NCBI GenBank assembly: GCA_964347215.1 | Contig: CAYFXS010000001.1 | Coordinates: forward strand, 1-44,494 | Source: an uncultured Candidatus Saccharibacteria bacterium | Lineage (GTDB): Bacteria; Patescibacteriota; Minisyncoccia; Phycocordibacterales; UBA918 | DNA length: 44,494 nucleotides | Direction: 5' to 3' | In this document: piece after piece, positions 1 to 44,494 of the stretch | How positions within the stretch are numbered: position 1 is the first letter of the stretch | Layout: every line of letters begins with the position of its first letter | The notes under the pieces: model-generated | Databases searched by the model: none | Seen by the model: the letters and a program-made list of their open reading frames with translations, nothing else | Told to the model about the DNA's origin: nothing | Program-made: the position numbers and the translations under genes

Positions 1-533
1 TCTGGTTTAGGAATAGAAATATTAGCATGAGCAAACTGAGCCAACCCAGCCATAATAGCGAGTGGTAAGCTACGCTCTGCAATGTCCATCACCCCCAAAA
101 AGATCATGGAAATGGTTTCTGGTGAGGGAATAAACGAATAAAGTAGGGAAGTATTAATCTCCGGCAAAGCTACACCACCACCACTATAGACTGATAGATA
201 CAAAGCGATCATAATCGGAATCTGAAGAAAAACTTGAAAGATACTAGAAAATGGTTTGATCTCATATTTTTTGTAGACTTCCATCATCTGACGGTATTGC
301 TCTTGTTTATCCTCCACCTCTTCACGAAGTTTTTTAAGCTCCGGTTCAGCCAACCGCATTGCGGCCTGAGTCTTAGTGGCTTTAATAGAAAGTGGTAGCA
401 AGACAATTTTTACAAAAATTGTGATGGCAACAATCGCCAAACCAACATCACCCCCGGGGATAACACTAATAAAAAACACCAAACCGTTATAAATCGGATC
501 GAAAAAGAAATTGTGCCAAATTGAACTGAACAT
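1..533 (-). CDS. yidC: YidC/Oxa1-family membrane insertase, N-terminal part (the gene runs off the left edge of the window)
   Basis: A reverse-strand ATG at 533-531 opens a frame that stays open to position 1 (MFSSIWHNFFFDPIYNGLVFFISVIPGGDVGLAIVAITIFVKIVLLPLSIKATKTQAAMRLAEPELKKLREE...). It shows hydrophobic helices separated by a charged amphipathic segment. The position downstream of rpmH-rnpA is the canonical one. It is absent from the ORF track because there is no stop inside the window. Confidence 0.8.
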   Translation of the reverse strand, partial: MFSSIWHNFFFDPIYNGLVFFISVIPGGDVGLAIVAITIFVKIVLLPLSIKATKTQAAMRLAEPELKKLREEVEDKQEQYRQMMEVYKKYEIKPFSSIFQVFLQIPIMIALYLSVYSGGGVALPEINTSLLYSFIPSPETISMIFLGVMDIAERSLPLAIMAGLAQFAHANISIPKP

Positions 534-569
534 AAATTAAATAGTTAATATAGTGGTCGTCATTCTAAC

Positions 570-896
570 TTAGACTGACACTTTAGCCAACAATTCAGAA
601 ACTGACTTCACCACCTCTTTACCACCCAAGGTTGTTACCGATGGTTTAACTAGCACTATCAAAACCAATTTTACTTCGGTTTGTTGTTGATAATGGTAAA
701 GTGCTGCATAAATCTGCCTCCGTAATCTGTTTCTTCTGACTGCAGACTTAAAAACCTTCTTTCCAACCACTACTGCACCATGAAAATCATCAGCTGGAGC
801 ATACACTAACTGTACAAGAGGGGAGTGTAGTCTTTGACCAGTTTTAAAATATTGATCAAATTCTTTTTTAGTTAACCGTTGTCGCTTCTTTAACAT
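570..896 (-). CDS. rnpA: Ribonuclease P protein component
   Basis: A 108-aa basic protein (KKRQRLTKKEFDQYF..., RNRLRRQI) lies immediately downstream of rpmH, which is the conserved rpmH-rnpA-yidC order. Confidence 0.85.
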   Translation of the reverse strand: MLKKRQRLTKKEFDQYFKTGQRLHSPLVQLVYAPADDFHGAVVVGKKVFKSAVRRNRLRRQIYAALYHYQQQTEVKLVLIVLVKPSVTTLGGKEVVKSVSELLAKVSV

Positions 897-922
897 ATTT
901 TTAGTTTAAAGGTTTCTCTTAT

Positions 923-968
923 AAAAACAAAGAGCCGGCTGCCTACAGGCAGCCGGCTCTTTGTTTTT
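923..968. terminator. Perfect 21-bp hairpin with flanking A/T runs between rpmH and rnpA (attenuator or bidirectional terminator)
   Basis: aaaaacaaagagccggctgcc (923-943) and ggcagccggctctttgttttt (948-968) are exact reverse complements around the loop taca. Confidence 0.7.
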
Positions 969-972
969 AAAT

Positions 973-1122
973 CTATTTAGATTTCTTCACCGCCAATGAG
1001 GCTCGTCCTTTACGACGTCGGTTCTGTAGTACTCGAGAACCGGTTTTAGAAGCTGCACGCACTAAAAAACCATGAGTGGTCATACGCTTCTTTTGACTTG
1101 GTTGGTAAGTTCTTTTTGGCAT
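973..1122 (-). CDS. rpmH: 50S ribosomal protein L34
   Basis: Not in the ORF track because it is under 60 aa. The reverse-strand translation is [49 protein letters not shown]. The MKRT(Y/F)QPS...HGF motif is diagnostic of L34. Confidence 0.9.
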
Positions 1123-1248
1123 ATTTAATATTTAGTGGCACAACTATACACTAGACTAAACTTTTTTCAAGTACTGATACAGTCATTTTAATAAAATCTT
1201 TATTAATGAAACTTATGCCTGTTTTAATGAAGAAGAGGTTGGAAAAGT

Positions 1249-1278
1249 TTATACACACCTATTCACAGGTTATACACA
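1249..1278 (+). promoter_or_regulatory. Three tandem DnaA-box-like 9-mers upstream of dnaA (oriC or dnaA autoregulatory region)
   Basis: The boxes are TTATACACA (1249-1257), CTATTCACA (1259-1267) and TTATACACA (1270-1278). All are in the same orientation and have 1-2 mismatches to TTATCCACA. They lie in the AT-rich rpmH-dnaA spacer. Confidence 0.6.
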
Positions 1279-1390
1279 GAAAGAAAAGGTTGCAGAAAAA
1301 ATCATTAGAAAAGGTTTCATAATTCCAAAAAAGTTTACACAGCTGATGGAACGGGTATAATGCTTCATACCTTAAAGAAATGTTTGCTAT

Positions 1391-2773
1391 ATGAGTTCAC
1401 TATCCCATCTATCTACTAACAATATTGTCCACACTGAACAAGTAGATGTAAAAAAGCTATGGGATGATGCATTGGTAAATATTGAACTATCAATTACTCC
1501 AGCCAACTTCAAAACTTGGTTTAAAGATACTCATATTGTATCCCTAGAAGATGGTGCTATTACTTTAGGAGTACCAAGTGTTTTTGTGCGAGACTGGTTA
1601 CAAGACAAATTCCAAACTATGGTACTGAAAACCCTACGTGAACTTACTCCACACGTGCGAAGTATCGAATACGCAGTAGTGCAACGCAACGACAAAAAAC
1701 AAGAAAGTAGTAAACAACAGACTGTTAACGCTGCTTTACCTCTCGAAGAGTACTACATCAACAAAAGTGACAACCTGAATCCAAAATACATTTTTGATAC
1801 TTTTGTAATTGGTCCTTTCAACGCTTTAGCACACACAGCCGCTAAAACCGTTAGTGAAAAACCAGGAATAACTTACAATCCATTGTTTATTTACGGTAAA
1901 ACTGGTCATGGTAAAACTCACCTCATCCAAGCGGTTGGTAACCAACTTAAAAAAGCAGGGAAGAAAGTATTTTATGTTACTAGTGAACGTTTTACTGTTG
2001 ACTACTTCAACTCACTGCAGAACGGTACAGCTAATAACTTCAAAGATAAGTACCGTCAGTATGATGTTTTAATCATGGATGATGTCCAGTTTTTAGCTAA
2101 TAAAGAGAAGACTCAGGAGGAATTATTCCACCTATTTAACGCTCTTCATGATAGTAATAAACAAATTGTTTTCTCAAGTGATATTCATCCAGCATTATTG
2201 TCTGGTTTAGAAGACCGTTTACGTTCACGGTTCGCACAAGGGATGATTGTTGATATTCCGGCTCCAGATATGGAATCACGAGCGGCCATCTTGCGTGCTA
2301 AAGCTGCTCAAAACAGTCTTTCATTGAATGAAGATGTTGTAGAACATCTTGCAAGCACTATTGAGGGAAACATTCGTGAACTAGAAGGGGCTCTCAACAC
2401 TATCATGTGTCAATCGCAACTAGTTGGACGAGCTCTATCACTTGATGAAGTAAAGACGATTATAAAAAATAGTACTCGACCACGAAAAACACTGGCTGTG
2501 TCTGATGTGGTGGATAAAGTAGCTCGATATTTTGATGTCGACCCATCTTCTATCTACGAAAAAACTCGCCGAAAAGAAATTGTTAAACCAAGACAGTTAA
2601 TTATGTACATTCTGCGTGAAGACTTCCAAGTGTCTTACCCAGCTATTGGACAGAAACTAGGAGGTAGGGATCACACAACTGTAATTCACTCTTGTGAGAA
2701 GATTAAAAATGATCTCAAAGACAACAACGACTTGGAGGAGGAGATCACACAGATTAGATTGTTGTTAAAATAA
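1391..2773 (+). CDS. dnaA: Chromosomal replication initiator protein DnaA
   Basis: It has an AAA+ Walker A (GKTGHGKTHL), a Walker B (VLIMDDVQF), the sensor/box VII region, and a C-terminal DNA-binding domain (GGRDHTTVIHSCEKI). Confidence 0.95.
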   Translation: MSSLSHLSTNNIVHTEQVDVKKLWDDALVNIELSITPANFKTWFKDTHIVSLEDGAITLGVPSVFVRDWLQDKFQTMVLKTLRELTPHVRSIEYAVVQRNDKKQESSKQQTVNAALPLEEYYINKSDNLNPKYIFDTFVIGPFNALAHTAAKTVSEKPGITYNPLFIYGKTGHGKTHLIQAVGNQLKKAGKKVFYVTSERFTVDYFNSLQNGTANNFKDKYRQYDVLIMDDVQFLANKEKTQEELFHLFNALHDSNKQIVFSSDIHPALLSGLEDRLRSRFAQGMIVDIPAPDMESRAAILRAKAAQNSLSLNEDVVEHLASTIEGNIRELEGALNTIMCQSQLVGRALSLDEVKTIIKNSTRPRKTLAVSDVVDKVARYFDVDPSSIYEKTRRKEIVKPRQLIMYILREDFQVSYPAIGQKLGGRDHTTVIHSCEKIKNDLKDNNDLEEEITQIRLLLK

Positions 2774-2804
2774 AAAGTGCGATCCAAAAAGATCGCACTT
2801 TTTA
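2772..2804 (+). terminator. Intrinsic terminator after dnaA
   Basis: Stem agtgcgatc (2776-2784) pairs with gatcgcact (2791-2799) and is followed by a T run. Confidence 0.7.
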
Positions 2805-3116
2805 TTTATTCGTCTAAAATAATCAGTTGTTAATAAGTTGGGTAAAAGTGTTAATAATTCACCAATTAAACTGTTGGTAAAGCTGCGGTAAAATGGTGAT
2901 GTTTGTTAAAAACTTTGGGGAAACTTTCAACTTATCAACATTTTTTGTTAAATTATTTTTTATCCCAATCTCTATTAACACTTATTAATCACAATACCCA
3001 GAAGTTATCCTAAAAAAATAATTTATTTAACTCTTAAAATAAACCATAAAATTCGATTTTCCACAGATCCACAGACCTAATAATAAAGAGTACAATAAGA
3101 AAACAAAAAAATAATT
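2805..3116. promoter_or_regulatory. AT-rich dnaA-dnaN spacer with DnaA-box-like sites (candidate oriC/DUE half)
   Basis: The sites are TTATCAACA (2932-2940), TTTTCCACA (3057-3065) and AGATCCACA (3065-3073), plus weaker TTATCC-type sites at 2959-2967 and 3005-3013. The surrounding sequence is very AT-rich. Confidence 0.55.
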
Positions 3117-4211
3117 ATGCACATCACTTTAGACAAAGATCAGTTTTTATCACAACTTGAGTTAGCACAAAAAATAAGCACTAAACATGCAACACTGCCG
3201 GTTCTGCAATGTGTTTTACTTGAAGCAAAAGAAAATAAATTAAATATAAGAGCTACTAATTTAGAAATTGGTCTAGAGTCTAGTTTGGATGGAAAAATCG
3301 AAGAGGAAGGAAAAATAGCGGTACCAGCTACCACTCTAACTCAAACTATCTCTTTTGTTTCTAGTAAGGACGTAGTTCTAAAAATTGAAGAAGGAGTTTT
3401 GGTTGTTGAAGGTAATAATTCTGAAACCACTATCAAATCAATTCCTCATGATGAGTTTCCTAGTATTCCACAAATAGAAGTTGAAGGTCAGGTTCTACAG
3501 AAAGAATTATTTTCTTTAGGAATTAAAACAGCAGCAGTTGCAGCTAGTGTTTCTTCTATTAAACCAGAGTTAGGGAGTGTTTATATTAATCAAAAAAAAG
3601 AACACACGTTAACTTTTGTTGCCACAGACTCTTTTCGTTTAATGGAAAAAACAGTTCCACAAAAAGGAGTAGTTTTAGATGATCCAATTATGATTCCTTA
3701 TAAAAACGCTCTAGAAATGGCCCGGGTTTGTGATAGTAAAGATGAAGAAGTTGTTTTTAAGGTAAATGAAAATCAATGTGCTTTATTATTTAGTGATGGT
3801 TTGTACATAACATCAAGATTAACAACTGGATCTTTTCCTGATTATCAGCAAATTATTCCTAAAGAGTACTCAACCCATACGAATTTATTACGACAAGATC
3901 TACAAAACACATTTAAAAAAACCAATATCTTTTTAAATAAATTCTTACAAGTAACCCTACATATCGACAAAGAATCATTAACTATCTCTGCTAATAGTGG
4001 AGAAGTTGGTAATACAACAGAGTCGATTAGAGCTCAGTCACAAGGAGATGATTTAACTTTAAGTTTTAACCAAAGATATTTATCAGAACCACTTAATCAT
4101 ATTAGTGATGATAGTCTTGAGTTACATTTTGCTGGAATAGGTCGCCCACTGGTTCTTAATGGGGTTAATGATTCAACTTTACGTTACTTAGTGATGCCGA
4201 TGAATAAATAA
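3117..4211 (+). CDS. dnaN: DNA polymerase III beta sliding clamp
   Basis: It is 364 aa and lies directly after dnaA. The N-terminus (LPVLQCVLLEAKENKLNIRATNLEIG) and the C-terminal end (RPLVL...YLVMPM) are typical of beta clamps. Confidence 0.93.
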   Translation: MHITLDKDQFLSQLELAQKISTKHATLPVLQCVLLEAKENKLNIRATNLEIGLESSLDGKIEEEGKIAVPATTLTQTISFVSSKDVVLKIEEGVLVVEGNNSETTIKSIPHDEFPSIPQIEVEGQVLQKELFSLGIKTAAVAASVSSIKPELGSVYINQKKEHTLTFVATDSFRLMEKTVPQKGVVLDDPIMIPYKNALEMARVCDSKDEEVVFKVNENQCALLFSDGLYITSRLTTGSFPDYQQIIPKEYSTHTNLLRQDLQNTFKKTNIFLNKFLQVTLHIDKESLTISANSGEVGNTTESIRAQSQGDDLTLSFNQRYLSEPLNHISDDSLELHFAGIGRPLVLNGVNDSTLRYLVMPMNK

Positions 4212-4393
4212 ATTAACGAGCGGAAGCGACTATAATTTACTTAGTTCCGAATTTTTGACTTTTTCCCGCCAAAAATTCCTGGAACACAGAGTTTATAAAG
4301 TGAATTTTAATAAACTTATATTTTTTATTACCTCTCGATCTGTATCCAAAATATAACTATTTATCAACTTAAAATATTTAAAATAAAAAACTT

Positions 4394-4681
4394 ATGCCGC
4401 GTGGCGAAGGAATTAAAAAACTCTCAGACTTATTTGTTAAATATCAAAACACTTTAAAAGCACCACAAGGTTCAGTAGTGAAAGAATTTTGTGAAGTAGT
4501 GGAAGATATTTTAGATATTACAGTCAATAAAGATGAGGTAAGTTTCAATACTGCCAACAAAACGATTGTTTTGAAATGTTCAGGAGTGATTAAGTCTGAG
4601 ATTAAATTACACAAAAAAGAAGTAATGAATCATCTCAAAGGACGTTTAGGGGTTTCAAGTGCTCCTAAGGAAATTATTTAA
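4394..4681 (+). CDS. Small DUF721/DciA-like protein (tentative)
   Basis: It is 95 aa and lies in the origin-proximal position where DUF721 proteins are common. The pattern (KTIVLKCSGVIKSEIKLHKKEVMNHLKGRLG) resembles the DUF721 strand/helix core. The assignment rests on pattern only. Confidence 0.4.
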   Translation: MPRGEGIKKLSDLFVKYQNTLKAPQGSVVKEFCEVVEDILDITVNKDEVSFNTANKTIVLKCSGVIKSEIKLHKKEVMNHLKGRLGVSSAPKEII

Positions 4682-6888
4682 TCATTCTCATTCTCATTTT
4701 CTTCCTCATTTTCTGTATTTAATAGACCACCAAATTGTTCTTTTTTCCATTCTTGTACAGCATATTCCCAATTTTTATACTGAGGATCATTTTCAGGGTT
4801 TGGTGGGTAAGGACCATTAGGATCATTTTTGATTACAAAATGGAGAATATTATGTATACCTGATGTTACATCTAAACTTTCTATTGAACTACTACCAGAA
4901 TGAATATTTTTAATTAGATTGGCCGCATCAACTACACTACCTTGTAAAATAGGCTTAGAGCTAGTGTCAGTTACTGGAGCTTCAGCAAAATTCTGTTCTT
5001 CAATTTTTTGTAACGCCACATCCATAAATGCGCGCCACATTGGGGTGGTAATTAAACCAGAAAGACCCCCACCCATTTCTGTGTTGTTGTTATTACCAAC
5101 CCAAGCACCAACTGCTAAATTAGGTGTGTAACCCATAATCCATGCATCTCTTAAATTATTAGTACTACCACTTTTAGCAGCCACATCCCGGTCAGGGAAG
5201 TGTACTAATGAGTTGTATCCCCATAACGGTGCACGAGCATTATTATCAGAAAGAACATCAGTTACTTTAAGAGCAGTGTCACGATCCATAACCCGTCTTG
5301 ATTGAGGTATAAATTCTTCAATAATGTTACCTGAAGCGTCTTCAACTCTTAAAATTGTTCGACGATCCACCTTAACTCCTTCATTAGCAAAAACACCATA
5401 AGCACCCGTGTGTTCTAGTAATTTAACTTCACCACCACCAAGTACTAAAGTTAAACCAAGTCTGTCCGGGTCATTTAGTGTGGTGATACCCATATCGTTT
5501 GTTAATTTAATAGCGTCTTTAAGACCAGTTAAATAAAGTGTTTTAACTGCTGGAATATTTAATGATTGTGCCAATGAGTTACGAAGATTAATAGGCCCTT
5601 TAAACTTACCGTTATAGTTATTTGGTGAATAACAAGGAGATTCTGATTCCCAACTCCATTCATCACAAGTAGAACCAAACTGAGTTTTTACATCATAAAC
5701 TACTGTGTCTGGAGTGTATCCTTTTTGAAAAGCTGAAGCATAAACCATTGGTTTAATTGATGATCCTGGTTGTCTGGGGGCTAAAGTTACATTGAAGTTA
5801 CCATCAATTTCTTTATCAAAATAATCACGCGAACCAACCATCACTAAAACATCACCTTCTTGAGGGTTGATTGCTACTAAACCTGCGTTAGTGGCATTAA
5901 ATTTTTCTGTGTTTTCAGCTGCTTTTTCAGCTACAATCCTCTCCGCTTCTTGTTGTAGTTCCCAGTCTAATGAGGTTATAACTCGGAATCCTTTTTCAGC
6001 TAATGCTTCTTCACCATATTTTTCCACCAATTGTTCTCGTACATACATCACAAAATGAGGGGCACGTATACCTGTTACAGCTTGTGGTTGAAACTCTACT
6101 GTTTCCTCTTTAGCTTCGTTGTACTCTTCTTCAGTTATAAAGCCATTTATTTGCATTCTTTTTAGTACTAACTGAGCTCGATCATCCAAAGCATCACGAT
6201 TGTTACCATAAGGGGAAAGGTAGGTAGGGGCCTGAGGTAGAGCTGCTAGATAAGCTGCTTCAGAGAGGTTTATATTACTAGCTGATTTACCAAAAAATGC
6301 TTGTGAAGCTTCTTCTACACCATAAATAGTTCCACCATAAGGTGATTCGTTTAAGTAGTGAGAAAGAATTTCTTCTTTTGTTAAAACTTGTTCTAACCGT
6401 AGAGCCAGAATAGCCTCTTTAACTTTTCGTTGTAATCTTTTCTCACTTTCTAGAATAGAGTTCTTCACCACTTGTTGAGTGATAGTTGAACCACCTTGCC
6501 CTCCTAATAGATCACCAGATGTGAAGTTTGAGACAGCGGCTCGAATAATAGCTCTAATATCAACCCCAAAATGGTTGTAAAATTGATCATCTTCAATAGC
6601 AACTGTGGCATTCTTAATATGATAAGAAATGTCTTCAAATGGAATGATTGTACGTTTTACATCTGTGTGTAGATCATAAAGTAAAATCTCTCCAGTTCGA
6701 TCGTAGATTTTAGTTGACTGAAGAACTCTTCTTTGTTCAAAAGCCGACAAATCAGGAATTTCTAAAGTTGAAACCCAAATAAATACACCACCAGCCGCTA
6801 AGAGCCCTAAAACAAAAAAACTTAAAAAAGTATCAATAATGATGTCTTTCCAGTGTTTTTTAAACCATTTCTTAGTTTTTTTCAGCAT
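4678..6888 (-). CDS. Class A penicillin-binding protein (bifunctional glycosyltransferase/transpeptidase)
   Basis: It has an N-terminal TM helix. The GT51 motifs are EDDQFYNHFG and GGSTITQQVVKN. The transpeptidase motifs are SSIKP (SxxK), SLN and KSGST (KTG-type). The C-terminal tail is acidic and Asn/Glu-rich. Confidence 0.9.
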   Translation of the reverse strand: MLKKTKKWFKKHWKDIIIDTFLSFFVLGLLAAGGVFIWVSTLEIPDLSAFEQRRVLQSTKIYDRTGEILLYDLHTDVKRTIIPFEDISYHIKNATVAIEDDQFYNHFGVDIRAIIRAAVSNFTSGDLLGGQGGSTITQQVVKNSILESEKRLQRKVKEAILALRLEQVLTKEEILSHYLNESPYGGTIYGVEEASQAFFGKSASNINLSEAAYLAALPQAPTYLSPYGNNRDALDDRAQLVLKRMQINGFITEEEYNEAKEETVEFQPQAVTGIRAPHFVMYVREQLVEKYGEEALAEKGFRVITSLDWELQQEAERIVAEKAAENTEKFNATNAGLVAINPQEGDVLVMVGSRDYFDKEIDGNFNVTLAPRQPGSSIKPMVYASAFQKGYTPDTVVYDVKTQFGSTCDEWSWESESPCYSPNNYNGKFKGPINLRNSLAQSLNIPAVKTLYLTGLKDAIKLTNDMGITTLNDPDRLGLTLVLGGGEVKLLEHTGAYGVFANEGVKVDRRTILRVEDASGNIIEEFIPQSRRVMDRDTALKVTDVLSDNNARAPLWGYNSLVHFPDRDVAAKSGSTNNLRDAWIMGYTPNLAVGAWVGNNNNTEMGGGLSGLITTPMWRAFMDVALQKIEEQNFAEAPVTDTSSKPILQGSVVDAANLIKNIHSGSSSIESLDVTSGIHNILHFVIKNDPNGPYPPNPENDPQYKNWEYAVQEWKKEQFGGLLNTENEEENENEND

Positions 6889-6980
6889 AATTATCGTTAT
6901 AAAAACAATAGTAGCACGAGTTGTCTAGCTATAATGTTACGTTCTGTGTGGTAAAGTTATTTCAATAATTTTAAAGATGT

Positions 6981-8225
6981 ATGACACTTTCAGAAGAACT
7001 TAAAGCTCGTGGTTTTATTAATCAACATACAGGAGAATCGATAGCTGATGTGTTGGATAGTGAAAAAAGAATTGTCTATCACGGTATTGATCCAACAGCT
7101 GATTCAGCACACGCAGGTAACTTTGTAGCATGGGTACTTTTAAATCATTTAACTAAAAATGGCCACAAGGTGATTTTTCTTGTTGGTGGTGGCACAGGAA
7201 TGATTGGCGATCCTAAACCAGACGCTGAAAGAACCTTACAAACTCCTGAACAAATAGAAGAGAGTGTGTCAAAAATCAAATCTCAAGCGGAAAGGTTAGT
7301 AGGACAAGGTGAGAGTATTACTTTTGTAAACAATGCAGATTGGCTTTTAAAAGAAGGTTTAATTAGTTTCTTACGTGATATTGGAAAAAACTTCACCGTT
7401 AATGAATTAATTAAAAAAGAAGCGATTGCTAACCGTATGGAAGGGGAAGTGGGTATTTCTTATACAGAGTTTGCTTACCCGTTGTTGCAAGCTTTTGATT
7501 ACCTAACTCTTAATCGTGAGTATGGTTGTGATCTTCAAGTTGGGGGTTCTGATCAGTGGGGAAATATTGTAGCTGGGGTGGATTTGATTCGTCGTAAAGA
7601 AAAGAAGGTGGTGCATGCTCTTACAGTGCCATTGGTTATTGATAAGGCAACAGGTAAGAAGTTTGGTAAAAGTGAAGGTAACGCTGTTTGGCTAGACGCT
7701 GAGAAGACTACTCCATATAAATTTTATCAATTTTGGCTTAATTCCTCAGACGAAAGTGTGATTGATTATTTAAAACTATTTACTTTTATTTCTCTAGAGG
7801 AGATTGAGACTATTGAAATTGAATTTAGGGCTGATCCTGGTTCACGTTCAGCTCAAAAGAGGTTGGCTTTTGAAGTGACAAAATTTGTTCATAATGAAGA
7901 ATCTGCCAAAGCTGCCGAAAGAGCATCGGCAGCTTTATTTGGAGAAGTTTCTTTTTCTGATCTAAGTTCAGAAGAGGTTTCCATAATTAAGAACAATGCT
8001 CCGTATGCTGAAGTGTCTGAAGGTTCTGGTTTAGTGGAAGCTTTGGTTTCAGCTGAGTTGGCTTCAAGTAAAAGAGAGGCGCGTACTTTTGTTGAAGGTG
8101 GTGCGATTCTTGTAAACGGAAATAAGATTGAGGATGTTGAAACTGTTTTAGATGGTTCTTCGTTAGGTAAAGATCTTCTTATTAAGAGAGGGAAGAAGCA
8201 GTTTGCGGTTGTAACACTGGTGTAA
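6981..8225 (+). CDS. tyrS: Tyrosine--tRNA ligase
   Basis: It has a class I HIGH-type motif (DPTADSAHAGN), a KMSKS-type motif (KFGKS), GGSDQWGN, and a C-terminal S4-like domain. Confidence 0.92.
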   Translation: MTLSEELKARGFINQHTGESIADVLDSEKRIVYHGIDPTADSAHAGNFVAWVLLNHLTKNGHKVIFLVGGGTGMIGDPKPDAERTLQTPEQIEESVSKIKSQAERLVGQGESITFVNNADWLLKEGLISFLRDIGKNFTVNELIKKEAIANRMEGEVGISYTEFAYPLLQAFDYLTLNREYGCDLQVGGSDQWGNIVAGVDLIRRKEKKVVHALTVPLVIDKATGKKFGKSEGNAVWLDAEKTTPYKFYQFWLNSSDESVIDYLKLFTFISLEEIETIEIEFRADPGSRSAQKRLAFEVTKFVHNEESAKAAERASAALFGEVSFSDLSSEEVSIIKNNAPYAEVSEGSGLVEALVSAELASSKREARTFVEGGAILVNGNKIEDVETVLDGSSLGKDLLIKRGKKQFAVVTLV

Positions 8226-8226
8226 G

Positions 8227-8270
8227 AAATTATAAAAACCCGCGGGTATGCCCGCGGGTTTTTATAATTT
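8227..8270. terminator. Bidirectional terminator between the convergent tyrS and the acidic-protein gene
   Basis: A perfect 20-bp palindrome: aaattataaaaacccgcggg (8227-8246) and cccgcgggtttttataattt (8251-8270). Confidence 0.8.
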
Positions 8271-8271
8271 C

Positions 8272-8538
8272 CTACATCTCATCTACATCATCAAAACGAT
8301 CGTAATCCATTTCCTCAGCGTCGTCTTCTAGTTCATCATCGTCTTCCTCCTCCTCTTCATCCTCCTCCTCGTCCTCATTTTCATCGATGTGACCGAAGCC
8401 TTCAGCGTCGTCATCTTCAACATCGTCATTGTCGCCAATTTCATCTAAAACATCATCATCTAGACTGGTGTCAGTATCATCCATTTCCTCTTCTTCATTT
8501 AGCTCATCGTCATTAAATGTGTCTGTAAAAAAGATCAT
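8272..8538 (-). CDS. Hypothetical, extremely acidic (Asp/Glu-rich) 88-aa protein
   Basis: It is an open frame at the end of the ruvB-yebC-ruvC transcription unit and is immediately followed by the terminator. Its low-complexity composition makes coding status less certain. Confidence 0.5.
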   Translation of the reverse strand: MIFFTDTFNDDELNEEEEMDDTDTSLDDDVLDEIGDNDDVEDDDAEGFGHIDENEDEEEDEEEEEDDDELEDDAEEMDYDRFDDVDEM

Positions 8539-8665
8539 ATACTTCTTAATTAATTATTTGTAATAAGTTTTATCAAAGTTAAAAAAAAATGCAATAACCA
8601 ATTTTGGTTGGCAAAGATTTTAACGATTTTGTTTTAAATGAGCAACCTGTTAATAATTTTTCCCA

Positions 8666-9139
8666 TTAATTTCGATGGTGTGCAAGGGTGGTTATAGCGA
8701 CAGCAATAGCATCATATTCATCGTCTAAAGCTTTTTCAGGTACTTCATACACTAATCTTTTCACCATATCTATCACTGCGTTCTTATCACTTTTCCCATA
8801 ACCTGTTACTGCTATTTTTATTTCTTGGGGACCAAATTCACAGACAGTGGCACCAAATTCTTTTGCTAAAAACATCACTATCCCTCTAGCTTGAGCGACT
8901 CCAATAGCAGTTTTTACATTTTTATTAAAAAATAATGTTTCGATACCAACTAAATCAGGTCTATGTTCAGCTAAGAGTTTTTTAAATTCACCACCAATAA
9001 CAAATAATCTTTCTTCCAAACTAGACTGTTTGTCAGTTTCTATACAGTTTGAATAAATTAGGTTTTCACGACCACTACCATTGTCTAAAACCGCTACCCC
9101 CATTCGGTCATATCCTGGATCTACAGCTAAAACTTTCAT
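8666..9139 (-). CDS. ruvC: Holliday junction resolvase RuvC
   Basis: The N-terminus MKVLAVDPGYDRMGVAVL is RNase H-like with a catalytic Asp. The C-terminal DEYDAIAVAI motif is also present. Confidence 0.9.
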   Translation of the reverse strand: MKVLAVDPGYDRMGVAVLDNGSGRENLIYSNCIETDKQSSLEERLFVIGGEFKKLLAEHRPDLVGIETLFFNKNVKTAIGVAQARGIVMFLAKEFGATVCEFGPQEIKIAVTGYGKSDKNAVIDMVKRLVYEVPEKALDDEYDAIAVAITTLAHHRN

Positions 9140-9190
9140 CTTAGTAAGAATATCATAAGAAAAAAGACCGATCTTACTCGGTCTTTTTTC

Positions 9191-9733
9191 TTATTCATCT
9201 TTAGTGTCAGCGGCTGTGTAGACGTCGGTTACGTCATCTAGGTCTTCCAATTTTTCTATAAACTCAGCTAGTTTTTCACCAGTGGCATCATCTAGTTCCA
9301 TAGGGGTGGTTGGAATATAAACTCCGTCATTTTTTTCAAAAGCCCATGAAGCACTGCCGGGTGTTCCCATTTCCAAACCAGCTTTAGAGAAAGTGCTTCG
9401 CACTTCAGCTGAAGTGCGGTTATTGTTGTCAGTAACAGCTTGAATCAGCATGGCTACGCCGCCTGGACCGTAACCTTCGAACATTACTTCTTCCAAGGCT
9501 GCTCCTCCAGTGCCAGCGCCTTTAGCAACTGCTCGTTCAATGTTGTCTTTAGGCATTGAATCTTTTTTGGCTCGCTCGATAGCGGCAGCTAATCCTGGTG
9601 AGGCGGTATCACCACCAGCCTTACGACTTTCCATGGCAATAACAGCTGAGTGTTTAGAAAAAACTTTACTACGAGCTGCATCAGTAGCAGCTTTTTTGTG
9701 TTTGATCTTGCTCCATTTATTATGTCCTGACAT
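9191..9733 (-). CDS. YebC/PmpR-family transcriptional regulator (short form, 180 aa)
   Basis: The signature MSGHNKWSKIKHKKAATDAARSKVF...MPKDNIERA...EGYGPGGVA is typical of the family. It is shorter than the usual ~240 aa. Confidence 0.85.
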   Translation of the reverse strand: MSGHNKWSKIKHKKAATDAARSKVFSKHSAVIAMESRKAGGDTASPGLAAAIERAKKDSMPKDNIERAVAKGAGTGGAALEEVMFEGYGPGGVAMLIQAVTDNNNRTSAEVRSTFSKAGLEMGTPGSASWAFEKNDGVYIPTTPMELDDATGEKLAEFIEKLEDLDDVTDVYTAADTKDE

Positions 9734-9764
9734 ACTTGTTTTGATTATTTAAAGAATAGGTTAA

Positions 9765-10751
9765 CTATAAATTCTGGATGTGTCCATAAGCATCAGCTGA
9801 AGCGACTCGTCCGCGTGGAGTGCGCTCCAGTAGTCCTTGGCGGATTAGGTATGGCTCAATGACATCTTCAATAGTTGACTGCTCCTCACCAGTAGCGGCG
9901 GCGATAGTGTTTAGACCTACCGGACCACCGTTGAATTTGTTGATGATTACTTCCAATACAGCTCGGTCTGGTGAGCTTAGTCCTAATTTATCAATTTCCA
10001 ACAAATCAAAAGTACGTTCAACAATTTCTTGATCTAAACGCCCGTTTTCTAACTGAGCTAAGTCACGACAACGTTTTAAGAGGTAGTTAGCGGTTCGAGG
10101 GGTGGCTCGGCAGCGGGTGGCAATATCGTGCATGACGCTGTTGTCAGCTTCAACTTCCAATAATCCAGCTGATCGTTTGAGAATTTCAGCAATCTCATTC
10201 TCAGCATAAAATTCTAAACGGAAAGTTCCACCAGAGAAACGTGATCGTAGAGGGGAAGACAGAAGAGAAATGCGAGTGGTGGCTGCTACTAAAGTAAAGG
10301 GTGGTAATTCTAATTGTACGGTTCGGGCCGAAGGGCCTTTACCGATAATGATGTCCAAAACCCCAGATTCCATAGCGGGGTAGAGCACCTCTTCGATGCT
10401 TTTGCTTAGTCGGTGGATTTCATCAATGAAAAGTACGTCACCCGGAGAGAGGTTGGTAAGAATAGCTGCTAGGTCACCAACTCTTTCTATGGCTGGACCG
10501 CTGGTGGTGCGCATATTGGTACCGAGAGTTTTGGTAATGAGGTTAGCGAGAGTGGTTTTCCCTAATCCTGGAGGACCATATAACAAGATGTGTTCAGCTG
10601 CATGACCTCTTTCTCGAGCTGCTGTTAGGAGAATACGTAAGTTTTCTTTGGTTTTAGATTGGCCAATATATTCATCCCAGGTTTGAGGTCGTAGGGTCTG
10701 ATCAAGATTGCTAGCCCCATCACGGGTGAATTGGTTTTTGGTCTCTGACAT
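9765..10751 (-). CDS. ruvB: Holliday junction branch migration ATPase RuvB
   Basis: It has Walker A (GPPGLGKTTLA), Walker B (LFIDEIHRL), sensor regions and a winged-helix C-terminus. Confidence 0.95.
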   Translation of the reverse strand: MSETKNQFTRDGASNLDQTLRPQTWDEYIGQSKTKENLRILLTAARERGHAAEHILLYGPPGLGKTTLANLITKTLGTNMRTTSGPAIERVGDLAAILTNLSPGDVLFIDEIHRLSKSIEEVLYPAMESGVLDIIIGKGPSARTVQLELPPFTLVAATTRISLLSSPLRSRFSGGTFRLEFYAENEIAEILKRSAGLLEVEADNSVMHDIATRCRATPRTANYLLKRCRDLAQLENGRLDQEIVERTFDLLEIDKLGLSSPDRAVLEVIINKFNGGPVGLNTIAAATGEEQSTIEDVIEPYLIRQGLLERTPRGRVASADAYGHIQNL

Positions 10752-10855
10752 GAGTTTATTGTACTGGAAAAATAAATATATAGAACTTGTACTCAGTTGT
10801 TTTTTATCAGCCAGTTTATTTCCATCATAAATTATTTAAAAATGTAGGTTAGGGC

Positions 10856-10886
10856 TTGACAATTTTATAGACTGTGCTAGTATATT
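10856..10886 (+). promoter_or_regulatory. Orphan sigma70-like promoter pointing into a noncoding locus
   Basis: TTGACA at 10856-10861 is followed by a 16-nt spacer and an extended -10, tgcTAGTAT(ATT), at 10875-10886. No plus-strand protein gene lies downstream. Confidence 0.45.
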
Positions 10887-10941
10887 GTTAATTCGTTCCA
10901 CGGTCACTTGGTTGGCCACAGGTCTATTAATGAGAAATAAA

Positions 10942-10970
10942 TAAAAAAGCGTTCACAGAAACGCCGTTTT
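10942..10970. terminator. Short hairpin with T runs on both strands (the run is better placed on the minus strand)
   Basis: gcgtt (10948-10952) pairs with aacgc (10959-10963). An A6 run lies upstream and cgttttt lies downstream. Confidence 0.5.
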
Positions 10971-10981
10971 TATTTGTTTAG

Positions 10982-11129
10982 AGTTTGAGGGTATAACCCT
11001 CTAAACAACAAAAGGCTGCTACTACGAGGGTATTGTGGTACTCACCTCGAGTGAGAGCGCTGCACTATTGCTTAGTATAGTATCCACTTCGTCCGCGAAG
11101 TTTTGTTTAGAGGGTTATAGACTCAAACT
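10982..11129. repeat. 148-nt palindromic element with 27-nt arms and a 94-nt centre; candidate structured RNA or MITE-like element
   Basis: Positions 10992-11008 (tataaccctctaaacaa) are the exact reverse complement of 11103-11119. Positions 10982-10989 pair with 11122-11129, giving 25 of 27 positions paired. The centre contains further small hairpins (ctcac..gtgag at 11041-11055 and cttcg..cgaag at 11087-11100). Confidence 0.6.
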
Positions 11130-11233
11130 ACTCTTTTGGTCGCTTGTAACGAACGAAATTTGTTTCAAGTCCGACTATATCATATGCACTACAGAGCAAC
11201 ACTGTTCAAAAAAGTATTGCTGTGGTCTAGAAC

Positions 11234-11272
11234 AAAAAACACGGCAGACCTGAAAGGTCTGCCGTGTTTTTT
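11234..11272. terminator. Bidirectional intrinsic terminator after pilB
   Basis: aaaaaacacggcagacc (11234-11250) and ggtctgccgtgtttttt (11256-11272) are exact reverse complements. Confidence 0.8.
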
Positions 11273-11281
11273 GTTTCTTGA

Positions 11282-13003
11282 CTAAACAACATGAGAAAGG
11301 AAGTCATCATCCTGGGTTGTTTTGTTGTCTTTGTGGCGACTGTTGGTTAAGTCTACCACCCGTTCCAGTTCTTTAAGTGAGGTGGTTCCAGCTAAAACTT
11401 TTGTTATGCCATCTTCTGCCATAGTAGGAATGTTTTGTGCTTGCGCAGCCTCATGAATGATGTGTTCTCGTGGGTCGCTAATTACTGCTTCTTCAACCGT
11501 AGTATCGACTCTAACTGCTTCAAACACTGCCTGTCGACCTTTGTAGCCAGTGTGATTACATTGTTCACAACCACCTGCTTCATAAATCATTAAAGATTCA
11601 GGTAGTTGTGGTTTGTCAGGATGTTGGTTGGCAATTTCTTTGATAAGTTCTAATTCTTGTGGGGTGGGTTGATGAGCGGTTTTACAATGATCACACAAAA
11701 CTCTCACCAGGCGCTGACCAATGATTACATTAACTGCTGAACCCATTACTCGATTATCAACCCCTAGATCCATTAAGCGAGGGAAGGCACCAACAGCACT
11801 GTTGGTATGTAGGGTTGAGAATACTAGGTGACCAGTTTGTGCGGCGTGTACTGCTGTTTCAGCCACTTCACGATCTCGAATCTCACCAACCATAATTACA
11901 TCTGGATCTTGTCGTAGTACCGCCCGTAAGCCAGAAGAGAAGGTGTAGTCTTTGTCTACTTGAGTTTGGACAATCCCATCTAGTTTGTATTCCACCGGGT
12001 TCTCGATAGTGATGATTTTTTTACCAGGTTCATGCACTTGTTGTAGAAAAGCGTAGAGGGCAGTGGTTTTACCAGAGCCGGTTGGGCCGGTGGTCACAAT
12101 CAGTCCATTTGGTCTTTTCAATTCTTCTTGCATGACTGCGAATATGTGTTTATTCATCCCTAATTTCTCTAATTGGAATCCAGCCACAGACGGATCTAAA
12201 AGACGCATCACCATGGATTCACCAGCTGAACCAGGGATTACAGAAGAGCGAACTTCAATATCGGTGTCACCAACAGTGAAGGTAAAACGTCCGTCCTGAG
12301 CTTCGTTTTTAATATTTAAAATCATCCCAGATAGTAGCTTGAGACGTGATAGTAGTCGTTCGTAAATGTGTTTATCAAGATCGATGATGTCACGCAGAAC
12401 ACCATCTAATCTGTAGCGCAATCTAATACCAGATTCTTCTGGTTCAATATGAACATCAGAAGCATCTAAAGCTAGAGCGCCGGCGAACGTGGCCTCCATA
12501 GTTTCAGAGATGCGTCGAGGGCCGTTCATGGTTCTGATGTTTAGAATATAGTCTGACACCGCCTCAGGAGTTTTCAGTTTTTGCATTTGTAAGGCGATGT
12601 TGTCAGTGTTGATGTCGAACACTCCATGCTTAACAGCTTCAGTGTTTTTGCTGTCAGCGTAACGACTCCAAGCATGCTCCAGGCCGGTGCTTGAAGCCAT
12701 GAATATATTTACGGTGTACCCGTCATCTTCTAGTTGTTGCAATAAATCTTTTGTTTTTGGGTTGTTGGGGTTGCGAATGGCAAGTGAGAGTTTTTTGCGA
12801 GCGATTTCAAAACCGGCCACTTTCGCTTCGCGAGCCACTTCTTCTGTAATGGTGCGTAGGGCGGTGGGGTTGATTGAGGCGCCGCGGAGATTGATGAATT
12901 CGTAGCCGTATTGAGCGGCTAGATTTTTAATTAAATCTTCTTCTTCTTTACGGCGAAGTTCCGCCATCTTCTCATTACTAAAAGTGTCATCGAACTGAAC
13001 CAT
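11282..13003 (-). CDS. pilB: Type IV pilus / type II secretion assembly ATPase (PilB/GspE family)
   Basis: It has an N-terminal GSPII_E_N-like domain, Walker A (GPTGSGKTT), Walker B/Asp box (VIMVGEIRD), a His box (GHLVFSTLHTN) and a tetracysteine motif (CDHCK...CEQCNHTGYKGR). Confidence 0.88.
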   Translation of the reverse strand: MVQFDDTFSNEKMAELRRKEEEDLIKNLAAQYGYEFINLRGASINPTALRTITEEVAREAKVAGFEIARKKLSLAIRNPNNPKTKDLLQQLEDDGYTVNIFMASSTGLEHAWSRYADSKNTEAVKHGVFDINTDNIALQMQKLKTPEAVSDYILNIRTMNGPRRISETMEATFAGALALDASDVHIEPEESGIRLRYRLDGVLRDIIDLDKHIYERLLSRLKLLSGMILNIKNEAQDGRFTFTVGDTDIEVRSSVIPGSAGESMVMRLLDPSVAGFQLEKLGMNKHIFAVMQEELKRPNGLIVTTGPTGSGKTTALYAFLQQVHEPGKKIITIENPVEYKLDGIVQTQVDKDYTFSSGLRAVLRQDPDVIMVGEIRDREVAETAVHAAQTGHLVFSTLHTNSAVGAFPRLMDLGVDNRVMGSAVNVIIGQRLVRVLCDHCKTAHQPTPQELELIKEIANQHPDKPQLPESLMIYEAGGCEQCNHTGYKGRQAVFEAVRVDTTVEEAVISDPREHIIHEAAQAQNIPTMAEDGITKVLAGTTSLKELERVVDLTNSRHKDNKTTQDDDFLSHVV

Positions 13004-13149
13004 GTTGACCTAATTGTAGCAGGTGAAAGCGGGAAAAAGCGAAGCTTTTTCCCGCTTTCATAAAACTCACCCCAATTCACCATCTATTTACAAATAAAAT
13101 ATATATTGTATTATTATAAAAAAGTAATTAGTCACGAAAGGGGACTAAA

Positions 13150-13614
13150 ATGTTCAAAAAAACAATGAGGCCTGTAATAGCTGCATTCACACTCGTGCTT
13201 GCAGCTTGTACCAGTGGTGAGACTTGGCAGGAAGCTCAAGCTTCAGCAGCTGCGAAGTTGAAAGCTCATCGTGAGGCAGCTGCGAAGGTGGATGTCATCA
13301 CCGTTAGTGTGAATCAGCTCAGTAAAGAAGGAGTGTCACTGTCGGTGAGGAAAGGGTGGGCTTGTTTCAGGCATACTTATATCGACGGAAAGGTGTACCG
13401 ACTGTGTACACCTGAGGTTAAATGGCTTAGTCCAAATAAGCCGGACTTCTTCCAGTTTTCCAGTCCGGATGACAGCCGTCTGATGACGTCACTATTTGAT
13501 GCTTATCCTCATGGCCCCTGGAGCTATGGCGGGTATGACCGGCGAGATTGTTTCCATCGCCATGGTGGCTACGGTCACAATCATCGGCATGGATGTCAGC
13601 CACATGGTCATTAA
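13150..13614 (+). CDS. Hypothetical lipoprotein with a His-rich C-terminus
   Basis: It has a signal peptide with a lipobox (FTLVLAAC) and the C-terminus HRHGGYGHNHRHGCQPHGH. A terminator follows. Confidence 0.65.
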   Translation: MFKKTMRPVIAAFTLVLAACTSGETWQEAQASAAAKLKAHREAAAKVDVITVSVNQLSKEGVSLSVRKGWACFRHTYIDGKVYRLCTPEVKWLSPNKPDFFQFSSPDDSRLMTSLFDAYPHGPWSYGGYDRRDCFHRHGGYGHNHRHGCQPHGH

Positions 13615-13625
13615 AAATTATAAGG

Positions 13626-13651
13626 AAGGGCGACTGCGGTCGCCCTTTTTT
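13626..13651 (+). terminator. Intrinsic terminator
   Basis: gggcgac (13628-13634) pairs with gtcgccc (13639-13645) and is followed by a T6 run. Confidence 0.7.
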
Positions 13652-13697
13652 GCTGTCTTAGTATATTTATTGATCAGTGCTACAATGCCTTTTAATT

Positions 13698-14141
13698 ATG
13701 CGGTGGGAAGTAAATGATGTGACAGAATTGTCAGTAGTGGCCAAGGTTGTTTTAGATGAGATTAAAAAAGTGGACGGCGGCGCAGCCGCCGTCCTGGCTC
13801 TGCATGGTGATTTGGGGTCTGGTAAGACAACTTTTATGCAAACTCTAGCCAAAGAGTTGGGGGTTACTGAAGCTGTAACTAGCCCAACATTTGTGGTGAT
13901 GAAAAATTACACGTTACTGGATCAGCATTGGGTCAACTTAGTGCATATCGATGCTTATCGAATTGAAGAAGTTGACGAAATGCGACCATTGCGGTTCGCT
14001 GATCTTTTGTCTGAAAAAGATACTATTATATGTATTGAGTGGGCAGAAAAGATTACTGAACTTCTACCTGCTAATACTTTGCACTTGTCATTTACCATTG
14101 AAGGAGGGGGACGTAGAATTGAATTAACTAGTAATGCCTAA
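13698..14141 (+). CDS. tsaE: tRNA t6A37 biosynthesis ATPase TsaE (start uncertain: 13677 GTG, 13698 ATG or 13719 GTG)
   Basis: It has a P-loop (GDLGSGKTTF), the SPTF motif and HIDAYR. It overlaps polA by 8 nt. Confidence 0.8.
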   Translation: MRWEVNDVTELSVVAKVVLDEIKKVDGGAAAVLALHGDLGSGKTTFMQTLAKELGVTEAVTSPTFVVMKNYTLLDQHWVNLVHIDAYRIEEVDEMRPLRFADLLSEKDTIICIEWAEKITELLPANTLHLSFTIEGGGRRIELTSNA

Positions 14142-16527
14142 AAAATCTGACAAAAAAACTTTAGTTCTGCTCGATGCACACGCTATTTTGCATCGAGCGT
14201 ATCACGCGCTGCCAGACTTTGCGTCACCAAGTGGTGAGCCAACTGGGGCTCTTTATGGTGTGGTAGCCATGTTGCTTTCGATTGTGGAGCAGCTGAAGCC
14301 TGACTATGTAGTGGCCTGCTACGATTTACCAGAGCCAACCTATCGTCACGAAGCGTACAAAGATTACAAAGCTGGCCGGTCAAAAACTGATGATGATTTA
14401 GTTAAACAGATTGAACGTTCACGTGATATTTTCGACGTGTTTGGTATTCGTATTTTTGAACAAGCTGGTTTTGAAGCCGATGATCTTTTAGGGACAATCG
14501 CTCATCAACTTAAAGATAATAAGGATTTAAACGTCATTATTGCTTCAGGCGATATGGATACATTGCAGTGTGTCGATAAGAAGAGAGTGCAGGTCTATAC
14601 CTTACGGAAGGGAATTAAAGATACTATCATGTATGACGAAGCAGCTGTGAAGGAGCGGTTTGGTTTTGGTCCTAAGCTGGTACCTGACTATAAAGGTTTG
14701 CGTGGTGATCCGTCAGACAATATTCCAGGAGTGGCTGGCATTGGTGAAAAAACAGCAACTACTCTAATTACTAACTTTGGCTCAATTGAAAATATTTATA
14801 AAAAACTAAAGAAATCAGAAGAGCTCTTCTTGGAAGCTGGATTGAAGCCTCGTATTTTAAATATTCTGCGTGAAAATGAAGAAGAAGCAGTTTTTTCAAA
14901 AATGTTGGCTACCATTCGGGTGGATGCACCAGTGGTTTATGAAGCTCCAGATAAAACTTGGCGGGAAAAGTTGGATAGTGATGCGATCTTGAATCTTTTC
15001 TCAGAGCTCGGCTTTCGTACTTTGGCTACTCGGGTGAAAAATGTGTTAGACATGGAGGCGGCTATGTCTATGGATCAGGCTAGTAGCGGAGCTACTGATG
15101 AAGAAGTGCAGGAAGCAGCTATTTTACTGTGGTTATTAGAGAGTGATCGCACCAATGCCAGTTTTGATGACGTGGTTGATTATGGTCGTTCTTATTTTGG
15201 TCTGGCTGACTTTAAAGAAATTTTAGATAAGTTAAGAGATGAGGCTAAGCGTAAAGAGGTCTATAACGTTTATGAAAATATTGAGCAGCCATTGATGACT
15301 GTTCTGCGTGAGGTAAATGAAACAGGAGTAATTCTTGATAAAGCTTATCTTAAAAAACTATCCATTAAACTCCATAAAGAATTAAGCGGCCTAGAGGAAA
15401 CTATCTGGGGTGAGGCAGGAGAAGAATTTAATATCAATTCACCAAAACAGATGGGGGAGGTGCTTTACGATAAGTTGGAGCTAAAGCCAAAAAACCAAAA
15501 AAAGACCGCCACTGGTCAGCGGTCAACACGTGAGTCTGAGCTGGAGAAGATGAAAGATGATCATCCAATCATTCCAGCGATTTTGCGTTATCGGGAGCTG
15601 CAAAAATTACTCTCCACATACATCGACAACTTGCCAGATATGGTTGATAAAGATGGGCGTTTGCGCACCACTTTTATCCAAACTGGTGCAGCGACAGGGC
15701 GGATGGCTAGTCAAAATCCAAACTTACAAAACATCCCTATTAGGAGTGAAGAGGGGAGAGCGGTGCGCGGTGGTTTTGTTGCAGCAGAAGGTAATGTGCT
15801 GGTAGCTATTGATTATTCACAAATTGAATTACGTATAGCAGCTATTCTTTCAGATGATAAAGGATTAATTGAAATTTTTAAGAATGGTGAGGATGTTCAT
15901 GCTGGAGTAGCTTCGCGTGTTTTCAATGTTCCAGCTGAAGAAGTGACTGGTAATATGCGTCGCCATGCTAAGGTCATCAATTTCGGTATTCTTTACGGCA
16001 TGGGGGTTAATGCTTTGCGGGCTAACTTGGGTGAAGAAGCGACTCGTGAAGAAGCTCAGGAATTTTTAAATGCTTACTTTAACACTTTCACCCGCTTGGC
16101 TGAGTATTTAGAGGAAACTAAAGAATACGCTCGGCAGCATGGCTACACTGAAACCATGTTTGGCCGACGACGGCAGTTCCCAGGTATCAGTTCCGGAGCT
16201 CCGTTTATCAGAGCAGCTGCTGAACGTATGGCTATCAATGCACCAGTGCAGGGAACTGCAGCTGACATCATGCGGATCGCTATGATTGATGTGCAAAATT
16301 ACATCAAAGAAAATAAGTTAGAAAAAGATGTGAAGATGCTTTTACAGGTACATGACGAATTGGTGTTTGAAATTAATGAGAAGAAAGTAGATGAAGTGGT
16401 ACCAGAAATTGAAAAGATTATGGAAGATGTACTGACTGTGCGTAAGCAGGATGATAAAGGGGTGCCAATACTGGCTGAGGTTAAGATTGGGAAAGACTGG
16501 TTAAATCTTAAAGACTGGAATAAATAA
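14134..16527 (+). CDS. polA: DNA polymerase I (5'-3' exonuclease plus family A polymerase domain, compact 797 aa)
   Basis: The N-terminal FEN/5'-nuclease motifs are LLDAHAILHRAY and GDPSDNIPGVAGIGEKTA. The Pol A motifs are DYSQIELR, RRHAKVINFGILYG and QVHDELVFE. Confidence 0.93.
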   Translation: MPKKSDKKTLVLLDAHAILHRAYHALPDFASPSGEPTGALYGVVAMLLSIVEQLKPDYVVACYDLPEPTYRHEAYKDYKAGRSKTDDDLVKQIERSRDIFDVFGIRIFEQAGFEADDLLGTIAHQLKDNKDLNVIIASGDMDTLQCVDKKRVQVYTLRKGIKDTIMYDEAAVKERFGFGPKLVPDYKGLRGDPSDNIPGVAGIGEKTATTLITNFGSIENIYKKLKKSEELFLEAGLKPRILNILRENEEEAVFSKMLATIRVDAPVVYEAPDKTWREKLDSDAILNLFSELGFRTLATRVKNVLDMEAAMSMDQASSGATDEEVQEAAILLWLLESDRTNASFDDVVDYGRSYFGLADFKEILDKLRDEAKRKEVYNVYENIEQPLMTVLREVNETGVILDKAYLKKLSIKLHKELSGLEETIWGEAGEEFNINSPKQMGEVLYDKLELKPKNQKKTATGQRSTRESELEKMKDDHPIIPAILRYRELQKLLSTYIDNLPDMVDKDGRLRTTFIQTGAATGRMASQNPNLQNIPIRSEEGRAVRGGFVAAEGNVLVAIDYSQIELRIAAILSDDKGLIEIFKNGEDVHAGVASRVFNVPAEEVTGNMRRHAKVINFGILYGMGVNALRANLGEEATREEAQEFLNAYFNTFTRLAEYLEETKEYARQHGYTETMFGRRRQFPGISSGAPFIRAAAERMAINAPVQGTAADIMRIAMIDVQNYIKENKLEKDVKMLLQVHDELVFEINEKKVDEVVPEIEKIMEDVLTVRKQDDKGVPILAEVKIGKDWLNLKDWNK

Positions 16528-16528
16528 A

Positions 16529-17230
16529 ATGTTGAAAGTATTTTGTGGGAACGACACAGTAAAAGTGCGACAGGAAGCCTTTGCTTTAGTGAGTGATCTA
16601 GAGGTTAAAGGTGTGACAGCCACTTTGATTGATAGCGATAGTTACACCGAAGGAATTTTAAATGATGCGGTCGGCGCCGCTTCACTTTTTGGCGGAGAAG
16701 AACTTTATGTAATTGATACTCCAAGCAGCAATAAAGATTTTGAAGAAGAGGTAAAAACTAATCTGGAAGCTCTTAGTGAGTCAGGTAATACATTCGTGCT
16801 GATCGAAGATGTTTTGTTGGCGGCACCGAAAAAACAGTATGCAAAATACGCTGATAGTTTAGAGGAGTTCAAGGGAGAGAGAGCGGATCGGTTTAATGTC
16901 TTCACAATGGCTGATGCGCTTTCGCGTAAAGACAAGAAAACTCTCTGGCTCTTACTGCAAGAAGCCAAAGCGGATGGTCTGTCCGAAGAGGAAATCATTG
17001 GTACTCTGTGGTGGCAAATGAAAACTTTACGTTTAGCTTCAATGACAAAATCTGCTGGTGAAGCCGGGATGAAAGATTTTCCGTACAACAAAGCTAAGCG
17101 CTCATTGAGTACTTTTAAAGTAGGGGAGTTGGAGAAAATATCCCGTAATTTGCTGTCGGTTTATCACGACGGTCATGCTGGTGAGAGAGATATAGACTTG
17201 TCATTAGAAGAGTGGGTACTTACGCTATAA
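16529..17230 (+). CDS. holA: DNA polymerase III delta subunit-like protein (short)
   Basis: It is 233 aa and lies 1 nt after polA. It has a HolA-like N-terminal fold pattern (LFGGEELYVI...) and a helical C-terminal half (KKTLWLLLQEAKADGLSEEEIIGTLWWQMKTLRL). The assignment rests on pattern only. Confidence 0.5.
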   Translation: MLKVFCGNDTVKVRQEAFALVSDLEVKGVTATLIDSDSYTEGILNDAVGAASLFGGEELYVIDTPSSNKDFEEEVKTNLEALSESGNTFVLIEDVLLAAPKKQYAKYADSLEEFKGERADRFNVFTMADALSRKDKKTLWLLLQEAKADGLSEEEIIGTLWWQMKTLRLASMTKSAGEAGMKDFPYNKAKRSLSTFKVGELEKISRNLLSVYHDGHAGERDIDLSLEEWVLTL

Positions 17231-17237
17231 TATTTTA

Positions 17238-17945
17238 ATGAATAAAAAGCTGTCAGCTGCCTTTGTTGATCCAAAATCCAATCATTACTTTCTGGTTAGT
17301 GATGTATTAGCCTTTTTCACTATCTTGTCTATCTTTGGTTTGGTGTTAGAAACTGTACCTGCCTTAGAGAGATTTAGTTTTTGGTTTAGCTTGGTTGAGT
17401 GGGTGGCGGTTGCAGTGTTCAGTATTGAGTATGGGGTTCGTATTCTGGCTACTAAGCCTTGGTATAAATACAGTTTTAGTTTCTTTGGATTGGTTGATTT
17501 GATTTCAATCCTGCCGACCTTCTTTGGGGTGGGTAACCTAACTTTTTTGAAGTCGGCCCGTATTGTACGCTTGGTACGTTTTTTGCGTTTGATTCGCTTG
17601 GCTAAGTTGTCGCGTTTAAATACTGGGGAGGTGGAACATTCTTCAGGTGTGATTGGTTTAAACGTAGCTATTTATTTTGTCTTTCTGTTGGCGGCTTTAA
17701 TTACTTTTGGTACAGCTTTTTACATCGTGGAAACCACAGTTGAGGCTTTTGTTAGCATCCCAGCGGCAATGTGGTGGTCGTTTAAAGTTTTTCTGGGGAG
17801 TTTGCCAGTAGAGGCTCCGCTTTCGGCTGTCGGGGCTGTTCTCTATGTGATGGCTAGGTTTGTTGGCTTAATCCTGCTCGGTGTACTGGTTGGTGTTACG
17901 GGAAATATTTTCCGTAGTTTATTGCTTACCTCATCATCAAAATAG
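17238..17945 (+). CDS. Voltage-gated ion channel superfamily protein (6 TM, S4-like Arg repeat) with a non-canonical pore loop
   Basis: The S4-like segment is RIVRLVRFLRLIRLAKLSRL. The pore-helix-like SIPAAMWWSFKVFLGSLPVEAP sits where K+ channels have TVGYG. Confidence 0.65.
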   Translation: MNKKLSAAFVDPKSNHYFLVSDVLAFFTILSIFGLVLETVPALERFSFWFSLVEWVAVAVFSIEYGVRILATKPWYKYSFSFFGLVDLISILPTFFGVGNLTFLKSARIVRLVRFLRLIRLAKLSRLNTGEVEHSSGVIGLNVAIYFVFLLAALITFGTAFYIVETTVEAFVSIPAAMWWSFKVFLGSLPVEAPLSAVGAVLYVMARFVGLILLGVLVGVTGNIFRSLLLTSSSK

Positions 17946-18609
17946 TGGCCAAACGTCCATGGGGTTTCTTGCCGTCTCGAGTGCTTTCATAATGTGAAAA
18001 ATGTTCAGGTGAAACAAAAGTATCTACTTTGCTGGCTGTAATATTTTTACTTAATACACCCGCAGTAATGAGTTGCCGGTTGTGGGCGGTTAGTAGATCA
18101 ATATGTACTTGATTATTGGCTTCATTCACAAATGGAGTCATGAGAGGTTTGATGTACTTCAGTGGAGCAGTGAAAGAGTATGACTCTTTTTTTATGTGAG
18201 GACCGATGAAAATTTTAAGGTGACTTGGATTGGTGTTGAATTTCTGTCGCAAAAAACCAATGGTTTTTTGCGGTAGCCCATTAGCAATCGTCTCACGACT
18301 AAAGTGTGCTAGTGCAATGGTTTTGGTGATGGGGTCATAAAAACCGGTTGGTAGGCAGTCAGCGGTAAGTAGCATTAGCGCCAGTCCTTTTTCTTGGGTA
18401 ATTAAGACTTCTGCCTCAGGCATATCTAATGATGGTTCAGAAACAATTTTGATTTTCTCGCCATGAGTACAACGCATGCAGATGAAATTATTATCCTTAA
18501 CAAAATTTTTACGGTTGTGCAGTACTTCATTATTCTCATCAAAACGAAGCGACATATTACCGTCGGAGATAGAGGAAGTTTTAAAAATTAACTCTGGAGA
18601 AATTGTCAT
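17926..18609 (-). CDS. pgeF: YfiH/PgeF (DUF152, laccase-domain) family protein
   Basis: It shows the family pattern LTADCLP...IALAHFSRETI...H. It overlaps the convergent channel gene by 20 nt. Confidence 0.7.
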   Translation of the reverse strand: MTISPELIFKTSSISDGNMSLRFDENNEVLHNRKNFVKDNNFICMRCTHGEKIKIVSEPSLDMPEAEVLITQEKGLALMLLTADCLPTGFYDPITKTIALAHFSRETIANGLPQKTIGFLRQKFNTNPSHLKIFIGPHIKKESYSFTAPLKYIKPLMTPFVNEANNQVHIDLLTAHNRQLITAGVLSKNITASKVDTFVSPEHFSHYESTRDGKKPHGRLATILMMR

Positions 18610-18684
18610 CAGTCTAGTTTAGCAAAATGTAGATTTTTTTATCGATTATGTTATAGTTTTGGCCACTCGGACAGAATCCACTGT

Positions 18685-18757
18685 CCGCCTATAGCTCAGT
18701 TGGTAGAGCAGAGGACTTTTAATCCTTGTGTCCCAGGTTCGAGTCCTGGTGGGCGGA
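18685..18757 (+). tRNA. tRNA-Lys (anticodon UUU), CCA not encoded
   Basis: The manual cloverleaf is acceptor ccgccta/tgggcgg (one G-U pair), D arm gctc-agttggta-gagc, anticodon arm gagga-cTTTTaa-tcctt, variable loop gtgtc, T arm ccagg-ttcgagt-cctgg, and discriminator A. Confidence 0.9.
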
Positions 18758-18783
18758 CAGTGGGTTTTTTCTTTATTTTCATT

Positions 18784-19266
18784 ATGTCTAAAATAGTAAT
18801 TCTCGACAATATCAGAAGTGCTCATAATGTAGGTTCGGTTTTTCGTAGTAGCGATGGGGTCGGGGTAGATAAGATTTATTTGGTGGGTCCCACTCCTACT
18901 CCGATTGATCGGTTTGGTCGGGTGCAGCCAGAAATAAAAAAGACTTCACTAGGTGCTAGTGAGAGTGTTCCTTGGGAGCATGTTGGTGAGGCTGGTAGCA
19001 GGTCGACCGATGAGGCCGTAGGCCTCATCGGTCGACTGAAGTCTGATGGTTACAAAGTAGTGGCAGTTGAACAGGTTGAAGGCAGTGTATCACTTTACGA
19101 CTTTGAAGTTCCTAAAAAGGTGGCTTACGTGTTGGGGGCTGAGGTGGATGGCGTGCAACCGGAAGTTGTTGCTGCCGCTGATAAGGTCATGGAGATTCCA
19201 ATGGCGGGAATGAAAGAGTCACTAAATGTTTCTGTTACAGCTGGTATAGTGTTGTTCCACAAGTAG
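18784..19266 (+). CDS. SpoU/TrmH-family RNA 2'-O-methyltransferase
   Basis: MSKIVILDNIRSAHNVGSVFRS (motif 1), LGAEVDGV, and IPMAGMKESLNVSVTAGIVLF (SPOUT knot motifs) are present. The ORF-track start at 18700 is rejected because it reads through the tRNA. Confidence 0.85.
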   Translation: MSKIVILDNIRSAHNVGSVFRSSDGVGVDKIYLVGPTPTPIDRFGRVQPEIKKTSLGASESVPWEHVGEAGSRSTDEAVGLIGRLKSDGYKVVAVEQVEGSVSLYDFEVPKKVAYVLGAEVDGVQPEVVAAADKVMEIPMAGMKESLNVSVTAGIVLFHK

Positions 19267-19273
19267 GTTTTAT

Positions 19274-19312
19274 AAAAACAAAGGCGGTTCCTACGGAACC
19301 GCCTTTGTTTTT
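19274..19312. terminator. Bidirectional terminator between the convergent methyltransferase gene and murE
   Basis: aaaaacaaaggcggttcc (19274-19291) and ggaaccgcctttgttttt (19295-19312) are exact reverse complements. Confidence 0.8.
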
Positions 19313-20603
19313 ATTTAGCTGGTAAAGACTTAAGTTCTTTCTTTACCACTTCAGCATCACTCCATGGTTGCTTAGTGTTGTGCGGACCCATGATGTACGG
19401 ATCGGTTCCCTTACCGGAAACAATCACATAACCACCATCAGGACTTTTTTCGATAGCGGTTCTGATAGCTAGTCGACGATCCATGATAATTTCTAATTTA
19501 TTTTTATCCTCGATACCTTTAGCCATTTGTTCCACTATTTCTCGAGGATCCTCATCGTACGGGTCTTCATTGGTGAGAATAATATAATCACAGTTTTGTT
19601 CAGCAATCTTAGCCATTTCAGGTCGTTTCCATGTATCTCGTCCACCACCAGTATTACCCAGCACAGCAATCTTGGGTACATCCTTAAAAGCTTGGTACAG
19701 TTTTTCCAGCGAGTCTGGTGTGTGGGCGTAGTCCACTACTGCAGTCACAGCCTTTTGTGTCTCTTTGTTGCTAGTGAAATGCTCTACCCGACCCTTAACT
19801 GGTTCGAGTGAGCGAAGGGCTTTTTCAATGGTTCGCAGCTGTACACCAAGTGCTCGAGTCAAAGTGATGGCAGCTAGAGCGTTGTAGACATTAAACAATC
19901 CTACTAAAGGTACACGGATAGTTACTTCTTCATCTCCGTCAGTGAAGATTAGGCCCACACCGTCTTTGTGTAGAGTGTGTAGCTTAAGATGATCTAGTTG
20001 GTAAGAAATTTTTTCTTCCACTTTTACTTTTAGGAAATCAGTACCGTGTTCATCGTCTGTGTTGGCTACAATGTATCGAGGTTGTTTAGCTGAGTTTTCC
20101 AGCTGTTTAGCAATTTCTAACTTACAAGCTTTGTATTTTTCAAATGATCCGTGTGACTCAATATGTTCCGGGGTTAGGTTGGTGAAAACCAAAGCGTCCA
20201 TTTCTATAAAACGATGACGGAATTGACGAGCTCCTTCTGAGGTCATTTCTAATACTGCATAGGTACAACCAGCATCTACTGCTTTGCGTAAAAATTGTTG
20301 CACAAAGAAGCGGCCAGGGGTGGTCATTTTGAATAGGTTGCGCTCTACGTAATCGTCAATTTTGAACTGAATAGTTGATAGAGAGGCAACTTTATTACCA
20401 TCAGCCTCCAAAATGGAGGTGATTAGTTCAGTTACGGTAGACTTTCCTTTGGTGCCAGTAACAGCAATAACCGTCAGTTCCTTTGATGGGCTGCGGTAAA
20501 TCAGGTTACCTAAATAGGCCAAGATTAGGTGATAGGGTGGACGAATGTAGTCCATAATAACCTTAGGAATTAAGCGTTTTATCCAATATAAAATGGTATT
20601 CAT
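19311..20603 (-). CDS. murE: Mur ligase, MurE-like (UDP-MurNAc-L-Ala-D-Glu:diamino acid ligase)
   Basis: The ATP site is VTGTKGKST. The central and C-terminal Mur ligase domains are present. LTNEDPYDEDPREIV aligns with the MurE TSDNPRxEDP region, although the DNPR motif itself is altered. Confidence 0.7.
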   Translation of the reverse strand: MNTILYWIKRLIPKVIMDYIRPPYHLILAYLGNLIYRSPSKELTVIAVTGTKGKSTVTELITSILEADGNKVASLSTIQFKIDDYVERNLFKMTTPGRFFVQQFLRKAVDAGCTYAVLEMTSEGARQFRHRFIEMDALVFTNLTPEHIESHGSFEKYKACKLEIAKQLENSAKQPRYIVANTDDEHGTDFLKVKVEEKISYQLDHLKLHTLHKDGVGLIFTDGDEEVTIRVPLVGLFNVYNALAAITLTRALGVQLRTIEKALRSLEPVKGRVEHFTSNKETQKAVTAVVDYAHTPDSLEKLYQAFKDVPKIAVLGNTGGGRDTWKRPEMAKIAEQNCDYIILTNEDPYDEDPREIVEQMAKGIEDKNKLEIIMDRRLAIRTAIEKSPDGGYVIVSGKGTDPYIMGPHNTKQPWSDAEVVKKELKSLPAK

Positions 20604-20653
20604 AGGAAATAGTATAAGTTGAAGCAGTGTTTAAGTGAACTTGCGGAGCGTGA

Positions 20654-21244
20654 TTAATTCTGTCCAAGTTCTTTCAACGCTGCTTTAATAGCATCGTTGG
20701 CAGAGTTGATTTCAGGTGATAGGTTCTGTACTGTTTTGCGGGCGTCACTTTGTGGGTAGCCCAATGAGATAAGGGCGTCAATAGCGTCGCTTTGCCAGTC
20801 TGTAGTTTTTTCTGAGCCGAGCCCGTCGCTGTCTGTGGTGCCCCAACCCAAGTCAGCTACTTTATCTTTCAGACCCAGCACCACTTTTTCAGCTGTCTTT
20901 TTACCCATACCCGACATTTTTGAGAGGTGGGCAGGGTCGTCATTATTAATAGCTGTTTTGATTAAAGTCAGGTCAGCTTGGGTGAGGATTTGGGCAGCAG
21001 ATTTTGGTCCAATTCCTTGCAGTCCCAGGAGAAGTTCAAACAGTTCTAATTCGTCGAGAGTGGTAAAACCATAGAGATCAGAAGTGGTTTCTCTGATGGC
21101 GTGGTGAGTGTGTAGCTTCACATCAGTATCTAAAGAGAATTGAGATGGTTGATTAACAAAAACAAGATAGCCGACTCCTCTCACATCTACCACAATTGAG
21201 TTGATGCTTTGGTGCGCTACTTTACCAACAATATGTCTAATCAT
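20654..21244 (-). CDS. ruvA: Holliday junction DNA helicase subunit RuvA
   Basis: MIRHIVGKV...GVGYLV is the OB domain and LLGLQGIGPKSAAQIL / MSGMGKKTAEKVV are the HhH pairs. The start is moved to the internal ATG at 21244, because the ORF-track extension covers a repeat element. Confidence 0.88.
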   Translation of the reverse strand: MIRHIVGKVAHQSINSIVVDVRGVGYLVFVNQPSQFSLDTDVKLHTHHAIRETTSDLYGFTTLDELELFELLLGLQGIGPKSAAQILTQADLTLIKTAINNDDPAHLSKMSGMGKKTAEKVVLGLKDKVADLGWGTTDSDGLGSEKTTDWQSDAIDALISLGYPQSDARKTVQNLSPEINSANDAIKAALKELGQN

Positions 21245-21251
21245 GCAGCTA

Positions 21252-21393
21252 GTATACCCCGACCTTAACATTTCCAAAACTTCGGTTAATAGCAGATTAA
21301 TTTTGTATGAAATGAGTGTACTACTGCAATAGTTTTATAATAGGTAAATTAAATAACAGTGTTTTACATTGGAAATGTTAAGGTGGGGTATAC
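21252..21393. repeat. 25/26-nt inverted repeat bracketing the ruvA-lnt divergent control region
   Basis: gtataccccgaccttaacatttccaa (21252-21277) matches the reverse complement of ttggaaatgttaaggtggggtatac (21369-21393), differing only by one extra g. The spacer is 91 nt. Each arm ends 7-10 nt before the likely start codon of the flanking gene. Confidence 0.7.
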
Positions 21394-21403
21394 AATAATC
21401 GTT

Positions 21404-22837
21404 ATGTTATCCATCTGTGCGAACCGCTTATATCTTTGTTGGGTTGGTAGTGGCATTCTTTTAATGTTGGCTTTCACTATCCCCTGGTTGTGGTGGTTGT
21501 TTGTACCAGCTTTGTTGGGTTGGTTAAAAGTGTATCTGGAGACTGAGTCAGGTAAGCAACTATTCTTAGGATTGCTGATATTTGCCACGCTTAAATATGC
21601 GGGAGGTATTATTTGGTTTTGGCAGGTTTACCCTTTGGAGTGGTTAGGGCTTGAGAGGGGGTTAGGGCAATTGTCTCTAATTGGTTTGTATTGGCTAGTA
21701 ACCTCGTTAGTTTTAGGGTTAGGGTTTGCAATAGTGCTTTACGGCTTTAAGTTTGCCATAAAACAGAGGCTGGTGTGGTTGTGGTTGCTACCAATTGTAT
21801 GGGTCATAGCTGAATTGTTTGCTTCGTGGTTATTTTCAGTGTATTCACTTGGTCCGATGATTGAGCCTAATGCAAAATTCAGCTTTGGTTATCTGGGCTA
21901 TTTATTAGCAGATTCTTCGTGGCTGCAATTGTCACAGTGGGGTGGAGTATACATCCTGACTGCTTTTGGAGTTGGTTTAGTTAGTTGGTGTTACTTTTTA
22001 TACGCTCGTTTATTTAAAAAGGAACTACTACTTGGTTTGATTGGGTTTAGTTTGGTATTGGGTATGGCGTTTAGTGTTTGGACTTTTGAAAGTAGTCAGT
22101 CTGACTTGGTTGTAAAAAGTATAAATACTCAATTTGATGGAGTGGGACTAATGACAAACGATGGTGTAAAACGGAAAAAGTTGATGCTTCTGGAGTATGT
22201 AACTGAAGCTTTAAAAGATGATGAGGTAGATATTTTGTTGTTACCAGAGGATTCTCGGTTTACTTTAGCTTTTCCTGATCCAAGTTTCGCATTGCAGTTT
22301 TTGATGGCTAACTCTAACAGAGATGTTGTTTTAGTTGATTCGACTACGATGGTTGATAGTCGAGGCGAGTTGGTTTTGCGAGCTTTTATTTATGACACTA
22401 AGGTAGAGATGGTGTACGTGGTAGATAAACAGTATTTGGTACCACAAGGTGAATTTATGCCTTACTTACATGGTTGGTTGTTGGAAAAGGTTATGTCGCG
22501 AGATTTGTTAGAGAGAGCTCAAGGGCAGCGCTTTGTGCCCGGGGTATTTTCTGATTACGACATGGTATCAAATGAAGTTCCTCCAGTGCTGTTTTGTTTT
22601 GAGAGTGTGTCACCAACTGGTGTTAAAAATCTTTTGTCGCAGCAACCGGCGTCAGTAGTTTTACATCAGGTTTCTCATGGTTGGTTCAATCATCCAACCA
22701 TCTTATGGTTTAACTTGGAGAGAATGCTTAAAGTGCAGGCAGTATGGAATCAGGTGACTATTATTGAAGCAGCAAATATGAAAACTGGTAAAACCTACTT
22801 ACCAAACGGGGTGGTGTTAGAGAATTCGAGGCGGTAG
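21404..22837 (+). CDS. lnt: Apolipoprotein N-acyltransferase-like protein (polytopic N-terminus plus CN-hydrolase domain); start uncertain (21359 GTG or 21404 ATG)
   Basis: Multiple N-terminal TM helices are present. The candidate catalytic triad contexts are LLLPEDS (Glu), VDKQYLVPQGEFMPY (Lys) and VLFCFESV (Cys), in the order expected for Lnt. Confidence 0.6.
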   Translation: MLSICANRLYLCWVGSGILLMLAFTIPWLWWLFVPALLGWLKVYLETESGKQLFLGLLIFATLKYAGGIIWFWQVYPLEWLGLERGLGQLSLIGLYWLVTSLVLGLGFAIVLYGFKFAIKQRLVWLWLLPIVWVIAELFASWLFSVYSLGPMIEPNAKFSFGYLGYLLADSSWLQLSQWGGVYILTAFGVGLVSWCYFLYARLFKKELLLGLIGFSLVLGMAFSVWTFESSQSDLVVKSINTQFDGVGLMTNDGVKRKKLMLLEYVTEALKDDEVDILLLPEDSRFTLAFPDPSFALQFLMANSNRDVVLVDSTTMVDSRGELVLRAFIYDTKVEMVYVVDKQYLVPQGEFMPYLHGWLLEKVMSRDLLERAQGQRFVPGVFSDYDMVSNEVPPVLFCFESVSPTGVKNLLSQQPASVVLHQVSHGWFNHPTILWFNLERMLKVQAVWNQVTIIEAANMKTGKTYLPNGVVLENSRR

Positions 22838-22862
22838 ACATATCTTTGTTATACTTAATTCG

Positions 22863-24101
22863 ATGAAGTATTTTAGTTACGGTAAAGGATTGCTAGGTCT
22901 TGGTTTGCTACTGTTTGTAGCATCTGGTTACTGGTTGTTTTTTACCAGTGGTCACATCTTTACTAGTCAGTCAGCTACGGCTGACTCTAGTTTGGCCCAA
23001 CATAATAAATACTTTGCTACCAATCCATCATTTGGTGAGTTGGTGATTTACTTTCAAGATCTTTCACATGAGATTGGGGCTGATAAAGCTTTTGATGTCT
23101 TGATTTATGGTGATCTGCCGTCAGATGTAGATACTCATTTGGTTGGTCATGCTGTAGGGGACATTCTTTATGAACAGAAGGGTTTGTTAGGAATGTCTGA
23201 CTGTGACAGTAATCTTGGTTACGCGTGTACTCATTCGATAGTTATTCAGGCTTTGTTGCAACAAGGCCCTTCTGTATTTGATGAGATAAATGAGATTTGT
23301 GAGTCGATGGAAGTGGCTGGTAGTTACCCACTTTGTTTCCATGGCTTTGGACACGGTGTTTTGGCCTACGCTGATTATGAGTTACCGGATGCTATTGAGT
23401 TTTGCGGCAAAGTGGGGACGGAAAAGTATCAGAGCTACGAAGAGGTTGAATGTCTAGGAGGAGCTATTATGGAGATGAAAGAAGGTTTTCATAATCCAGA
23501 TTTATGGGAAGAAAGAGGTACTAAATATCTGTCGGATGAAAATCCTTTATTGATGTGTCAGTCAGATTATATGCCTGAGGAATATAAACGAATGTGTTAT
23601 ATCTACATCACGCCATTTATCTTCGACACAGTTTCGGGTGTAGGTTGGCCTGATCCAAATAAATTTGCTGAGGCTATGAGTTACTGTGACGTATTAGATG
23701 ACCCTAAACACAGAGATGGTTGTTTTGGTGGTTTTGGTAAAGAATATATCACTTTAGTGCACGGCCGAGACGTGCGTTTGATTGAAGAAACTACACCAAA
23801 GCAACACCAGACAATCAATGAATGGTGTGCTTTAGCTTCAGATATGGCTGGGGTTAGATCTTGTGTGCGTAATGCTATGTACAGTACCTACAAAGCGGGG
23901 GCAATTGATCACAATGTTACGGTCAGTTTGTGTAATGAGGCGGTAAATGATGAGGTAAGAAATGATTGTTTGAAATCTTTTATTTACAACGCTAGTTCAC
24001 ATCACCCTAATAATGAATACGCTAATCAGTTTTGCTTAGATATGCCAGAGGGGTACATTGGATATTGTTTTGATCGTTTTATGGATGCAATAGCAGAATA
24101 A
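22863..24101 (+). CDS. Membrane-anchored/secreted paired-cysteine His-rich protein, paralog 1
   Basis: It has an N-terminal TM helix and the motifs HLVGHAVGD, ACTHSIV and CFHGFGHGV. It aligns over long stretches with the 36073-37284 product (e.g. CFHGFGHGVLA, GGAIMEMK, DYMPEE). Confidence 0.8.
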   Translation: MKYFSYGKGLLGLGLLLFVASGYWLFFTSGHIFTSQSATADSSLAQHNKYFATNPSFGELVIYFQDLSHEIGADKAFDVLIYGDLPSDVDTHLVGHAVGDILYEQKGLLGMSDCDSNLGYACTHSIVIQALLQQGPSVFDEINEICESMEVAGSYPLCFHGFGHGVLAYADYELPDAIEFCGKVGTEKYQSYEEVECLGGAIMEMKEGFHNPDLWEERGTKYLSDENPLLMCQSDYMPEEYKRMCYIYITPFIFDTVSGVGWPDPNKFAEAMSYCDVLDDPKHRDGCFGGFGKEYITLVHGRDVRLIEETTPKQHQTINEWCALASDMAGVRSCVRNAMYSTYKAGAIDHNVTVSLCNEAVNDEVRNDCLKSFIYNASSHHPNNEYANQFCLDMPEGYIGYCFDRFMDAIAE

Positions 24102-24118
24102 TTTTTTGCTTAATTAAT

Positions 24119-25129
24119 ATGATCAAGCGTTTATCAATATTGTTGATCATTCTGATTATAGCGGGGTTGGTTTGGTGGCTGGCAGACAGCAGTGTCTACT
24201 CAGATGATATGCAAGGGGATGATCAAACTCCGCCAGTTGCGAGTGCTGATGTGTTTGAGCTAAAAGAATACTGGGTATCAGCTTTAGATCGAGATGAACC
24301 ACAAGCTGTATACGATTATTTTGTACGTACTTATGAAAATGATGATGAGAATAAACGTCATTTTCTTATGCATTTATTTAGCTCATTACTTTATGAAAAA
24401 ATGGGGGATAAAGCGTTGGAATTGTGTGATGAATCATTTTTTTATGGGTGCTTCCATGAAATATTAGCGAGTCTAATGAAAGACCAAGGGGTGGGTTCAA
24501 TCGATAAAATTGCAGATTTTTGCGGTGACAATTTAGGGTGTCAGCACGGTATAGGTCATGGATTGGTAATGCATTTTGGGTACCAACAGTCAGGCTTAAT
24601 TGAAGCTTTGGAAATGTGTCGTTATGTTAACGATCCGGAAGTTATAGATGGTTGCTTGGGAGGAGTGTTTATGGAGTACACCATGGAAACTGTCGGTCAG
24701 GTAACTGATGCAGTTGGCGAAGATCGTAGATATTTTAGAACTGATTTTTGCTATGGATTACCTACAGAAACAAAAGCGGCTTGTTATTTTTGGGTGGTGC
24801 AGTGGTACATAATAGATAACAATTTTAATATGGCTGATTTAAAAATTGCGAGTGGCCGAGAATTTTGTGCAGAGGCTGAAGAAGGTTATGTTGACGATTG
24901 TATGGGAGGAATCGGTTACGTAGTTAATCGCTTTGCTGTTAATCCAGATGAAAGCATCAGACTTTGCCAGTGGGCCAGTCCCAATCAAGAAGAGTTGGAA
25001 GTAGAGGAATGTTTAGTGGTGGCAGCTATTGATTACGGTTTCTTTAGTGATGAGACAGCGGTAGATAAGTTATGTGATTTGGTTTCTGGAGATAATCAAA
25101 GTCGTTGCCGGTCGGTTTTGAATGACTAA
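24119..25129 (+). CDS. Membrane-anchored/secreted paired-cysteine His-rich protein, paralog 2 (shorter, divergent)
   Basis: It has an N-terminal TM helix, GCFHEILASL, CQHGIGHGL, and a repeated phi-C-x(6-14)-C-x-x-G pattern. Confidence 0.75.
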   Translation: MIKRLSILLIILIIAGLVWWLADSSVYSDDMQGDDQTPPVASADVFELKEYWVSALDRDEPQAVYDYFVRTYENDDENKRHFLMHLFSSLLYEKMGDKALELCDESFFYGCFHEILASLMKDQGVGSIDKIADFCGDNLGCQHGIGHGLVMHFGYQQSGLIEALEMCRYVNDPEVIDGCLGGVFMEYTMETVGQVTDAVGEDRRYFRTDFCYGLPTETKAACYFWVVQWYIIDNNFNMADLKIASGREFCAEAEEGYVDDCMGGIGYVVNRFAVNPDESIRLCQWASPNQEELEVEECLVVAAIDYGFFSDETAVDKLCDLVSGDNQSRCRSVLND

Positions 25130-26001
25130 ATAATTGTTTTTACAAAAGGTAATACCAGCAGATCAAGCTCTGTATTTTTTAATGGAACAGTATCGGTGGT
25201 AACGCATGTGACTTTTTCCTGTTTTAACAATTGCTTCAGTTCAGGTGTCGGGCAGGAAAGTACTGCGTGGGTGACAAAAATAATAATTTTTTCTACTTCA
25301 GGATTATTTAAAAATTGTTCAACAGTTGCGCTGATGGTTTTACCGCTATCGATCATGTCGTCGCAGATAATAATGTTGGGTCTCACGGCTGGGGTGTCTA
25401 TTGATGTAGTAACTTGTGCATGGGTACGTTCTTTTTTGGCTACAACATAGTCACCGCCAAACTGTTCAGCTAAGTTTTTTGTAGTTTCGCCGGCACCTTG
25501 ATCCGGAGCAATGAATAAGCATTTGTCTGGTGCTATTGATAGTTTATCAAGGTGTTCGAGCCATACCGGCTGCGGATCAATTGAGTTGATAGGAGTATGA
25601 AACAACCTCAGTATTTCTTGGTTATGGATATCGATGACTTTAATTTTATTTAAGTGGCCAATACTATCTAATAATCTAGCAATAGCTCTAATGGGGAGGG
25701 TGGTAGAGGTGTCATTATTTTTATCTTGTCGTGAGTAAGGTAGGTATGGAACAGTAAGATTGATTTTACAGTTCTGACTCATTAAAGCGTCACAGATGAG
25801 ATATAGCTGAATTAGTGAGTCATTAATCTGAGGAGTTAGAAAGAATACCAGTTCAACTTCAGTAGAGAATTTAGGGTCGGCTTTTACCTCCCATTCACCA
25901 GAAGGGAATTGTTTAAAATCAATCAATGAAATCTGCTGCTCATCTGAGATAAGAGAGTTGGCAAAAATTTTATTGTTAGTGACTATAAGTGACTTACTCA
26001 T
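25126..26001 (-). CDS. prs: Ribose-phosphate pyrophosphokinase (PRPP synthase)-like protein
   Basis: The motifs are FPSGEW (FPDGE-like), PYLPYSRQDK, IDIHN (DLH-like) and the PRPP loop IIICDDMIDSGKT. Its start overlaps the end of the upstream fusion gene by 8 nt. Confidence 0.8.
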   Translation of the reverse strand: MSKSLIVTNNKIFANSLISDEQQISLIDFKQFPSGEWEVKADPKFSTEVELVFFLTPQINDSLIQLYLICDALMSQNCKINLTVPYLPYSRQDKNNDTSTTLPIRAIARLLDSIGHLNKIKVIDIHNQEILRLFHTPINSIDPQPVWLEHLDKLSIAPDKCLFIAPDQGAGETTKNLAEQFGGDYVVAKKERTHAQVTTSIDTPAVRPNIIICDDMIDSGKTISATVEQFLNNPEVEKIIIFVTHAVLSCPTPELKQLLKQEKVTCVTTDTVPLKNTELDLLVLPFVKTII

Positions 26002-27682
26002 TGTTTAAATGAAATGCAGTTAGGCCGTTGTCGTTAGTTGGTACGTACAGAGTATCATCATCAAAAATTACTGGTGAAGTAATCCTTTCATTTAGTTGTG
26101 TAACAGCCATGATTTCACCTGTTTCCTCTTTTATTTCGTATAAGCAAGCGTTGTTGGTGCCGATGTATACGATGCCGCCTTTAATAACAGGGGTAGAAAA
26201 CATTCTGGCTCGTAGGTCTATCTCCCACCTCACTTCACCAGTTCTTTTATCTACACAGTATAAGTACTTATCAGTAGCAGCAAATAACACATGTTGTTCG
26301 GTGATAGCTGGTGAGCCAAAAATACCTGATCGCACATTTGGATTGTAGAATTTTGTTCCGACTCTAAACACCATATCACCGGACTGTCTTTTGACTGCGT
26401 ACATAAAACCATCAACAGAAGCGACGTAAATGAAATCGTTGATTGGGTCATAAACAGGACGCTGCTTAATGTCTCCTGGACTGAAGCCGCCTACGCCATC
26501 GTAAAATTGACCCCCTTCAGTTTCAAAAGACCAGATAAGTTTTCCATCATTGGCATCAAGTAAGTAAAGTCGACCTTCGTTTGAGCCAATGGCAACTTGA
26601 TTATGCTCTTTAATATAAATTGGGGAAGCGTGGGTCAGGGCTCGCATGTTAAATTCCCAGAGTAATTTACCAGTGTCGATATCTAGTGCAGCCAAAGAGC
26701 CACGTCGGTTCTGTGGTCCACTGTGTTCGAGTCCAATGTAGATAGCGTTATTTTTATGACTAATACATGGGGATGATCCCACCCAGTCGCAGTTTTGGTA
26801 GACCCAATTGACTTGGCCCGAGTTTTTATTTAGAGCATAGAATTTACCGTCGTAAGATCCAAAAAACACTTGGTCTTTATAAACGGCAGGAGAAGAGAAA
26901 ATATTTTTTTGTTGATCGTGGACGCCGGTGACAAATTCCCAGGCAATTTTCCCAGTATCTTTATAAAGGGATATAAATTTACCCTGGTCAGTGCCAAAAT
27001 AAATGTTTTTGCCAACTACAGCAGGGATAGATTTCTGTGTCACCATGATGTGACTAGCAATTGACTGTTCGGCAACCCATTTTTGTCGGTAAGGGTTAAT
27101 TTTTGGTTGCAGATCGGTTGGTTTGATTGCAAAATCATCCAAACGAAAGATTGTCTCTAGCTTAGTGTTTTTGGTTAAAAAAGAATAGTAGCTGTTTTCA
27201 TGATATTGAATTGTGGTCAGAATATGAGAGATAGTTAGGTCATGTTTTTCTAGAACAGTTTTTGCCCAGAGCGCAGTCAATCCACTGTTAATTACATCAT
27301 CTACCAGAATTACAGGTGTGTTTCTTGGTTCACCTTCAATTTGTAAATAGCGACCACTTTTTTTACGTGAACGACGAATATAAAAACCGGTAACTGTCTT
27401 ACCATCTGCTGCCGCTCTATCTAGTAATGAGGTTAGAAGAGGGAATGAAGCTGTTTCCACCCCAGCCAGTTGGTAATTATCCAGGTGTGATATTTTTTGA
27501 TACAGATAATTTGTTAGTGAGGTAAGTAGTTCGGGGTTAAGTAACCACTTTTGCATCTCAATATGCCCACGACCTATGTATGGCATGGGGGTGTCAGACT
27601 CTGTTGGGTTAACGATGTAAGTTTTTATATACTCTTTCAATTCTGATGTATCCAAAGTAAAGGCATTATAACTAAGCAGCAA
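25994..27682 (-). CDS. Fusion protein: OPRT-like type I phosphoribosyltransferase domain plus 8-bladed PQQ/BamB-like beta-propeller
   Basis: The N-terminal ~190 aa carry the PRPP-binding loop VILVDDVINSGLT and the OPRT-like QLAGVETASFPL...RRSRKKSGRYLQIEG. The C-terminus has 8 repeats of the phi-phi-G-x-x-DG-x-phi-x-A-phi-D-x-x-x-G-x-x-x-W type (e.g. VFFGSYDGKFYALNKNSGQVNWVY). The ORF-track start is a TTG, so the true start is uncertain. No signal peptide is present. Confidence 0.75.
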   Translation of the reverse strand: MLLSYNAFTLDTSELKEYIKTYIVNPTESDTPMPYIGRGHIEMQKWLLNPELLTSLTNYLYQKISHLDNYQLAGVETASFPLLTSLLDRAAADGKTVTGFYIRRSRKKSGRYLQIEGEPRNTPVILVDDVINSGLTALWAKTVLEKHDLTISHILTTIQYHENSYYSFLTKNTKLETIFRLDDFAIKPTDLQPKINPYRQKWVAEQSIASHIMVTQKSIPAVVGKNIYFGTDQGKFISLYKDTGKIAWEFVTGVHDQQKNIFSSPAVYKDQVFFGSYDGKFYALNKNSGQVNWVYQNCDWVGSSPCISHKNNAIYIGLEHSGPQNRRGSLAALDIDTGKLLWEFNMRALTHASPIYIKEHNQVAIGSNEGRLYLLDANDGKLIWSFETEGGQFYDGVGGFSPGDIKQRPVYDPINDFIYVASVDGFMYAVKRQSGDMVFRVGTKFYNPNVRSGIFGSPAITEQHVLFAATDKYLYCVDKRTGEVRWEIDLRARMFSTPVIKGGIVYIGTNNACLYEIKEETGEIMAVTQLNERITSPVIFDDDTLYVPTNDNGLTAFHLNNE

Positions 27683-27778
27683 GAAGGATGGAACTTGACG
27701 TGTAAGTTAGAGTTTGGTTCGTGTCAATTTAAAATCATTTTGATATAAGTTAATATATTTTAAAGTTAGAATCACGAA

Positions 27779-29062
27779 ATGTCAGAGCATAAGGAAATTC
27801 AAAATGTTGTTTTAGTAGTCTGTGATTCATTATCAGCCATGCGTATGTCGTTGTATGGCCATAGACGTAAAACCACACCTAGAATCGACGCTTTTTTCCA
27901 ACAAAAAGGTGAGGTGTACTCCAATGTCCGCAGTAATGCTTCGTGGACTTTTCTCTCTTTTCCGTCATTGTTTCGGTCACAGATGCCGTCAGGCATCACG
28001 GTTAAAGAGTTGAGTAGTAACAGCAATTCTTTTACTAAAATTTTAGAAGCCAGTAATGTTTCGACGTATGGTATTGGCTATGAGGGAGAGAGGGCTATTT
28101 TACAGAATATACGGCAAGCCTTTCCTTCAGAGAAAATGTTTGCTTTTCCTTCTGGTGTTGAAGACAAGTCAGTTTATCAAATGTATCGTCAGGCCCTAGA
28201 TTTGCTGAAGAATAAAAACGAAGAAAAAAAAATTATATTACTACATGAAATGGGGGTGCATATGCCTTATGACCCCGCATCTAAGTACCGCACACTTTTT
28301 GGTAAAGATGTCATTCCAGATTCGGAGGTGGTAACTAAGGAAATGATATCCCCTATTCAGTATCAACAATATGACAATGTTTTTTCTAATCGAGTAAGAA
28401 GGCTTTACGATCAAGGGGTGAGAGAGTTTGATGATCGCTTCAGTGATTTTTTAGAACAAATAGACGAAGACATATTACGTAAAACGTTGGTTATTCTTAC
28501 TGCTGACCATGGTGAAACATTTGGATCTCGTGATAATGAGTATAATCACGGTACTCATCTGTGTGATGACTTGCTGCGGGTTCCATTATGTATTTATGAT
28601 CCTACTTCTAAAACAGGGAGGAGTATCGCTCCGTTTTCATTACTAGATTTAGCGCCAACTATTTTAGACCGACTGAATATCGGCATCCCGTCTCAGTATG
28701 AAGGTGTGCCAATCAATTTAAGTCAAACTAATCAAATGGAACGTCCTATATTGGCTGAAGGTAGGCGTAGTTCTGAAATTGCACCACGTGAGAACTTGCA
28801 ACACTTGGTGACTCATTATTCTGATAGATTCATACTTGATCCAGTTACACAAAAGACTGTGGTTATTGGAAAGTATAAGTACCATATATACGCAGTTGGT
28901 TTTGCTATTAAGGAGTATGTATACGATCTTGAAGTTGATCCGTTTGAAATGAACGATCTGTTGAAGCAGTCAGAAACTTTAAGTGAGAAGGTGAGAGAGT
29001 TTCATATTCGGGCGAGGAGTTTGGCTGATGTGAGAGGGGTTGTAGATAAGTTTATAAAATAA
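27779..29062 (+). CDS. Alkaline-phosphatase-superfamily (sulfatase-fold) enzyme without the formylglycine motif
   Basis: It has an N-terminal metal-site Asp (VVLVVCDSLSA), the LTADHGETFG motif and LLDLAPTIL. The nucleophile region reads NASWTFLSFPSLF rather than C/S-x-P-x-R. No signal peptide or TM helix is present. Confidence 0.7.
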   Translation: MSEHKEIQNVVLVVCDSLSAMRMSLYGHRRKTTPRIDAFFQQKGEVYSNVRSNASWTFLSFPSLFRSQMPSGITVKELSSNSNSFTKILEASNVSTYGIGYEGERAILQNIRQAFPSEKMFAFPSGVEDKSVYQMYRQALDLLKNKNEEKKIILLHEMGVHMPYDPASKYRTLFGKDVIPDSEVVTKEMISPIQYQQYDNVFSNRVRRLYDQGVREFDDRFSDFLEQIDEDILRKTLVILTADHGETFGSRDNEYNHGTHLCDDLLRVPLCIYDPTSKTGRSIAPFSLLDLAPTILDRLNIGIPSQYEGVPINLSQTNQMERPILAEGRRSSEIAPRENLQHLVTHYSDRFILDPVTQKTVVIGKYKYHIYAVGFAIKEYVYDLEVDPFEMNDLLKQSETLSEKVREFHIRARSLADVRGVVDKFIK

Positions 29063-29067
29063 CTAAT

Positions 29068-30681
29068 ATGGAAAAGATAAAGGAATTTATACAGAACGAA
29101 GTTATTAATAACAGCTACCAGGTCAATCCTTTTGATCCTTTCGATGTGGGGTATATTTTTGATTTTAAAAAACACATATTAAAACCAGATAAATTGGATT
29201 TAGTGGCGGAAGCGCTTTATGAAAAAATTAATAATCTGGATAATTACCAGCTAGGTGGTCTGGAAACCACGGCAGTTTTTTTAGTGACAAAATTATTATT
29301 GCTAGCTAAGCGTGATGGTAAAAATGTTAATGGTTTTTATATTAAAAAAACAGGTAGTCGATTAAATATTGAAAAAAATATCTGTGGTCAATTAAATAAT
29401 AATCCAATTATATTGGTAGACGATTTGATTAATTCTGGTTACGCAACTTTGAAGCAGGTGGATATGCTCAGTTCTCTTGGCTATAGGGTTAGTGGAGTTT
29501 TGGTGGCAGTTGCCTTCAAGTCGTTGTCTAAGTATAGTCCTATCACTGATAGGCAAATTGAGATAATGAGCTTATTTAATAAGAGTGAGTTTGTTATTGA
29601 AAAACCTATGCATAGACACTTTGCCGATGGGTTCCCTGCAAAAGGGTGGGTACAAAATTTCAATAAAGGTATTGTAGATATTGCTGTCAGCTCAGTGTCA
29701 GGTGTGTTATTGGTGTTAACAGCTGATGGCTTTGCATATATTTTGAATGGACAGTCAGGAGAAGTTTACAATCGGACTTTTGCTGGTTTTGGATTAAAGA
29801 TAGTTTCTGCGGCCGGTGACCAGTTTCTTTTGCAGGGTGATGATAGATTTTTATGGCTTGATGCGGTGAATGTGAAGATGGTCGGGGAAGTCTTGAGGGA
29901 GTTCAACTCTATTGCCTACGTTGACCAGGAAGAGTGTGTGATAGTTCTTGGGCTGGAAGAAGGAGTTGTTTATTTATCTAGTTACAAAAAACATGAAATC
30001 CAACCCTTTAAGAAAACTAAACTAGATCATTCGTTCACAGATGTAAAATATTTTGCTAATTGCCCTGTAATATTTTTACTTTCAGAATCAGGTACCATTG
30101 CTGGTTTTTCTCTAGAATCAAATAAAATAATTTGGCTACAAAAATTGGAGCTAGGTAAGCACATTTGGTCTGCCGCTAAATCCAATTTTAATAAATTTAC
30201 CTTCGACGTCGGTAGTGGTCAGGTGGCTTTTGGGACGGAGGGGGGATTATTGTTTGTGGTAGACATCGAGACTGGTGAGATTGTTTTGCAGCAACACTTA
30301 GATTACCTAGATACTGTTGTCAGGTCTCCGATGAGGTCTGCACCCGTTCTACATGATGGTAAATGTTATTTTGCTGGTTGGGATAAATTGATCACCAAGG
30401 CTTCTTTAGATAGTAAGGAGTTTGAATATCAAATGCCAGTTGGCAGCAAAATCAATGAACTATATAAAGATAAAGGAGATTGCTTGTGGGCTTTTGGGAA
30501 CAACGGAAAGATTTTTCGGTTACACACATCAAATTTTACTTTTTGCCTTAAACTATCGCTAGTGACATTGAAGGGGTTAGATAAAGTTGTTTATAATGAT
30601 GTCGAGGATAACTTTATTGTACTAACTGATAAGCAAACATTAACTTTAATTACTGATATTAAACATGAAACAAGACTCTAG
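29068..30681 (+). CDS. Second fusion protein: type I phosphoribosyltransferase domain plus degenerate beta-propeller
   Basis: The N-terminus parallels the 25994-27682 product (NLDNYQLGGLETTAVFL..., PRPP loop IILVDDLINSGYAT). The C-terminus has degenerate G-x-phi-phi-x-phi-D-x-x-x-G-E-phi repeats (GGLLFVVDIETGEIV, ADGFAYILNGQSGEV). Confidence 0.7.
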   Translation: MEKIKEFIQNEVINNSYQVNPFDPFDVGYIFDFKKHILKPDKLDLVAEALYEKINNLDNYQLGGLETTAVFLVTKLLLLAKRDGKNVNGFYIKKTGSRLNIEKNICGQLNNNPIILVDDLINSGYATLKQVDMLSSLGYRVSGVLVAVAFKSLSKYSPITDRQIEIMSLFNKSEFVIEKPMHRHFADGFPAKGWVQNFNKGIVDIAVSSVSGVLLVLTADGFAYILNGQSGEVYNRTFAGFGLKIVSAAGDQFLLQGDDRFLWLDAVNVKMVGEVLREFNSIAYVDQEECVIVLGLEEGVVYLSSYKKHEIQPFKKTKLDHSFTDVKYFANCPVIFLLSESGTIAGFSLESNKIIWLQKLELGKHIWSAAKSNFNKFTFDVGSGQVAFGTEGGLLFVVDIETGEIVLQQHLDYLDTVVRSPMRSAPVLHDGKCYFAGWDKLITKASLDSKEFEYQMPVGSKINELYKDKGDCLWAFGNNGKIFRLHTSNFTFCLKLSLVTLKGLDKVVYNDVEDNFIVLTDKQTLTLITDIKHETRL

Positions 30682-31627
30682 ACACCTGTATCACAATATC
30701 TGCAACAGTTCGTTATTTGTCAGTGATTTTTTAGCTAAAAATGCAGAGATAATTAAGCAGGACACACTTTTTATGCCTAGTCAGCTTGAGTTTCTTTGGA
30801 ATGCTGAAGAACACCGTGACGATTATATGTACGCAGAGCAGTTAACCTATGCTGTTAATCAGTTGAGTAGATTGATCGCTCCTTTATCGGTCTTTGAGCA
30901 ACTGACTGCTGACTGGACTGATTTGGAGGTGCGTGCTGCTGAAGAAGTTATAGCTAGGGCATTGCGAGCAAAAAGTTTATCACGTCGTCAAAAAATAAAA
31001 TCCTTGTTGGTACGATATATGTTGCGTAACTTGTTTGTGTCAAAAGTTAAAAAAGGGCAGGGTGACCAGCGTTTTGTGGTAAAGGTAGCAGATTTTGATC
31101 CGACTCCATTGCGTGCTGAGCTTAATAAACTCAATCCTCATTGGTGGTCTATTGATACGAGGAGGCAGAATAATATAACGCATCATCAGAAAACATGGTC
31201 ATTAATTTTACGGCAGTCACCAAATAAAACTGAATTTTATAAACCCATTGATCAAAAGCACGAAAGTCTGGCTACTTTAACGGCTGATTTGTTGCCCAAG
31301 ACACATGCGGCAATCTTACAGTTGGCTAATGAGCTAGGTATTGGTTTAGGTAGGGTGGCAGTGGTGAAGTTGCGACCCAAAGCTCAAGCTTATAGACATT
31401 ATGATTCAGAACGACATTTGGCGGGACGTAAACGGTATCATTTAGTATTAGATTCAGCTCAGAGCGGAAATATTTTAGAGTCAGGCAGCGAACGGGTGGA
31501 GGTTAAGCCGGGGGAAGTGTGGTTTTTTGATAATAAAGCTATGCATCGAGCGGTTAATAACTCAGACCAGTATCGAGTACATGTGATATTTGATGGTTAT
31601 CCCCTAAATGAAAAAGTTGATTACTAG
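30665..31627 (+). CDS. Aspartyl/asparaginyl beta-hydroxylase-family (cupin, 2-oxoglutarate/Fe(II)) protein
   Basis: The C-terminal region is YRHYDSERHLAGRKRYHLVL...VKPGEVWFFDNKAMHRAVNNSDQYRVHVIFD, which matches the H-x-D...H facial triad and W-F-D-x-x-x-x-H signature of that family. It overlaps the upstream gene by 17 nt. Confidence 0.65.
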   Translation: MKQDSRHLYHNICNSSLFVSDFLAKNAEIIKQDTLFMPSQLEFLWNAEEHRDDYMYAEQLTYAVNQLSRLIAPLSVFEQLTADWTDLEVRAAEEVIARALRAKSLSRRQKIKSLLVRYMLRNLFVSKVKKGQGDQRFVVKVADFDPTPLRAELNKLNPHWWSIDTRRQNNITHHQKTWSLILRQSPNKTEFYKPIDQKHESLATLTADLLPKTHAAILQLANELGIGLGRVAVVKLRPKAQAYRHYDSERHLAGRKRYHLVLDSAQSGNILESGSERVEVKPGEVWFFDNKAMHRAVNNSDQYRVHVIFDGYPLNEKVDY

Positions 31628-31667
31628 TCACAAGTGGTTACTTTAGTGGTATTATTTATTAAGCTTT

Positions 31668-32258
31668 ATGAACAAACAATTCAAATTTTTCTTATACGGT
31701 CTATTTGTGTTACCAATTCTTAATTTATTAGGTCTAACCCAGGAGGCTGGAGTTGAAGTTGAGCAACCGGCTCAAGAATTCAGTGTCACAAAACTTTTTA
31801 AAACAGTGCACGCAGACACTCCCTATTCACAGAGTTCTTATAGTTACTCCCAAAGCTCGTACTTTGCGGGTGATAGTGGTGATTCCGGCGACTCCGGTGA
31901 TGGTTATGAACCGCCAGCTGAACCACAGCCATCAGAGACGGTGGATTGTGTGAATGGCGCCAGTTATGAACAGCAGCCAGATGGCACCTACGACAGAACT
32001 GGCCCAGATGGTTCAGTTAGTAGTGGCTACACCGAAGCTTATGTTGAGTCAGTTTGTGGCTGTGATGTGGGGGCACCGGGTTACGCTTATTCACAGGCTG
32101 CCTACTACTCAGAATCTTCTTACTATTCTGAGTCAGGTTATTCTGACAATAGTGCTGGTATGGGCTATTCAGAATCCGGCTATTCAGGAGGGGGTTCTTC
32201 TGGTGGTACCAGTGGATACACCGGCGGCTATACCAGTGGTTATTGTCCAGCACCATAG
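31668..32258 (+). CDS. Secreted Ser/Tyr/Gly/Asp-rich low-complexity protein
   Basis: It has an N-terminal hydrophobic signal, YSQSSYSYSQSSYFAGDSGDSGDSGDGYEP, a central region with 3 Cys, and a tail YSESSYYSESGYS...GGYTSGYCPAP. Confidence 0.65.
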   Translation: MNKQFKFFLYGLFVLPILNLLGLTQEAGVEVEQPAQEFSVTKLFKTVHADTPYSQSSYSYSQSSYFAGDSGDSGDSGDGYEPPAEPQPSETVDCVNGASYEQQPDGTYDRTGPDGSVSSGYTEAYVESVCGCDVGAPGYAYSQAAYYSESSYYSESGYSDNSAGMGYSESGYSGGGSSGGTSGYTGGYTSGYCPAP

Positions 32259-32341
32259 TTTAAGCCTGTGCATGGGAATGTATGCCAAGCTTTGCAGTTG
32301 TTTTGTTATTAATTTTAGTAACCAGCTAATCAATCCAAATC

Positions 32342-33601
32342 ATGGAAAATAATTTTGAAATGAAATTGCCTGAGGAAAATAATTCCAGTGGTGATATATC
32401 CTCGGTAGAGACTGTTAAAAAAAATAGTAAGTTGCCCCTGATTGTAGGGTTTGTATTTCTACTTCTAGCTGGATTTACCGCTGTGTTTTTCTACTTAACG
32501 CAGGTAAAAGATGAAGTTGGTTCTGGTGGTGCCTATGGTATTACTGAAGGTGGGGATACTAGCTTGGGTGAATTGTATTCTAATGAGGTCGGTCCAGTTT
32601 CTTCTGAGGGTGATGAAAACTTCGGTATAACTGGCGGCCGTGTAACTGAAGAATTGGGAGGGGTAATTATATTCTCTAGTCGTAAACCAACTCCGGTGAC
32701 TCCAGATATTCAGATACATGCTTTAGATATTCTTTCTACCAACGGTTCTGGTGTAGTTAATCTAATTCCCGATTATTTCACTAGTGCGATGGCTTCTTTC
32801 ATTGATGTGTTTAATCCAGCTGATTTTTATTTGCTGGCGATGTCTAACACTTCTAGTGAGCAAGATCCAGACAAGCGAGCTATCCATCACTACAAGGCTG
32901 GTAAGGGTATCAAACCCCTTTATGAAACTTTTGGAGAAGCCGAGCGAAATCTGGATGTATCCACTGATGGTAGGTTTGTTACCTTCAATCGAAAAATTAC
33001 TGAGTCAGACAGTTATACTGACTCAGTGTACATAAACAATTGGGAATCAGCCGTACTGGACACAGAGTCAGGTGAATTAGTAGCAGTTATTCCGCACTCC
33101 TGGTCTCCTGAACTTGTTGATAACGGCCAGTATTTAGTTTATTTAAAGAAAGATGGATTATTCTCTTATGACATGTCCACCGGCCTTGAGTCACCATTGG
33201 TTAGAGTGAGTGATGGTCAAGTTAATGCTACTGGTATGCTAGATGTCTCCAATGATGATTCACAATTACTTTGGACAACTGCTAAGCGCGGCTTAATTAC
33301 CTTGTTTAATTTAACTACTGATGCAGAGGCTGAGTTTGATAAGGTTTCGGTAAAAGCAATAGGACAGATAAGTGAGGAGGGGAGTGAGTTTTATGCACCA
33401 AAATTTTCACCAGGTGGTGAATACTATGTTGTTCAAGCAATTGATGTTTTGAAGGGCGATGATTTTCTTAGAAAAAATCCCCGTTTAGAAATTCGGGCAA
33501 TAACAGGACGTGGGGTGGTTATGTCGCACGATATTTCAGACTTCTGGTTTGATTCTTTCTTCACTGATCAATGGCTTGCCAAGATGCCTAATTTGAATTA
33601 G
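32342..33601 (+). CDS. Membrane-anchored extracytoplasmic protein, possibly TolB-like beta-propeller
   Basis: It has a single TM helix (LPLIVGFVFLLLAGFTAVFFYL) and repeated S-x-DG/SPGG-x-x-phi-phi blade-like motifs (VSTDGRFVTF, FSPGGEYYVV, NGQYLVYL). The fold call is weak. Confidence 0.45.
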   Translation: MENNFEMKLPEENNSSGDISSVETVKKNSKLPLIVGFVFLLLAGFTAVFFYLTQVKDEVGSGGAYGITEGGDTSLGELYSNEVGPVSSEGDENFGITGGRVTEELGGVIIFSSRKPTPVTPDIQIHALDILSTNGSGVVNLIPDYFTSAMASFIDVFNPADFYLLAMSNTSSEQDPDKRAIHHYKAGKGIKPLYETFGEAERNLDVSTDGRFVTFNRKITESDSYTDSVYINNWESAVLDTESGELVAVIPHSWSPELVDNGQYLVYLKKDGLFSYDMSTGLESPLVRVSDGQVNATGMLDVSNDDSQLLWTTAKRGLITLFNLTTDAEAEFDKVSVKAIGQISEEGSEFYAPKFSPGGEYYVVQAIDVLKGDDFLRKNPRLEIRAITGRGVVMSHDISDFWFDSFFTDQWLAKMPNLN

Positions 33602-33615
33602 TAACTGGTCACGTT

Positions 33616-34407
33616 ATGTCTTGGCGTTTACTGATAAAAGTTGGAGTACCGGTCCTGATTTTAGCAGGGCTGGTTTTCTTTTATGATAAATTTGCACCTT
33701 GTGACAAAGTTTGTCAGTGGCAAAGGGATGATGATTATTTTGCTTTAGGGCAATATTACTTTAACCATGATGATAATCCTGCTGGTCCTTATGATCTAGC
33801 CTTGGCGAGGTTGAATTACGAAAAAGCTATAGCAGCTGATCCGGAACAGAATAATTTACTCTGGTATCAGTTGGGAAGGATTGATTTTTTAGAGGGTAAA
33901 TTTGCTGATGCATTAGAGAAATTTACGATGCAGGAAAACTTGTTTGGTGACCAACTACCAAATGTGTACTATATGACAGCCTTAACTTATGGTTACCAAG
34001 CTCGTCGTGATAATGATGCTGAGTCATGGTTGTTAGCAGAATTTTATTTCAAAAAATTCATTAGTTACGCTCCAGAAGCTCCTTGGTCAAGGGTAGACTT
34101 AGCTTGGGTTTATTTTTCTCAAGGTAAGTTTTTAGAAATGATCCCAGTGTTAGAGGAGGGGCTTGTTCATGAGTCTGATAATCCTTGGCTGCTAAATATG
34201 TATGGCTTAGCGGTTATGAATACCAGTCAAGATAAAACTACTGCCAAGCCTTATTTTGAGCAGGCACTAGCTAAGGCGAATAAATTGACTGAGGTTGATT
34301 GGGGGCAGACTTATCCGGGCAACGACCCTTATTTTTGGAATGATGGTTTAGAAGAATTTAGGTCGCTGATTGGCAAAAATTTAGACTTGGCCAGTAATAC
34401 ACAATAA
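33616..34407 (+). CDS. Membrane-anchored TPR-like repeat protein
   Basis: It has an N-terminal TM helix and helical-repeat patterns with W/Y/A/L spacing (YEKAIAADPEQNNLLWYQLGRIDFLEGKFADALEKF...). Confidence 0.55.
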   Translation: MSWRLLIKVGVPVLILAGLVFFYDKFAPCDKVCQWQRDDDYFALGQYYFNHDDNPAGPYDLALARLNYEKAIAADPEQNNLLWYQLGRIDFLEGKFADALEKFTMQENLFGDQLPNVYYMTALTYGYQARRDNDAESWLLAEFYFKKFISYAPEAPWSRVDLAWVYFSQGKFLEMIPVLEEGLVHESDNPWLLNMYGLAVMNTSQDKTTAKPYFEQALAKANKLTEVDWGQTYPGNDPYFWNDGLEEFRSLIGKNLDLASNTQ

Positions 34408-34445
34408 GTCAACCAGAAGAATCTTTTTGTGACATAATAGTAAAT

Positions 34446-35690
34446 ATGGAAATAATAGCTGGTTTTATTTTAGCTCTCACAAGCTTACTAGGATTTAATA
34501 ATTTACAAGACACCGAACATCTTGCTTCGGTGGAGTTAGGTTTGGCTGAAGTCTCGCCTTTAGGAGAAGAAGGAGGGTATGCAGTGCCAGCTAGTGGTTG
34601 TTCTTACATTACTCAGTTGGACTCACATGGAGAAATTTGTGTTAGCGATATCCCTCTGTCGTTAGAATTAGACGCTTTTCCTAATCCTACCACTTACAAT
34701 GGCTCGACTATGTTGGATTGGACTGTTTACGGTGCTACTGGTTGTGATGCTAGCGATGGGTGGTCTGGCGGTAAAGATGCTGGAGATGGTTCTTGGTACC
34801 AAATTGTAAATAATTTAACCGCTACCACTACTTTCACTCTGACCTGCTATGACGACGTGGGTAATTCAGTAGTTGATACGGTAACCGTAGGGGTTATTGA
34901 ACCTGATTTATCGGGTGGAGTGTCTGTTTCTATAACAGCTGATCCTCTGGAGGTGATGCGTGGTTTAGGAACGGCAGTTTTGTGGGAAGTTAGAAATGCA
35001 ACTGATTGTACCGCTAGCGGTGGTTGGTCTGGTAGTAAGAACAGTAACACCGGTAATCATGCTCAGTTTGTCGACAACCTACAGTCGGATACAACTTTCA
35101 CTATCACATGTATTGATGGTTCAGGAGGTAGTGCTACAGATAGTGTGACAGTAACTGTCATTAATAACCTAAATTCACCTTCGGTAGAACTCTTCGCTGA
35201 TCCGTTAGTTGTTGAATATGATGGTTCGACACAGTTAACTTGGTTTGTAGCTAACTCAAACAGTTGTTCTGCCAGTAATGGCTGGTCTGGTAGTAAGTCT
35301 AGCTCTGATGGTCAGCATAACCAGACAGTGAACAACATCATAGCCACTACAACTTTTGAGATTACTTGTACCGATGGTAGTGATAGTGATTATGATGAGG
35401 TTACAGTTTTCTTAACCTATCCTGAGCCAACTATCACAGCTACACCGCAGGTGGTGAAACCTGGTGAAGATGTAACTATTGAATGGGACCCACAAGCTTA
35501 TACTGACTGTACATTGTCTTCCAATTTAGAAAATGATCCAGACTTCATTGCTGACGGTAAGTCTGCTAACATAGCTGATACCTTTGTGGTAAATCCGACT
35601 GGTCAAACCACTTACTCTATCTATTGTGCCACTAGCGGTTCAGGAGCAGAGGTGGATGTGCATGTGGTGCCAGTAATTGAGGAAACTTAG
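34446..35690 (+). CDS. Secreted protein with four tandem ~90-aa two-cysteine Ig-like repeats
   Basis: The repeats are ...LDWTVYGATGCDASDGWSGGK...TTFTLTCYD..., ...LWEVRNATDCTASGGWSGSK...TTFTITCID..., ...LTWFVANSNSCSASNGWSGSK...TTFEITCTD..., and a divergent fourth (IEWDPQAYTDC...TTYSIYCAT). Confidence 0.7.
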   Translation: MEIIAGFILALTSLLGFNNLQDTEHLASVELGLAEVSPLGEEGGYAVPASGCSYITQLDSHGEICVSDIPLSLELDAFPNPTTYNGSTMLDWTVYGATGCDASDGWSGGKDAGDGSWYQIVNNLTATTTFTLTCYDDVGNSVVDTVTVGVIEPDLSGGVSVSITADPLEVMRGLGTAVLWEVRNATDCTASGGWSGSKNSNTGNHAQFVDNLQSDTTFTITCIDGSGGSATDSVTVTVINNLNSPSVELFADPLVVEYDGSTQLTWFVANSNSCSASNGWSGSKSSSDGQHNQTVNNIIATTTFEITCTDGSDSDYDEVTVFLTYPEPTITATPQVVKPGEDVTIEWDPQAYTDCTLSSNLENDPDFIADGKSANIADTFVVNPTGQTTYSIYCATSGSGAEVDVHVVPVIEET

Positions 35691-35702
35691 GATTAAAACT
35701 GC

Positions 35703-35731
35703 TTGCAATTTCTATTTTGCTACTGTATAGT
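35703..35731 (+). promoter_or_regulatory. Sigma70-like promoter for rpsT
   Basis: TTGCAA (35703-35708), a 17-nt spacer, then TATAGT (35726-35731), 20 nt upstream of the rpsT ATG. Confidence 0.5.
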
Positions 35732-35751
35732 TGCGCCACTAGAAATTAAGT

Positions 35752-36015
35752 ATGCCAATTACTAAAGGAGCAAAAAAAGCGCATCGTTCATCCTTAAACA
35801 AGCGAGTTTACAACTTGCGACGTAGTCGGGTTATGAATGATGCTGTTAAAGACCTTCGTAAGCTGATTGCTGCAGGTAACACTTCAGAAGCTGAATCTAA
35901 GCTGGCTGGTGTCTATAAAGCAATTGATAAAGCAGCTAAGCGAGGAATTATTAAAGCTAATACTGCTGCACGCAAGAAATCACGTCTTGTGGCCGCTATC
36001 AACAAAGCAAAATAA
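35752..36015 (+). CDS. rpsT: 30S ribosomal protein S20
   Basis: An 87-aa basic helical protein (MPITKGAKKAHRSSLNKRVYNLRRSRV...KAIDKAAKRGIIKANTAARKKSRL). Confidence 0.88.
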   Translation: MPITKGAKKAHRSSLNKRVYNLRRSRVMNDAVKDLRKLIAAGNTSEAESKLAGVYKAIDKAAKRGIIKANTAARKKSRLVAAINKAK

Positions 36016-36042
36016 GCGCCCAACGGGCGCTTTTGCTTTTTT
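36015..36042 (+). terminator. Intrinsic terminator after rpsT
   Basis: agcgccc (36015-36021) pairs with gggcgct (36025-36031) and is followed by a T-rich run. Confidence 0.7.
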
Positions 36043-36072
36043 ATCTTAATCAACAGTTGGTATACTAACCAT

Positions 36073-37284
36073 ATGAGATTTAAGTGGGGGTTAGTTATAC
36101 TTGTTGCTTTATTGAGTTTAGTGATATTTTTTTTAATTAAATATTTTGACTTATTTTCCATGATTGTCTCTACGGACATGGGGGATGATATTGCAGCCGC
36201 TGAATCAGCGGCGACTAATTTGGCCGAGCTATCAGTTTTTTTTGTCGATATAGCTGAAGAGCAGGGGGCTGTGTACGCTTATGAGCTTTTGCAGAAAATT
36301 ACCTTTCCGCCACACATCGATCAACATTTGATGGGTCATGTGGTGGGCGATGAGCTCTACAAGCAAGAGGGTCTTTCCGGAATGCAGTATTGCACCGATG
36401 ATTTTCGCAATGCTTGTTCGCACACTATTGTTATTGGGGCCTTATTGGAGCACGGGATGAAAGTGTTTAATGAGGTGAATGATGTATGTCATCTGGCTCC
36501 TGGTGGTACTGGGGCTTACACCATGTGTTTCCATGGTTTTGGTCACGGTGTTTTAGCTTTTGCAGAGTATGATATGGCTAAAGCGGTAGAGCTTTGTCAA
36601 AAGGCTGGGACAAGGGAGTATTTCAATCAGGAGTCTAATGAATGTATTGGTGGAGCTGTAATGGAGATGAAAGATGGAATTCATGATGAGGCAGTTTGGT
36701 CTCTACAGAAGGATAAGTATGTAAACCCAGAAAACCCACTGTCAATCTGTCAGGCAGATTATATGCCCGAAGAAGCTAAAGAGCGCTGCTATTCTTACAT
36801 TACCCCGTACCTTTTTGATGCTGGTGGGGCTGATGGTGGGTTGCCTACTCCGGATATATTTGCGGACAGTATGGCTTTTTGTGACCTAGAGCCAAATAGT
36901 CAATATCGATCACTTTGCTATCGTGGTTTTGGTAAGGAATATGTAGTTTTGGCTGTTGATTACCAGATAAGCTTACTAGAAAATGCGAACGGTGATCAAT
37001 TACAGAAAAATTTAGATTGGTGTAACTTGGCAGATGATGATGGGGGAGCGCTTGAGTGCAAAAAAGAAGTTGTTAATTCATTGTATTGGGGTGGTGAAAA
37101 TGATTATGCAGTTTCTTTGCGGTATTGTGCTTTGTGGCCAGAGGACATTGCTCAAAATTGTTATGAAACTTTGTATCGTAATGCAAAATATTATGTTCAT
37201 GATGAACATTATTACGGGCAGCTATGTAGTGATTCACCGCTTGAGCGGCAACAATTATGTTATTCAATGTTAGATCTAGAATAG
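36073..37284 (+). CDS. Membrane-anchored/secreted paired-cysteine His-rich protein, paralog 3 (closest to paralog 1)
   Basis: It has an N-terminal TM helix and the motifs HLMGHVVGD, ACSHTIVIGALL, CFHGFGHGVLAF, GGAVMEMKDG and ADYMPEEAK. Confidence 0.8.
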   Translation: MRFKWGLVILVALLSLVIFFLIKYFDLFSMIVSTDMGDDIAAAESAATNLAELSVFFVDIAEEQGAVYAYELLQKITFPPHIDQHLMGHVVGDELYKQEGLSGMQYCTDDFRNACSHTIVIGALLEHGMKVFNEVNDVCHLAPGGTGAYTMCFHGFGHGVLAFAEYDMAKAVELCQKAGTREYFNQESNECIGGAVMEMKDGIHDEAVWSLQKDKYVNPENPLSICQADYMPEEAKERCYSYITPYLFDAGGADGGLPTPDIFADSMAFCDLEPNSQYRSLCYRGFGKEYVVLAVDYQISLLENANGDQLQKNLDWCNLADDDGGALECKKEVVNSLYWGGENDYAVSLRYCALWPEDIAQNCYETLYRNAKYYVHDEHYYGQLCSDSPLERQQLCYSMLDLE

Positions 37285-38711
37285 CTGCTCATCACAAGTT
37301 GTTTTGGTTGGTGGCGGGGGTTTTGGCTGTTGTTTTCGTCTGCTTACATTTTATAAATTTTACAAATCATCAGATTAGATTTGATGGGCAGAAATTTATA
37401 CCAGAATATTTAGAAGTGAAGGTGGGAGATAGAGTGGTATTTATCAACGAAAGTGATAAAGAATTCTGGCCTGCTTCTAATTTACACCCCTCACACTCCA
37501 TATACAGTGAGTTCGACCCTAAACAGCCAGTGGCTATGGGTCAGTCATGGTCTTTTGTGTTTACTAAGGTTGGCGATTGGGAATTTCACGATCATTTAAC
37601 TCCAACAGCTAAGGGTCAAATATCAGTTTTAAGGAATAGTGATACAGAAAATACAGTCAGTAATTGTCAGGACAATATTACGTGTTGGCAGGAGCAGATA
37701 GTGAGCACTTTAAAAAAAGACGGGGCTGAAGAGGCTTTTGCTGTCTTCTCTCAGTTGTACGCAAATGAGGATAGGTTTCGTGTAGTGTGTCATGATATGG
37801 CACATTTGATTGGAGAGGAGGCTTATTCGGAGTTTGCTAAAGGGGCTGATTTTTCTCTTACGAATGCAACATCGTATTGTGGTTATGGTTTCTACCATGG
37901 TTTTATGGAGACATTGTTGGTTACTACTGGTGATATGGCGGCTGCTAGAAATTTCTGTGATTACGTTGATGAACAATTACAAGCATATGGTTCTGCTGCC
38001 ACCCAGGCTTGTTACCATGGAGTGGGACACGGTTTTACTGACGGTAGTGATCCGCGTGCTTGGGGAGATCCTGGTCGAGTAACTGCTACAGCGCTTAGAA
38101 TGTGTGAGGAAATTGCTACAAACTATAAAGATAAGTACCTGTGTGGCACAGGGGTTTATAATGGTCTGGCGATTGCTTTTGATGAAGGTCTGTATGATCT
38201 GTCAGTTACTCCGGAGACCGTATTTTCTACCTGTGCTGAAGTGGTAGATAAGGACTTTAAATTAGCTTGCTACGAACAAATGAATACATTAGCTGTTTCG
38301 GAAGCTCAGTACCATGCTGGTACTCTATTCAAAATGATTAGCGAAATTGAAGATAAAGAGTATGTCGGCTTAACTCTGCAATCAGCCGTTGGTGTCTTGG
38401 CTCATGCTAACCGTTCAGATGTTGGTTTGTTAGAAAATTTATTATCTGAGTGTTTGACTGTGTTTGAGTCTGAGCAGGTGATGTGTCTTAGCGGGGTAGT
38501 TGGTGGGTTGATAGAATTCGGTACACCTGGCCGGGAACATATTGAAGCAGCCGATTTGTGTCAATTGGATAGTCTTAACTCAGTTCAGCAGACGCAGTGC
38601 TTCCAGTCAGTAGTTGGTTTTGCACGTACCAGCAAAGGTGAATTAGTAGCTAGAGAAGTTTGTGATTTGTATTCCGATCAAACAGGTGAGACTTTATCTA
38701 ATTGTCGGTGA
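37257..38711 (+). CDS. Fusion: N-terminal TM helix plus cupredoxin-like domain (all-His signature) plus paired-cysteine His-rich domain, paralog 4
   Basis: The cupredoxin-like part is FIPEYLEVKVGDRVVFINESDKEFWPASNLHPSHSIYSEFDP...WSFVFTKVGDWEFHDHL. After it come CHDMAHLIGE, CGYGFYHGFMETLL and CYHGVGHGF. It overlaps the upstream gene by 28 nt. Confidence 0.8.
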   Translation: MLFNVRSRIAAHHKLFWLVAGVLAVVFVCLHFINFTNHQIRFDGQKFIPEYLEVKVGDRVVFINESDKEFWPASNLHPSHSIYSEFDPKQPVAMGQSWSFVFTKVGDWEFHDHLTPTAKGQISVLRNSDTENTVSNCQDNITCWQEQIVSTLKKDGAEEAFAVFSQLYANEDRFRVVCHDMAHLIGEEAYSEFAKGADFSLTNATSYCGYGFYHGFMETLLVTTGDMAAARNFCDYVDEQLQAYGSAATQACYHGVGHGFTDGSDPRAWGDPGRVTATALRMCEEIATNYKDKYLCGTGVYNGLAIAFDEGLYDLSVTPETVFSTCAEVVDKDFKLACYEQMNTLAVSEAQYHAGTLFKMISEIEDKEYVGLTLQSAVGVLAHANRSDVGLLENLLSECLTVFESEQVMCLSGVVGGLIEFGTPGREHIEAADLCQLDSLNSVQQTQCFQSVVGFARTSKGELVAREVCDLYSDQTGETLSNCR

Positions 38712-38713
38712 AT

Positions 38714-39592
38714 TTAACGTTGGGTATTTTTTAAGGCATTACTAAATTGTTGGTTGTCAGGATTTAGTTCGATGGCTTTTGTGAAGGCATCGATGGCTTC
38801 TGTAGTGGAGCCAGCCCCCTGGTAGGCAACACCCATGGTGTAGTAAACTTCAGCCTTCTCTCTAATCTCATGTAAAAAATCCTGACAAGCTACCACTGCT
38901 TCATCAAATTTTCTTTGGTAAATATATAGCCAGGCCAGTCCCAGGTACGACTCGCTTTTGGGGTTAATGGTAAATACTTTTTGATACATGTCTTCAGCTT
39001 CGGTATAACGTCCCATTTCTCGGTAAAGGTCACCTAGGCCCGAGTGGGCTATTTCGCTGTTAGGGTTTATCGCTAGGGATTTTTTAAACATAGCTTCTGA
39101 CTCTTTATGTCGACCCTCTTCAAAATATAAGTAGCCTAAGCCATAACTATAAGCATTTTCAAAATTAGGATCGATTTCCAGGGCTTTATAGAAGCTAGTT
39201 TCGGCTTCCTGGTAAAGATTCATGTTGCGGTAGAGTTTACCTAAATCTGTATAAATCCACGGGTTGTTTGGGTCAATTTTCAATGCTTCTTTAAACATAG
39301 CTTCCGATTCTGCATATTTACCCCAATAACGATATGTGTGAGCTGTGTCTAAGTGAGCTTGTAGATTGTCTGGTTCCAATTCAATAATTCTTAGGTAGTG
39401 AGCAATAGATTCTTCATATTTACCAGTAACGTATAGCTTATCGGCTTCAGTAAAAAGAGAGTTGATGTCAGTGGTAGTAATATTTAGTTCTTTTTCGGGT
39501 TTAGGTTGATTGTTGTTGGTGTATAAAAAAACAACTGTCATAATTAATAAAATCAACAATATCGGAGCGATGAACATTAACTTTTTGGACAT
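38714..39592 (-). CDS. Membrane-anchored TPR repeat protein
   Basis: It has an N-terminal TM helix and about seven clear 34-aa TPR units (e.g. YEESIAHYLRIIELEPDNLQAHLDTAHTYRYWGK). It is the only minus-strand gene in this block. Confidence 0.8.
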   Translation of the reverse strand: MSKKLMFIAPILLILLIMTVVFLYTNNNQPKPEKELNITTTDINSLFTEADKLYVTGKYEESIAHYLRIIELEPDNLQAHLDTAHTYRYWGKYAESEAMFKEALKIDPNNPWIYTDLGKLYRNMNLYQEAETSFYKALEIDPNFENAYSYGLGYLYFEEGRHKESEAMFKKSLAINPNSEIAHSGLGDLYREMGRYTEAEDMYQKVFTINPKSESYLGLAWLYIYQRKFDEAVVACQDFLHEIREKAEVYYTMGVAYQGAGSTTEAIDAFTKAIELNPDNQQFSNALKNTQR

Positions 39593-39639
39593 GTCTGTAT
39601 TGTAACAGTCTGTATAAATCTGGTGTTATACTAAGGCGA

Positions 39640-41115
39640 ATGTTCAGACTATTTTCAGCTCAGGTACTATTAATTATCGGTATTTTATTGGCTGCTTTTT
39701 TAAGTTTTATACTATTTTTCTCAGCTGGCAACCAACATGAAGTAGTGCTCACTGAGTCTGGTTATCAACCTTTGAGTTTAACGATTGCGGTGGGAGATAC
39801 TGTCACATTTGTTACTAACTTAGCTGAAGATCATTGGCCAGCCTCTAATGTTCATCCAGCCCACACAGCTTATCCTGATTTTGATCCTCGTCGCCCTGTG
39901 CCAGCAACAGTGTCTTGGTCTTTTACTTTTACTGAGTCTGGCACTTATAAATTTCATGACCATTTAAATGCCCAGTATGAAGGTGTTATTGTGGTGGGGG
40001 AGGAGACGAAAATAGATACTGCTGCTTGTGATCAGGATAAAACAGTGCGTTGTTTTGAACAGTTGGTGGAGGAGGTGGTGGCAGAAGGTGGAATAAAAGC
40101 GGCTTTTGATGTGGTGGTAGAGCTCTCAGAGACTGAACCGTTATTTCGTAATGATTGCCATGGTTACGCTCATATAATAGGCGAGGCAGCGTATGATCTG
40201 TATGCAAATGGAGAAGATTTTTCATTGTCAGCTGATACCGCTTTATGTGGTTACGGTTTCTATCATGGCTTCATGGAAACATTACTACTTACCAATGGTG
40301 ATGTAGAAGAAGCTCGTAGTTTTTGTCGCTACGTTGATAAGCAATTATCTAAACTGGCGGCTGGAGCGAGCAATGCTTGTTTCCATGGTACAGGTCATGG
40401 GGCGGTAGACGGTAGTGATCCGACCGCTTGGGGTGATGTAGATGCTCTGATGGAGCCAGGTTTTATTTTGTGTGAGAAGATCGCTAAAACTGAGCTGCAA
40501 AGTTACCTTTGTCACACAGGGGTGTTTAACGCGATTGATATTCTTTCTCGTGATCCTAAATACGACATAGAGGAAGTTCAACAAGATCCGTTTGCTACCG
40601 TTTGCTACCATCAGCCAGATGAACGTCTAGAAGGATGTTACACCAACATGATGCCGGTAGTTTTAACAATGTATAAAAATGATGTTGCGGCGACCGCTGA
40701 TTATATTAATGAACATATGTTAAGAGGGGAGACGCCTTCAATTGAGGGTTATACAACCAATGAGATGGTTACCTTAGCTGTGTTTGCCCAATATGTTCGT
40801 ATTCATGGGTCTGAAGAGGGTTATATGGAAAGAGCGATTGATCTGTGTCGATCGCAACCGGCTGACGATCAGTATGCTTGCTTTGAAGGGTTATCTTACA
40901 GTCATGTTAAGTATGGTCCACCCGGCAAGGGTTACATCAAGAATCTGGAATTTTGTGCCCATCCTGATTTGGTAGACACAGAAGAAGATGCTTGTTATAG
41001 CTATTTATTAAATCGTTTACGTAATTACTATGGAAATGAAGGAGCTAAGCAAGTGTGCGCTATGGTTCCGGAAGAATATAGTAGTAAGTATTGCCAGTAT
41101 GTCTCGTTTATTTAA
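39640..41115 (+). CDS. Fusion: N-terminal TM helix plus cupredoxin-like domain plus paired-cysteine His-rich domain, paralog 5
   Basis: The cupredoxin-like part is YQPLSLTIAVGDTVTFVTNLAEDHWPASNVHPAHTAYPDFDP...WSFTFTESGTYKFHDHL. After it come CHGYAHIIGE, CGYGFYHGFMETLL and CFHGTGHGA. Confidence 0.8.
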   Translation: MFRLFSAQVLLIIGILLAAFLSFILFFSAGNQHEVVLTESGYQPLSLTIAVGDTVTFVTNLAEDHWPASNVHPAHTAYPDFDPRRPVPATVSWSFTFTESGTYKFHDHLNAQYEGVIVVGEETKIDTAACDQDKTVRCFEQLVEEVVAEGGIKAAFDVVVELSETEPLFRNDCHGYAHIIGEAAYDLYANGEDFSLSADTALCGYGFYHGFMETLLLTNGDVEEARSFCRYVDKQLSKLAAGASNACFHGTGHGAVDGSDPTAWGDVDALMEPGFILCEKIAKTELQSYLCHTGVFNAIDILSRDPKYDIEEVQQDPFATVCYHQPDERLEGCYTNMMPVVLTMYKNDVAATADYINEHMLRGETPSIEGYTTNEMVTLAVFAQYVRIHGSEEGYMERAIDLCRSQPADDQYACFEGLSYSHVKYGPPGKGYIKNLEFCAHPDLVDTEEDACYSYLLNRLRNYYGNEGAKQVCAMVPEEYSSKYCQYVSFI

Positions 41116-42295
41116 GGTCATTACATTATTTATATTAATTTTAGCTTCAGCAGTGGCTGTTTGGTGGTTTAGTTTCAGTAAGGAAGCGGTTGTTGATTTG
41201 TCCATTTCTGATTATGCGCAGCTGTTAGTGGAGAATTGCAGTGAAGTAGATTACAAACCGTACTGTTACGAAACTGAGTTGATGGGATTGACTCCTGATT
41301 TACCTACCACGGAAATATTTGATGTTATTAGATCAATTAGAGACTATGACCCAGAGTATTTGTTCTGTCATGTAGCTGCTCATAACTTAGGGCAGTATGA
41401 GGTCTCCAAAGATCCTAATAATTGGCTCGACGTGTTAGCCAATAGTCCAACCGATGGGTTATGTTCGAATGGTTACGCTCATGGTGCTATTCTGGCGCGC
41501 TTTAATGGTGAGACATTTACTGGTGATGAATTAATTACCATTATTGATCAGTTAAAAGATGTTTGTGAACCAAGAGGGGAATGGCAGCCAACTGATTTGC
41601 ATAAGGCAATGTGTTATCACGGACTGGGTCACGTTATGATTCATGTCACCGAAACTGACGTTGTTAAGTCATTGGCGGCATGTGAAGACATTGCCTTAAA
41701 AGAAAATGATGACTTCAGGCGAGTTTGTCGTGAGGGGGTTTATATGCAGCTATTTCAACCGCTTGAGCCAGAAGACTACGCGCTGATTGATTTGTTGGAA
41801 ACTAAACCAAGTCGGAAAAATATTGAAGACTTTTGTCAACGCTATAGCAGCAATGAAGATGAGTTCAACGTTTGTTGGCGTGAGGCTTGGCCATTTTTTA
41901 ATCAAGATTTACGAACTGCCGAAGGGGTGGCTGGTTATTGTGAAGTGTTGTCTGACGAAGATGGTAAAAATAATTGCTATTACTCAGCTTTCACAATCAA
42001 CGGTCGACATTTTCTTGGTCAACCAGAGGTGATTGTTGATATTTGTGAGGCTAGTGCTGCCGAGCGGCAGGGGATGTGTTATCAGGTGGCAGCTAATGCT
42101 TATCTGGAAGAAGATGCGCAGTTGGTTAGCGAAGGTTTGGCCATGTGTGAGTTACCAACTAGTCAAGTAGCAAAAGAGGAGTGTTATGGACATCTAGCTC
42201 GTTTGTCAGACTTCAATTTTCATCGTGACTCTGAGGCATTTACAGAACTCTGTCAGGCGTTACCTGAGAAATTTCAGGCATCCTGTTGGGATTGA
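41099..42295 (+). CDS. Membrane-anchored/secreted paired-cysteine His-rich protein, paralog 6
   Basis: The start is set at the internal ATG (MSRLFKVITLFILILASAVAVWWF), which overlaps the upstream gene by 17 nt. The motifs are FCHVAAHNLGQ, LCSNGYAHGAIL and CYHGLGHVM. By my count it has 18 Cys, mostly in pairs 9-15 residues apart. Confidence 0.75.
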   Translation: MSRLFKVITLFILILASAVAVWWFSFSKEAVVDLSISDYAQLLVENCSEVDYKPYCYETELMGLTPDLPTTEIFDVIRSIRDYDPEYLFCHVAAHNLGQYEVSKDPNNWLDVLANSPTDGLCSNGYAHGAILARFNGETFTGDELITIIDQLKDVCEPRGEWQPTDLHKAMCYHGLGHVMIHVTETDVVKSLAACEDIALKENDDFRRVCREGVYMQLFQPLEPEDYALIDLLETKPSRKNIEDFCQRYSSNEDEFNVCWREAWPFFNQDLRTAEGVAGYCEVLSDEDGKNNCYYSAFTINGRHFLGQPEVIVDICEASAAERQGMCYQVAANAYLEEDAQLVSEGLAMCELPTSQVAKEECYGHLARLSDFNFHRDSEAFTELCQALPEKFQASCWD

Positions 42296-42318
42296 TGTTC
42301 GTGTTATACTCTCGATGT

Positions 42319-42834
42319 ATGAAGCGTTTAACTCATTTTATCCTACTAACATTTCTGGTTTTCTTTCTGCCAACTTTAGTACAAGCTCATGGCAGTGGAG
42401 GAACGTACGAAGAAATAATTGATGGCTATCAGATTGATATTGGTTATACTCCTGAAGTGGTTGAGACCACTTCGTCTATTCGTTTTGATTTTCAGGCTTA
42501 CGTGGCAGAGAATCCGCAGGCAACTAGTTCAGAGTTTCACGATGTGTGGGTGAGAATCGAAAAAGAAGGAAAACTATTTTTTGCTGGCGACGTCCATAAG
42601 CCAGTCTTTGGTCCAACTGGGTTTAGTACGATACTTACTGAAGCTGGGGAATATACAGTTTACGCTCGTTTTCAAAATAGCGGCGATTCTTTAGTTGAAG
42701 CGGAGTTCCCACTTACAGTGACTGAAAATACGGCTGAAAAATCAGTTAATGACAAACTCAGTTTATTGTTAATGGGTCTGGCAGGTTTGATGGTTGGCTT
42801 TGTAGTAGGTTGGTTTATGACCAGACAGTCTTAA
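42319..42834 (+). CDS. Secreted beta-sandwich-like protein with a C-terminal TM anchor; the predicted mature N-terminus is His
   Basis: The start is set at MKRLTHFILLTFLVFFLPTLVQA, with a likely cleavage after VQA that leaves HGSGGTYEE. The C-terminal hydrophobic helix is LSLLLMGLAGLMVGFVVGWFM, followed by TRQS. Confidence 0.65.
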   Translation: MKRLTHFILLTFLVFFLPTLVQAHGSGGTYEEIIDGYQIDIGYTPEVVETTSSIRFDFQAYVAENPQATSSEFHDVWVRIEKEGKLFFAGDVHKPVFGPTGFSTILTEAGEYTVYARFQNSGDSLVEAEFPLTVTENTAEKSVNDKLSLLLMGLAGLMVGFVVGWFMTRQS

Positions 42835-42836
42835 GT

Positions 42837-43190
42837 ATGAAAAAAATATTAGTAACTTCAGTCTTGATCACCGTATTGCTATCAGTCGTTTTTTTCTGGG
42901 TTCAAAGACCTGGTGGTGAACAGTATATTATGGTGCGTACAGATGATGGTTATGAACCGCAAAACCTAACTATCAAGGTGGGGGATACTGTTGTATTTAA
43001 AAATGAAAGTAGTGAGTATCATTGGCCAGCTTCTGATTTGCATCCAACCCACGGTGCTTACCCGGCTTTTGATCCTCGTACCCCAATTGCTCCAGGAGAA
43101 GAGTGGTCTTTCCGTTTCACTCAAGCTGGCGCTTGGTCCTACCATGACCACTTACGAGCGAACTTAACCGGTGTGATCATCGCTGAATAA
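42837..43190 (+). CDS. Stand-alone membrane-anchored cupredoxin-like protein (all-His signature)
   Basis: MKKILVTSVLITVLLSVVFFW is the TM helix. The domain reads YEPQNLTIKVGDTVVFKNESSEYHWPASDLHPTHGAYPAFDP...WSFRFTQAGAWSYHDHL. Confidence 0.8.
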   Translation: MKKILVTSVLITVLLSVVFFWVQRPGGEQYIMVRTDDGYEPQNLTIKVGDTVVFKNESSEYHWPASDLHPTHGAYPAFDPRTPIAPGEEWSFRFTQAGAWSYHDHLRANLTGVIIAE

Positions 43191-43203
43191 AACAGGCAAT
43201 GTA

Positions 43204-43238
43204 AATGGGCCCGGATTCGATAAATCGATCCCGGCCCA
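43204..43238. terminator. GC-rich hairpin between the convergent cupredoxin gene and a small minus-strand ORF
   Basis: atgggcccggattcgat / atcgatcccggcccat form an imperfect palindrome. tgggcc (43205-43210) pairs with ggccca (43232-43237). Confidence 0.6.
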
Positions 43239-43243
43239 TCTTC

Positions 43244-43378
43244 TTAGAAGAATCCCGTCACAATGTTGGTGCGGCGGTTCAGTTGCTTGGCAACCTTCGT
43301 CCGATTGTTTTCGTTAATCAGACTGATGCCACGCAGTGGCGCCCAGTCGCCATTTGCACGACGATTGAATTGCACCAT
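43244..43378 (-). CDS. Hypothetical 44-aa basic protein in the G+C-rich insertion
   Basis: MVQFNRRANGDWAPLRGISLINENNRTKVAKQLNRRTNIVTGFF. The start is taken at the ATG just downstream of the repeated promoter/leader, and a hairpin follows the stop. It is short, so coding status is tentative. Confidence 0.45.
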   Translation of the reverse strand: MVQFNRRANGDWAPLRGISLINENNRTKVAKQLNRRTNIVTGFF

Positions 43379-43390
43379 AAAGGCAACTTC

Positions 43391-43447
43391 GTTCCAGTTA
43401 AGGTTGGATAAGTATATTGCCACACATATATACCTATTTGTCAATAG
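43391..43447 (-). repeat. Promoter/leader repeat, copy B (upstream of the 44-aa ORF)
   Basis: On the minus strand it reads ctaTTGACAaataggtatatatgtgtggcaaTATACTtatccaaccttaactggaac. Its gene-proximal 32 nt match copy A at 29 positions. Confidence 0.65.
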
Positions 43448-43490
43448 AGTTCAAATTATTTACAGGAAATGTTTTATATTAAAAATTTAA

Positions 43491-43516
43491 GGCCGGATGA
43501 TGTTACTCATCCGGCC
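43491..43516 (-). terminator. Intrinsic terminator after the 176-aa gene
   Basis: ggccggatga (43491-43500) pairs with tcatccggcc (43507-43516). On the minus strand it is followed by ttaaattttt. Confidence 0.7.
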
Positions 43517-43527
43517 CGAGGGCAGTT

Positions 43528-44058
43528 TTACCGCCAGTAAGGGTCCCAGCTGCGGGCGCCGCCACCGTAGCGGTAGAGCCAGCGCTCTTTTCCACCGGAC
43601 ACAATTTTGGTGTTCAGCAGTTTTTCGACCCAGCGGCGAGCATTGCCACCGCTTAGTCGTTCGACCCCGAACGCCTTGCCGTTCTTCACGGCAATAGCGT
43701 AAGGAGTATCCTTTGCATCGGGGTATTGGAACAGTACGACTTGCGAACCGTGCTCATCCACGATGCTGGCGTAGGCAACTGCTCGCCATTTCTGGTATTT
43801 GCCGTCCACATAGGTCTGATACCAGGCACGGTAGCGACCTGGGTCACCTTTGCGGTTAGTGTCGCACATGCGAATCATGTGGGAACGTTCTTGCCCGTTG
43901 GGTGCCAGGAAGAACATTTCCACTGCGGGACCAGCCCATTTGCCGGGCATGCCGCTGGCGCAAGCCAAAGCTCCAGTTGTAAGAGCAAGAGTGATTGGGA
44001 TGGCTGCGAGGGCCATCTTGATTTTACGGAACATTTCAAGTCTCCCTTGTTTGGCCAT
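43528..44058 (-). CDS. Hypothetical secreted protein or lipoprotein, G+C-rich (probably horizontally acquired)
   Basis: It is 176 aa with the signal-like N-terminus MFRKIKMALAAIPITLALTTGALAC (possible lipobox). Codon usage (CTG, GCC, CGC, GGC) is unlike the neighbouring genes. The start could be 44058 or 44034. Confidence 0.7.
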   Translation of the reverse strand: MAKQGRLEMFRKIKMALAAIPITLALTTGALACASGMPGKWAGPAVEMFFLAPNGQERSHMIRMCDTNRKGDPGRYRAWYQTYVDGKYQKWRAVAYASIVDEHGSQVVLFQYPDAKDTPYAIAVKNGKAFGVERLSGGNARRWVEKLLNTKIVSGGKERWLYRYGGGARSWDPYWR

Positions 44059-44065
44059 AGCGGCC

Positions 44066-44120
44066 GTTCCAGTTAAGGTTGAATAAATATATTGTCATAA
44101 ATAACTAGCTTTGTCAATAG
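44066..44120 (-). repeat. Promoter/leader repeat, copy A (upstream of the 176-aa gene)
   Basis: On the minus strand it reads ctaTTGACAaagctagttatttatgacaaTATATTtattcaaccttaactggaac. It shares the TTGACA box, the -10 region and the leader caaccttaactggaac with copy B. Confidence 0.65.
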
Positions 44121-44176
44121 GTAAGTTGAGTTGATGGATAATTTTTCTTTAAATAACTGATGTTAAAATTAACTTT

Positions 44177-44494
44177 ATGCAGAAAAAGTGGTTAGCTCCA
44201 TTGGTCTTGGTGGTGGCAATAGCTAGTTGTTTGGTTTGGTTTTTTAGTCAGAGTACAGCTGTGGTGAAAGAGGTTCTAATTACAGATAGTGGCTTTGTCC
44301 CAACCAGTCTAGATATCACAGTTGGGGAGACAGTTAGGTTTGTTAATCAATCTGGCCGTGATGCATGGCCAGCTTCTGACTCCCATCCTAGTCATGGAAT
44401 ATGGTCAGACTTTGACCCTCTGAAGCCATTGCTAGATGAAGAGAGTTGGGAATTTACTTTTGATCGTTTAGGCTCTTGGTCTTATCACGATCAT
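44177..44494 (+). CDS. Membrane-anchored cupredoxin-like protein, 4th copy (runs off the right edge of the window)
   Basis: An ATG at 44177 opens the frame MQKKWLAPLVLVVAIASCLVWFF...FVPTSLDITVGETVRFVNQSGRDAWPASDSHPSHGIWSDFDP...WEFTFDRLGSWSYHDH, which stays open to the end of the window. Confidence 0.8.
   Translation, partial: MQKKWLAPLVLVVAIASCLVWFFSQSTAVVKEVLITDSGFVPTSLDITVGETVRFVNQSGRDAWPASDSHPSHGIWSDFDPLKPLLDEESWEFTFDRLGSWSYHDH

Follow-up and report, generated by a model that had tools for sequence, protein, structure and literature searches.

This locus raises the question of what function is served by six paired-cysteine, histidine-rich proteins encoded in a 44,494-nucleotide contig of an uncultured Candidatus Saccharibacteria bacterium (CAYFXS010000001.1; this whole stretch of DNA is referred to below as the window). 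All six reading frames described in the initial annotation are present on the + strand and are homologous by BLASTP, and each contains one N-terminal hydrophobic segment, in keeping with the membrane or signal anchor ascribed to them.

22863..24101, + strand: p1, CH-domain protein, 412 aa, N-terminal anchor, 8 Cys pairs, AF2 pLDDT 93.4
~23136-23354, + strand: nucleotides encoding the p1 His cluster (H92/H96/H124/H160/H164)
24119..25129, + strand: p2, short CH-domain protein, 336 aa, 7 Cys pairs
36073..37284, + strand: p3, CH-domain protein, 403 aa, closest paralog p1
37257..38711, + strand: p4, 484 aa, anchor, cupredoxin-like domain (~residues 32-124) and CH domain
39640..41115, + strand: p5, 491 aa, anchor, cupredoxin-like domain and CH domain
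39724-40005, + strand: p5 cupredoxin-like domain, residues ~28-122
41099..42295, + strand: p6, CH-domain protein, 398 aa from the ATG at 41099, 9 Cys pairs

The p3 gene is the first past the rpsT (S20) terminator (36014-36032), and the p3 and p4 frames share 28 nt at the p3 stop. The p6 frame is open from 41030, an alternative ATG, but the start at 41099 is favored because the anchor begins there. All-against-all BLASTP relates p1 most strongly to p3 (E 8e-98, 40% identity) and p4 to p5 (E 4e-97, 34% identity), with weaker matches of p2 to p1 (E 5e-14) and p3 (E 8e-15) and E-values from 1e-7 to 2e-2 for the remaining pairs. The anchor forms a helix in AF2 models (residues 8-33 in p1, 7-27 in p5) and recurs at the N-terminus in 376 of 386 ORFs of the family, supporting the extracytoplasmic topology proposed earlier. 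The six products are membrane-anchored proteins of type II, and their ectodomain is, in the modeled structures, an alpha-solenoid, here called the CH domain.

A six-paralog profile searched against a 5.8-billion-protein database recovers both subfamilies (E 1e-90 to 1e-143). Clustered at 50% identity, the family numbers at least 7,400 clusters (7,426 representative clusters at E<=1e-3; 2,688 at E<=1e-30), with members nearly all from Patescibacteria. The original impression that the proteins belong to no named family holds for the helical domain, which has no Pfam or NCBIfam match even at E<=1 in the six paralogs or in 40 diverse members. The CH domain has no relative among solved structures, Foldseek returning generic ARM/HEAT/TPR/Sel1-type solenoids only (TM ~0.2), and it matches no known metalloprotein or enzyme family by sequence or fold; a literature search found no paper on the CH family.

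The confident AF2 models of p1 (all-alpha by DSSP) and p5 (pLDDT 91.6) depict the CH domain as a solenoid of seven to nine homologous helix-turn-helix repeats of ~35-50 residues with one Cys pair each, the first Cys lying at the C-terminus of helix A and the second ~6 residues into helix B. These hairpin units align in register with each other (hhalign, probability up to 93%). The Cys counts of p1-p6 are 16, 14, 16, 17, 16, and 18, the last agreeing with the number first reported for p6, and the 17th Cys of p4 sits in its membrane anchor. Across 413 ORFs from 76 loci the pairs are 93-98% conserved, Cys residues are even-numbered in 346 of 370 ectodomains, and partner Cys co-occur, being gained and lost jointly (phi 0.80-1.0). 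Spacing within a pair is mostly 11-16 residues (range 6-18), with one long-range pair (C173-C203 in p5); the initial annotation was right about two Cys per unit but not about their separation, which it gave as 9-15 residues. Judging from helix boundaries and repeat register, each pair probably forms a disulfide stapling its own hairpin.

This organization resembles that of the Sel1 and Helicobacter HcpA-E proteins, secreted or extracytoplasmic helix-turn-helix solenoids with repeats of ~35-45 residues, in which one Cys pair per repeat joins helix A to helix B, as is proposed for the CH domain. The likeness to stapled repeats of this kind, suggested from the start, is borne out, at the level of sequence and secondary structure, in hairpin and Cys pattern (DSSP, hhalign, Cys parity, and phi) but does not extend to Sel1 membership by sequence, as the six paralogs and 40 diverse members give no PF08238 match at E<=1. 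Cys spacing is shorter in Hcp proteins than the 11-16 residues typical of CH domains, and Hcp proteins are not known to have the invariant His cluster, membrane anchor, or cupredoxin fusion, all three of which occur within the CH family. The restriction of Foldseek resemblances to binding solenoids (ARM, HEAT, TPR, Sel1), the concentration of variability in the C-terminal repeats of the CH domain consensus, and the occurrence of giant relatives with up to seven domains in tandem, some of them carrying fused FG-GAP or GH3 modules (GH3 in one relative), would all suit a non-metal surface scaffold or adhesin. In such a protein, the solenoids would bind protein or glycan, the usual role of Sel1, TPR, and ARM repeats, for host attachment or sensing by an epibiotic cell, with the His ladder serving as a structural element or pH switch. 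This explanation is considered rather unlikely, in view of the conservation of five His residues on three adjacent helices, ~95% kept across paralogs at ~20% identity; pure scaffolds rarely keep such His conservation.

The six-paralog alignment has invariant columns at H92, H96, H124, C146, C158, H160, G161, G163, H164, C181, C197, G200, C232, C245, C322, C391, and C402 (p1 numbering). It confirms the early His motif and the central C-x-HG-x-GH motif as originally quoted and reveals, on the helix after the early His motif, a further conserved element that had been overlooked, H124, usually within H-x3-E (Glu at i+4 in 65% of members). The early motif had been called degenerate in p2; this is true of its G-D/E part, but both His are kept (H81 and H85 in RHFLMHLFSS), and p2 retains all five (H81, H85, H113, H143, H147). 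Each of the five is conserved in 94-96% of the 413 ORFs from 76 loci, and 303 of 317 near-full-length members have the complete set. H96, H160, and H164 are lost jointly in six exceptions from four loci, in what may have been one evolutionary event. The first three long helices would bear, in order, H-x3-H, H-x3-E (only the H in the p1/p3 type), and C-x-H-G-x-G-H, and, because neighboring solenoid helices place equivalent positions side by side, the five His, joined by the Glu in most members, are proposed to make up a single mono- or binuclear metal site close to the membrane.

An invariant His ladder can also constitute a catalytic or pH-sensing site, and H-x3-H motifs occur in binuclear copper or iron centers of helical proteins. 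The inclusion of such motifs in the invariant polar cluster might point to an extracellular enzyme, for example an oxidase, hydrolase, or lyase, that attacks polymers of the host or the environment. Its active site, metal-dependent or not, would be the His/Glu cluster, and the paralogs, as subfunctionalized orthogroups, would differ in substrate. The GH3 domain of the one relative mentioned above and the redox-type cupredoxin fold attached to other members fit this idea, which is nevertheless unlikely given that the CH domain resembles no enzyme family or fold, that the gene neighborhood offers no substrate clue, and that H210, the additional His needed to complete a type-3-like site, occurs in the p1/p3 subtype only (87% conserved there, rare family-wide). 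Type-3 binuclear copper proteins such as tyrosinase and hemocyanin carry six His, in two sets of three that include H-x3-H, on a four-helix bundle; membership of this group was rejected on the same distribution, with only five His family-wide and no Pfam or Foldseek match. Within the cupredoxin-fused subfamily, H209...E213 is invariant.

The proposed fusion of two members to a metal-site-like cupredoxin survives as regards fold but not as regards a canonical type-1 copper site. The N-terminal cupredoxin fold is found in p4 and p5 and, in answer to the suggestion that its co-occurrence be established, in 127 of 413 relatives; the architecture of p5 is common to 260 homologs. Foldseek searches of the PDB with p5 retrieve plastocyanin, amicyanin, and 5fc9 (TM 0.7-0.79, prob 1.00), and phmmer detects sequence homology to amicyanin (E 1e-4), although Pfam scores fall below the gathering threshold. 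The fold is shared with type-1 cupredoxins (amicyanin, plastocyanin, pseudoazurin; Cupredoxin_1, PF13473), from which the CH-associated domain differs in being membrane-tethered and fused to a helical domain. Alignment with amicyanin and inspection of 169 domains show the His-Cys-His-Met set of a blue copper site to be absent: C92, H95, and M98 are replaced by Asp (Asp107), Asn, and Tyr, the His53 equivalent is Phe in 72% of domains, and none of the 169 has the Cys ligand or indeed any Cys. In place of the blue-copper ligands is an invariant set comprising H72, H75, D82, H106, D107, and H108, within a WPAS..HPxH..FD..HDH signature 97-99% conserved in the 169 domains. HPxH sits in a four-residue insertion relative to type-1 cupredoxins, and the H-D-H triplet occupies the Cys-ligand position. 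The H72/H75 loop is the sole low-confidence region of the p5 AF2 model, as would be expected of an empty metal loop.

Several p5 homologs are named 'plastocyanin' by JGI, and cupredoxins have been proposed as NirK electron donors in Parcubacteria/Patescibacteriota (PMC5581439, PMC12931201). The confirmed fold notwithstanding, the ligand replacements described above, the sub-threshold Pfam scores, and the lack of nirK within the window make it highly improbable that these proteins are classical blue-copper carriers shuttling electrons to nitrite reductase. The architectural logic of the cupredoxin-CH proteins is seen again in EfeO of the EfeUOB iron uptake system, in which an extracytoplasmic non-blue cupredoxin precedes an all-alpha, M75/imelysin-like domain bearing a metal motif of the H-x-x-(x)-E type. 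EfeO is among the Foldseek matches (7wgu, E 5e-4, TM 0.16-0.23), but the match is confined to the cupredoxin domain, and EfeO is not known to have disulfide-stapled repeats. Membership of an EfeO-type family was rejected, with no Peptidase_M75 match in the paralogs or 40 diverse members, and neither EfeU nor EfeB was found as a partner in the vicinity.

The cluster also contains the following genes.

38714..39592, - strand: membrane-anchored TPR protein (Pfam TPR_1, E 2e-52)
42319..42834, + strand: x7, Ig-like protein with signal peptide (...VQA/H), ~110-aa Ig-like beta domain, C-terminal anchor, and basic tail
42837..43190, + strand: x8, stand-alone membrane-anchored cupredoxin-like protein, WPAS-x2-HPxH...HDH, no Cys
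44177..44494, + strand: partial ORF, further anchored cupredoxin-like protein (HMM match), cut by the window end

The last three are additional cluster members unmentioned in the initial annotation. The x8 frame is open from a TTG at 42810, and its product is 43-45% identical to the cupredoxin-like domains of p4 and p5. The TPR gene also lies between two cupredoxin-CH genes in loci L001-L004 and has homologs in 13 loci; an anchored TPR protein within the cluster is a further point in favor of the scaffold explanation. The x7 gene adjoins CH arrays in 29 of 76 loci, and all 29 homologs have an invariant A/H junction immediately following a stretch that resembles a signal peptide. Conservation extends to E, D, D, W, Y, and R residues, with one invariant His only. 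From predicted cleavage, this His would be the mature N-terminus of x7, and an invariant mature N-terminal His is a hallmark of histidine-brace copper sites, which x7 would thereby parallel. Like the histidine-brace proteins (CopC, YcnI, LPMO, LPMO-like X325, the PmoB CuB site), x7 has a putative beta-sandwich and an invariant His predicted to come first after cleavage, and it resembles YcnI and GPI-anchored X325 in its C-terminal membrane tether. It differs in its single invariant His and in lacking any match to CopC (PF04234), YcnI (PF07987/DUF1775), or LPMO (Pfam, 22 members, E<=10; PDB sequences); in the same 22 members the sole resemblance, a weak one, is to Ig domains of the PKD, filamin, and YtkA types (E<=10). 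The invariant ligand-type residues of the cupredoxin-like domain and of x7 likewise count against a pure scaffold.

The arrays recur in the order S20, CH, cup-CH, TPR, cup-CH, CH, Ig-like protein, stand-alone cupredoxin-like protein, and adjoin core genes (rpsT, ruvA, and the tuf/fus region). The position of p3 after S20 is that of a 418-aa gene in L002, the closest relative, and p2-type and p6-type orthogroups are found in 45 other loci and 70 loci, respectively. The closest relatives of each paralog lie in other genomes rather than its own, and the family is not the local expansion originally envisaged; by these comparisons the paralogs are ancient orthogroups whose gene order is conserved across Patescibacteria. 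Nor do the two loci bracket an accessory island, as had been supposed, since p1 and p2 fall inside the stretch that varies relative to L002. Copies number 5-17 per genome, 17 genes filling 21 kb in L054. Such a number of divergent paralogs is unusual for metal homeostasis and compatible with a scaffold, but their age and orthology count against the latter, as host-interaction adhesins tend to evolve fast.

The interpretation favored here, tentatively and at slightly less than even confidence, is that the cluster encodes an extracytoplasmic metal-binding module, most likely for copper, belonging to a conserved surface system of Patescibacteria. The module could capture or relay metal, most likely Cu(II), or use it as a redox cofactor. 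Two paralogs have a cupredoxin-fold domain between anchor and solenoid, and the operon encodes a stand-alone copy; across the ancient paralogs, divergence in the C-terminal repeats would provide different binding specificities or positions in a complex. Besides paralog number, this interpretation is opposed by the dissimilarity of the CH domain to known metalloproteins and by the cluster's surroundings, a search of which turned up neither a metal transporter or chaperone nor a metalloregulator or riboswitch. A more ambitious version, improbable as a whole, would make the CH domain a new extracellular metalloprotein fold, a disulfide-stapled solenoid with a His5(Glu) mono- or binuclear copper center, which with the Cys-less four-His cupredoxin and the N-terminal-His Ig-like protein would constitute a new copper-dependent surface machinery (relay or oxidase) and a core trait defining the lineage of Paceibacteria-type CPR bacteria.

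The ultra-small CPR bacteria, or Patescibacteria, account for a large part of bacterial diversity; they attach to other cells, their genomes are minimal, and their surface proteome is mostly unannotated. The CH family is among their larger uncharacterized investments, given its thousands of clusters, its 5-17 copies beside core genes, its conserved order across many candidate phyla, and its absence from Pfam, NCBIfam, and the PDB. Even conservatively, it is a new domain family that merits an entry in Pfam, and its proteins are well-behaved targets (pLDDT > 90) for structural and metal-binding work. Patescibacteria are thought to lack respiration; if the His cluster binds copper or another metal, this would give the first indication that these organisms possess a dedicated extracellular metallo-system and would correct the 'plastocyanin'/NirK electron-carrier annotation of the attached domains. 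Were the copper machinery reading true, such a system would occupy a substantial share of these tiny genomes where arrays are large.

The membrane-anchored, paired-cysteine proteins of the window are encoded by six ORFs, here p1–p6, whose helical ectodomain with its characteristic His motifs is termed the CH domain.

22863-24101, + strand: p1, anchored CH protein
24119-25129, + strand: p2, anchored CH protein
36073-37284, + strand: p3, anchored CH protein
37257-38711, + strand: p4, anchor, cupredoxin-like domain and CH domain
39640-41115, + strand: p5, anchor, cupredoxin-like domain and CH domain
41099-42295, + strand (frame open from 41030): p6, anchored CH protein

All-against-all BLASTP links the six ORFs, as the initial annotation had proposed, with the strongest matches between p1 and p3 (E 8e-98, 40% identity) and between p4 and p5 (E 4e-97, 34% identity). 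p2 matches p1 at E 5e-14 and p3 at E 8e-15, and the other pairs fall between E 1e-7 and 2e-2. Each protein has one N-terminal hydrophobic segment, in line with the transmembrane or signal anchor ascribed to it, and a MAFFT alignment recovers all of the early and central His motifs originally quoted. The alignment contains 18 invariant columns, including nine Cys and five His (H92, H96, H124, H160, and H164 in p1 numbering, used below unless stated). Cys totals from p1 to p6 are 16, 14, 16, 17, 16, and 18, the last identical to the earlier count, and the additional one in p4 belongs to its membrane anchor.

The Cys residues of p1 fall into strict neighbor pairs.

p1 Cys pairs: (114,122), (146,158), (181,197), (232,245), (275,287), (322,334), (357,369), (391,402)

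An AlphaFold2 model of p1 built with 79 homologs (pLDDT 93.4, pTM 0.87) is all-alpha and places the first Cys of a pair at the C-terminus of a short helix and the second ~6 residues into the longer helix that follows. When the alignment was split into these hairpin units and the units were compared by hhalign, unit 5 matched unit 7 at 92% and unit 7 matched unit 8 at 93%, with pairs 5-6, 3-5, and 6-7 at 59-69%, all in register; the ectodomain is therefore composed of tandem homologous repeats of ~35-50 residues each. Among related ORFs from 76 loci, the ectodomain Cys number is even in 346 of 370, and where Cys columns vary, partners are gained or lost jointly (phi 0.99 for 114/122, 1.0 for 275/287, 0.85 for 322/334, and 0.80 for 391/402). 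p4–p6 use an alternative pair, C173/C203 in p5, with a phi of 1.0. Given this parity and co-occurrence, together with the extracytoplasmic topology, one predicted disulfide staple per hairpin is the natural reading. Metal storage by Cys thiolates of the Csp type was considered and rejected because the Cys residues are spread as one pair per repeat along the entire solenoid, making Csp-like thiol clustering impossible. The resemblance to disulfide-stapled Sel1/Hcp repeats noted at the outset holds for the repeat pattern, as seen in the model and by hhalign, and makes Sel1/Hcp the closest concept, but it does not extend to sequence, for which Pfam is blank.

The five His are each 94-96% conserved across 413 CH ORFs, and the complete set is present in 303 of 317 near-full-length members. 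They are borne on three consecutive long helices as H92-x3-H96, H124, and C158-x-H160-G-x-G-H164. A Glu occurs four positions after H124 in 65% of members, and H209 and E213 of the cupredoxin-fused subfamily are both invariant. This placement yields the pattern HxxxH / HxxxE / HxxxH, situated at equivalent positions in successive repeats, directly following the second Cys. Since equivalent positions of a solenoid are neighbors, the five His are probably clustered in space. In six sequences H96, H160, and H164 are substituted jointly while H92 and H124 are kept, a weak hint of a coupled site because the substitutions may reflect one evolutionary event.

The CH helical domain has no Pfam or NCBIfam match in p1–p6 or in 40 diverse members; both libraries were also run on the two small partner proteins encoded downstream of p6. 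A family profile searched against PDB sequences returned a chance Cas12e match alone (E 2.3), and Foldseek with the p1 model against PDB and BFVD, a set of viral predicted structures, found nothing at E<=1e-3 and, above that value, generic solenoids alone. The PDB structures that come nearest are solenoids of the importin, ARM, TPR, and retromer kinds (best E 0.018, TM ~0.2). Literature searches turned up no account of the family. The original failure to recognize a named family is borne out by Pfam and NCBIfam. The closest architecture is that of EfeO, in which a cupredoxin is combined with a helical metal-binding domain; the logic is shared, but homology is not.

In the p5 AlphaFold2 model, residues 32-119 form a beta domain (pLDDT 91.6) that matches plastocyanin, amicyanin, pseudoazurin, and the N. 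maritimus cupredoxin 5fc9 with TM 0.7-0.79 by Foldseek, and the Foldseek matches of p5 are confined to this part. Amicyanin is also matched by phmmer (E 1e-4). Its copper ligands Cys92, His95, and Met98 align with Asp107, Asn, and Tyr. Of 169 domains, 72% have Phe at the position of its N-terminal His ligand, and none contains a Cys. Conserved at 97-99% are instead W66-P-A-S69, H72-P-x-H75, F81-D82, and H106-D107-H108; the H72-H75 loop is the sole low-confidence stretch of the model. The cupredoxin fold initially attributed to two members thus stands, with the canonical type-1 site lacking. The domain is a cupredoxin fold with a different, putative His/Asp-rich ligand set, and a classical blue-copper electron carrier, which the fold itself would suggest, is highly improbable with the type-1 ligands missing. 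Several p5 homologs are named "plastocyanin" in JGI annotation. Single cupredoxins in CPR have been taken as NirK electron donors (PMC5581439), a role likewise proposed in PMC12931201; neither this assignment nor the plastocyanin label is supported for the present domain. Two stand-alone anchored cupredoxin-like genes, at 42837-43190 (+) and at 44177-44494 (+, cut by the window end), bear the same Cys-less WPAS-HPxH-HDH motif, and their relatives are publicly labeled "plastocyanin" against the ligand pattern.

Between p6 and the first of these stand-alone genes lies a further partner, x7.

42319-42834, + strand: x7, signal peptide ending A|H, beta domain of ~110 residues, C-terminal anchor, basic tail

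Predicted cleavage at A|H-G-x-G would leave a His as the mature N-terminus, and this His is invariant in 29 of 29 homologs from L001-L075 of the comparison loci; also conserved are E, D, D, W, Y, and R. Pfam searches over 22 members gave weak Ig-like resemblance alone (PKD, filamin, Big, YtkA), and nothing named emerged from PDB sequences or a search of 5.8 billion proteins; x7 is an unnamed family confined to these gene clusters. Histidine-brace copper sites, as in CopC, YcnI, LPMO, and PmoB, are characteristically found on a beta-sandwich whose mature N-terminus is a His. By this analogy x7 may carry a site of that type, the likeness being a lead rather than evidence of membership.

A search of 1.84 billion representative proteins with the family profile retrieved 7,426 clusters at E<=1e-3, of which 2,688 remain at E<=1e-30; in some of these proteins as many as seven CH domains occur in tandem. 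The sources named are Paceibacterota, Parcubacteria, Peregrinibacteria, and Kaiser-, Nomura-, Yanofsky-, Sung-, Taylor-, Colwell-, Doudna-, and Daviesbacteria; the few records labeled Verrucomicrobiia, Acidimicrobiales, Nanoarchaeota, or "uncultured Gammaproteobacteria" look like binning or auto-labeling issues. Fusion partners in multi-domain relatives (GH3, FG-GAP, extra cupredoxins) have no diagnostic value, and some may stem from gene calling. The 76 loci hold 413 CH ORFs, 127 of them with a cupredoxin domain, plus 42 ORFs for stand-alone cupredoxin-like proteins and 29 for x7. Array genes are mostly back to back on one strand, and one locus (L054) packs 17 CH genes into a single 21-kb stretch. 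The closest relative, L002 (GCA_043719295.1), has the following order, with which the window agrees from rpsT onward and whose core recurs in L001.

L002 order, part 1: Mur ligase, RuvA, TPR, 172-aa gene, S20, CH(418), cup-CH(494), 481-aa gene
L002 order, part 2: TPR(-), 385-aa gene(-), cup-CH(495), CH(401), x7(172), cup(132)

Here cup denotes the cupredoxin-like domain. The initial annotation had read the six genes as a local expansion. Every window paralog, however, is matched better by proteins of other genomes than by any paralog in its own, with closer orthologs of the p6 type in 70 loci, p2 in 45, p3 in 39, p5 in 30, p4 in 20, and p1 in 6. With orthologs closer than paralogs, recent local amplification is rejected; the paralogs are ancient and subfunctionalized.

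Clustering of recurrent neighbors across the 76 loci gave four families, none with a Pfam match. One is an anchored two-Cys beta protein of 176 aa and another a polytopic membrane protein of 325 aa; members of the remaining two are 160 and 560 aa long. The first, the commonest unannotated array neighbor, occurs at L008 3381-3911, L037 6176-6715, and 22 other loci, with none seen in the window. Two of its Cys are conserved, its C-terminal part shows the pattern ...G-x-Y-G-Y-x-C-D...G...V, and it could be one more small beta partner, perhaps cupredoxin-like. The 325-aa protein (L033 11922-12896, L046 8187-9164, L048 1397-2380; 11 loci in total) sits inside several arrays, often close to the anchored 160-aa protein, and is a candidate membrane partner; a DsbB/VKOR-like oxidase identity was dropped because it has no conserved Cys.

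Other features of the window were observed alongside the cluster.

8218-8279: most likely a bidirectional terminator, a perfect-looking hairpin flanked by convergent genes; sub-threshold "MIR8001" Rfam match on both strands
25126-26001: PRPP-synthetase-like gene, adjoining the fusion genes
25994-27682, - strand: N-terminal phosphoribosyltransferase-like domain fused to a PQQ/BamB-type beta-propeller
27779-29062: sulfatase, adjoining the fusion genes
29068-30681, + strand: second fusion of the same type
30665-31627: Asp/Arg beta-hydroxylase-like gene, adjoining the fusion genes
31668-32258, + strand: low-complexity secreted protein with Y-S-Q-S-S-Y type repeats
43528-44058, - strand: 176-aa ORF unrelated to the cluster, G+C 0.465 against ~0.41 nearby; a strong terminator-like hairpin follows it at 43517-43490; may be foreign

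The phosphoribosyltransferase/beta-propeller genes and those adjoining them are missing as a block from L002, the closest syntenic relative. The Y-S-Q-S-S-Y repeats recur in relatives at 13 loci, and at L002 16675-17517 a PT-HINT (intein-like) domain is attached to them. From 13000 to 43000 most genes are on the + strand and GC skew stays positive, so that its cumulative curve rises throughout, consistent with a location wholly on the leading strand of one replichore.

Three different proteins encoded in one conserved cluster thus carry invariant residues of ligand type. It is a real possibility, if somewhat short of probable, that these form an extracytoplasmic metal-binding module, the metal probably being copper; on this sequence-based proposal the proteins would bind metal, copper would be that metal, and the cluster members would cooperate. 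Against it stand the lack of any metal transporter, chaperone, or metal riboswitch nearby (an Rfam scan of the whole window found no such riboswitch) and a copy number that is high for homeostasis. A non-metal binding scaffold or adhesin would be the alternative, and is unlikely; less likely again is an extracellular enzyme family in which the conserved His cluster would be the active site. Whether or not the metal-binding proposal holds, the CH proteins are a helical repeat, stapled by predicted disulfides and in some members joined to a non-blue cupredoxin, and they constitute a large, lineage-specific, completely unannotated protein family with a striking conserved site and a conserved gene order.

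Follow-up and report, generated by a model that had tools for sequence, protein, structure and literature searches.

Introduction

Several described systems resemble parts of the locus reported here. TOMM/LAP clusters (SagBCD, McbBCD) combine a SagD-type YcaO, a SagB-type FMN dehydrogenase and an E1-like C protein, and their small precursors join a conserved N-terminus to a core that is hypervariable and abundant in Gly, Ser and Cys. PRPP-dependent O-phosphoribosylation followed by removal of the 5-phosphate by a dedicated 5-phosphatase occurs in mycobacterial arabinan synthesis, by the decaprenyl-phosphate phosphoribosyltransferase (PRTase) and its phosphatase, and in butirosin synthesis (BtrL/BtrP); the acceptors are a lipid phosphate and an aminoglycoside, respectively. 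RTX maturation and type I secretion (HlyC, HlyB/HlyD) act on substrates with Gly/Asp-rich repeats. The Asp/Asn beta-hydroxylases, such as AspH, LpxO and the lantibiotic hydroxylase CinX, act on peptides or lipids. We know of no type I PRTase that acts on a peptide and of no described RiPP class in which a PRTase-propeller protein is an invariant component. The subunits of PyrE, the type I orotate PRTase (OPRT), pair into a dimer and share their active sites: the loop of one subunit acts on the site of its neighbour (PMC10087573).

The window analysed here is a stretch of 44,494 nt, positions 1 to 44,494 on the forward strand of contig CAYFXS010000001.1 of assembly GCA_964347215.1, from an uncultured Candidatus Saccharibacteria bacterium. 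The original prediction was that five of its genes form a module for PRPP-dependent modification of an unusual acceptor. This reading was partly supported: the fusions are real, conserved and genomically tied to peptide- or protein-modifying genes, but the five genes are not a conserved unit. We give an even chance to the reading that the locus is a YcaO-less variant of a system that matures the C-terminal tails of small proteins anchored in the membrane, in which the PRTase-propeller fusion, the class-defining enzyme, would transfer 5-phosphoribose onto the tails.

Results

The five-gene locus was found as follows.

25126-26001, minus strand: PRPP synthase (Prs-like), 291 aa
25994-27682, minus strand: fusion A (PRTase-propeller), 562 aa, TTG start
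27779-29062, plus strand: alkaline-phosphatase-superfamily enzyme, 427 aa
29068-30681, plus strand: fusion B (divergent PRTase-propeller), 537 aa
30665-31627, plus strand: Asp/Asn beta-hydroxylase cupin, 320 aa

Coordinates, profiles and N-termini bore out the five ORFs, their domains, the overlaps of 8 nt between Prs and fusion A (25994-26001) and of 17 nt between fusion B and the cupin (30665-30681), and the absence of signal peptides, since no hydrophobic N-terminal segment was present in any of the five proteins. The profile searches that had been proposed returned matches to PRPP synthase, pyrE-like, PQQ_2, Sulfatase and Asp_Arg_Hydrox models.

Fusion A carries an OPRT-like type I PRTase domain at about residues 40-190 (pyrE-like, 1.7e-13), followed by an 8-blade BamB/PQQ-like propeller (PQQ_2, 4.5e-41; Beta-prop_ACSF4, 8.5e-52). 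Its publicly annotated protein has 553 aa rather than 562, and the start may therefore sit 9 codons downstream. The N-terminus of fusion B is also pyrE-like (3.8e-11), and its propeller, more degenerate than that of fusion A, gave weak profile matches. Fusion B matched the PRTase-propeller family by phmmer at about 1e-35 to 1e-44 and, judged from its sequence, is a divergent paralogue of fusion A. AF2 models were obtained with pLDDT 90.5 and pTM 0.88 for fusion A, and with pLDDT 82 and pTM 0.74 for fusion B, where the PRTase fold is followed by an all-beta propeller. The top Foldseek matches of fusion A were 8-blade propellers, namely Cake8 (target-normalised TM-score 0.92) and BamB, and its closest PDB sequences were the OPRTs 2yzk and 2p1z.

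The fusions are not artefacts of assembly or frameshift, as more than 120 full-length homologues (530-585 aa) lie on independent contigs and a relative is present in at least 451 GTDB species. The family forms 167 clusters at 50% identity, nearly all of 530-580 aa, with a typical size of about 550 aa. Most hosts are Patescibacteria; some are Acidobacteriota, and there are one Limnocylindrales locus and one gammaproteobacterium. Within Patescibacteria, its inheritance seems to be mostly vertical, with stable neighbours. Rare variants carry an attached HlyC protein acyltransferase or formyltransferase domain. The HlyC variant adjoins genes for a C39-ABC exporter, HlyD, Asp_Arg_Hydrox, a 2OG oxygenase and GNAT; C39-ABC and HlyD genes are likewise near the fusion in locus L081.

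In alignments, D128, D129 and N132 were invariant across the family. The R-K-S-R-K-K loop was nearly invariant and aligned with the R/K-rich flexible loop of E. coli PyrE (residues 99-109), which holds K103; this catalytic loop and the PRPP loop (VDD..SG) were nearly invariant across phyla. The hood segment of the family corresponds by homology to P-Y-F-F-N in PyrE, but its orotate-binding residues are replaced. The PRTase domain scored 50.7 against an NCBIfam pyrE cut-off of 106.8. Given this low score and the different acceptor pocket, the likeness to OPRT does not point to a particular acceptor. Ordinary nucleotide salvage by OPRT and Prs in a reduced genome, one of the alternatives named with the original prediction, is very improbable. 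The pyrE-model similarity, the Prs gene adjoining fusion A and the reduced metabolism of Patescibacteria would fit it. However, in addition to the score and the replaced hood, Acidobacteriota with large genomes have the family too, the fusion of locus L047 sits by a canonical pyrE, and the genes conserved around the fusion encode peptide maturases and tail proteins, not salvage enzymes.

The two fusions of the window have lost different motifs. In fusion A, the catalytic flexible loop reads IRRSRKKSG...IEG and the PRPP loop VILVDDVINSG, so both are retained; the W-I-F-D-F-R hood motif of the family is lost. Fusion B retains the hood, as YIFDFK, along with a PRPP loop (IILVDDLINSG), and its flexible loop is degenerate (KKTGSRLN..ICG), with the catalytic Lys replaced by Ser. 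The pattern of fusion B was also found in its L086 orthologue, and the complementary degeneration of A and B is kept in both the window and L086. By analogy with the OPRT dimer, fusions A and B probably pair as a heterodimer in which both chains contribute to a single composite active site.

The product of 25126-26001 matched TIGR01251 (158.6 bits; cut-off 113) and carries the motifs YLPYSRQDK and DDMIDSGKT, which identify it as a ribose-phosphate diphosphokinase (PRPP synthase). Since its start falls 8 nt before the fusion A stop, the two genes are probably translated together. Prs was near the fusion in 2 of the 88 surveyed loci against about 1.8 expected by chance; beyond the window, this was L047 only, with the order prs-pyrE-pyrF-pyrD-fusion. 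Prs is therefore not a conserved partner of the PRTase-propeller family. As the alkaline-phosphatase-fold enzyme is also confined to a small subclade, the idea of a conserved five-gene module did not hold.

The enzyme at 27779-29062 had been described as sulfatase-fold. Its placement in the alkaline-phosphatase superfamily stands (Sulfatase PF00884, 3.2e-33), and its N-terminus matched CptA and EptA models, but it is not a sulfatase. T57 is invariant at the nucleophile position, together with D16 and D243-H244, and the CxPxR formylglycine motif was absent from the aligned protein. The invariant Thr nucleophile and the missing CxPxR ruled out a formylglycine sulfatase. From these residues and profile matches, the protein is classed as a cytoplasmic Thr-nucleophile enzyme resembling phosphoethanolamine-transferase and NPP-type enzymes. 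It is a candidate for phosphate processing or transfer, and the Thr nucleophile is compatible with the phosphate-removing step of the original prediction. Its divergent pairing with the fusion is kept in L086 and L088, and homologues recur with a fusion or cupin there, in L072 (near the fusion) and on the P0125 contig.

The cupin passed the Asp_Arg_Hydrox threshold (PF05118, 50.3 bits; cut-off 22.6), retains the H...H metal-binding positions and is assigned to the Fe(II)/2-oxoglutarate cupins of the Asp/Asn beta-hydroxylase family. Its similarity to LpxO (7e-5) and to Cpz10 (6e-4) is distant, and, unlike these hydroxylases, it begins with some 140 aa of additional sequence. Homologues adjoin the fusion in L001, L037 and L085, and in 10 loci outside Patescibacteria, Acidobacteriota among them, the cupin is fused N-terminally to the PRTase-propeller. 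The closest solved structure, the beta-hydroxylase Cpz10, acts on a nucleoside small molecule and not on a protein, which counts against hydroxylation of a tail.

In another reading, which the role of Cpz10 in nucleoside-antibiotic synthesis would fit, the fusion would join PRPP to a non-standard base-like acceptor and so make an unusual small nucleotide or nucleoside. This would then be tailored by the cupin and the phosphatase-fold enzyme, and the product would stay free or be attached later to a tail protein by another enzyme. To our knowledge, the substrates of every known type I PRTase are small N-heterocycles or amines; the coupling of Prs to fusion A and the L047 gene order are also in line with such a product. 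However, it would leave unexplained the obligatory propeller, the fact that the fusion almost always adjoins tail-bearing precursors in two unrelated groups of phylum rank, the HlyC acyltransferase fusion with its C39-ABC/HlyD context and the SagD/SagB peptide-maturase operons. We regard this reading as quite unlikely.

Downstream of the cupin, four further genes run in the same direction.

31668-32258, plus strand: precursor-like candidate substrate, leader HMM 9.7e-8
32342-33601, plus strand: TM-anchored protein, co-directional with the precursor gene, with weak PD40/TolB-like similarity
33616-34407, plus strand: TM-anchored TPR protein, conserved neighbourhood member
34446-35690, plus strand: repeated Ig/PKD-like domain protein, homologue of a recurrent neighbour family

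The first of these was the candidate substrate of the original prediction, and it proved to be a member of a conserved precursor-like family encoded beside the fusion in about 51 of 87 loci. Its members start with a TM helix, carry the motif A-x-A-D-x-P and end in a tail of characteristic composition (G 32%, D 15%, S 15%, C 7%). The window protein has an N-terminal TM helix and the conserved motif as V-H-A-D-T-P; its tail of 144 aa is enriched in Ser, Tyr, Gly, Asp and Cys, with the segments YSQSSYSYSQ..., GDSGDSGDSG and ...GYCPAP. Its gene takes the position of the small ORFs that head a string of precursor, c3 (an unnamed TM protein family of ~381 aa) and TPR genes in other loci. GD-rich tails lay within 3 kb of a fusion in 36 of 48 cases. 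Independently, 9 of the 12 loci outside Patescibacteria (Acidobacteriota and Limnocylindrales) encode a protein with an analogous (GDGG)n tail at a distance of 0-1.5 kb from the fusion.

The A-x-A-D-x-P motif could be no more than a signal for secretion or processing; a Hint-like cargo has the same leader in front of it.

For 32342-33601, the profile search gave no Pfam match, and phmmer matches were weak (5e-6 to 5e-5; L016, L036 and L085, the last annotated PD40/Tricorn). The TPR protein had 46 phmmer matches in related loci, down to 4.5e-79, and the TPR cluster was present in 40 loci. The protein at 34446-35690 matched the c9 cluster HMM (3.4e-30), with a weak PKD match. A large part of the Patescibacteria neighbourhood (TPR, c3 and other unnamed clusters) could partly mirror inherited synteny.

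The commonest partners of the fusion were SagD-type YcaO (TIGR03604, 4e-52), in about 45 of 88 loci, and SagB-type dehydrogenase (TIGR03605, over cut-off), in about 37 of 88, typically in the operon order YcaO>SagB>fusion. In L001 the precursor gene is inside the operon (SagB-YcaO-precursor-c3-x-fusion-cupin, where x is a 129-aa ORF). Tails contain more Cys in YcaO loci (3.9 vs 1.4; Mann-Whitney p = 0.005). A cluster HMM search of the window found neither YcaO nor SagB. The window locus is thus a YcaO-less variant, with two complementary-degenerate fusion paralogues, a Thr-nucleophile enzyme, a cupin and Prs.

No SagC/E1-like partner was seen beside the YcaO-SagB pairs of the surveyed loci, and the fusion might replace this partner. 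In a related form of this reading, the same tail maturation or export system would operate, but the fusion would not be a peptide transferase: its propeller would be a scaffold or chaperone for the precursor, as BamB-like propellers typically are scaffolds, and its PRTase domain would do no more than bind PRPP or a nucleotide, as an allosteric or energy-state sensor. PRTase folds have been recruited as regulators in PyrR and PurR, and fusion B, which lost the catalytic Lys, is retained in two genomes. On the other hand, about half of the loci, the window included, have fusion and precursor without YcaO, and therefore the fusion cannot be a mere YcaO partner. The near invariance of the catalytic and PRPP loops across phyla and the translational coupling of Prs to fusion A in the window also speak for catalysis, and the complementary degeneration of A and B is expected for a shared catalytic site, not for a sensor. 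We consider the scaffold, sensor or E1-replacing role unlikely.

An anti-phage defence system targeting nucleotides or PRPP had been named as a further alternative. PRTase effectors do occur in retron type III-A and Shosta systems, and weak PADLOC matches (E about 3e-5 to 4e-3) covered the PRPP loop only; none of the five proteins had a significant PADLOC match. The genes lie in housekeeping synteny (RuvA, Mur ligase, Lnt-like) common to L086, no mobile-element or defence-island features were seen, and the apparent vertical inheritance with stable neighbours also argues against defence, which is extremely improbable.

Discussion

The neighbourhoods give good support to a peptide- or protein-tail maturation system, and phosphoribosylation of the tail from PRPP is an inference. 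In the proposed mechanism, the targets would be low-complexity tails rich in Gly, Asp, Ser, Cys or Tyr, and the class-defining enzyme would be the cytoplasmic PRTase-propeller fusion. The 8-blade propeller may hold the precursor via its leader or tail, and the OPRT-like domain would transfer 5-phosphoribose from PRPP onto a tail side chain. The likeliest acceptor would be the hydroxyl group of Ser, Thr, Tyr or beta-hydroxy-Asp, or else the carboxylate of Asp. Asp, in which the candidate substrates are rich, may be beta-hydroxylated by the cupin, the Thr-nucleophile enzyme would remove or transfer the 5-phosphate, possibly in that order, and Prs would be the local PRPP supply. In the window lineage, the fusion has been duplicated, with A keeping the catalytic loop and B the acceptor hood. 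Because the precursor carries a TM helix, cytoplasmic modification would need to come before membrane insertion.

This proposed system shares with TOMM/LAP clusters the YcaO-SagB operon of about half of the related loci, the architecture of the adjacent small ORFs and the link of tail Cys to YcaO. In contrast to those clusters, the 'leader' contains a TM helix, and the strongly acidic, GD-rich tails can be appended to 400-aa proteins. From PyrE it differs in the constant fusion to an 8-blade propeller and in a context of peptide maturation, not pyrimidine synthesis. The proposed logic follows arabinan and butirosin synthesis, in that PRPP would serve a non-base acceptor and a neighbouring phospho-enzyme would act on the 5-phosphate, but those transferases belong to other enzyme families, not OPRT-like soluble propeller fusions, and the acceptor proposed here is a peptide. 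As in RTX maturation, the substrates are Gly/Asp-rich, and some family members are fused to an HlyC-type acyltransferase beside an exporter and an HlyD-like adaptor. However, the window encodes neither HlyC nor an ABC exporter, canonical GGxGxDxUx nonapeptides are missing from the tails, and Patescibacteria have no outer membrane.

These comparisons describe a widespread and undescribed PRTase-propeller gene system, found mostly in tiny Patescibacteria. Given the tail proteins encoded beside it, the fusion probably decorates these tails, by a chemistry so far unseen on peptides.

Architecture of the locus and of the fusion proteins

The five open reading frames of the original prediction were found precisely at their predicted positions, and profile searches bore out the domain assignments of all five products. 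By their coordinates, fusion A and Prs overlap by 8 nt, and fusion B and the cupin gene by 17 nt, as predicted, and the predicted lack of signal peptides agreed with an N-terminal hydrophobic segment being present in 0 of the 5 proteins. The features of the window are the following.

25126-26001 (-), PRPP synthase (Prs)
25994-27682 (-), fusion A, PRTase domain and propeller
27779-29062 (+), alkaline-phosphatase-fold enzyme
29068-30681 (+), fusion B, PRTase domain and propeller
30665-31627 (+), cupin
31668-32258 (+), candidate precursor
33616-34407, TPR protein (46 homologues in related loci)
34446-35690, protein of the c9 family, a recurrent unnamed neighbour cluster (3e-30)
22863-24101, 24119-25129, 36073-37284 and 41030-42295, four c7 paralogues
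11282-13003, 14134-16527, 19311-21277 and 21359-22837, type II/IV secretion ATPase, DNA polymerase I, Mur ligase, RuvA and Lnt-like N-acyltransferase

Genes around the locus are ordinary, and the order of RuvA, Mur ligase and Lnt-like genes is syntenic with L086, the most closely related locus, which supports a chromosomal origin in a patescibacterium. A promoter and terminator scan gave the same counts as shuffled controls.

In profile searches, both fusions showed a pyrE-like N-terminus, followed in fusion A by a strong PQQ_2/Beta-prop_ACSF4 propeller and in fusion B by a weakly detectable one. The AlphaFold models, confident for fusion A (pLDDT 90.5, pTM 0.88) as well as for fusion B (pLDDT 82), predicted a PRTase fold and then a propeller in both. 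Foldseek matched fusion A to the 8-blade propellers Cake8 and BamB; this search used the entire fusion, so that the propeller dominates the matches and they carry nothing on the PRTase–propeller interface. Of the BamB features, the eight-blade fold is present while the lipoprotein signal and lipobox are absent, indicating that the domain works as a propeller module and not as BamB.

The possibility that the fusion is an artefact was dismissed, since more than 120 full-length relatives of fusion A (530-585 aa, 31-48% identity) were retrieved from independent contigs. With only the PRTase domain as the query, an exhaustive search (E ≤ 1e-10) gave 167 clusters at 50% identity, nearly all of 530-580 aa, and a GTDB scan with one genome per species showed that a relative is encoded in at least 451 species. 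The family occurs mostly in Patescibacteria, and also in Bryobacterales and Terriglobia (Acidobacteriota), one Limnocylindrales genome and one gammaproteobacterium; its public names are 'PQQ-binding-like beta-propeller repeat protein' or 'BamB/orotate phosphoribosyltransferase'. When fusion B was the query, no homologue other than itself was returned, and its subfamily was traced solely via L086.

The PRTase domain resembles OPRT but scores below the pyrE cut-off

The PRPP-binding loop of type I PRTases was found in both fusions (VILVDDVINSG in A and IILVDDLINSG in B), and its residues D128, D129 and N132 were invariant in an alignment of 34 sequences. A loop reading F-x-x-R-K-S-R-K-K...I-E-G is almost invariant in the family alignment, and charged residues of the propeller are conserved; its conserved face carries E319, H351, W384, K406, D471/K472, R493 and E532/R533. 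In fusion A, as in the family consensus, the flexible loop contains R-K-S-R-K-K, with K107 aligned with K103 of PyrE. This catalytic lysine is present in A but not in B, where the position is Ser; in the L086 orthologue of fusion B it is Phe. We consider it unlikely that the fusion serves as a non-catalytic scaffold or sensor.

The nearest solved sequences to the PRTase domain are the OPRTs 2yzk and 2p1z. Against the pyrE model (TIGR00336), fusion A scored 50.7 bits and fusion B 43.1 bits, versus a cut-off of 106.8. The orotate-binding hood of OPRT was not found: the family hood reads W-I-F-D-F-R, homologous to P-Y-F-F-N of PyrE, and is missing from fusion A. The model cut-offs and the gene context speak against plain nucleotide salvage, which is very improbable. 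The suggestion that the genes form an anti-phage defence system was dropped after a PADLOC scan of the five proteins, which gave hits at the level of the PRPP loop only (E 3e-5 to 4e-3), none of them significant; we regard this reading as extremely improbable.

The fusion is a recurrent partner of YcaO and SagB

The gene neighbourhood was analyzed in 88 fetched loci, in which ORFs were called and then clustered. The commonest neighbours were a YcaO protein, in about 45 loci, and, in about 37, a nitroreductase-fold protein, usually in an operon ordered YcaO>dehydrogenase>fusion. NCBIfam models identified the YcaO neighbour as a SagD-type TOMM cyclodehydratase (4e-52), and the nitroreductase-fold neighbour exceeded the cut-off of the SagB peptide dehydrogenase model. 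Both TOMM/LAP enzymes are encoded in about half of the related loci. Neither was detected in the window, where the best E was 0.17 when all six frames of the 44 kb were searched with the cluster HMMs (hmmsearch --max). The system works like a RiPP/TOMM-type maturation cluster and partly resembles RTX-toxin maturation; the window variant, having no YcaO or SagB, falls outside the definition of a TOMM.

Divergent from the operon, or adjoining the fusion, lies a string of genes that includes a small ORF, the c3 cluster protein (about 381 aa, with TM segment), a TPR protein anchored by a TM helix, and others. Pfam searches of the recurrent clusters c3, c5, c10, c11, c14, c17 and c19 gave a weak TPR match in c3 (E 0.008) as the sole hit, and NCBIfam searches of c3, c5, c7, c19 and three precursor-like ORFs gave no hits. 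The window protein at 38714-39592 was not counted as a c3 orthologue, because its match to the c3 HMM was probably driven by TPR content. The c7 proteins, found near the fusion in 13 loci, each combine a TM helix at the N-terminus with an ectodomain that is rich in Cys and His and contains motifs such as CFHGxGHG; the window paralogues had no Pfam or NCBIfam match. Other recurrent neighbours include a 7-TM protein with a Cys-rich C-terminal domain, often directly adjoining the fusion (c5, L029:11534-12856), a protein carrying an AMMECR1 domain (c13, L055:1579-3495), and a PaaK/F390-synthetase-like protein with the adenylate-forming motif 'TSGSTGSPF' but no Pfam match (c10, L053:13729-15114).

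Small ORFs with a common leader and a hypervariable tail

The small ORFs share a layout: after a basic N-terminus and a single TM helix come a spacer of about 20 aa, an A-x-A-D-x-P motif (often AHADAP) and a hypervariable tail. The tails are 16-70 aa long and consist of 32% Gly, 15% Asp, 15% Ser and 7% Cys; YSQ..Y repeats occur in some, and a Cys near the C-terminus is frequent. A profile of the N-terminal part (leader HMM) matched in 51 of 87 loci, and in L001 the enzyme operon itself includes the precursor gene. The downstream Ser/Tyr/Asp-rich protein, which the original prediction had named as a candidate substrate, belongs here. Its gene at 31668-32258 matches the leader HMM (9.7e-8) and occupies the same position as in relatives, ahead of a TM protein, a TPR protein and a c9-family protein. 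The putative precursor, as read from its sequence, has 196 aa with a TM helix in the leader, V-H-A-D-T-P, and then YSQSSYSYSQSSY..., GDSGDSGDSG and ...GYCPAP. A 132-aa ORF at 31954-32352(+) overlaps this gene in a different frame and is most likely not a real gene but a side effect of the repeats that encode Ser, Tyr and Gly.

Tails are richer in Cys in loci with YcaO than in those without, 3.9 versus 1.4 (p = 0.005, uncorrected for phylogeny), as would be expected if the YcaO/SagB pair acts on the tails. The TM and AHADxP leader was also seen before other cargo, which starts with 'GGCFPAG...' and resembles a Hint/intein N-terminus (cluster c30; L007:2050-2946, also L055, L084 and L051); in L007, the c30 gene directly follows the YcaO gene. 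Given this cargo, the leader may serve the system more generally, as a signal for targeting or processing.

Outside Patescibacteria, a triple fusion of Asp_Arg_Hydrox cupin, PRTase and propeller (about 750 aa) was found in 10 Acidobacteriota and Limnocylindrales loci, and in 9 of 12 loci a protein that terminates in a long (GDGG)n tail is encoded 0-1.5 kb from the fusion. Often the tailed protein contains a Soli_cterm domain; the one in L083 is a secreted peptide of 93 aa. In Acidobacteriota, the tails are essentially Gly and Asp alone and the hydroxylase is always fused, a correlation that would agree with an acceptor role of beta-hydroxy-Asp or of the Asp carboxylate in these bacteria. In the Limnocylindrales locus L081 (7125-13424), the gene for the cupin–PRTase–propeller and its GD-tailed neighbour are separated by a few kb from a HlyD-like gene and two putative ABC transporter genes, one of whose products starts with a C39-peptidase-like sequence; these genes were assigned by reading the sequences.

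Further architectures were drawn from P0281, P0297, P0310, P0255 and P0269 (homologous proteins and their contigs). In one, a HlyC-type protein acyltransferase is fused C-terminally to the PRTase–propeller, and the neighbouring genes encode a C39-peptidase ABC exporter, a HlyD-like adaptor, a cupin, a 2OG oxygenase and a GNAT protein. In another, a formyltransferase is fused N-terminally, followed by rhodanese and thioredoxin-like genes. Two family proteins reach 1190-1235 aa; about 650 aa at their C-terminal end are without annotation. Taken together, the triple fusions, the (GDGG)n tails, the adjacent cupins and the HlyC and formyltransferase fusions are explained most economically by a peptide or protein substrate.

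The window variant carries a duplicated fusion

In the window, where YcaO and SagB are absent, the fusion is duplicated. Fusion A keeps the flexible loop and has lost the hood; fusion B keeps the hood and PRPP loop, Ser replaces its catalytic Lys, and its propeller has degenerated further. The paralogues of L086 show the same complementary degeneration, from which we infer that fusions A and B probably form a heterodimer sharing one composite active site. In OPRT, the loop acts on the site of the adjacent subunit (PMC10087573).

The product of 27779-29062 is a PF00884 protein, and its earlier description as sulfatase-like did not survive inspection: the formylglycine motif C/S-x-P-x-R is absent, the aligned position being S-W-T-F-L-S with an invariant T57 and no Arg. 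D16, T57 and D243-H244 are conserved, indicating a Thr-nucleophile phospho-enzyme of the alkaline-phosphatase superfamily. Its N-terminus matches the models and structures of CptA, EptA and EptC, although, unlike EptA and LtaS, it has no TM domain. Genes for this enzyme are divergent to the fusion in L086 and L088 and near it in the gammaproteobacterial locus L072; on the P0125 contig, a homologue lies after an Asp_Arg_Hydrox gene and before genes for a 2OG oxygenase and a sulfotransferase-like protein.

The cupin scored 50.3 bits against PF05118 (threshold 22.6) and retains the metal-binding His residues (YRHYD...RYHLVL...AMHRAVN); homologues adjoin the fusion in L001, L037, L085 and the P0281 locus. 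Prs is a true family member (TIGR01251, 158.6 bits versus a cut-off of 113) with the motifs YLPYSRQDK and CDDMIDSGKT, and is translationally coupled to fusion A. Elsewhere it was found near the fusion in L047 alone, in the order prs-pyrE-pyrF-pyrD-fusion. As a conserved partner, Prs was rejected, because its occurrence in 2 of 88 loci is what chance alone would give (about 1.8). When the window is set against L086, the fusion seems to have been separated from the Lnt-like, RuvA and Mur-ligase genes by an insertion of Prs and two c7 genes. In L047 (5724-11548, Doudnabacteria), the fusion lies on the same strand after pyrE, pyrF and pyrD, read from their N-terminal sequences, and downstream of a Prs homologue (phmmer 2.7e-17), so that it coexists with an apparently canonical pyrE. 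Synthesis of a small-molecule nucleotide by the fusion finds some support in this gene context and in the distant similarity of the cupin to Cpz10; we consider it rather improbable, and peptide or protein modification is the reading followed here.

A proposed PRPP-dependent modification of peptide tails

The system is conserved, its invariant parts being the PRTase–propeller and the tail-bearing precursor, and its tailoring enzymes are recruited variably (YcaO/SagB, cupin, alkaline-phosphatase-fold enzyme, HlyC, formyltransferase and 2OG oxygenases, among others). Of the original prediction, the macromolecular acceptor and the candidate substrate hold up well, while the five-gene 'module' and the dedicated PRPP supply proved lineage-specific. 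In the proposed mechanism, the propeller would bind the precursor, and the PRTase would move 5-phosphoribose from PRPP onto a tail side chain. The alkaline-phosphatase-fold enzyme would then work on the 5-phosphate, and the cupin would hydroxylate Asp.

We rate the system as one of the peptide-maturation kind with a new class-defining enzyme. To our knowledge, the PRTase–propeller belongs to no described class, and no description of the combination turned up in the literature searched on YcaO, PRTases, propellers, CPR RiPPs and peptide modification from PRPP. We tentatively suggest, as a possibility less likely than not, that it founds a new class of ribosomal peptide or protein modification, in which PRPP-derived (phospho)ribose is placed directly on side chains of Gly/Asp/Ser-rich tails. 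If so, Patescibacteria and some Acidobacteriota would possess a protein-linked ribose-phosphate decoration that is NAD-independent and unrelated to ADP-ribosylation. In YcaO loci, the acceptor could even be a new azole ring, giving a peptide-embedded N-ribosyl azolium.

As far as we know, few biosynthetic clusters have been recognised in Patescibacteria, and little is known of their cell-surface biology, which is relevant to their episymbiotic life style. Should the proposal hold, PRPP-dependent peptide glycosylation would join the known post-translational chemistry, and a gene now annotated merely as 'PQQ-binding-like beta-propeller repeat protein' would become the hallmark of a large RiPP-like or protein-tail maturation class. 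It would also supply a function for a gene neighbourhood that is among the more conserved of the unknown ones in Patescibacteria.

Follow-up and report, generated by a model that had tools for sequence, protein, structure and literature searches.

Cupredoxin domains with substituted type 1 copper ligands and a conserved histidine quartet: a candidate cell-surface metal module

The stretch of Candidatus Saccharibacteria DNA analysed here (44,494 nucleotides, hereafter the window) encodes four copies of a cupredoxin domain in which the ligands of the type 1 (blue) copper site are replaced and four other histidines, the His4 quartet, are almost invariant. Most relatives lie next to, or are fused with, a Cys/His-rich helical domain (CH). 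We propose, with middling confidence, that these proteins belong to an extracytoplasmic module for non-blue copper, or for another metal, and that the cell-surface metal site they would carry is probably of a new type.

Four related cupredoxin domains in the window

The four open reading frames (ORFs) reported in the preliminary description were all found, on the + strand, and the peptides quoted there were correct. Copy 1 (37257..38711, 484 aa) consists of an N-terminal transmembrane (TM) helix, a His4 cupredoxin at about residues 38 to 124 (W71-P-A-S74, H77, H80, D87, H111-D112-H113) and a CH domain, the two domains being recognized by profile HMMs with E values of 1e-40 and 1e-111, respectively. 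Copy 2 (39640..41115) is likewise composed of a TM helix, a His4 cupredoxin (residues 30 to 120; W66, H72, H75, D82, H106-D107-H108) and CH (residues 125 to 491), so that both carry the paired-cysteine, His-rich domain that had been noticed as a fusion partner. Copy 3 (42837..43190) is a TM-anchored stand-alone cupredoxin of 117 aa (W63, H69, H72, H103, H105), and copy 4 (44177..44494) is a partial ORF with a TM helix and a His4 cupredoxin, the window ending directly after H-D-H. Between these last two copies lies a GC-rich insert (43190-44176) with no kinship to the family.

The four domains are 37 to 46% identical in pairwise BLAST comparisons (E values of 1e-25 to 1e-37), which places their kinship far beyond chance, and a single N-terminal hydrophobic helix precedes each of them. 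The motifs W-P-A-S, H-P-x-H, F-D-P and H-D-H, the last one preceded by Phe or Tyr in the original signature, were invariant in 4/4 aligned copies, and a six-frame scan for WPAS..HPxH returned exactly four matches in the window, at 37467, 39835, 43023 and 44366.

The fold is that of a genuine cupredoxin, as had been suspected. Cupredoxin_1 (PF13473) was the best-scoring Pfam family, with the window copies just below its gathering threshold (16.8 to 23.6 bits versus 27), and the family profile matched amicyanin (E = 1.5e-6, and 5e-8 in a second comparison) and NirK chains (E about 1e-3 to 1e-6). The AlphaFold model of the two-domain copy 2 protein (39640..41115; pLDDT 91, pTM 0.84) was matched by Foldseek to dozens of cupredoxins with a probability of 1.0, reaching a TM score of 0.79 with a purple cupredoxin and a plastocyanin (5fc9 and 1bxu). 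The Greek-key fold and the size are common to amicyanin, plastocyanin, pseudoazurin and the purple cupredoxin Nmar_1307 (PDB 5fc9), with Foldseek TM scores of 0.7-0.8, and classical repeats also have the F-x-P-x-x-L-x-I-x-x-GDTV-x-F-x-N strands and the FD(P/S) turn. Unlike those type 1 proteins, His4 proteins are predicted to be membrane anchored and are often fused to the 365-aa helical domain. The four copies belong to a distinct, uncharacterised subfamily within the cupredoxin superfamily.

Substitution of the type 1 ligands and conservation of the histidine quartet

Profile-profile alignment with hhalign against 17 classical type 1 repeats (probability 97%, E 2e-11) placed all four type 1 ligand positions on non-ligand residues, in agreement with the earlier claim that the Cys-His-Met triad is absent. 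His1 aligned with position 65, which was Phe in 296 and His in 36 of 403 distinct domains, and Cys aligned with D107, which was Asp or Asn in 398/403; His2 fell on a variable position, and Met fell on a variable or aromatic (Phe/Tyr) one. The blue copper site has been dismantled: with Phe in place of His1, and variable or aromatic residues where His2 and Met stood, the old pocket would be plugged by aromatic side chains. In the same 403 domains H72 was kept in 401, H75 in 396, H106 in 401 and H108 in 398 (D82, 399), all four quartet histidines being retained in at least 98%, which extends the all-histidine signature well beyond the window.

The quartet is not an in-place substitute for the type 1 ligands. 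Two of its members flank the former Cys, and the other two belong to H-P-x-H, which lies in a 7-residue insertion relative to the classical repeats; this placement points to the face used for type 2 or trinuclear copper in NirK and the multicopper oxidases. Multicopper oxidases build their trinuclear cluster with an H-x-H around the Cys position, and in these enzymes and NirK such histidines hold type 2/type 3 copper at a domain interface. YHDHL aligned with WYHSH, the trinuclear-cluster motif of laccase domain 1. Like the first domain of three-domain multicopper oxidases and the NirK type 2 site, the His4 domain has H-x-H on the Cys strand and no functional type 1 site. It differs in that it shows no conservation of the first HxH(G) motif (74% of the domains have Phe at position 65), takes its second histidine pair from another loop, an inserted one, and has Asp instead of Ser/Cys between the two histidines. 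It is, moreover, a single-domain unit, with neither a partner cupredoxin domain nor type 1 electron entry.

Coevolution was analysed with 386 sequences (Meff 354), and the beta-ladder pairs, taken as a control, were recovered. Among the top 40 of 4186 ranked pairs, four connected the HPxH loop with the HDH strand (V71-Y103, P79-K104, A74-L109 and A77-K104), compared with about 1.5 expected by chance, a weak signal that lends weak support to the packing of both segments against each other beside the old type 1 pocket. Former type 1 positions 37/41/42/65/107/113 formed a separate coupled cluster. The only low-confidence stretch of the copy 2 model was 72-77, the HPxH loop, as might be expected if a metal orders it.

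The CH domain and its paralogs

CH is modeled as a disulfide-stapled alpha-solenoid of about 365 aa with two invariant HxxxH motifs. In copy 2 it contains 16 invariant Cys and the motifs C173-H174-x3-H178, Y-H209-G-F-M-E213 and C247-x-H249-G-x-G-H253-G; H174, H178, H249 and H253 are retained in all paralogs. No Pfam or PDB relative of the domain was found, nor any match to M75 or imelysin.

The 44 kb hold four cupredoxin and six CH genes. One CH-only paralog (36073..37284, +, 403 aa) comprises a TM helix and the Cys/His alpha-solenoid with both HxxxH motifs, and has an ortholog at the equal cluster position in loci L001 and L003. Another (41099..42295, +) is 398 aa long from its public-record start (P0121), a longer ORF being possible from 41030, and is predicted by AlphaFold to be all helical (pLDDT 94). 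Well upstream of the cluster lie a paralog of 412 aa with the motif CFHGFGH (22863..24101, +) and a more divergent one of 336 aa with CQHGIGH (24119..25129, +). The interspersed TPR gene mentioned in the preliminary description was located at 38714..39592 on the - strand; its product is TM anchored, and in L003 the orthologous protein carries a fused CH-like segment at its N terminus. Neighboring surface proteins in the window are of the TPR and PKD/Ig-like types.

The N-terminal-His protein

Also present was the interspersed protein with a predicted mature N-terminal His (42295..42834, +), whose gene abuts copy 3. Its signal peptide is followed by an Ig-like beta domain of about 115 aa and, at the C terminus, a TM helix; predicted cleavage between LVQA and HGSGG would leave His as the first residue, and H1, G4, E8, D17, D52, W54 and E104 are invariant. 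Its association with the cupredoxins was corroborated: the two ORFs abut in 22/25 cases, and natural N-His-TM-cupredoxin fusions occur in other genomes (P0254, P0281 and P0335).

In sequence comparisons it matched neither DUF1775 nor CopC nor any other Pfam/NCBIfam family, a weak filamin-type Ig similarity being all that was found. The likeness to YcnI (DUF1775) and CopC-type proteins is one of architecture: a conserved His after the cleavage site, a small beta-sandwich and a C-terminal TM helix. YcnI, a Cu(II) binder with a signal peptide and a C-terminal TM helix, has its N-terminal His, Glu and Trp as ligands (PMC8424229). A His at the mature N terminus has been reported to predict metal binding in general, and among the N-terminal-His proteins found by signal-strapping are nickel binders and metal sequesterases (PMC12537917).

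Distribution and genomic context

The His4 family is found mainly in Patescibacteria and also in Actinomycetes; it thus extends beyond this organism and beyond the CPR, and is fairly widespread. In 70/78 loci the His4 cupredoxin has a CH ORF no more than 6 kb away, and in 51 the two are fused, confirming the co-occurrence with the C-x-HG-x-GHG family. In high-GC Actinomycete genomes CH and cupredoxin are separate neighboring genes. Motif scanning and clustering revealed no copper genes (P-type ATPase, CopC/D, Sco, multicopper oxidase or NirK) within 6 kb at the 78 loci. No metal permease was found within that distance either, the REGLE permease motif occurring in only 1/78 loci, and Ftr1/EfeU and EfeB were not found in the window. 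No described system matching this gene set was found, as the preliminary description had anticipated.

Proposed model and alternative explanations

In the model that we propose, an invariant histidine quartet would have been installed beside the dismantled type 1 pocket. Two of the histidines would flank the former Cys as H-D-H, comparable to H-C-H/H-S-H in multicopper oxidases and H-C in nitrite reductase, and two would be supplied by the inserted H-P-x-H loop after strand 4. We infer that the four imidazoles converge on one solvent-exposed mononuclear site, most likely holding a type 2-like ('non-blue') Cu(II)/Cu(I) ion; Asp107 and Asp82 would have a second-sphere or structural role. The N-terminal helix would tether the domain to the outside of the membrane, where it would form the first component of a conserved tripartite surface module; CH, with a putative site of its own formed by the two HxxxH motifs, would be the second, and the Ig-like N-His protein, built like YcnI/CopC and present in about a third of the loci, the third. 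Most probably the module would serve to capture, buffer or relay copper or another transition metal, or to carry out a simple surface redox reaction involving one electron. Against this model stand the lack of copper genes within 6 kb at the 78 loci and the weak coevolution signal; a set of four His and carboxylates could also accommodate Zn, Ni or Fe, and the heavy paralogy would be more typical of a variable surface-protein family than of a housekeeping metal pathway. To our knowledge, most CPR bacteria have few known cuproenzymes to supply.

The lack of copper genes nearby would fit a surface device for sequestration or capture of Zn, Ni or Mn, comparable to the N-terminal-His 'anglerase'/sequesterase proteins, some of which bind nickel (PMC12537917), since His4 and Asp sets are not copper specific; we consider this unlikely, the scaffold, like its nearest relatives in function, being that of copper proteins and the H-x-H strand motif being typical of Cu sites. 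An iron module of the EfeO/FtrB type, to which we assign a low probability, would have a Cu(II)-loaded cupredoxin oxidise surface Fe(II) and CH and the N-His protein bind Fe(III) for uptake, CH corresponding to the EfeO M75 domain and the Ig-like protein to P19/FtrA. The set of folds is indeed that of Efe/Ftr systems (cupredoxin, helical metal-binding domain, Ig-like protein), PF13473 also matches EfeO-N, EfeO 7wgu was among the Foldseek matches, and EfeO too fuses its cupredoxin to a helical, metal-binding domain. FtrB, for its part, is another cysteine-less extracytoplasmic cupredoxin, without a His/His/Cys site, that binds Cu2+ and has ferroxidase activity; it has Asp in its Cu(II) site, as Asp stands here at the former Cys, and its D118A mutant loses binding (PMC11966278). 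However, the ligand set of FtrB (D118, H121 and a Glu cluster) differs from the one conserved here, neither its carboxylate substrate motifs nor a His three residues past the Asp being conserved, and the EfeO alignment is poor (TM 0.15-0.20, rmsd 23 Å). With CH unrelated to M75 or imelysin by these searches, no Ftr1/EfeU or EfeB in the window and REGLE nearly absent from the loci, the EfeO-N likeness originally proposed holds for the N-terminal fold and does not reach the C-terminal domain or the permease.

Two further readings start from copper enzymology. The quartet and the four invariant His of CH might meet at an interface and form a bi- or trinuclear copper centre, and thus a new oxidase without a type 1 site; together they make eight, the number holding the laccase trinuclear cluster. 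The H-x-H at the Cys position, the probable position of the quartet on the face that is an interface in multicopper oxidases and NirK, the fusion or adjacency of CH in 90% of the loci and the pTM of the two-domain model, which suggests a fixed arrangement, all agree with this, but stand-alone cupredoxins and CH-only paralogs each retain their own His sets, suggesting self-contained sites, and the electron-entry site is missing, so that we regard it as very improbable. An ordinary blue copper carrier of the plastocyanin/pseudoazurin type, such as a NirK donor, is scarcely credible. JGI annotates family members as 'plastocyanin', and papers on CPR bacteria propose cupredoxins or 'plastocyanin' as NirK donors (PMC5581439, PMC12931201), those proteins not necessarily being of the His4 family; yet the substituted ligands contradict it, the defining Cys thiolate being replaced by Asp/Asn and His1, His2 and Met being lost too, and the database label is wrong. 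Lastly, the domains could be structural or adhesive surface modules of an epibiotic bacterium, with His, Asp and Trp binding glycan or a host surface or sensing pH. Strong local paralogy, the TPR and PKD/Ig-like neighbors, the resemblance of CH to ARM/HEAT binding scaffolds and the PMT-like glycosyltransferases adjoining the Actinomycete versions would suit such a role, which we nevertheless hold to be improbable: the four histidines are conserved across phyla while most surrounding positions are more variable, and a location by the ancestral copper site, together with an N-terminal-His partner, is the hallmark of a metal site.

Organization of the gene cluster

Between 36.0 and 44.5 kb, the window carries a cluster of genes on one strand, except for a TPR gene that is read from the minus strand (38714-39592). 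It begins with a gene that encodes only the Cys/His-rich helical (CH) domain (36073-37284), followed by copy 1 (37257-38711), which consists of a TM helix, a cupredoxin-like domain and a CH domain. Copy 2 (39640-41115), which has the same architecture, lies beyond the TPR gene and is followed by another CH-only gene (41099-42295, with the start of the public record P0121, 398 aa), the gene for the N-His protein (42295-42834; 179 aa, with a signal peptide ending in VQA, then HGSGG, and a C-terminal TM helix), the stand-alone copy 3 (42837-43190; 117 aa), a GC-rich insert (43190-44176) and the partial copy 4 (44177 to the end of the window). The mechanical ORF starts at 41030 and 42286 are probably too long, as the public records begin at 41099 (P0121) and 42295 (P0355, the 179-aa record of the N-His protein), and most of the apparent gene overlaps vanish when the starts are moved to these positions.

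The four copies of an all-histidine domain claimed in the preliminary description are confirmed by three results: the motifs W-P-A-S, H-P-x-H, F-D-P and H-D-H are invariant in the alignment of copies 1 to 4, pairwise identities range from 37 to 46% (E values of 1e-25 to 1e-37), and a six-frame translation of the window contains the WPAS..HPxH motif at four places and no more. We refer to the family as His4 cupredoxins, and to the four histidines as the quartet.

The window also encodes dnaA, dnaN, a PBP, TyrRS, RuvB, PolA and a type II/IV secretion ATPase, and all the named close homologs belong to Patescibacteria/CPR. From this gene content and these homologs, the window is a CPR chromosome segment beside the replication origin. 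The genes dnaA (1391-2773) and dnaN (3117-4211) stand at its start (1-4211), and from about 10 kb the cumulative GC skew shows a steady rise, consistent with a location just to one side of the origin. Adjoining the cluster is a gene for a surface protein with PKD/Big-like repeats (34446-35690). A relative of this protein in locus L003 of another genome (13886-15058) carries a long low-complexity run of QSAYYT/QSRYY repeats, similar to the SQSAYY tail of an ORF at the edge of a further locus, L074.

A cupredoxin fold

Pfam and NCBIfam scans of all the cluster proteins gave only TPR and subthreshold cupredoxin matches. Three of the window copies scored 16.8, 23.6 and 22.4 bits against Cupredoxin_1 (PF13473; gathering threshold, 27), and the partial copy 4 gave no match to this model. 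A precomputed PF13473 match is present in many orthologs, an Actinomycete member reaching 28.8 bits; the His4 family sits at the edge of the model. A profile built from 116 full-length homologs matched amicyanin with an E value of 1.5e-6, and a domain-only profile gave amicyanin as its best match (5e-8), followed by NirK, plastocyanin and laccases.

The AlphaFold2 model of the copy 2 ORF (39640), computed with a homolog alignment as the input (pLDDT, 91; pTM, 0.84), comprises an N-terminal helix, eight beta strands (residues 32 to 119) and an all-helical domain. When it was compared with the PDB by Foldseek, the top matches were exclusively cupredoxins, with a probability of 1.0. TM scores were 0.79 for purple cupredoxin 5fc9 and plastocyanin 1bxu and 0.71 for amicyanin, and pseudoazurins and a Bacillus anthracis Cupredoxin_1 protein were also among the top matches. 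EfeO appeared in the list only through meaningless global alignments (TM, 0.15 to 0.20). The domain shows the Greek-key beta-sandwich of about 90 to 110 residues and the blue-copper homology that characterize cupredoxins, and its membership in the cupredoxin superfamily is established.

Four histidines at new positions

The family profile was aligned by hhalign with 17 classical type-1 (T1) copper repeats (H...C-x-x-H-P-x-M), taken from multirepeat proteins found in the representative search. The probability was 97% (E value of 2e-11), which, along with the amicyanin match, bears out the plastocyanin-like sandwich suspected from the sequence. With copy 2 numbering, the first T1 His maps to position 65, the Cys to D107, the second His to the variable position 110, and the Met to about position 113, and 'PASn.HP' forms a 7-residue insertion. 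HMMER alignments to amicyanin and plastocyanin agree with this mapping. A reading of 'HPxH' as the L3 signature of multicopper oxidases (MCOs), HPxHxH, with H72 as the T1 His, was rejected, since hhalign, like the plastocyanin and amicyanin alignments, assigns the T1 His to position 65 and places the motif in the insertion.

Residue counts over 403 distinct domains, taken with the hhalign map, indicate that all four T1 ligands are gone and that the quartet occupies new positions. Position 65 is Phe in 296 domains (74%) and His in 36; position 107, which formerly held the Cys, is Asp in 374 and Asn in 24 (99% together); and position 113, which formerly held the Met, is in most domains Phe or Tyr. 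The absence of the Cys-His-Met triad, noted earlier from the window copies, extends to the family as a whole, and the T1 set of His, Cys, His and Met/Gln, with C-x(2-4)-H-x(2-5)-M on the last loop, is absent. The quartet itself is almost invariant: His is present at position 72 in 401 domains, at 75 in 396, at 106 in 401, and at 108 in 398, and position 82 is Asp in 399. Two of these histidines flank the ex-Cys residue, and the other two belong to the loop inserted after strand 4.

In multicopper oxidases (H-C-H, H-S-H) and NirK (H-C), the H-x-H at the Cys holds type-2/type-3 copper opposite the T1 pocket. The His4 family resembles these proteins in that H106-D107-H108 is kept at a level of at least 98% on the Cys strand and aligns with the WYHSH of laccases; in a phmmer comparison, YHDHL was aligned with this motif in laccase domain 1. 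However, an MCO/NirK chain combines at least two cupredoxin domains with four HxH-type motifs and a T1 site, whereas His4 chains have one cupredoxin domain (tandem forms such as protein P0211 are rare) and lack both the L1 HxHG motif and a T1 site.

Three long proteins from the representative search (P0213, P0221 and P0342) contain 6 to 10 tandem classical T1 cupredoxin repeats. Each protein has, besides these, one or two repeats without the Cys, whose ligand strand reads G-Y-H-D-(R/K/G), so that Asp occupies the Cys position and His precedes it. Judged from their sequences, these Cys-less repeats may be evolutionary intermediates toward the H-D-H family.

Arrangement of the quartet

The only stretch of the copy 2 model with a pLDDT below 50 is residues 72 to 77, the HPxH loop. 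Mean-field direct coupling analysis (DCA) was performed on 386 family domains (Meff, 354) and, as a control, recovered the expected strand ladders (T54-T96, T56-S94, T102-V118, F105-G115 and S100-G120). Among the top 40 of 4186 pairs, four connect the HPxH loop with the H-D-H strand (V71-Y103, P79-K104, A74-L109 and A77-K104), and V71-Y103 shows a size-compensating pattern (L/W versus V/Y). Chance alone would give about 1.5 such pairs, so this signal is supportive but weak. Couplings among the invariant His columns were discarded as artifacts, the first run having been driven by a few outlier sequences; after outlier filtering, these columns were uninformative.

Positions 37, 41, 42, 65, 107 and 113 were coupled as a separate cluster, which would fit with the old T1 pocket now being packed with aromatics. 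It would likewise fit that D107 points into this pocket and H106 and H108 the other way. On these three indirect lines (the low-pLDDT loop, the loop-strand pairs and the separate cluster), the quartet would form a single exposed site beside the former T1 pocket, not inside it.

The CH domain and the N-His protein

The CH domain has 16 invariant Cys and the motifs C-H-x3-H, Y-H-G-F-M-E and C-x-H-G-x-G-H-G-x2-D; across the CH paralogs of the window, the invariants left are the cysteines and two HxxxH pairs. Because Foldseek of the full-length model gave cupredoxin matches alone, a CH-only protein was modeled separately (pLDDT, 94; 24 helices). This model had no PDB match at an E value of <1e-3, the best being designed ARM/HEAT repeats (TM, 0.2 to 0.3), and assignment to an enzyme fold was rejected on the same result. 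No CH family was found in the Pfam and NCBIfam scans. From the motifs, the model and the PDB search, we infer that CH is a disulfide-stapled alpha-solenoid without a solved or curated relative; it probably has a four-His site of its own. Two further paralogs, at 22863-24101 (CFHGFGH motif; HMM E value of 1.7e-14) and 24119-25129 (CQHGIGH motif; 1e-7), lie 12 kb upstream of the cupredoxin cluster (22.9 to 25.1 kb), and their addition brings the CH domains encoded in the window to six.

For the N-His protein, no family was found in the Pfam and NCBIfam scans, and its profile matched only filamin Ig repeats in the PDB (E value of about 0.2). A word-indexed homolog search yielded only 4 proteins, and the family was therefore assembled from fusion proteins in the representative search; H1, G4, E8, D17, D52, W54 and E104 are invariant. 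In three proteins of other genomes (P0254, P0281 and P0335), N-His is fused via a TM segment to a His4 cupredoxin, which constitutes Rosetta-stone evidence that the gene at 42295-42834 functions together with the one at 42837-43190. YcnI, which binds Cu(II), combines a signal peptide and a C-terminal TM helix with an N-terminal His, Glu and Trp ligands (PMC8424229). The N-His protein has this architecture of signal peptide, mature N-terminal His and C-terminal TM helix, and its invariant H1, E8 and W54 may or may not correspond to His27, Glu50 and Trp137 of YcnI; the YcnI/DUF1775 model (PF07987) gave no match at an E value of ≤10 for 11 family members and none at ≤0.1 for the window protein.

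Distribution and genomic context

A search of representatives (1.84 billion clusters at 50% identity) returned 246 matches at an E value of ≤1e-30 and 4068 at ≤1e-10. The best 150 matches include 53 cupredoxin-CH fusions and 41 stand-alone proteins of <170 aa, together with tandem cupredoxins, doubled fusions and N-His-cupredoxin fusions. An exact-motif scan of one genome per GTDB species (185,579 genomes) confirmed about 250 loci, most of them in Patescibacteria (Parcubacteria/Paceibacterota lineages, Daviesbacteria, Doudnabacteria and Peribacteria). Some are in high-GC Actinomycetes, Gaiellaceae and Rubrobacteraceae (GC of 0.64 to 0.67, contigs of up to 2.8 Mb), and others are in an Anaerolineaceae MAG and a Verrucomicrobiia MAG. 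Many MAGs with the motif bear the submitter labels Saccharibacteria or Gammaproteobacteria.

The neighborhoods (±6 kb) of 78 loci were surveyed. A CH ORF was present in 70 (fused in 51, separate only in 19), showing co-occurrence with the C-x-HG-x-GHG family; an N-His ORF was present in 25, in 22 of which it abuts the cupredoxin ORF. Synteny with the window is complete in L003 (cupredoxin-CH, CH, CH/TPR, cupredoxin-CH, CH, N-His, cupredoxin) and recognizable in L001, from a Yanofskybacteria genome. In Actinomycetes, the order is a CH gene, a lipoprotein-type cupredoxin gene directly downstream, and then genes for PMT-like GT-C glycosyltransferases. In two such loci (L047, about 6300-10000, and L081, about 9100-11400), one or two of these glycosyltransferases lie downstream of the pair, as does a convergent gene for a 460- to 475-aa protein with an N-terminal cytochrome c domain, and SufBD lies upstream; this arrangement recurs, in 5 to 6 Actinomycete loci.

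Clustering of neighboring ORFs yielded only TPR, PMT-like GT-C (Actinomycetes only) and DsbA-like thioredoxin genes as other recurrent neighbors, each in 5 to 6 loci. No metal transporter or known cuproenzyme was recurrent in the 78 loci; motif scans for P-type ATPase, Ftr1, MCO and Cu,Zn-SOD signatures gave 0 to 1 matches each, and an H-C-H motif was present in four ORFs. The genomic context of these loci points to no pathway.

Nature of the proposed His4 site

The best-supported reading is that the cupredoxin scaffold has been re-purposed for a candidate copper site of a non-blue, type-2-like kind, with FtrB and YcnI as precedents. FtrB, a cysteine-less cupredoxin, binds Cu2+, which its D118A mutant does not, and speeds Fe2+ oxidation (PMC11966278). 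The His4 site would be exposed at the cell surface and would work with two other His-based sites, one on CH and one on N-His, to capture or relay the metal or to perform simple redox chemistry. The putative site could also hold another transition metal instead of copper. A rival reading, in which the quartet and the four CH histidines of the two HxxxH pairs face each other and assemble a multinuclear copper center at the interface between the cupredoxin and its non-cupredoxin partner, seems to us improbable; if true, it would represent a new class of surface oxidase without a T1 site in bacteria thought to be nearly devoid of respiratory or redox machinery. Against a non-metal surface domain, a further rival, stands the near invariance of the quartet.

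An iron module of the Efe/Ftr kind would share the cupredoxin scaffold. However, EfeO of EfeUOB combines it with a C-terminal M75/imelysin domain bearing HxxE and has efeU and efeB as neighbors. The Pfam and NCBIfam scans of the cluster proteins contained no M75 domain, the window yielded no permease or peroxidase of the efeU/efeB type, and 1 of the 78 loci had the REGLE permease motif. FtrB (Cup-II, FtrABCD) has a conserved D118/H121 Cu site, ExE and RKEKV substrate motifs, and ftrA, ftrC and ftrD as neighbors (PMC11966278). The His4 family shares with it the Asp at the ex-Cys position and nothing else: the residue three positions on is variable, and no Ftr1-type permease was recurrent in the 78 loci.

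With the Cys-His-Met ligands lost, a classical electron carrier, as the JGI name 'plastocyanin' for family members would imply, is contradicted. Lacking this site, His4 proteins should not be counted as blue-copper carriers, and the name is unsuited to them. Metabolic models in CPR studies have invoked cupredoxin or 'plastocyanin' proteins as NirK electron donors (PMC5581439, PMC12931201), which are not equated here with the His4 family.

We regard the His4 protein as a cupredoxin whose ligand set is new and which is linked to two orphan families, and no description of the family or of its domain combination was found in the literature and curated families. The family is sizeable and uncharacterized, and its scaffold has been turned over to a site made up only of histidines. 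Should that site bind copper, bioinorganic chemists and protein designers would have in it a natural mononuclear His4 center on a cupredoxin scaffold. Three orphan families (His4 cupredoxin, CH solenoid and N-terminal-His Ig-like protein) are joined as one conserved module, probably at the cell surface, that some Actinomycetes have in common with ultrasmall epibiotic bacteria. As a candidate metalloprotein module in poorly understood bacteria, it is coherent, widespread and amenable to experiment, and it provides a concrete, expressible target for studying transition-metal handling or redox chemistry at the CPR surface.

A GC-rich insert between copies 3 and 4

The insert at 43190-44176 has a GC content of 50 to 60%, versus about 40% in its surroundings, and looks like foreign DNA placed into the cluster. 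It contains two minus-strand units, each of which has a promoter-like sequence, TTGACA-N17-TATA(C/T)T. Both units also have a conserved leader of 46 nt (43390-43435 and 44065-44110, 83% identical). The ORFs driven by these units encode a 176-aa protein with a lipoprotein-like N terminus (43528-44058) and a 44-aa protein (about 43247-43378). The 176-aa ORF matched no family in the Pfam and NCBIfam scans, both ORFs were negative in PADLOC, and Rfam gave no match in the insert region and a single tRNA, nothing else, over the whole window. In L001, a Fic-domain gene (8946-9998) interrupts the cupredoxin/CH cluster, and AbiEii and HepT/nucleotidyltransferase toxin-antitoxin-type genes (11486-14768) follow it; foreign or defense-type genes insert into the cluster in that locus, and likewise in the window.

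Follow-up and report, generated by a model that had tools for sequence, protein, structure and literature searches.

A G+C-rich two-gene islet with a duplicated predicted promoter/leader in a Patescibacteria chromosome: a candidate moron-like accessory acquisition

Layout and composition of the islet

The analyzed window (44,494 nt; contig CAYFXS010000001.1, positions 1 to 44,494 of the forward strand) derives from the chromosome of an ultra-small bacterium of the Patescibacteria and contains close to its right-hand end a G+C-rich islet of approximately 0.93 kb with two orphan genes. Both ORFs, ORF176 (43528-44058; 176 aa, including a signal sequence at the N-terminus) and pep44 (43244-43378; 44 aa), are located on the minus strand between two cupredoxin-like genes of the plus strand, as described in an earlier note on this DNA: the native gene cup117 on the left (42837-43190; Cupredoxin_1, below the Pfam cut-off) and cup106 on the right (44177-44494), part of a gene for a longer, Cys-rich surface protein whose cupredoxin-like N-terminal domain it encodes. 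The contig stops 370 nt past the islet and cup106 is truncated at this end; L008 carries on for approximately 210 nt, into the Cys-rich domain. The islet consists of two self-contained units in tandem, unit A (ORF176) and unit B (pep44), each with a predicted promoter/leader and a terminator.

The foreign composition claimed previously for both coding sequences was borne out, and the four G+C values given in its support were reproduced (56.7% for 43561-43620, 58.3% for 43801-43860, 43.3% for 42901-42960, and 26.7% for 44101-44160). The G+C content of the islet amounts to 0.51-0.57 versus 0.40-0.44 in the neighbouring genes, and a 300-nt segment within it ranks at about the 99.9th percentile genome-wide; the GC3 values are 0.61 (ORF176) and 0.62 (pep44), where the host genes average 0.364 (sd 0.054). 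The synonymous-codon log-likelihoods under the host model deviate with z = −2.5 and −3.1 for the two ORFs, and among the codon models compared that of the host gave the worst fit (−1.21 versus −1.06 to −1.09 for models of moderate G+C content). The codon choice had been described as proteobacterial, which is compatible with these data but not diagnostic: a related CPR donor is not separable from a proteobacterial one, and a donor call by codon usage was given up, as a congeneric genome of higher G+C content and low-G+C Rhodobacteraceae were not told apart. The genomes of the genus span 36 to 55% G+C, and the codon models of those with 51-55% fit the islet.

The duplicated promoter/leader scaffold

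By alignment, a scaffold of approximately 57 nt per copy was identified upstream of each ORF on the minus strand, at 43390-43447 in unit B (copy B) and at 44065-44120 in unit A (copy A), with 83% identity between 43390-43435 and 44065-44110. Copy B is composed of CTATTGACAA (43438-43447), a spacer of 19 nt, TGGCAATAT (43414-43422) and the invariant 17-mer CAACCTTAACTGGAACG (43390-43406); the corresponding parts of copy A are CTATTGACAA (44111-44120), a spacer of 17 nt, TGACAATAT (44089-44097) and the same 17-mer (44065-44081). The gene-proximal identity of 29/32 nt noted before was confirmed, with 17/17 matches in the core. This longest exact direct repeat of 17 nt exceeds every one of 300 dinucleotide shuffles (mean 10, maximum 14). 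Both units share CTATTGACAA plus a leader of at least 28 nt, and the repeat ends exactly at the point where the units diverge and the G+C-rich sequence begins.

The TATA(C/T)T motif proposed earlier as −10 element is positioned 20/22 nt from TTGACA; since this distance is too large, TTGACA-N17/N19-TGnCAATAT is the better reading. A simple sigma-70 scan called neither copy as a promoter. Judged from the spacing, the invariant 17-mer would correspond approximately to +1 to +17 of the transcript. The genome-wide search recommended for this repeat recovered the scaffold at these two places only, even at low stringency. There was no match in 165 genomes of the family or in the species-genome and viral collections, and the sole metagenome match belongs to the same population; a third copy was found neither in the genome nor in the 165 family genomes. 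The designation of the repeat as a native-looking signal could thus not be upheld, as it has two genomic copies only and a style unlike that of the host.

Searches for an RNA-based function of the leader were negative. Its duplex with its own transcript did not surpass those formed by shuffled leaders, of which 86% and 68% did equally well, no pairing with the stop-codon region and no downstream ribozyme was seen, no Rfam family matched at E ≤ 1, and an antisense partner of at least 12 nt elsewhere in the genome was lacking, with scattered 11-mers only.

Terminators

The G+C-rich terminator hairpin attributed to each of the two genes was found in both cases on the minus strand. In unit A, the intrinsic terminator (43490-43517; dG −29 kcal/mol, z −6.3) is formed by a G+C-rich 11-bp stem followed by a T-run (43480-43489) and was called by the terminator scan. 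The hairpin of unit B (43203-43241; dG −25 kcal/mol, z −4.9, with none of 200 shuffles as stable) begins with its first paired base on the RNA 2 nt downstream of the pep44 stop codon (43244-43246); as it is located 12 nt from the stop of the convergent cup117, it may terminate both genes. The outer stem GGGCCGG is common to the two terminators, which is only suggestive since a common 7-mer also occurs in 3.5% of random pairs of native hairpins. Long G+C-rich hairpins (approximately 86 genome-wide) are the ordinary terminator style of this genome and, therefore, do not represent a foreign mark; the hairpin-arm motif was not commoner in the genome than expected.

Properties of the predicted products

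The first ATG of ORF176 is embedded in a GGCC...GGCC stem, whereas the second (M9, 44034) is preceded at a distance of 6 nt by the Shine-Dalgarno (SD)-like motif GGGAGA (44041-44046, minus strand) and is, thus, the likelier start. According to the predicted signal peptide, the product would be exported; the peptide ends with a lipobox-like A-L-A|C, and the ...TTGALA|C context fits a permissive PROSITE-type rule by eye. The signal peptidase LspA (PF01252) was undetected in the 90.5%-complete genome, whereas the same search was positive in 10/14 named control genomes. The predicted mature protein is basic (pI 9.8) and rich in aromatic residues (17/144 Trp/Tyr). Two single-sequence AF2 models revealed seven strands and one helix, i.e. 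a predicted all-beta protein, with pLDDT values of 52-57; two Foldseek searches with these models yielded E ≥ 0.017 and TM ≤ 0.3 at best.

No homologue of ORF176 was found in a word-indexed search of 5.8 billion proteins or by phmmer against 1.8 billion representatives, save repeat proteins that share one SBBP blade motif. There was no match in Pfam (E ≤ 10), PHROGs, PADLOC or PDB sequences, six-frame pattern scans of IMG/VR and of the species genomes were empty, and neither the ORF nor the islet DNA was found among 60 relatives. Two fold assignments were dropped: a lipocalin fold, as nothing significant was obtained in the structure searches, and a beta-propeller, for which the resemblance was confined to the single-blade motif GxERWxYRYxG common with SBBP repeat proteins. 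A recognisable catalytic or pore-forming motif was not present. As a tentative best guess, ORF176 might have an accessory role at the cell surface or in binding to the cell wall or glycans, in keeping with its neighbourhood of surface-protein genes; the low confidence of the structural models makes this guess a weak one.

The 44-aa product of pep44 is highly basic (pI 12.0; 6 Arg, 2 Lys) and has no signal peptide. The ORF is probably coding: it shows the GC1/2/3 pattern expected of a coding frame (0.51/0.40/0.62) and no other ATG ORF can be accommodated between the leader and the terminator. It is not preceded by an SD motif. No homologue was detected in 1.8 billion representative proteins, Pfam, PHROGs, PADLOC, PDB, phages, plasmids or the 165 family genomes, and phages, plasmids and these family genomes were likewise devoid of ORF176; a borderline match in genome G183 was intergenic, had no start codon and was dismissed as chance.

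Expression style of the host and sibling islets

The 16S rRNA tail in the host and its genus reads GGAUUAAUUCC and has no CCUCC, i.e. the anti-SD is absent; such a loss has been published for a subgroup of the Parcubacteria (PMC9297842). TATAAT-like boxes peak at −12/−13 from the native ATGs, which indicates that many host genes are leaderless, and TATAAT is enriched in the host upstream regions while TTGACA is scarcely so. In contrast, both islet units have a TTGACA −35 element and a 5' leader, and ORF176 in addition GGGAGA-N6-ATG. With a likelihood of roughly 6-15%, the single SD-like motif in front of M9 could have arisen by chance; given the missing anti-SD of the host, it was probably left over from a donor that used SDs.

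The islet belongs to a class: at least 8 islets of high G+C content, most of them with orphan genes, are set in flanks of native composition in this genome. An SD-like motif precedes 7/9 genes of this set versus 5-6% of the host ORFs (binomial 8e-8 for a set that was picked post hoc), and exact TTGACA is present upstream of 5/9. If the islets are indeed imported, an SD in a host devoid of anti-SD would be a practical, composition-independent marker of imported genes. The sibling at C11:8384-8749 is 72-80% identical to XRE regulators of Rhodobacteraceae. Donor affinity is confined to this gene (C11_HTH), as close relatives of the sibling genes C8_205, C29_227 and C12_199 were not found and C12_199 has no relative in the family. 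A literature search retrieved no description of this cassette class in Patescibacteria.

The variable slot in related genomes

The gene block p421-p171-cup117 is conserved; cup117 is its last gene, and the content beyond it varies among the relatives. Orthologues of cup117 with 57-63% identity are present in the same gene order in G179, G188, G148 and G186. With regard to the empty site that the earlier note proposed to look for, the homologue of cup117 is followed directly by a Cys-rich gene in G179 and G034, G148, G186 and G188 harbour other genes in the slot, and the orthologues are only 44-63% identical. In G148, the slot is occupied by an unrelated 120-aa secreted orphan of mildly raised G+C content, for which a separate SD (AGGAGA) and hairpin are present.

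Comparison with known systems

Phage morons, a concept derived from HK97 and HK022 (Cumby et al. 2012), are autonomous: each carries its own promoter and terminator, deviates in G+C content from its surroundings and is inserted between genes that adjoin one another in related genomes; exported or lipoprotein-type accessory proteins are frequent products (PMC3594210). The islet units resemble them in their own predicted promoters (TTGACA/TGnCAATAT), their strong hairpins and the G+C content raised above that of the neighbouring genes. They differ from morons in that the islet is not part of a phage or prophage (no PHROG match, no phage DNA or protein similarity), comprises two units with one duplicated promoter/leader, and resides in a Patescibacterium whose own genes use another expression style. 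With horizontally acquired islets in general it shares the deviant GC3 and codon usage, the strain- or species-specific occurrence, the variable chromosomal slot and the orphan content; however, it measures 0.93 kb only, lacks an integrase, a tRNA target, direct-repeat borders and mobility genes, and every gene is separately insulated.

Integron cassettes consist of a promoterless ORF and an attC site with R''/R' core sites (GTTRRRY) and are located beside intI/attI/Pc. The small, unrelated ORFs in tandem with a palindrome after each are reminiscent of this arrangement, but the islet ORFs have their own predicted promoters, the palindromes are near-perfect G+C stems with T-runs that contain no core sites, and an integrase was not seen. 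Marks of transposons or MITEs were not evident either: the best flanking inverted repeat (15/20) was equalled in 86% of shuffles, there was no target-site duplication and no direct repeat of at least 6 nt at the islet borders, and no recombinase was visible in the available sequence. A cassette-like acquisition mechanism, as envisaged in the earlier note, is not borne out in view of the missing target-site duplication, the lack of an attC-like site and the restriction of the scaffold to two places; most likely, the islet is not a new gene-capture machine.

Origin and interpretation

The region is probably best regarded as a horizontally acquired, moron-like accessory islet of approximately 0.93 kb in a cellular chromosome, equipped with a private, duplicated expression scaffold. 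As neither a donor nor a homologue was found for either ORF, transfer is deduced from composition and signals only. The islet would fill a variable slot that ends the conserved surface-protein block of a Parcubacteria-type Patescibacterium from marine sediment. Each unit would lead from its promoter via approximately 17 nt of invariant initial transcript and the ORF to an intrinsic terminator; the product of unit A would be a basic all-beta protein of approximately 16 kDa that is rich in aromatic residues and exported, and unit B would specify a cytoplasmic, highly basic peptide, with an RNA of approximately 200 nt as the less likely product. One private scaffold, made up of the −35 TTGACA, TGnCAATAT, the 17 nt identical at the 5' end and perhaps also the outer stem of the terminators, would serve two unrelated ORFs, and the units may be switched on together, either by the same contacts to polymerase or a regulator or by the same 5'-end-dependent fate of their RNAs. 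The scaffold would have been duplicated within the lineage of the islet and not taken from the host.

An assembly artefact, i.e. a fragment of a G+C-richer organism joined into a CPR contig, has to be considered since the islet is only 370-1,300 nt away from the contig end and the source is a metagenome bin. This explanation is highly improbable: native cupredoxin-family genes are present on both sides of the islet in one contig, the same arrangement with identical right-hand and internal junctions is reproduced in a separate, pooled assembly (JABAOH010201081.1), the exact ORF176 product is encoded on two contigs, the longest of which has 45,552 nt, the borders share no repeats of at least 15 nt that could seed a chimeric join, and the units adjoin the native genes neatly in promoter/terminator arrangement. 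Unit B might also specify a small non-coding RNA of approximately 200 nt that acts on unit A or other targets via the shared 5' end, as could be assumed from the missing SD, the shortness of the ORF, the peptide without homologue and the compact promoter-to-terminator module. We consider this unlikely, as the absence of an SD is a weak sign in a host that uses none, the third codon position exceeds the second in G+C, as expected of a coding sequence, the stop codon closely precedes the terminator, neither an Rfam family nor a specific pairing partner of the leader was found, and the terminator itself accounts for most of the overall fold z-score of −4.0. Still less probable is a conflict pair, in which an immunity/antitoxin peptide would accompany a secreted toxin or bacteriocin, or a peptide-receptor pair. 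The suggestion of such a pair in the earlier note found no support in PADLOC and Pfam, both of which were empty, nor in PHROGs; the two units are predicted to be transcribed separately and not as a bicistronic operon as in type II toxin-antitoxin systems, ORF176 lacks the catalytic or pore-forming motif of a toxin, and pep44 is not hydrophobic and contains neither a leader nor a double-glycine motif. These points outweigh the apparent co-regulation of two small neighbouring genes, one with a predicted exported and one with a small basic product, in an accessory, strain-specific islet.

Alternatively, the islet might be a CPR-intrinsic, fast-evolving accessory cassette that is inherited or exchanged within the Patescibacteria, with the scaffold as a homologous-recombination handle for the swapping of ORFs; high G+C content and classical signals would then belong to the gene class. 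The unrelated secreted orphan with its own SD and hairpin in the G148 slot, the at least 8 similar islets of the genome, the end of the repeat exactly where the units diverge, the shared outer stems of the terminators (p about 0.03) and the fit of codon models from the G+C-richer genomes of the genus are in line with this explanation. Nevertheless, it appears unlikely to us: the scaffold has two copies only and none in the 165 family genomes or public collections, ORF176, pep44 and the sibling gene C12_199 are without relatives in the family, an SD would be senseless in genes long resident in an anti-SD-less genus, and one sibling islet is plainly alphaproteobacterial in its affinity.

The payoff of the locus itself is modest, as it amounts to two orphan genes. 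More speculatively, and with a rather low probability, the islet could be an instance of an undescribed accessory-gene system of anti-SD-less, leaderless Patescibacteria. Small G+C-rich orphans pre-packaged with −35 element, leader, SD and terminator would then be exchanged at fixed swap slots, with the duplicated promoter/leader, possibly together with the terminator stem, as homologous handle, and some of the material would be received by competent episymbionts from neighbour or host bacteria, e.g. marine Rhodobacteraceae. If horizontal acquisition holds true, an ultra-small episymbiont with a stripped-down expression apparatus (no anti-SD, many leaderless mRNAs, −10-only promoters) would still gain and keep foreign-style genes that bring along their complete classical signals. 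This raises the questions of whether the islet genes are expressed in the host, how leadered mRNAs of SD type are translated by ribosomes without anti-SD, and whether such islets diversify the cell surface that mediates the attachment to the host.

Anatomy and composition of the islet

The host genome comprises 910 kb on 78 contigs with a G+C content of 41.8%, and the window represents the entire contig C1 (44,494 nt). As the earlier note had described, two minus-strand ORFs, pep44 (43244-43378; 44 aa, pI 12.0) and the exported-type orphan ORF176 (43528-44058), are flanked by two cupredoxin-like genes on the plus strand, cup117 on the left (42837-43190) and cup106 on the right (from 44177, running off the contig end). 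The G+C values reported previously were all reproduced on recount (56.7% and 58.3% within ORF176; cup117, 43.3%; spacer, 26.7%), and the proposed foreign composition was corroborated by the G+C content at the third codon position (GC3), which amounted to 0.61 in ORF176 and 0.62 in pep44 versus 0.364±0.054 in the host (500 long ORFs). Since G+C was higher at codon position 3 than at position 2, the called frames resemble real coding sequence. The islet (43195-44125) is real and its anatomy clear; its composition and expression style are foreign to the host.

On indirect evidence, an origin of the islet by faulty assembly is very improbable: native paralogues are present on both sides within one contig, and the pooled Kathiawar metagenome assembly (contig JABAOH010201081.1) contains identical right-hand and internal junctions; apart from two gaps in its scaffold, that contig deviates only by eight SNPs, which lie in cup106. 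Furthermore, another contig, 45,552 nt long, is recorded as encoding exactly the ORF176 product, and no border sequence of 15 nt or longer has a further copy that might seed a false join. The eight substitutions in cup106 are clustered within 35 nt (44406-44440) beside a scaffold gap, the whole islet being identical; they could reflect strain variation or cross-assembly of cupredoxin paralogues.

A strong hairpin closes each unit (dG −25 kcal/mol, z −4.9 for pep44; dG −29 kcal/mol, z −6.3 for ORF176), in agreement with the G+C-rich terminator assigned earlier to each gene; the hairpin 3′ of ORF176 was also called by the terminator scan. Such hairpins (about 86 in the host genome) are the ordinary terminator style of the host and, thus, uninformative on the origin of the islet. 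The outer stem GGGCCGG...CCGGCCC is common to both terminators (a 7-mer is common to 3.5% of random pairs of native hairpins), which is only suggestive of a duplicated 3′ scaffold.

Promoter/leader repeat and host expression style

Each gene is preceded on the minus strand by a copy of a promoter/leader repeat (44065-44120 for ORF176, 43390-43447 for pep44). The duplication noted previously was confirmed with 29/32 identical nucleotides in the gene-proximal stretch, and the 17-nt exact direct repeat exceeded that of all 300 dinucleotide shuffles (mean 10, maximum 14). Identical in both copies are the −35-side block CTATTGACAA (10/10) and the invariant 17-mer CAACCTTAACTGGAACG (17/17); a TG(G/A)CAATATA block is conserved. 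The TATA(C/T)T formerly taken as −10 element is too distant from the −35 box (20/22 nt); TGnCAATAT, at 17/19 nt, is the better reading; transcription would then begin with the first nucleotide of the invariant 17-mer. Conservation is uneven along the repeat: the −35 box, the −10 region and the initial 17 nt from the predicted start onward are kept, while the spacer has diverged and differs by a 2-nt indel. This pattern argues for functional constraint (co-regulation or a common 5′-end-dependent RNA fate) and disfavours a recent neutral duplication, which would not produce it. Neither a leader-to-3′ helix in the islet transcripts nor an Rfam element in the islet was found.

The host genome contains only the two copies of the repeat, even by word-7 BLAST; 165 family genomes gave nothing above the control rate with up to one mismatch, the repeat was not found in the species-genome and viral collections, and the sole metagenome match, JABAOH010201081.1, originates from the same population. 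On this sequence evidence, the repeat is private to the islet.

The host 16S rRNA (G000:C17, minus strand, about 11.8 kb) ends in ...GGAUUAAUUCCAAUUGG and lacks CCUCC; the same tail replaces GGAUCACCUCCUUA in the genus-mates G034, G179 and G186 (loci L034, L035, L036). Judging from these four genomes, the whole genus lacks a canonical anti-Shine-Dalgarno (anti-SD) sequence; the host tail agrees with the anti-SD loss published for a Parcubacteria subgroup (PMC9297842). SD-like motifs precede only 5-6% of the long host ORFs, with the same figure in G179 (54% G+C), which served as composition control. TATAAT is eight-fold enriched upstream of host genes, and TATAAT-like boxes peak at −12/−13 from native ATGs (53 and 34 sites versus a background of about 5); TTGACA is hardly enriched (23 occurrences in 641 upstream regions, no orientation bias). 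Given these box positions and the lack of TTGACA and SD enrichment, many native genes are apparently leaderless with −10-only promoters. Both islet units, by contrast, possess a perfect TTGACA and a leader at least 28 nt long, and GGGAGA is located 6 nt ahead of the second ATG of ORF176. In consequence, the view of the repeat as native-looking had to be abandoned, considering both these host traits and its absence elsewhere in genome and family.

Predicted products of ORF176 and pep44

Among 5.8 billion proteins, ORF176 forms a cluster of its own. With phmmer, the only hits among 1.8 billion representatives were long repeat proteins matching 15-20 residues (GGKERWLYRYGGGARSWD), a stretch resembling one SBBP beta-propeller blade; there was no match in Pfam (even at E≤10), PHROGs, PADLOC or PDB sequences, and six-frame pattern scans of IMG/VR and 185,579 species genomes revealed no relative. 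The N-terminus is a predicted signal peptide ending in A-L-A directly before C; the lipobox reading is doubtful, since signal peptidase II was not detected in the host genome (90.5% complete). The mature part is basic (pI 9.8), Trp/Tyr- and Gly-rich. Single-sequence AlphaFold models concur in seven beta-strands and a short helix; because pLDDT was only 52-57 and no Foldseek hit was significant (best E 0.017, TM≤0.3; propeller fragments and lectins for the most part), no fold was assigned. An exported surface or cell-wall/glycan-binding accessory protein is a tentative guess. No homologue of pep44 was found, a borderline match being rejected as intergenic; that pep44 is coding at all is rather probable, and we guess that it is a real, co-expressed basic peptide.

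Insertion site in related genomes

The gene order p421, p171, cup117 of the conserved surface-protein block is kept in G179, G188, G148 and G186 (cup117 57-63% identical) and occurs in fused form in G034. The gene content after cup117 differs between these relatives, which identifies the position as a variable slot. G179 and G034 possess a Cys-rich gene directly after cup117, an arrangement that appears empty-site-like, though at considerable divergence. An 897-aa protein follows in G188; in G186, a membrane protein follows and an rve-type (IS481/IS3-like) transposase gene is located about 1.4-2.0 kb downstream of the cup117 orthologue (L020, G186:C11). In G148 (36% G+C), the slot holds an unrelated 120-aa secreted orphan (L019:3637-3999, minus strand, G148:C4). 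The G+C content of this orphan is mildly raised, and it is equipped with an AGGAGA SD and a G+C-rich hairpin of its own; as read from the sequence, architecture and position are those of the islet, with a different gene. No target-site duplication was found at the islet borders, and the only flanking inverted repeat (15/20) was equalled in 86% of shuffles. Past the window's end (L008:1-300), cup106 extends into a Cys-rich domain resembling the one in the 491-aa protein at 39640-41115; the islet therefore lies directly upstream of a cupredoxin-Cys-rich fusion gene.

Other G+C-rich islets and the donor question

At least eight other compact G+C-rich ORFs in native-composition flanks are present on other contigs of the host; a Pfam family was absent in 6/7 sibling islet ORFs scanned. 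SD-like motifs precede 7/9 islet genes including ORF176 (binomial P ~8e-8 versus the host rate, for a set picked post hoc and with three start codons picked with the SD in view). An exact TTGACA is located upstream of 5/9, and a sixth (C29) exhibits the textbook promoter TTGACG-N16-TATACT. Single-gene islets (GC3 0.56-0.68; mostly Pfam orphans and mostly with SD-like motifs) are C29:1242-1925, C5:12241-12600, C5:24004-24462, C8:25911-26528 and C9:2250-2567. The islet at C12:5450-6650 (L037) comprises, in this order, a TTGACA promoter, a mini-ORF of 9 codons (MKMTRKCEIG) behind a strong SD (AAGGAGG), a hairpin, and a 199-aa orphan, unique within the family, with an AAGGAG SD; the upstream arrangement looks like a leader peptide or attenuator.

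C11:8384-8749 (minus strand) encodes an XRE-type HTH regulator with 72-80% full-length identity to a conserved marine Rhodobacteraceae/Paracoccaceae regulator; third codon positions are saturated (identity 0.36-0.46), and in G+C the gene is similar to the family's lower-G+C members. Set in CPR sequence of 41% G+C and accompanied by an SD (GGAGA/AGGA) and a hairpin of its own, this gene was probably imported from another phylum. At least part of the islet class thus has alphaproteobacterial affinity, which fits the marine sediment source of the matching contig (PMC8319310).

For ORF176 and pep44, which avoid CCG (0/9) and GCG (2/23), the host codon model fitted worst (−1.21). The proteobacterial codon usage claimed earlier is compatible with the low-G+C Rhodobacteraceae model (−1.06), but G+C-rich genus-mates fitted about equally (−1.07, −1.09), so that the codon data do not single out a donor. 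Over the sampled loci (L017, L019, L021 and others), the G+C content of the genomes that GTDB places in this single genus varies between about 36% and about 55%, an unusually wide spread for a genus.

Interpretation

None of the readings as integron, transposon, toxin-antitoxin or defence system passed all of its defining tests. According to the main rival explanation, which we regard as unlikely, the cassettes would form an intrinsic accessory-gene class exchanged within the CPR with the promoter/leader repeat as recombination handle. The earlier idea of cassette capture behind this repeat found no support, given its confinement to the two islet copies and the lack of a target-site duplication. 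With a probability somewhat better than even, the islet is a horizontally acquired, moron-like element of two tandem, individually insulated units with a private duplicated promoter/leader. Through this shared scaffold, the two units might be co-regulated or their transcripts be given a common 5′-end-dependent RNA fate. The islet would be of the same kind as known moron-like islets, but it resides in a Patescibacteria chromosome that lacks the anti-SD.
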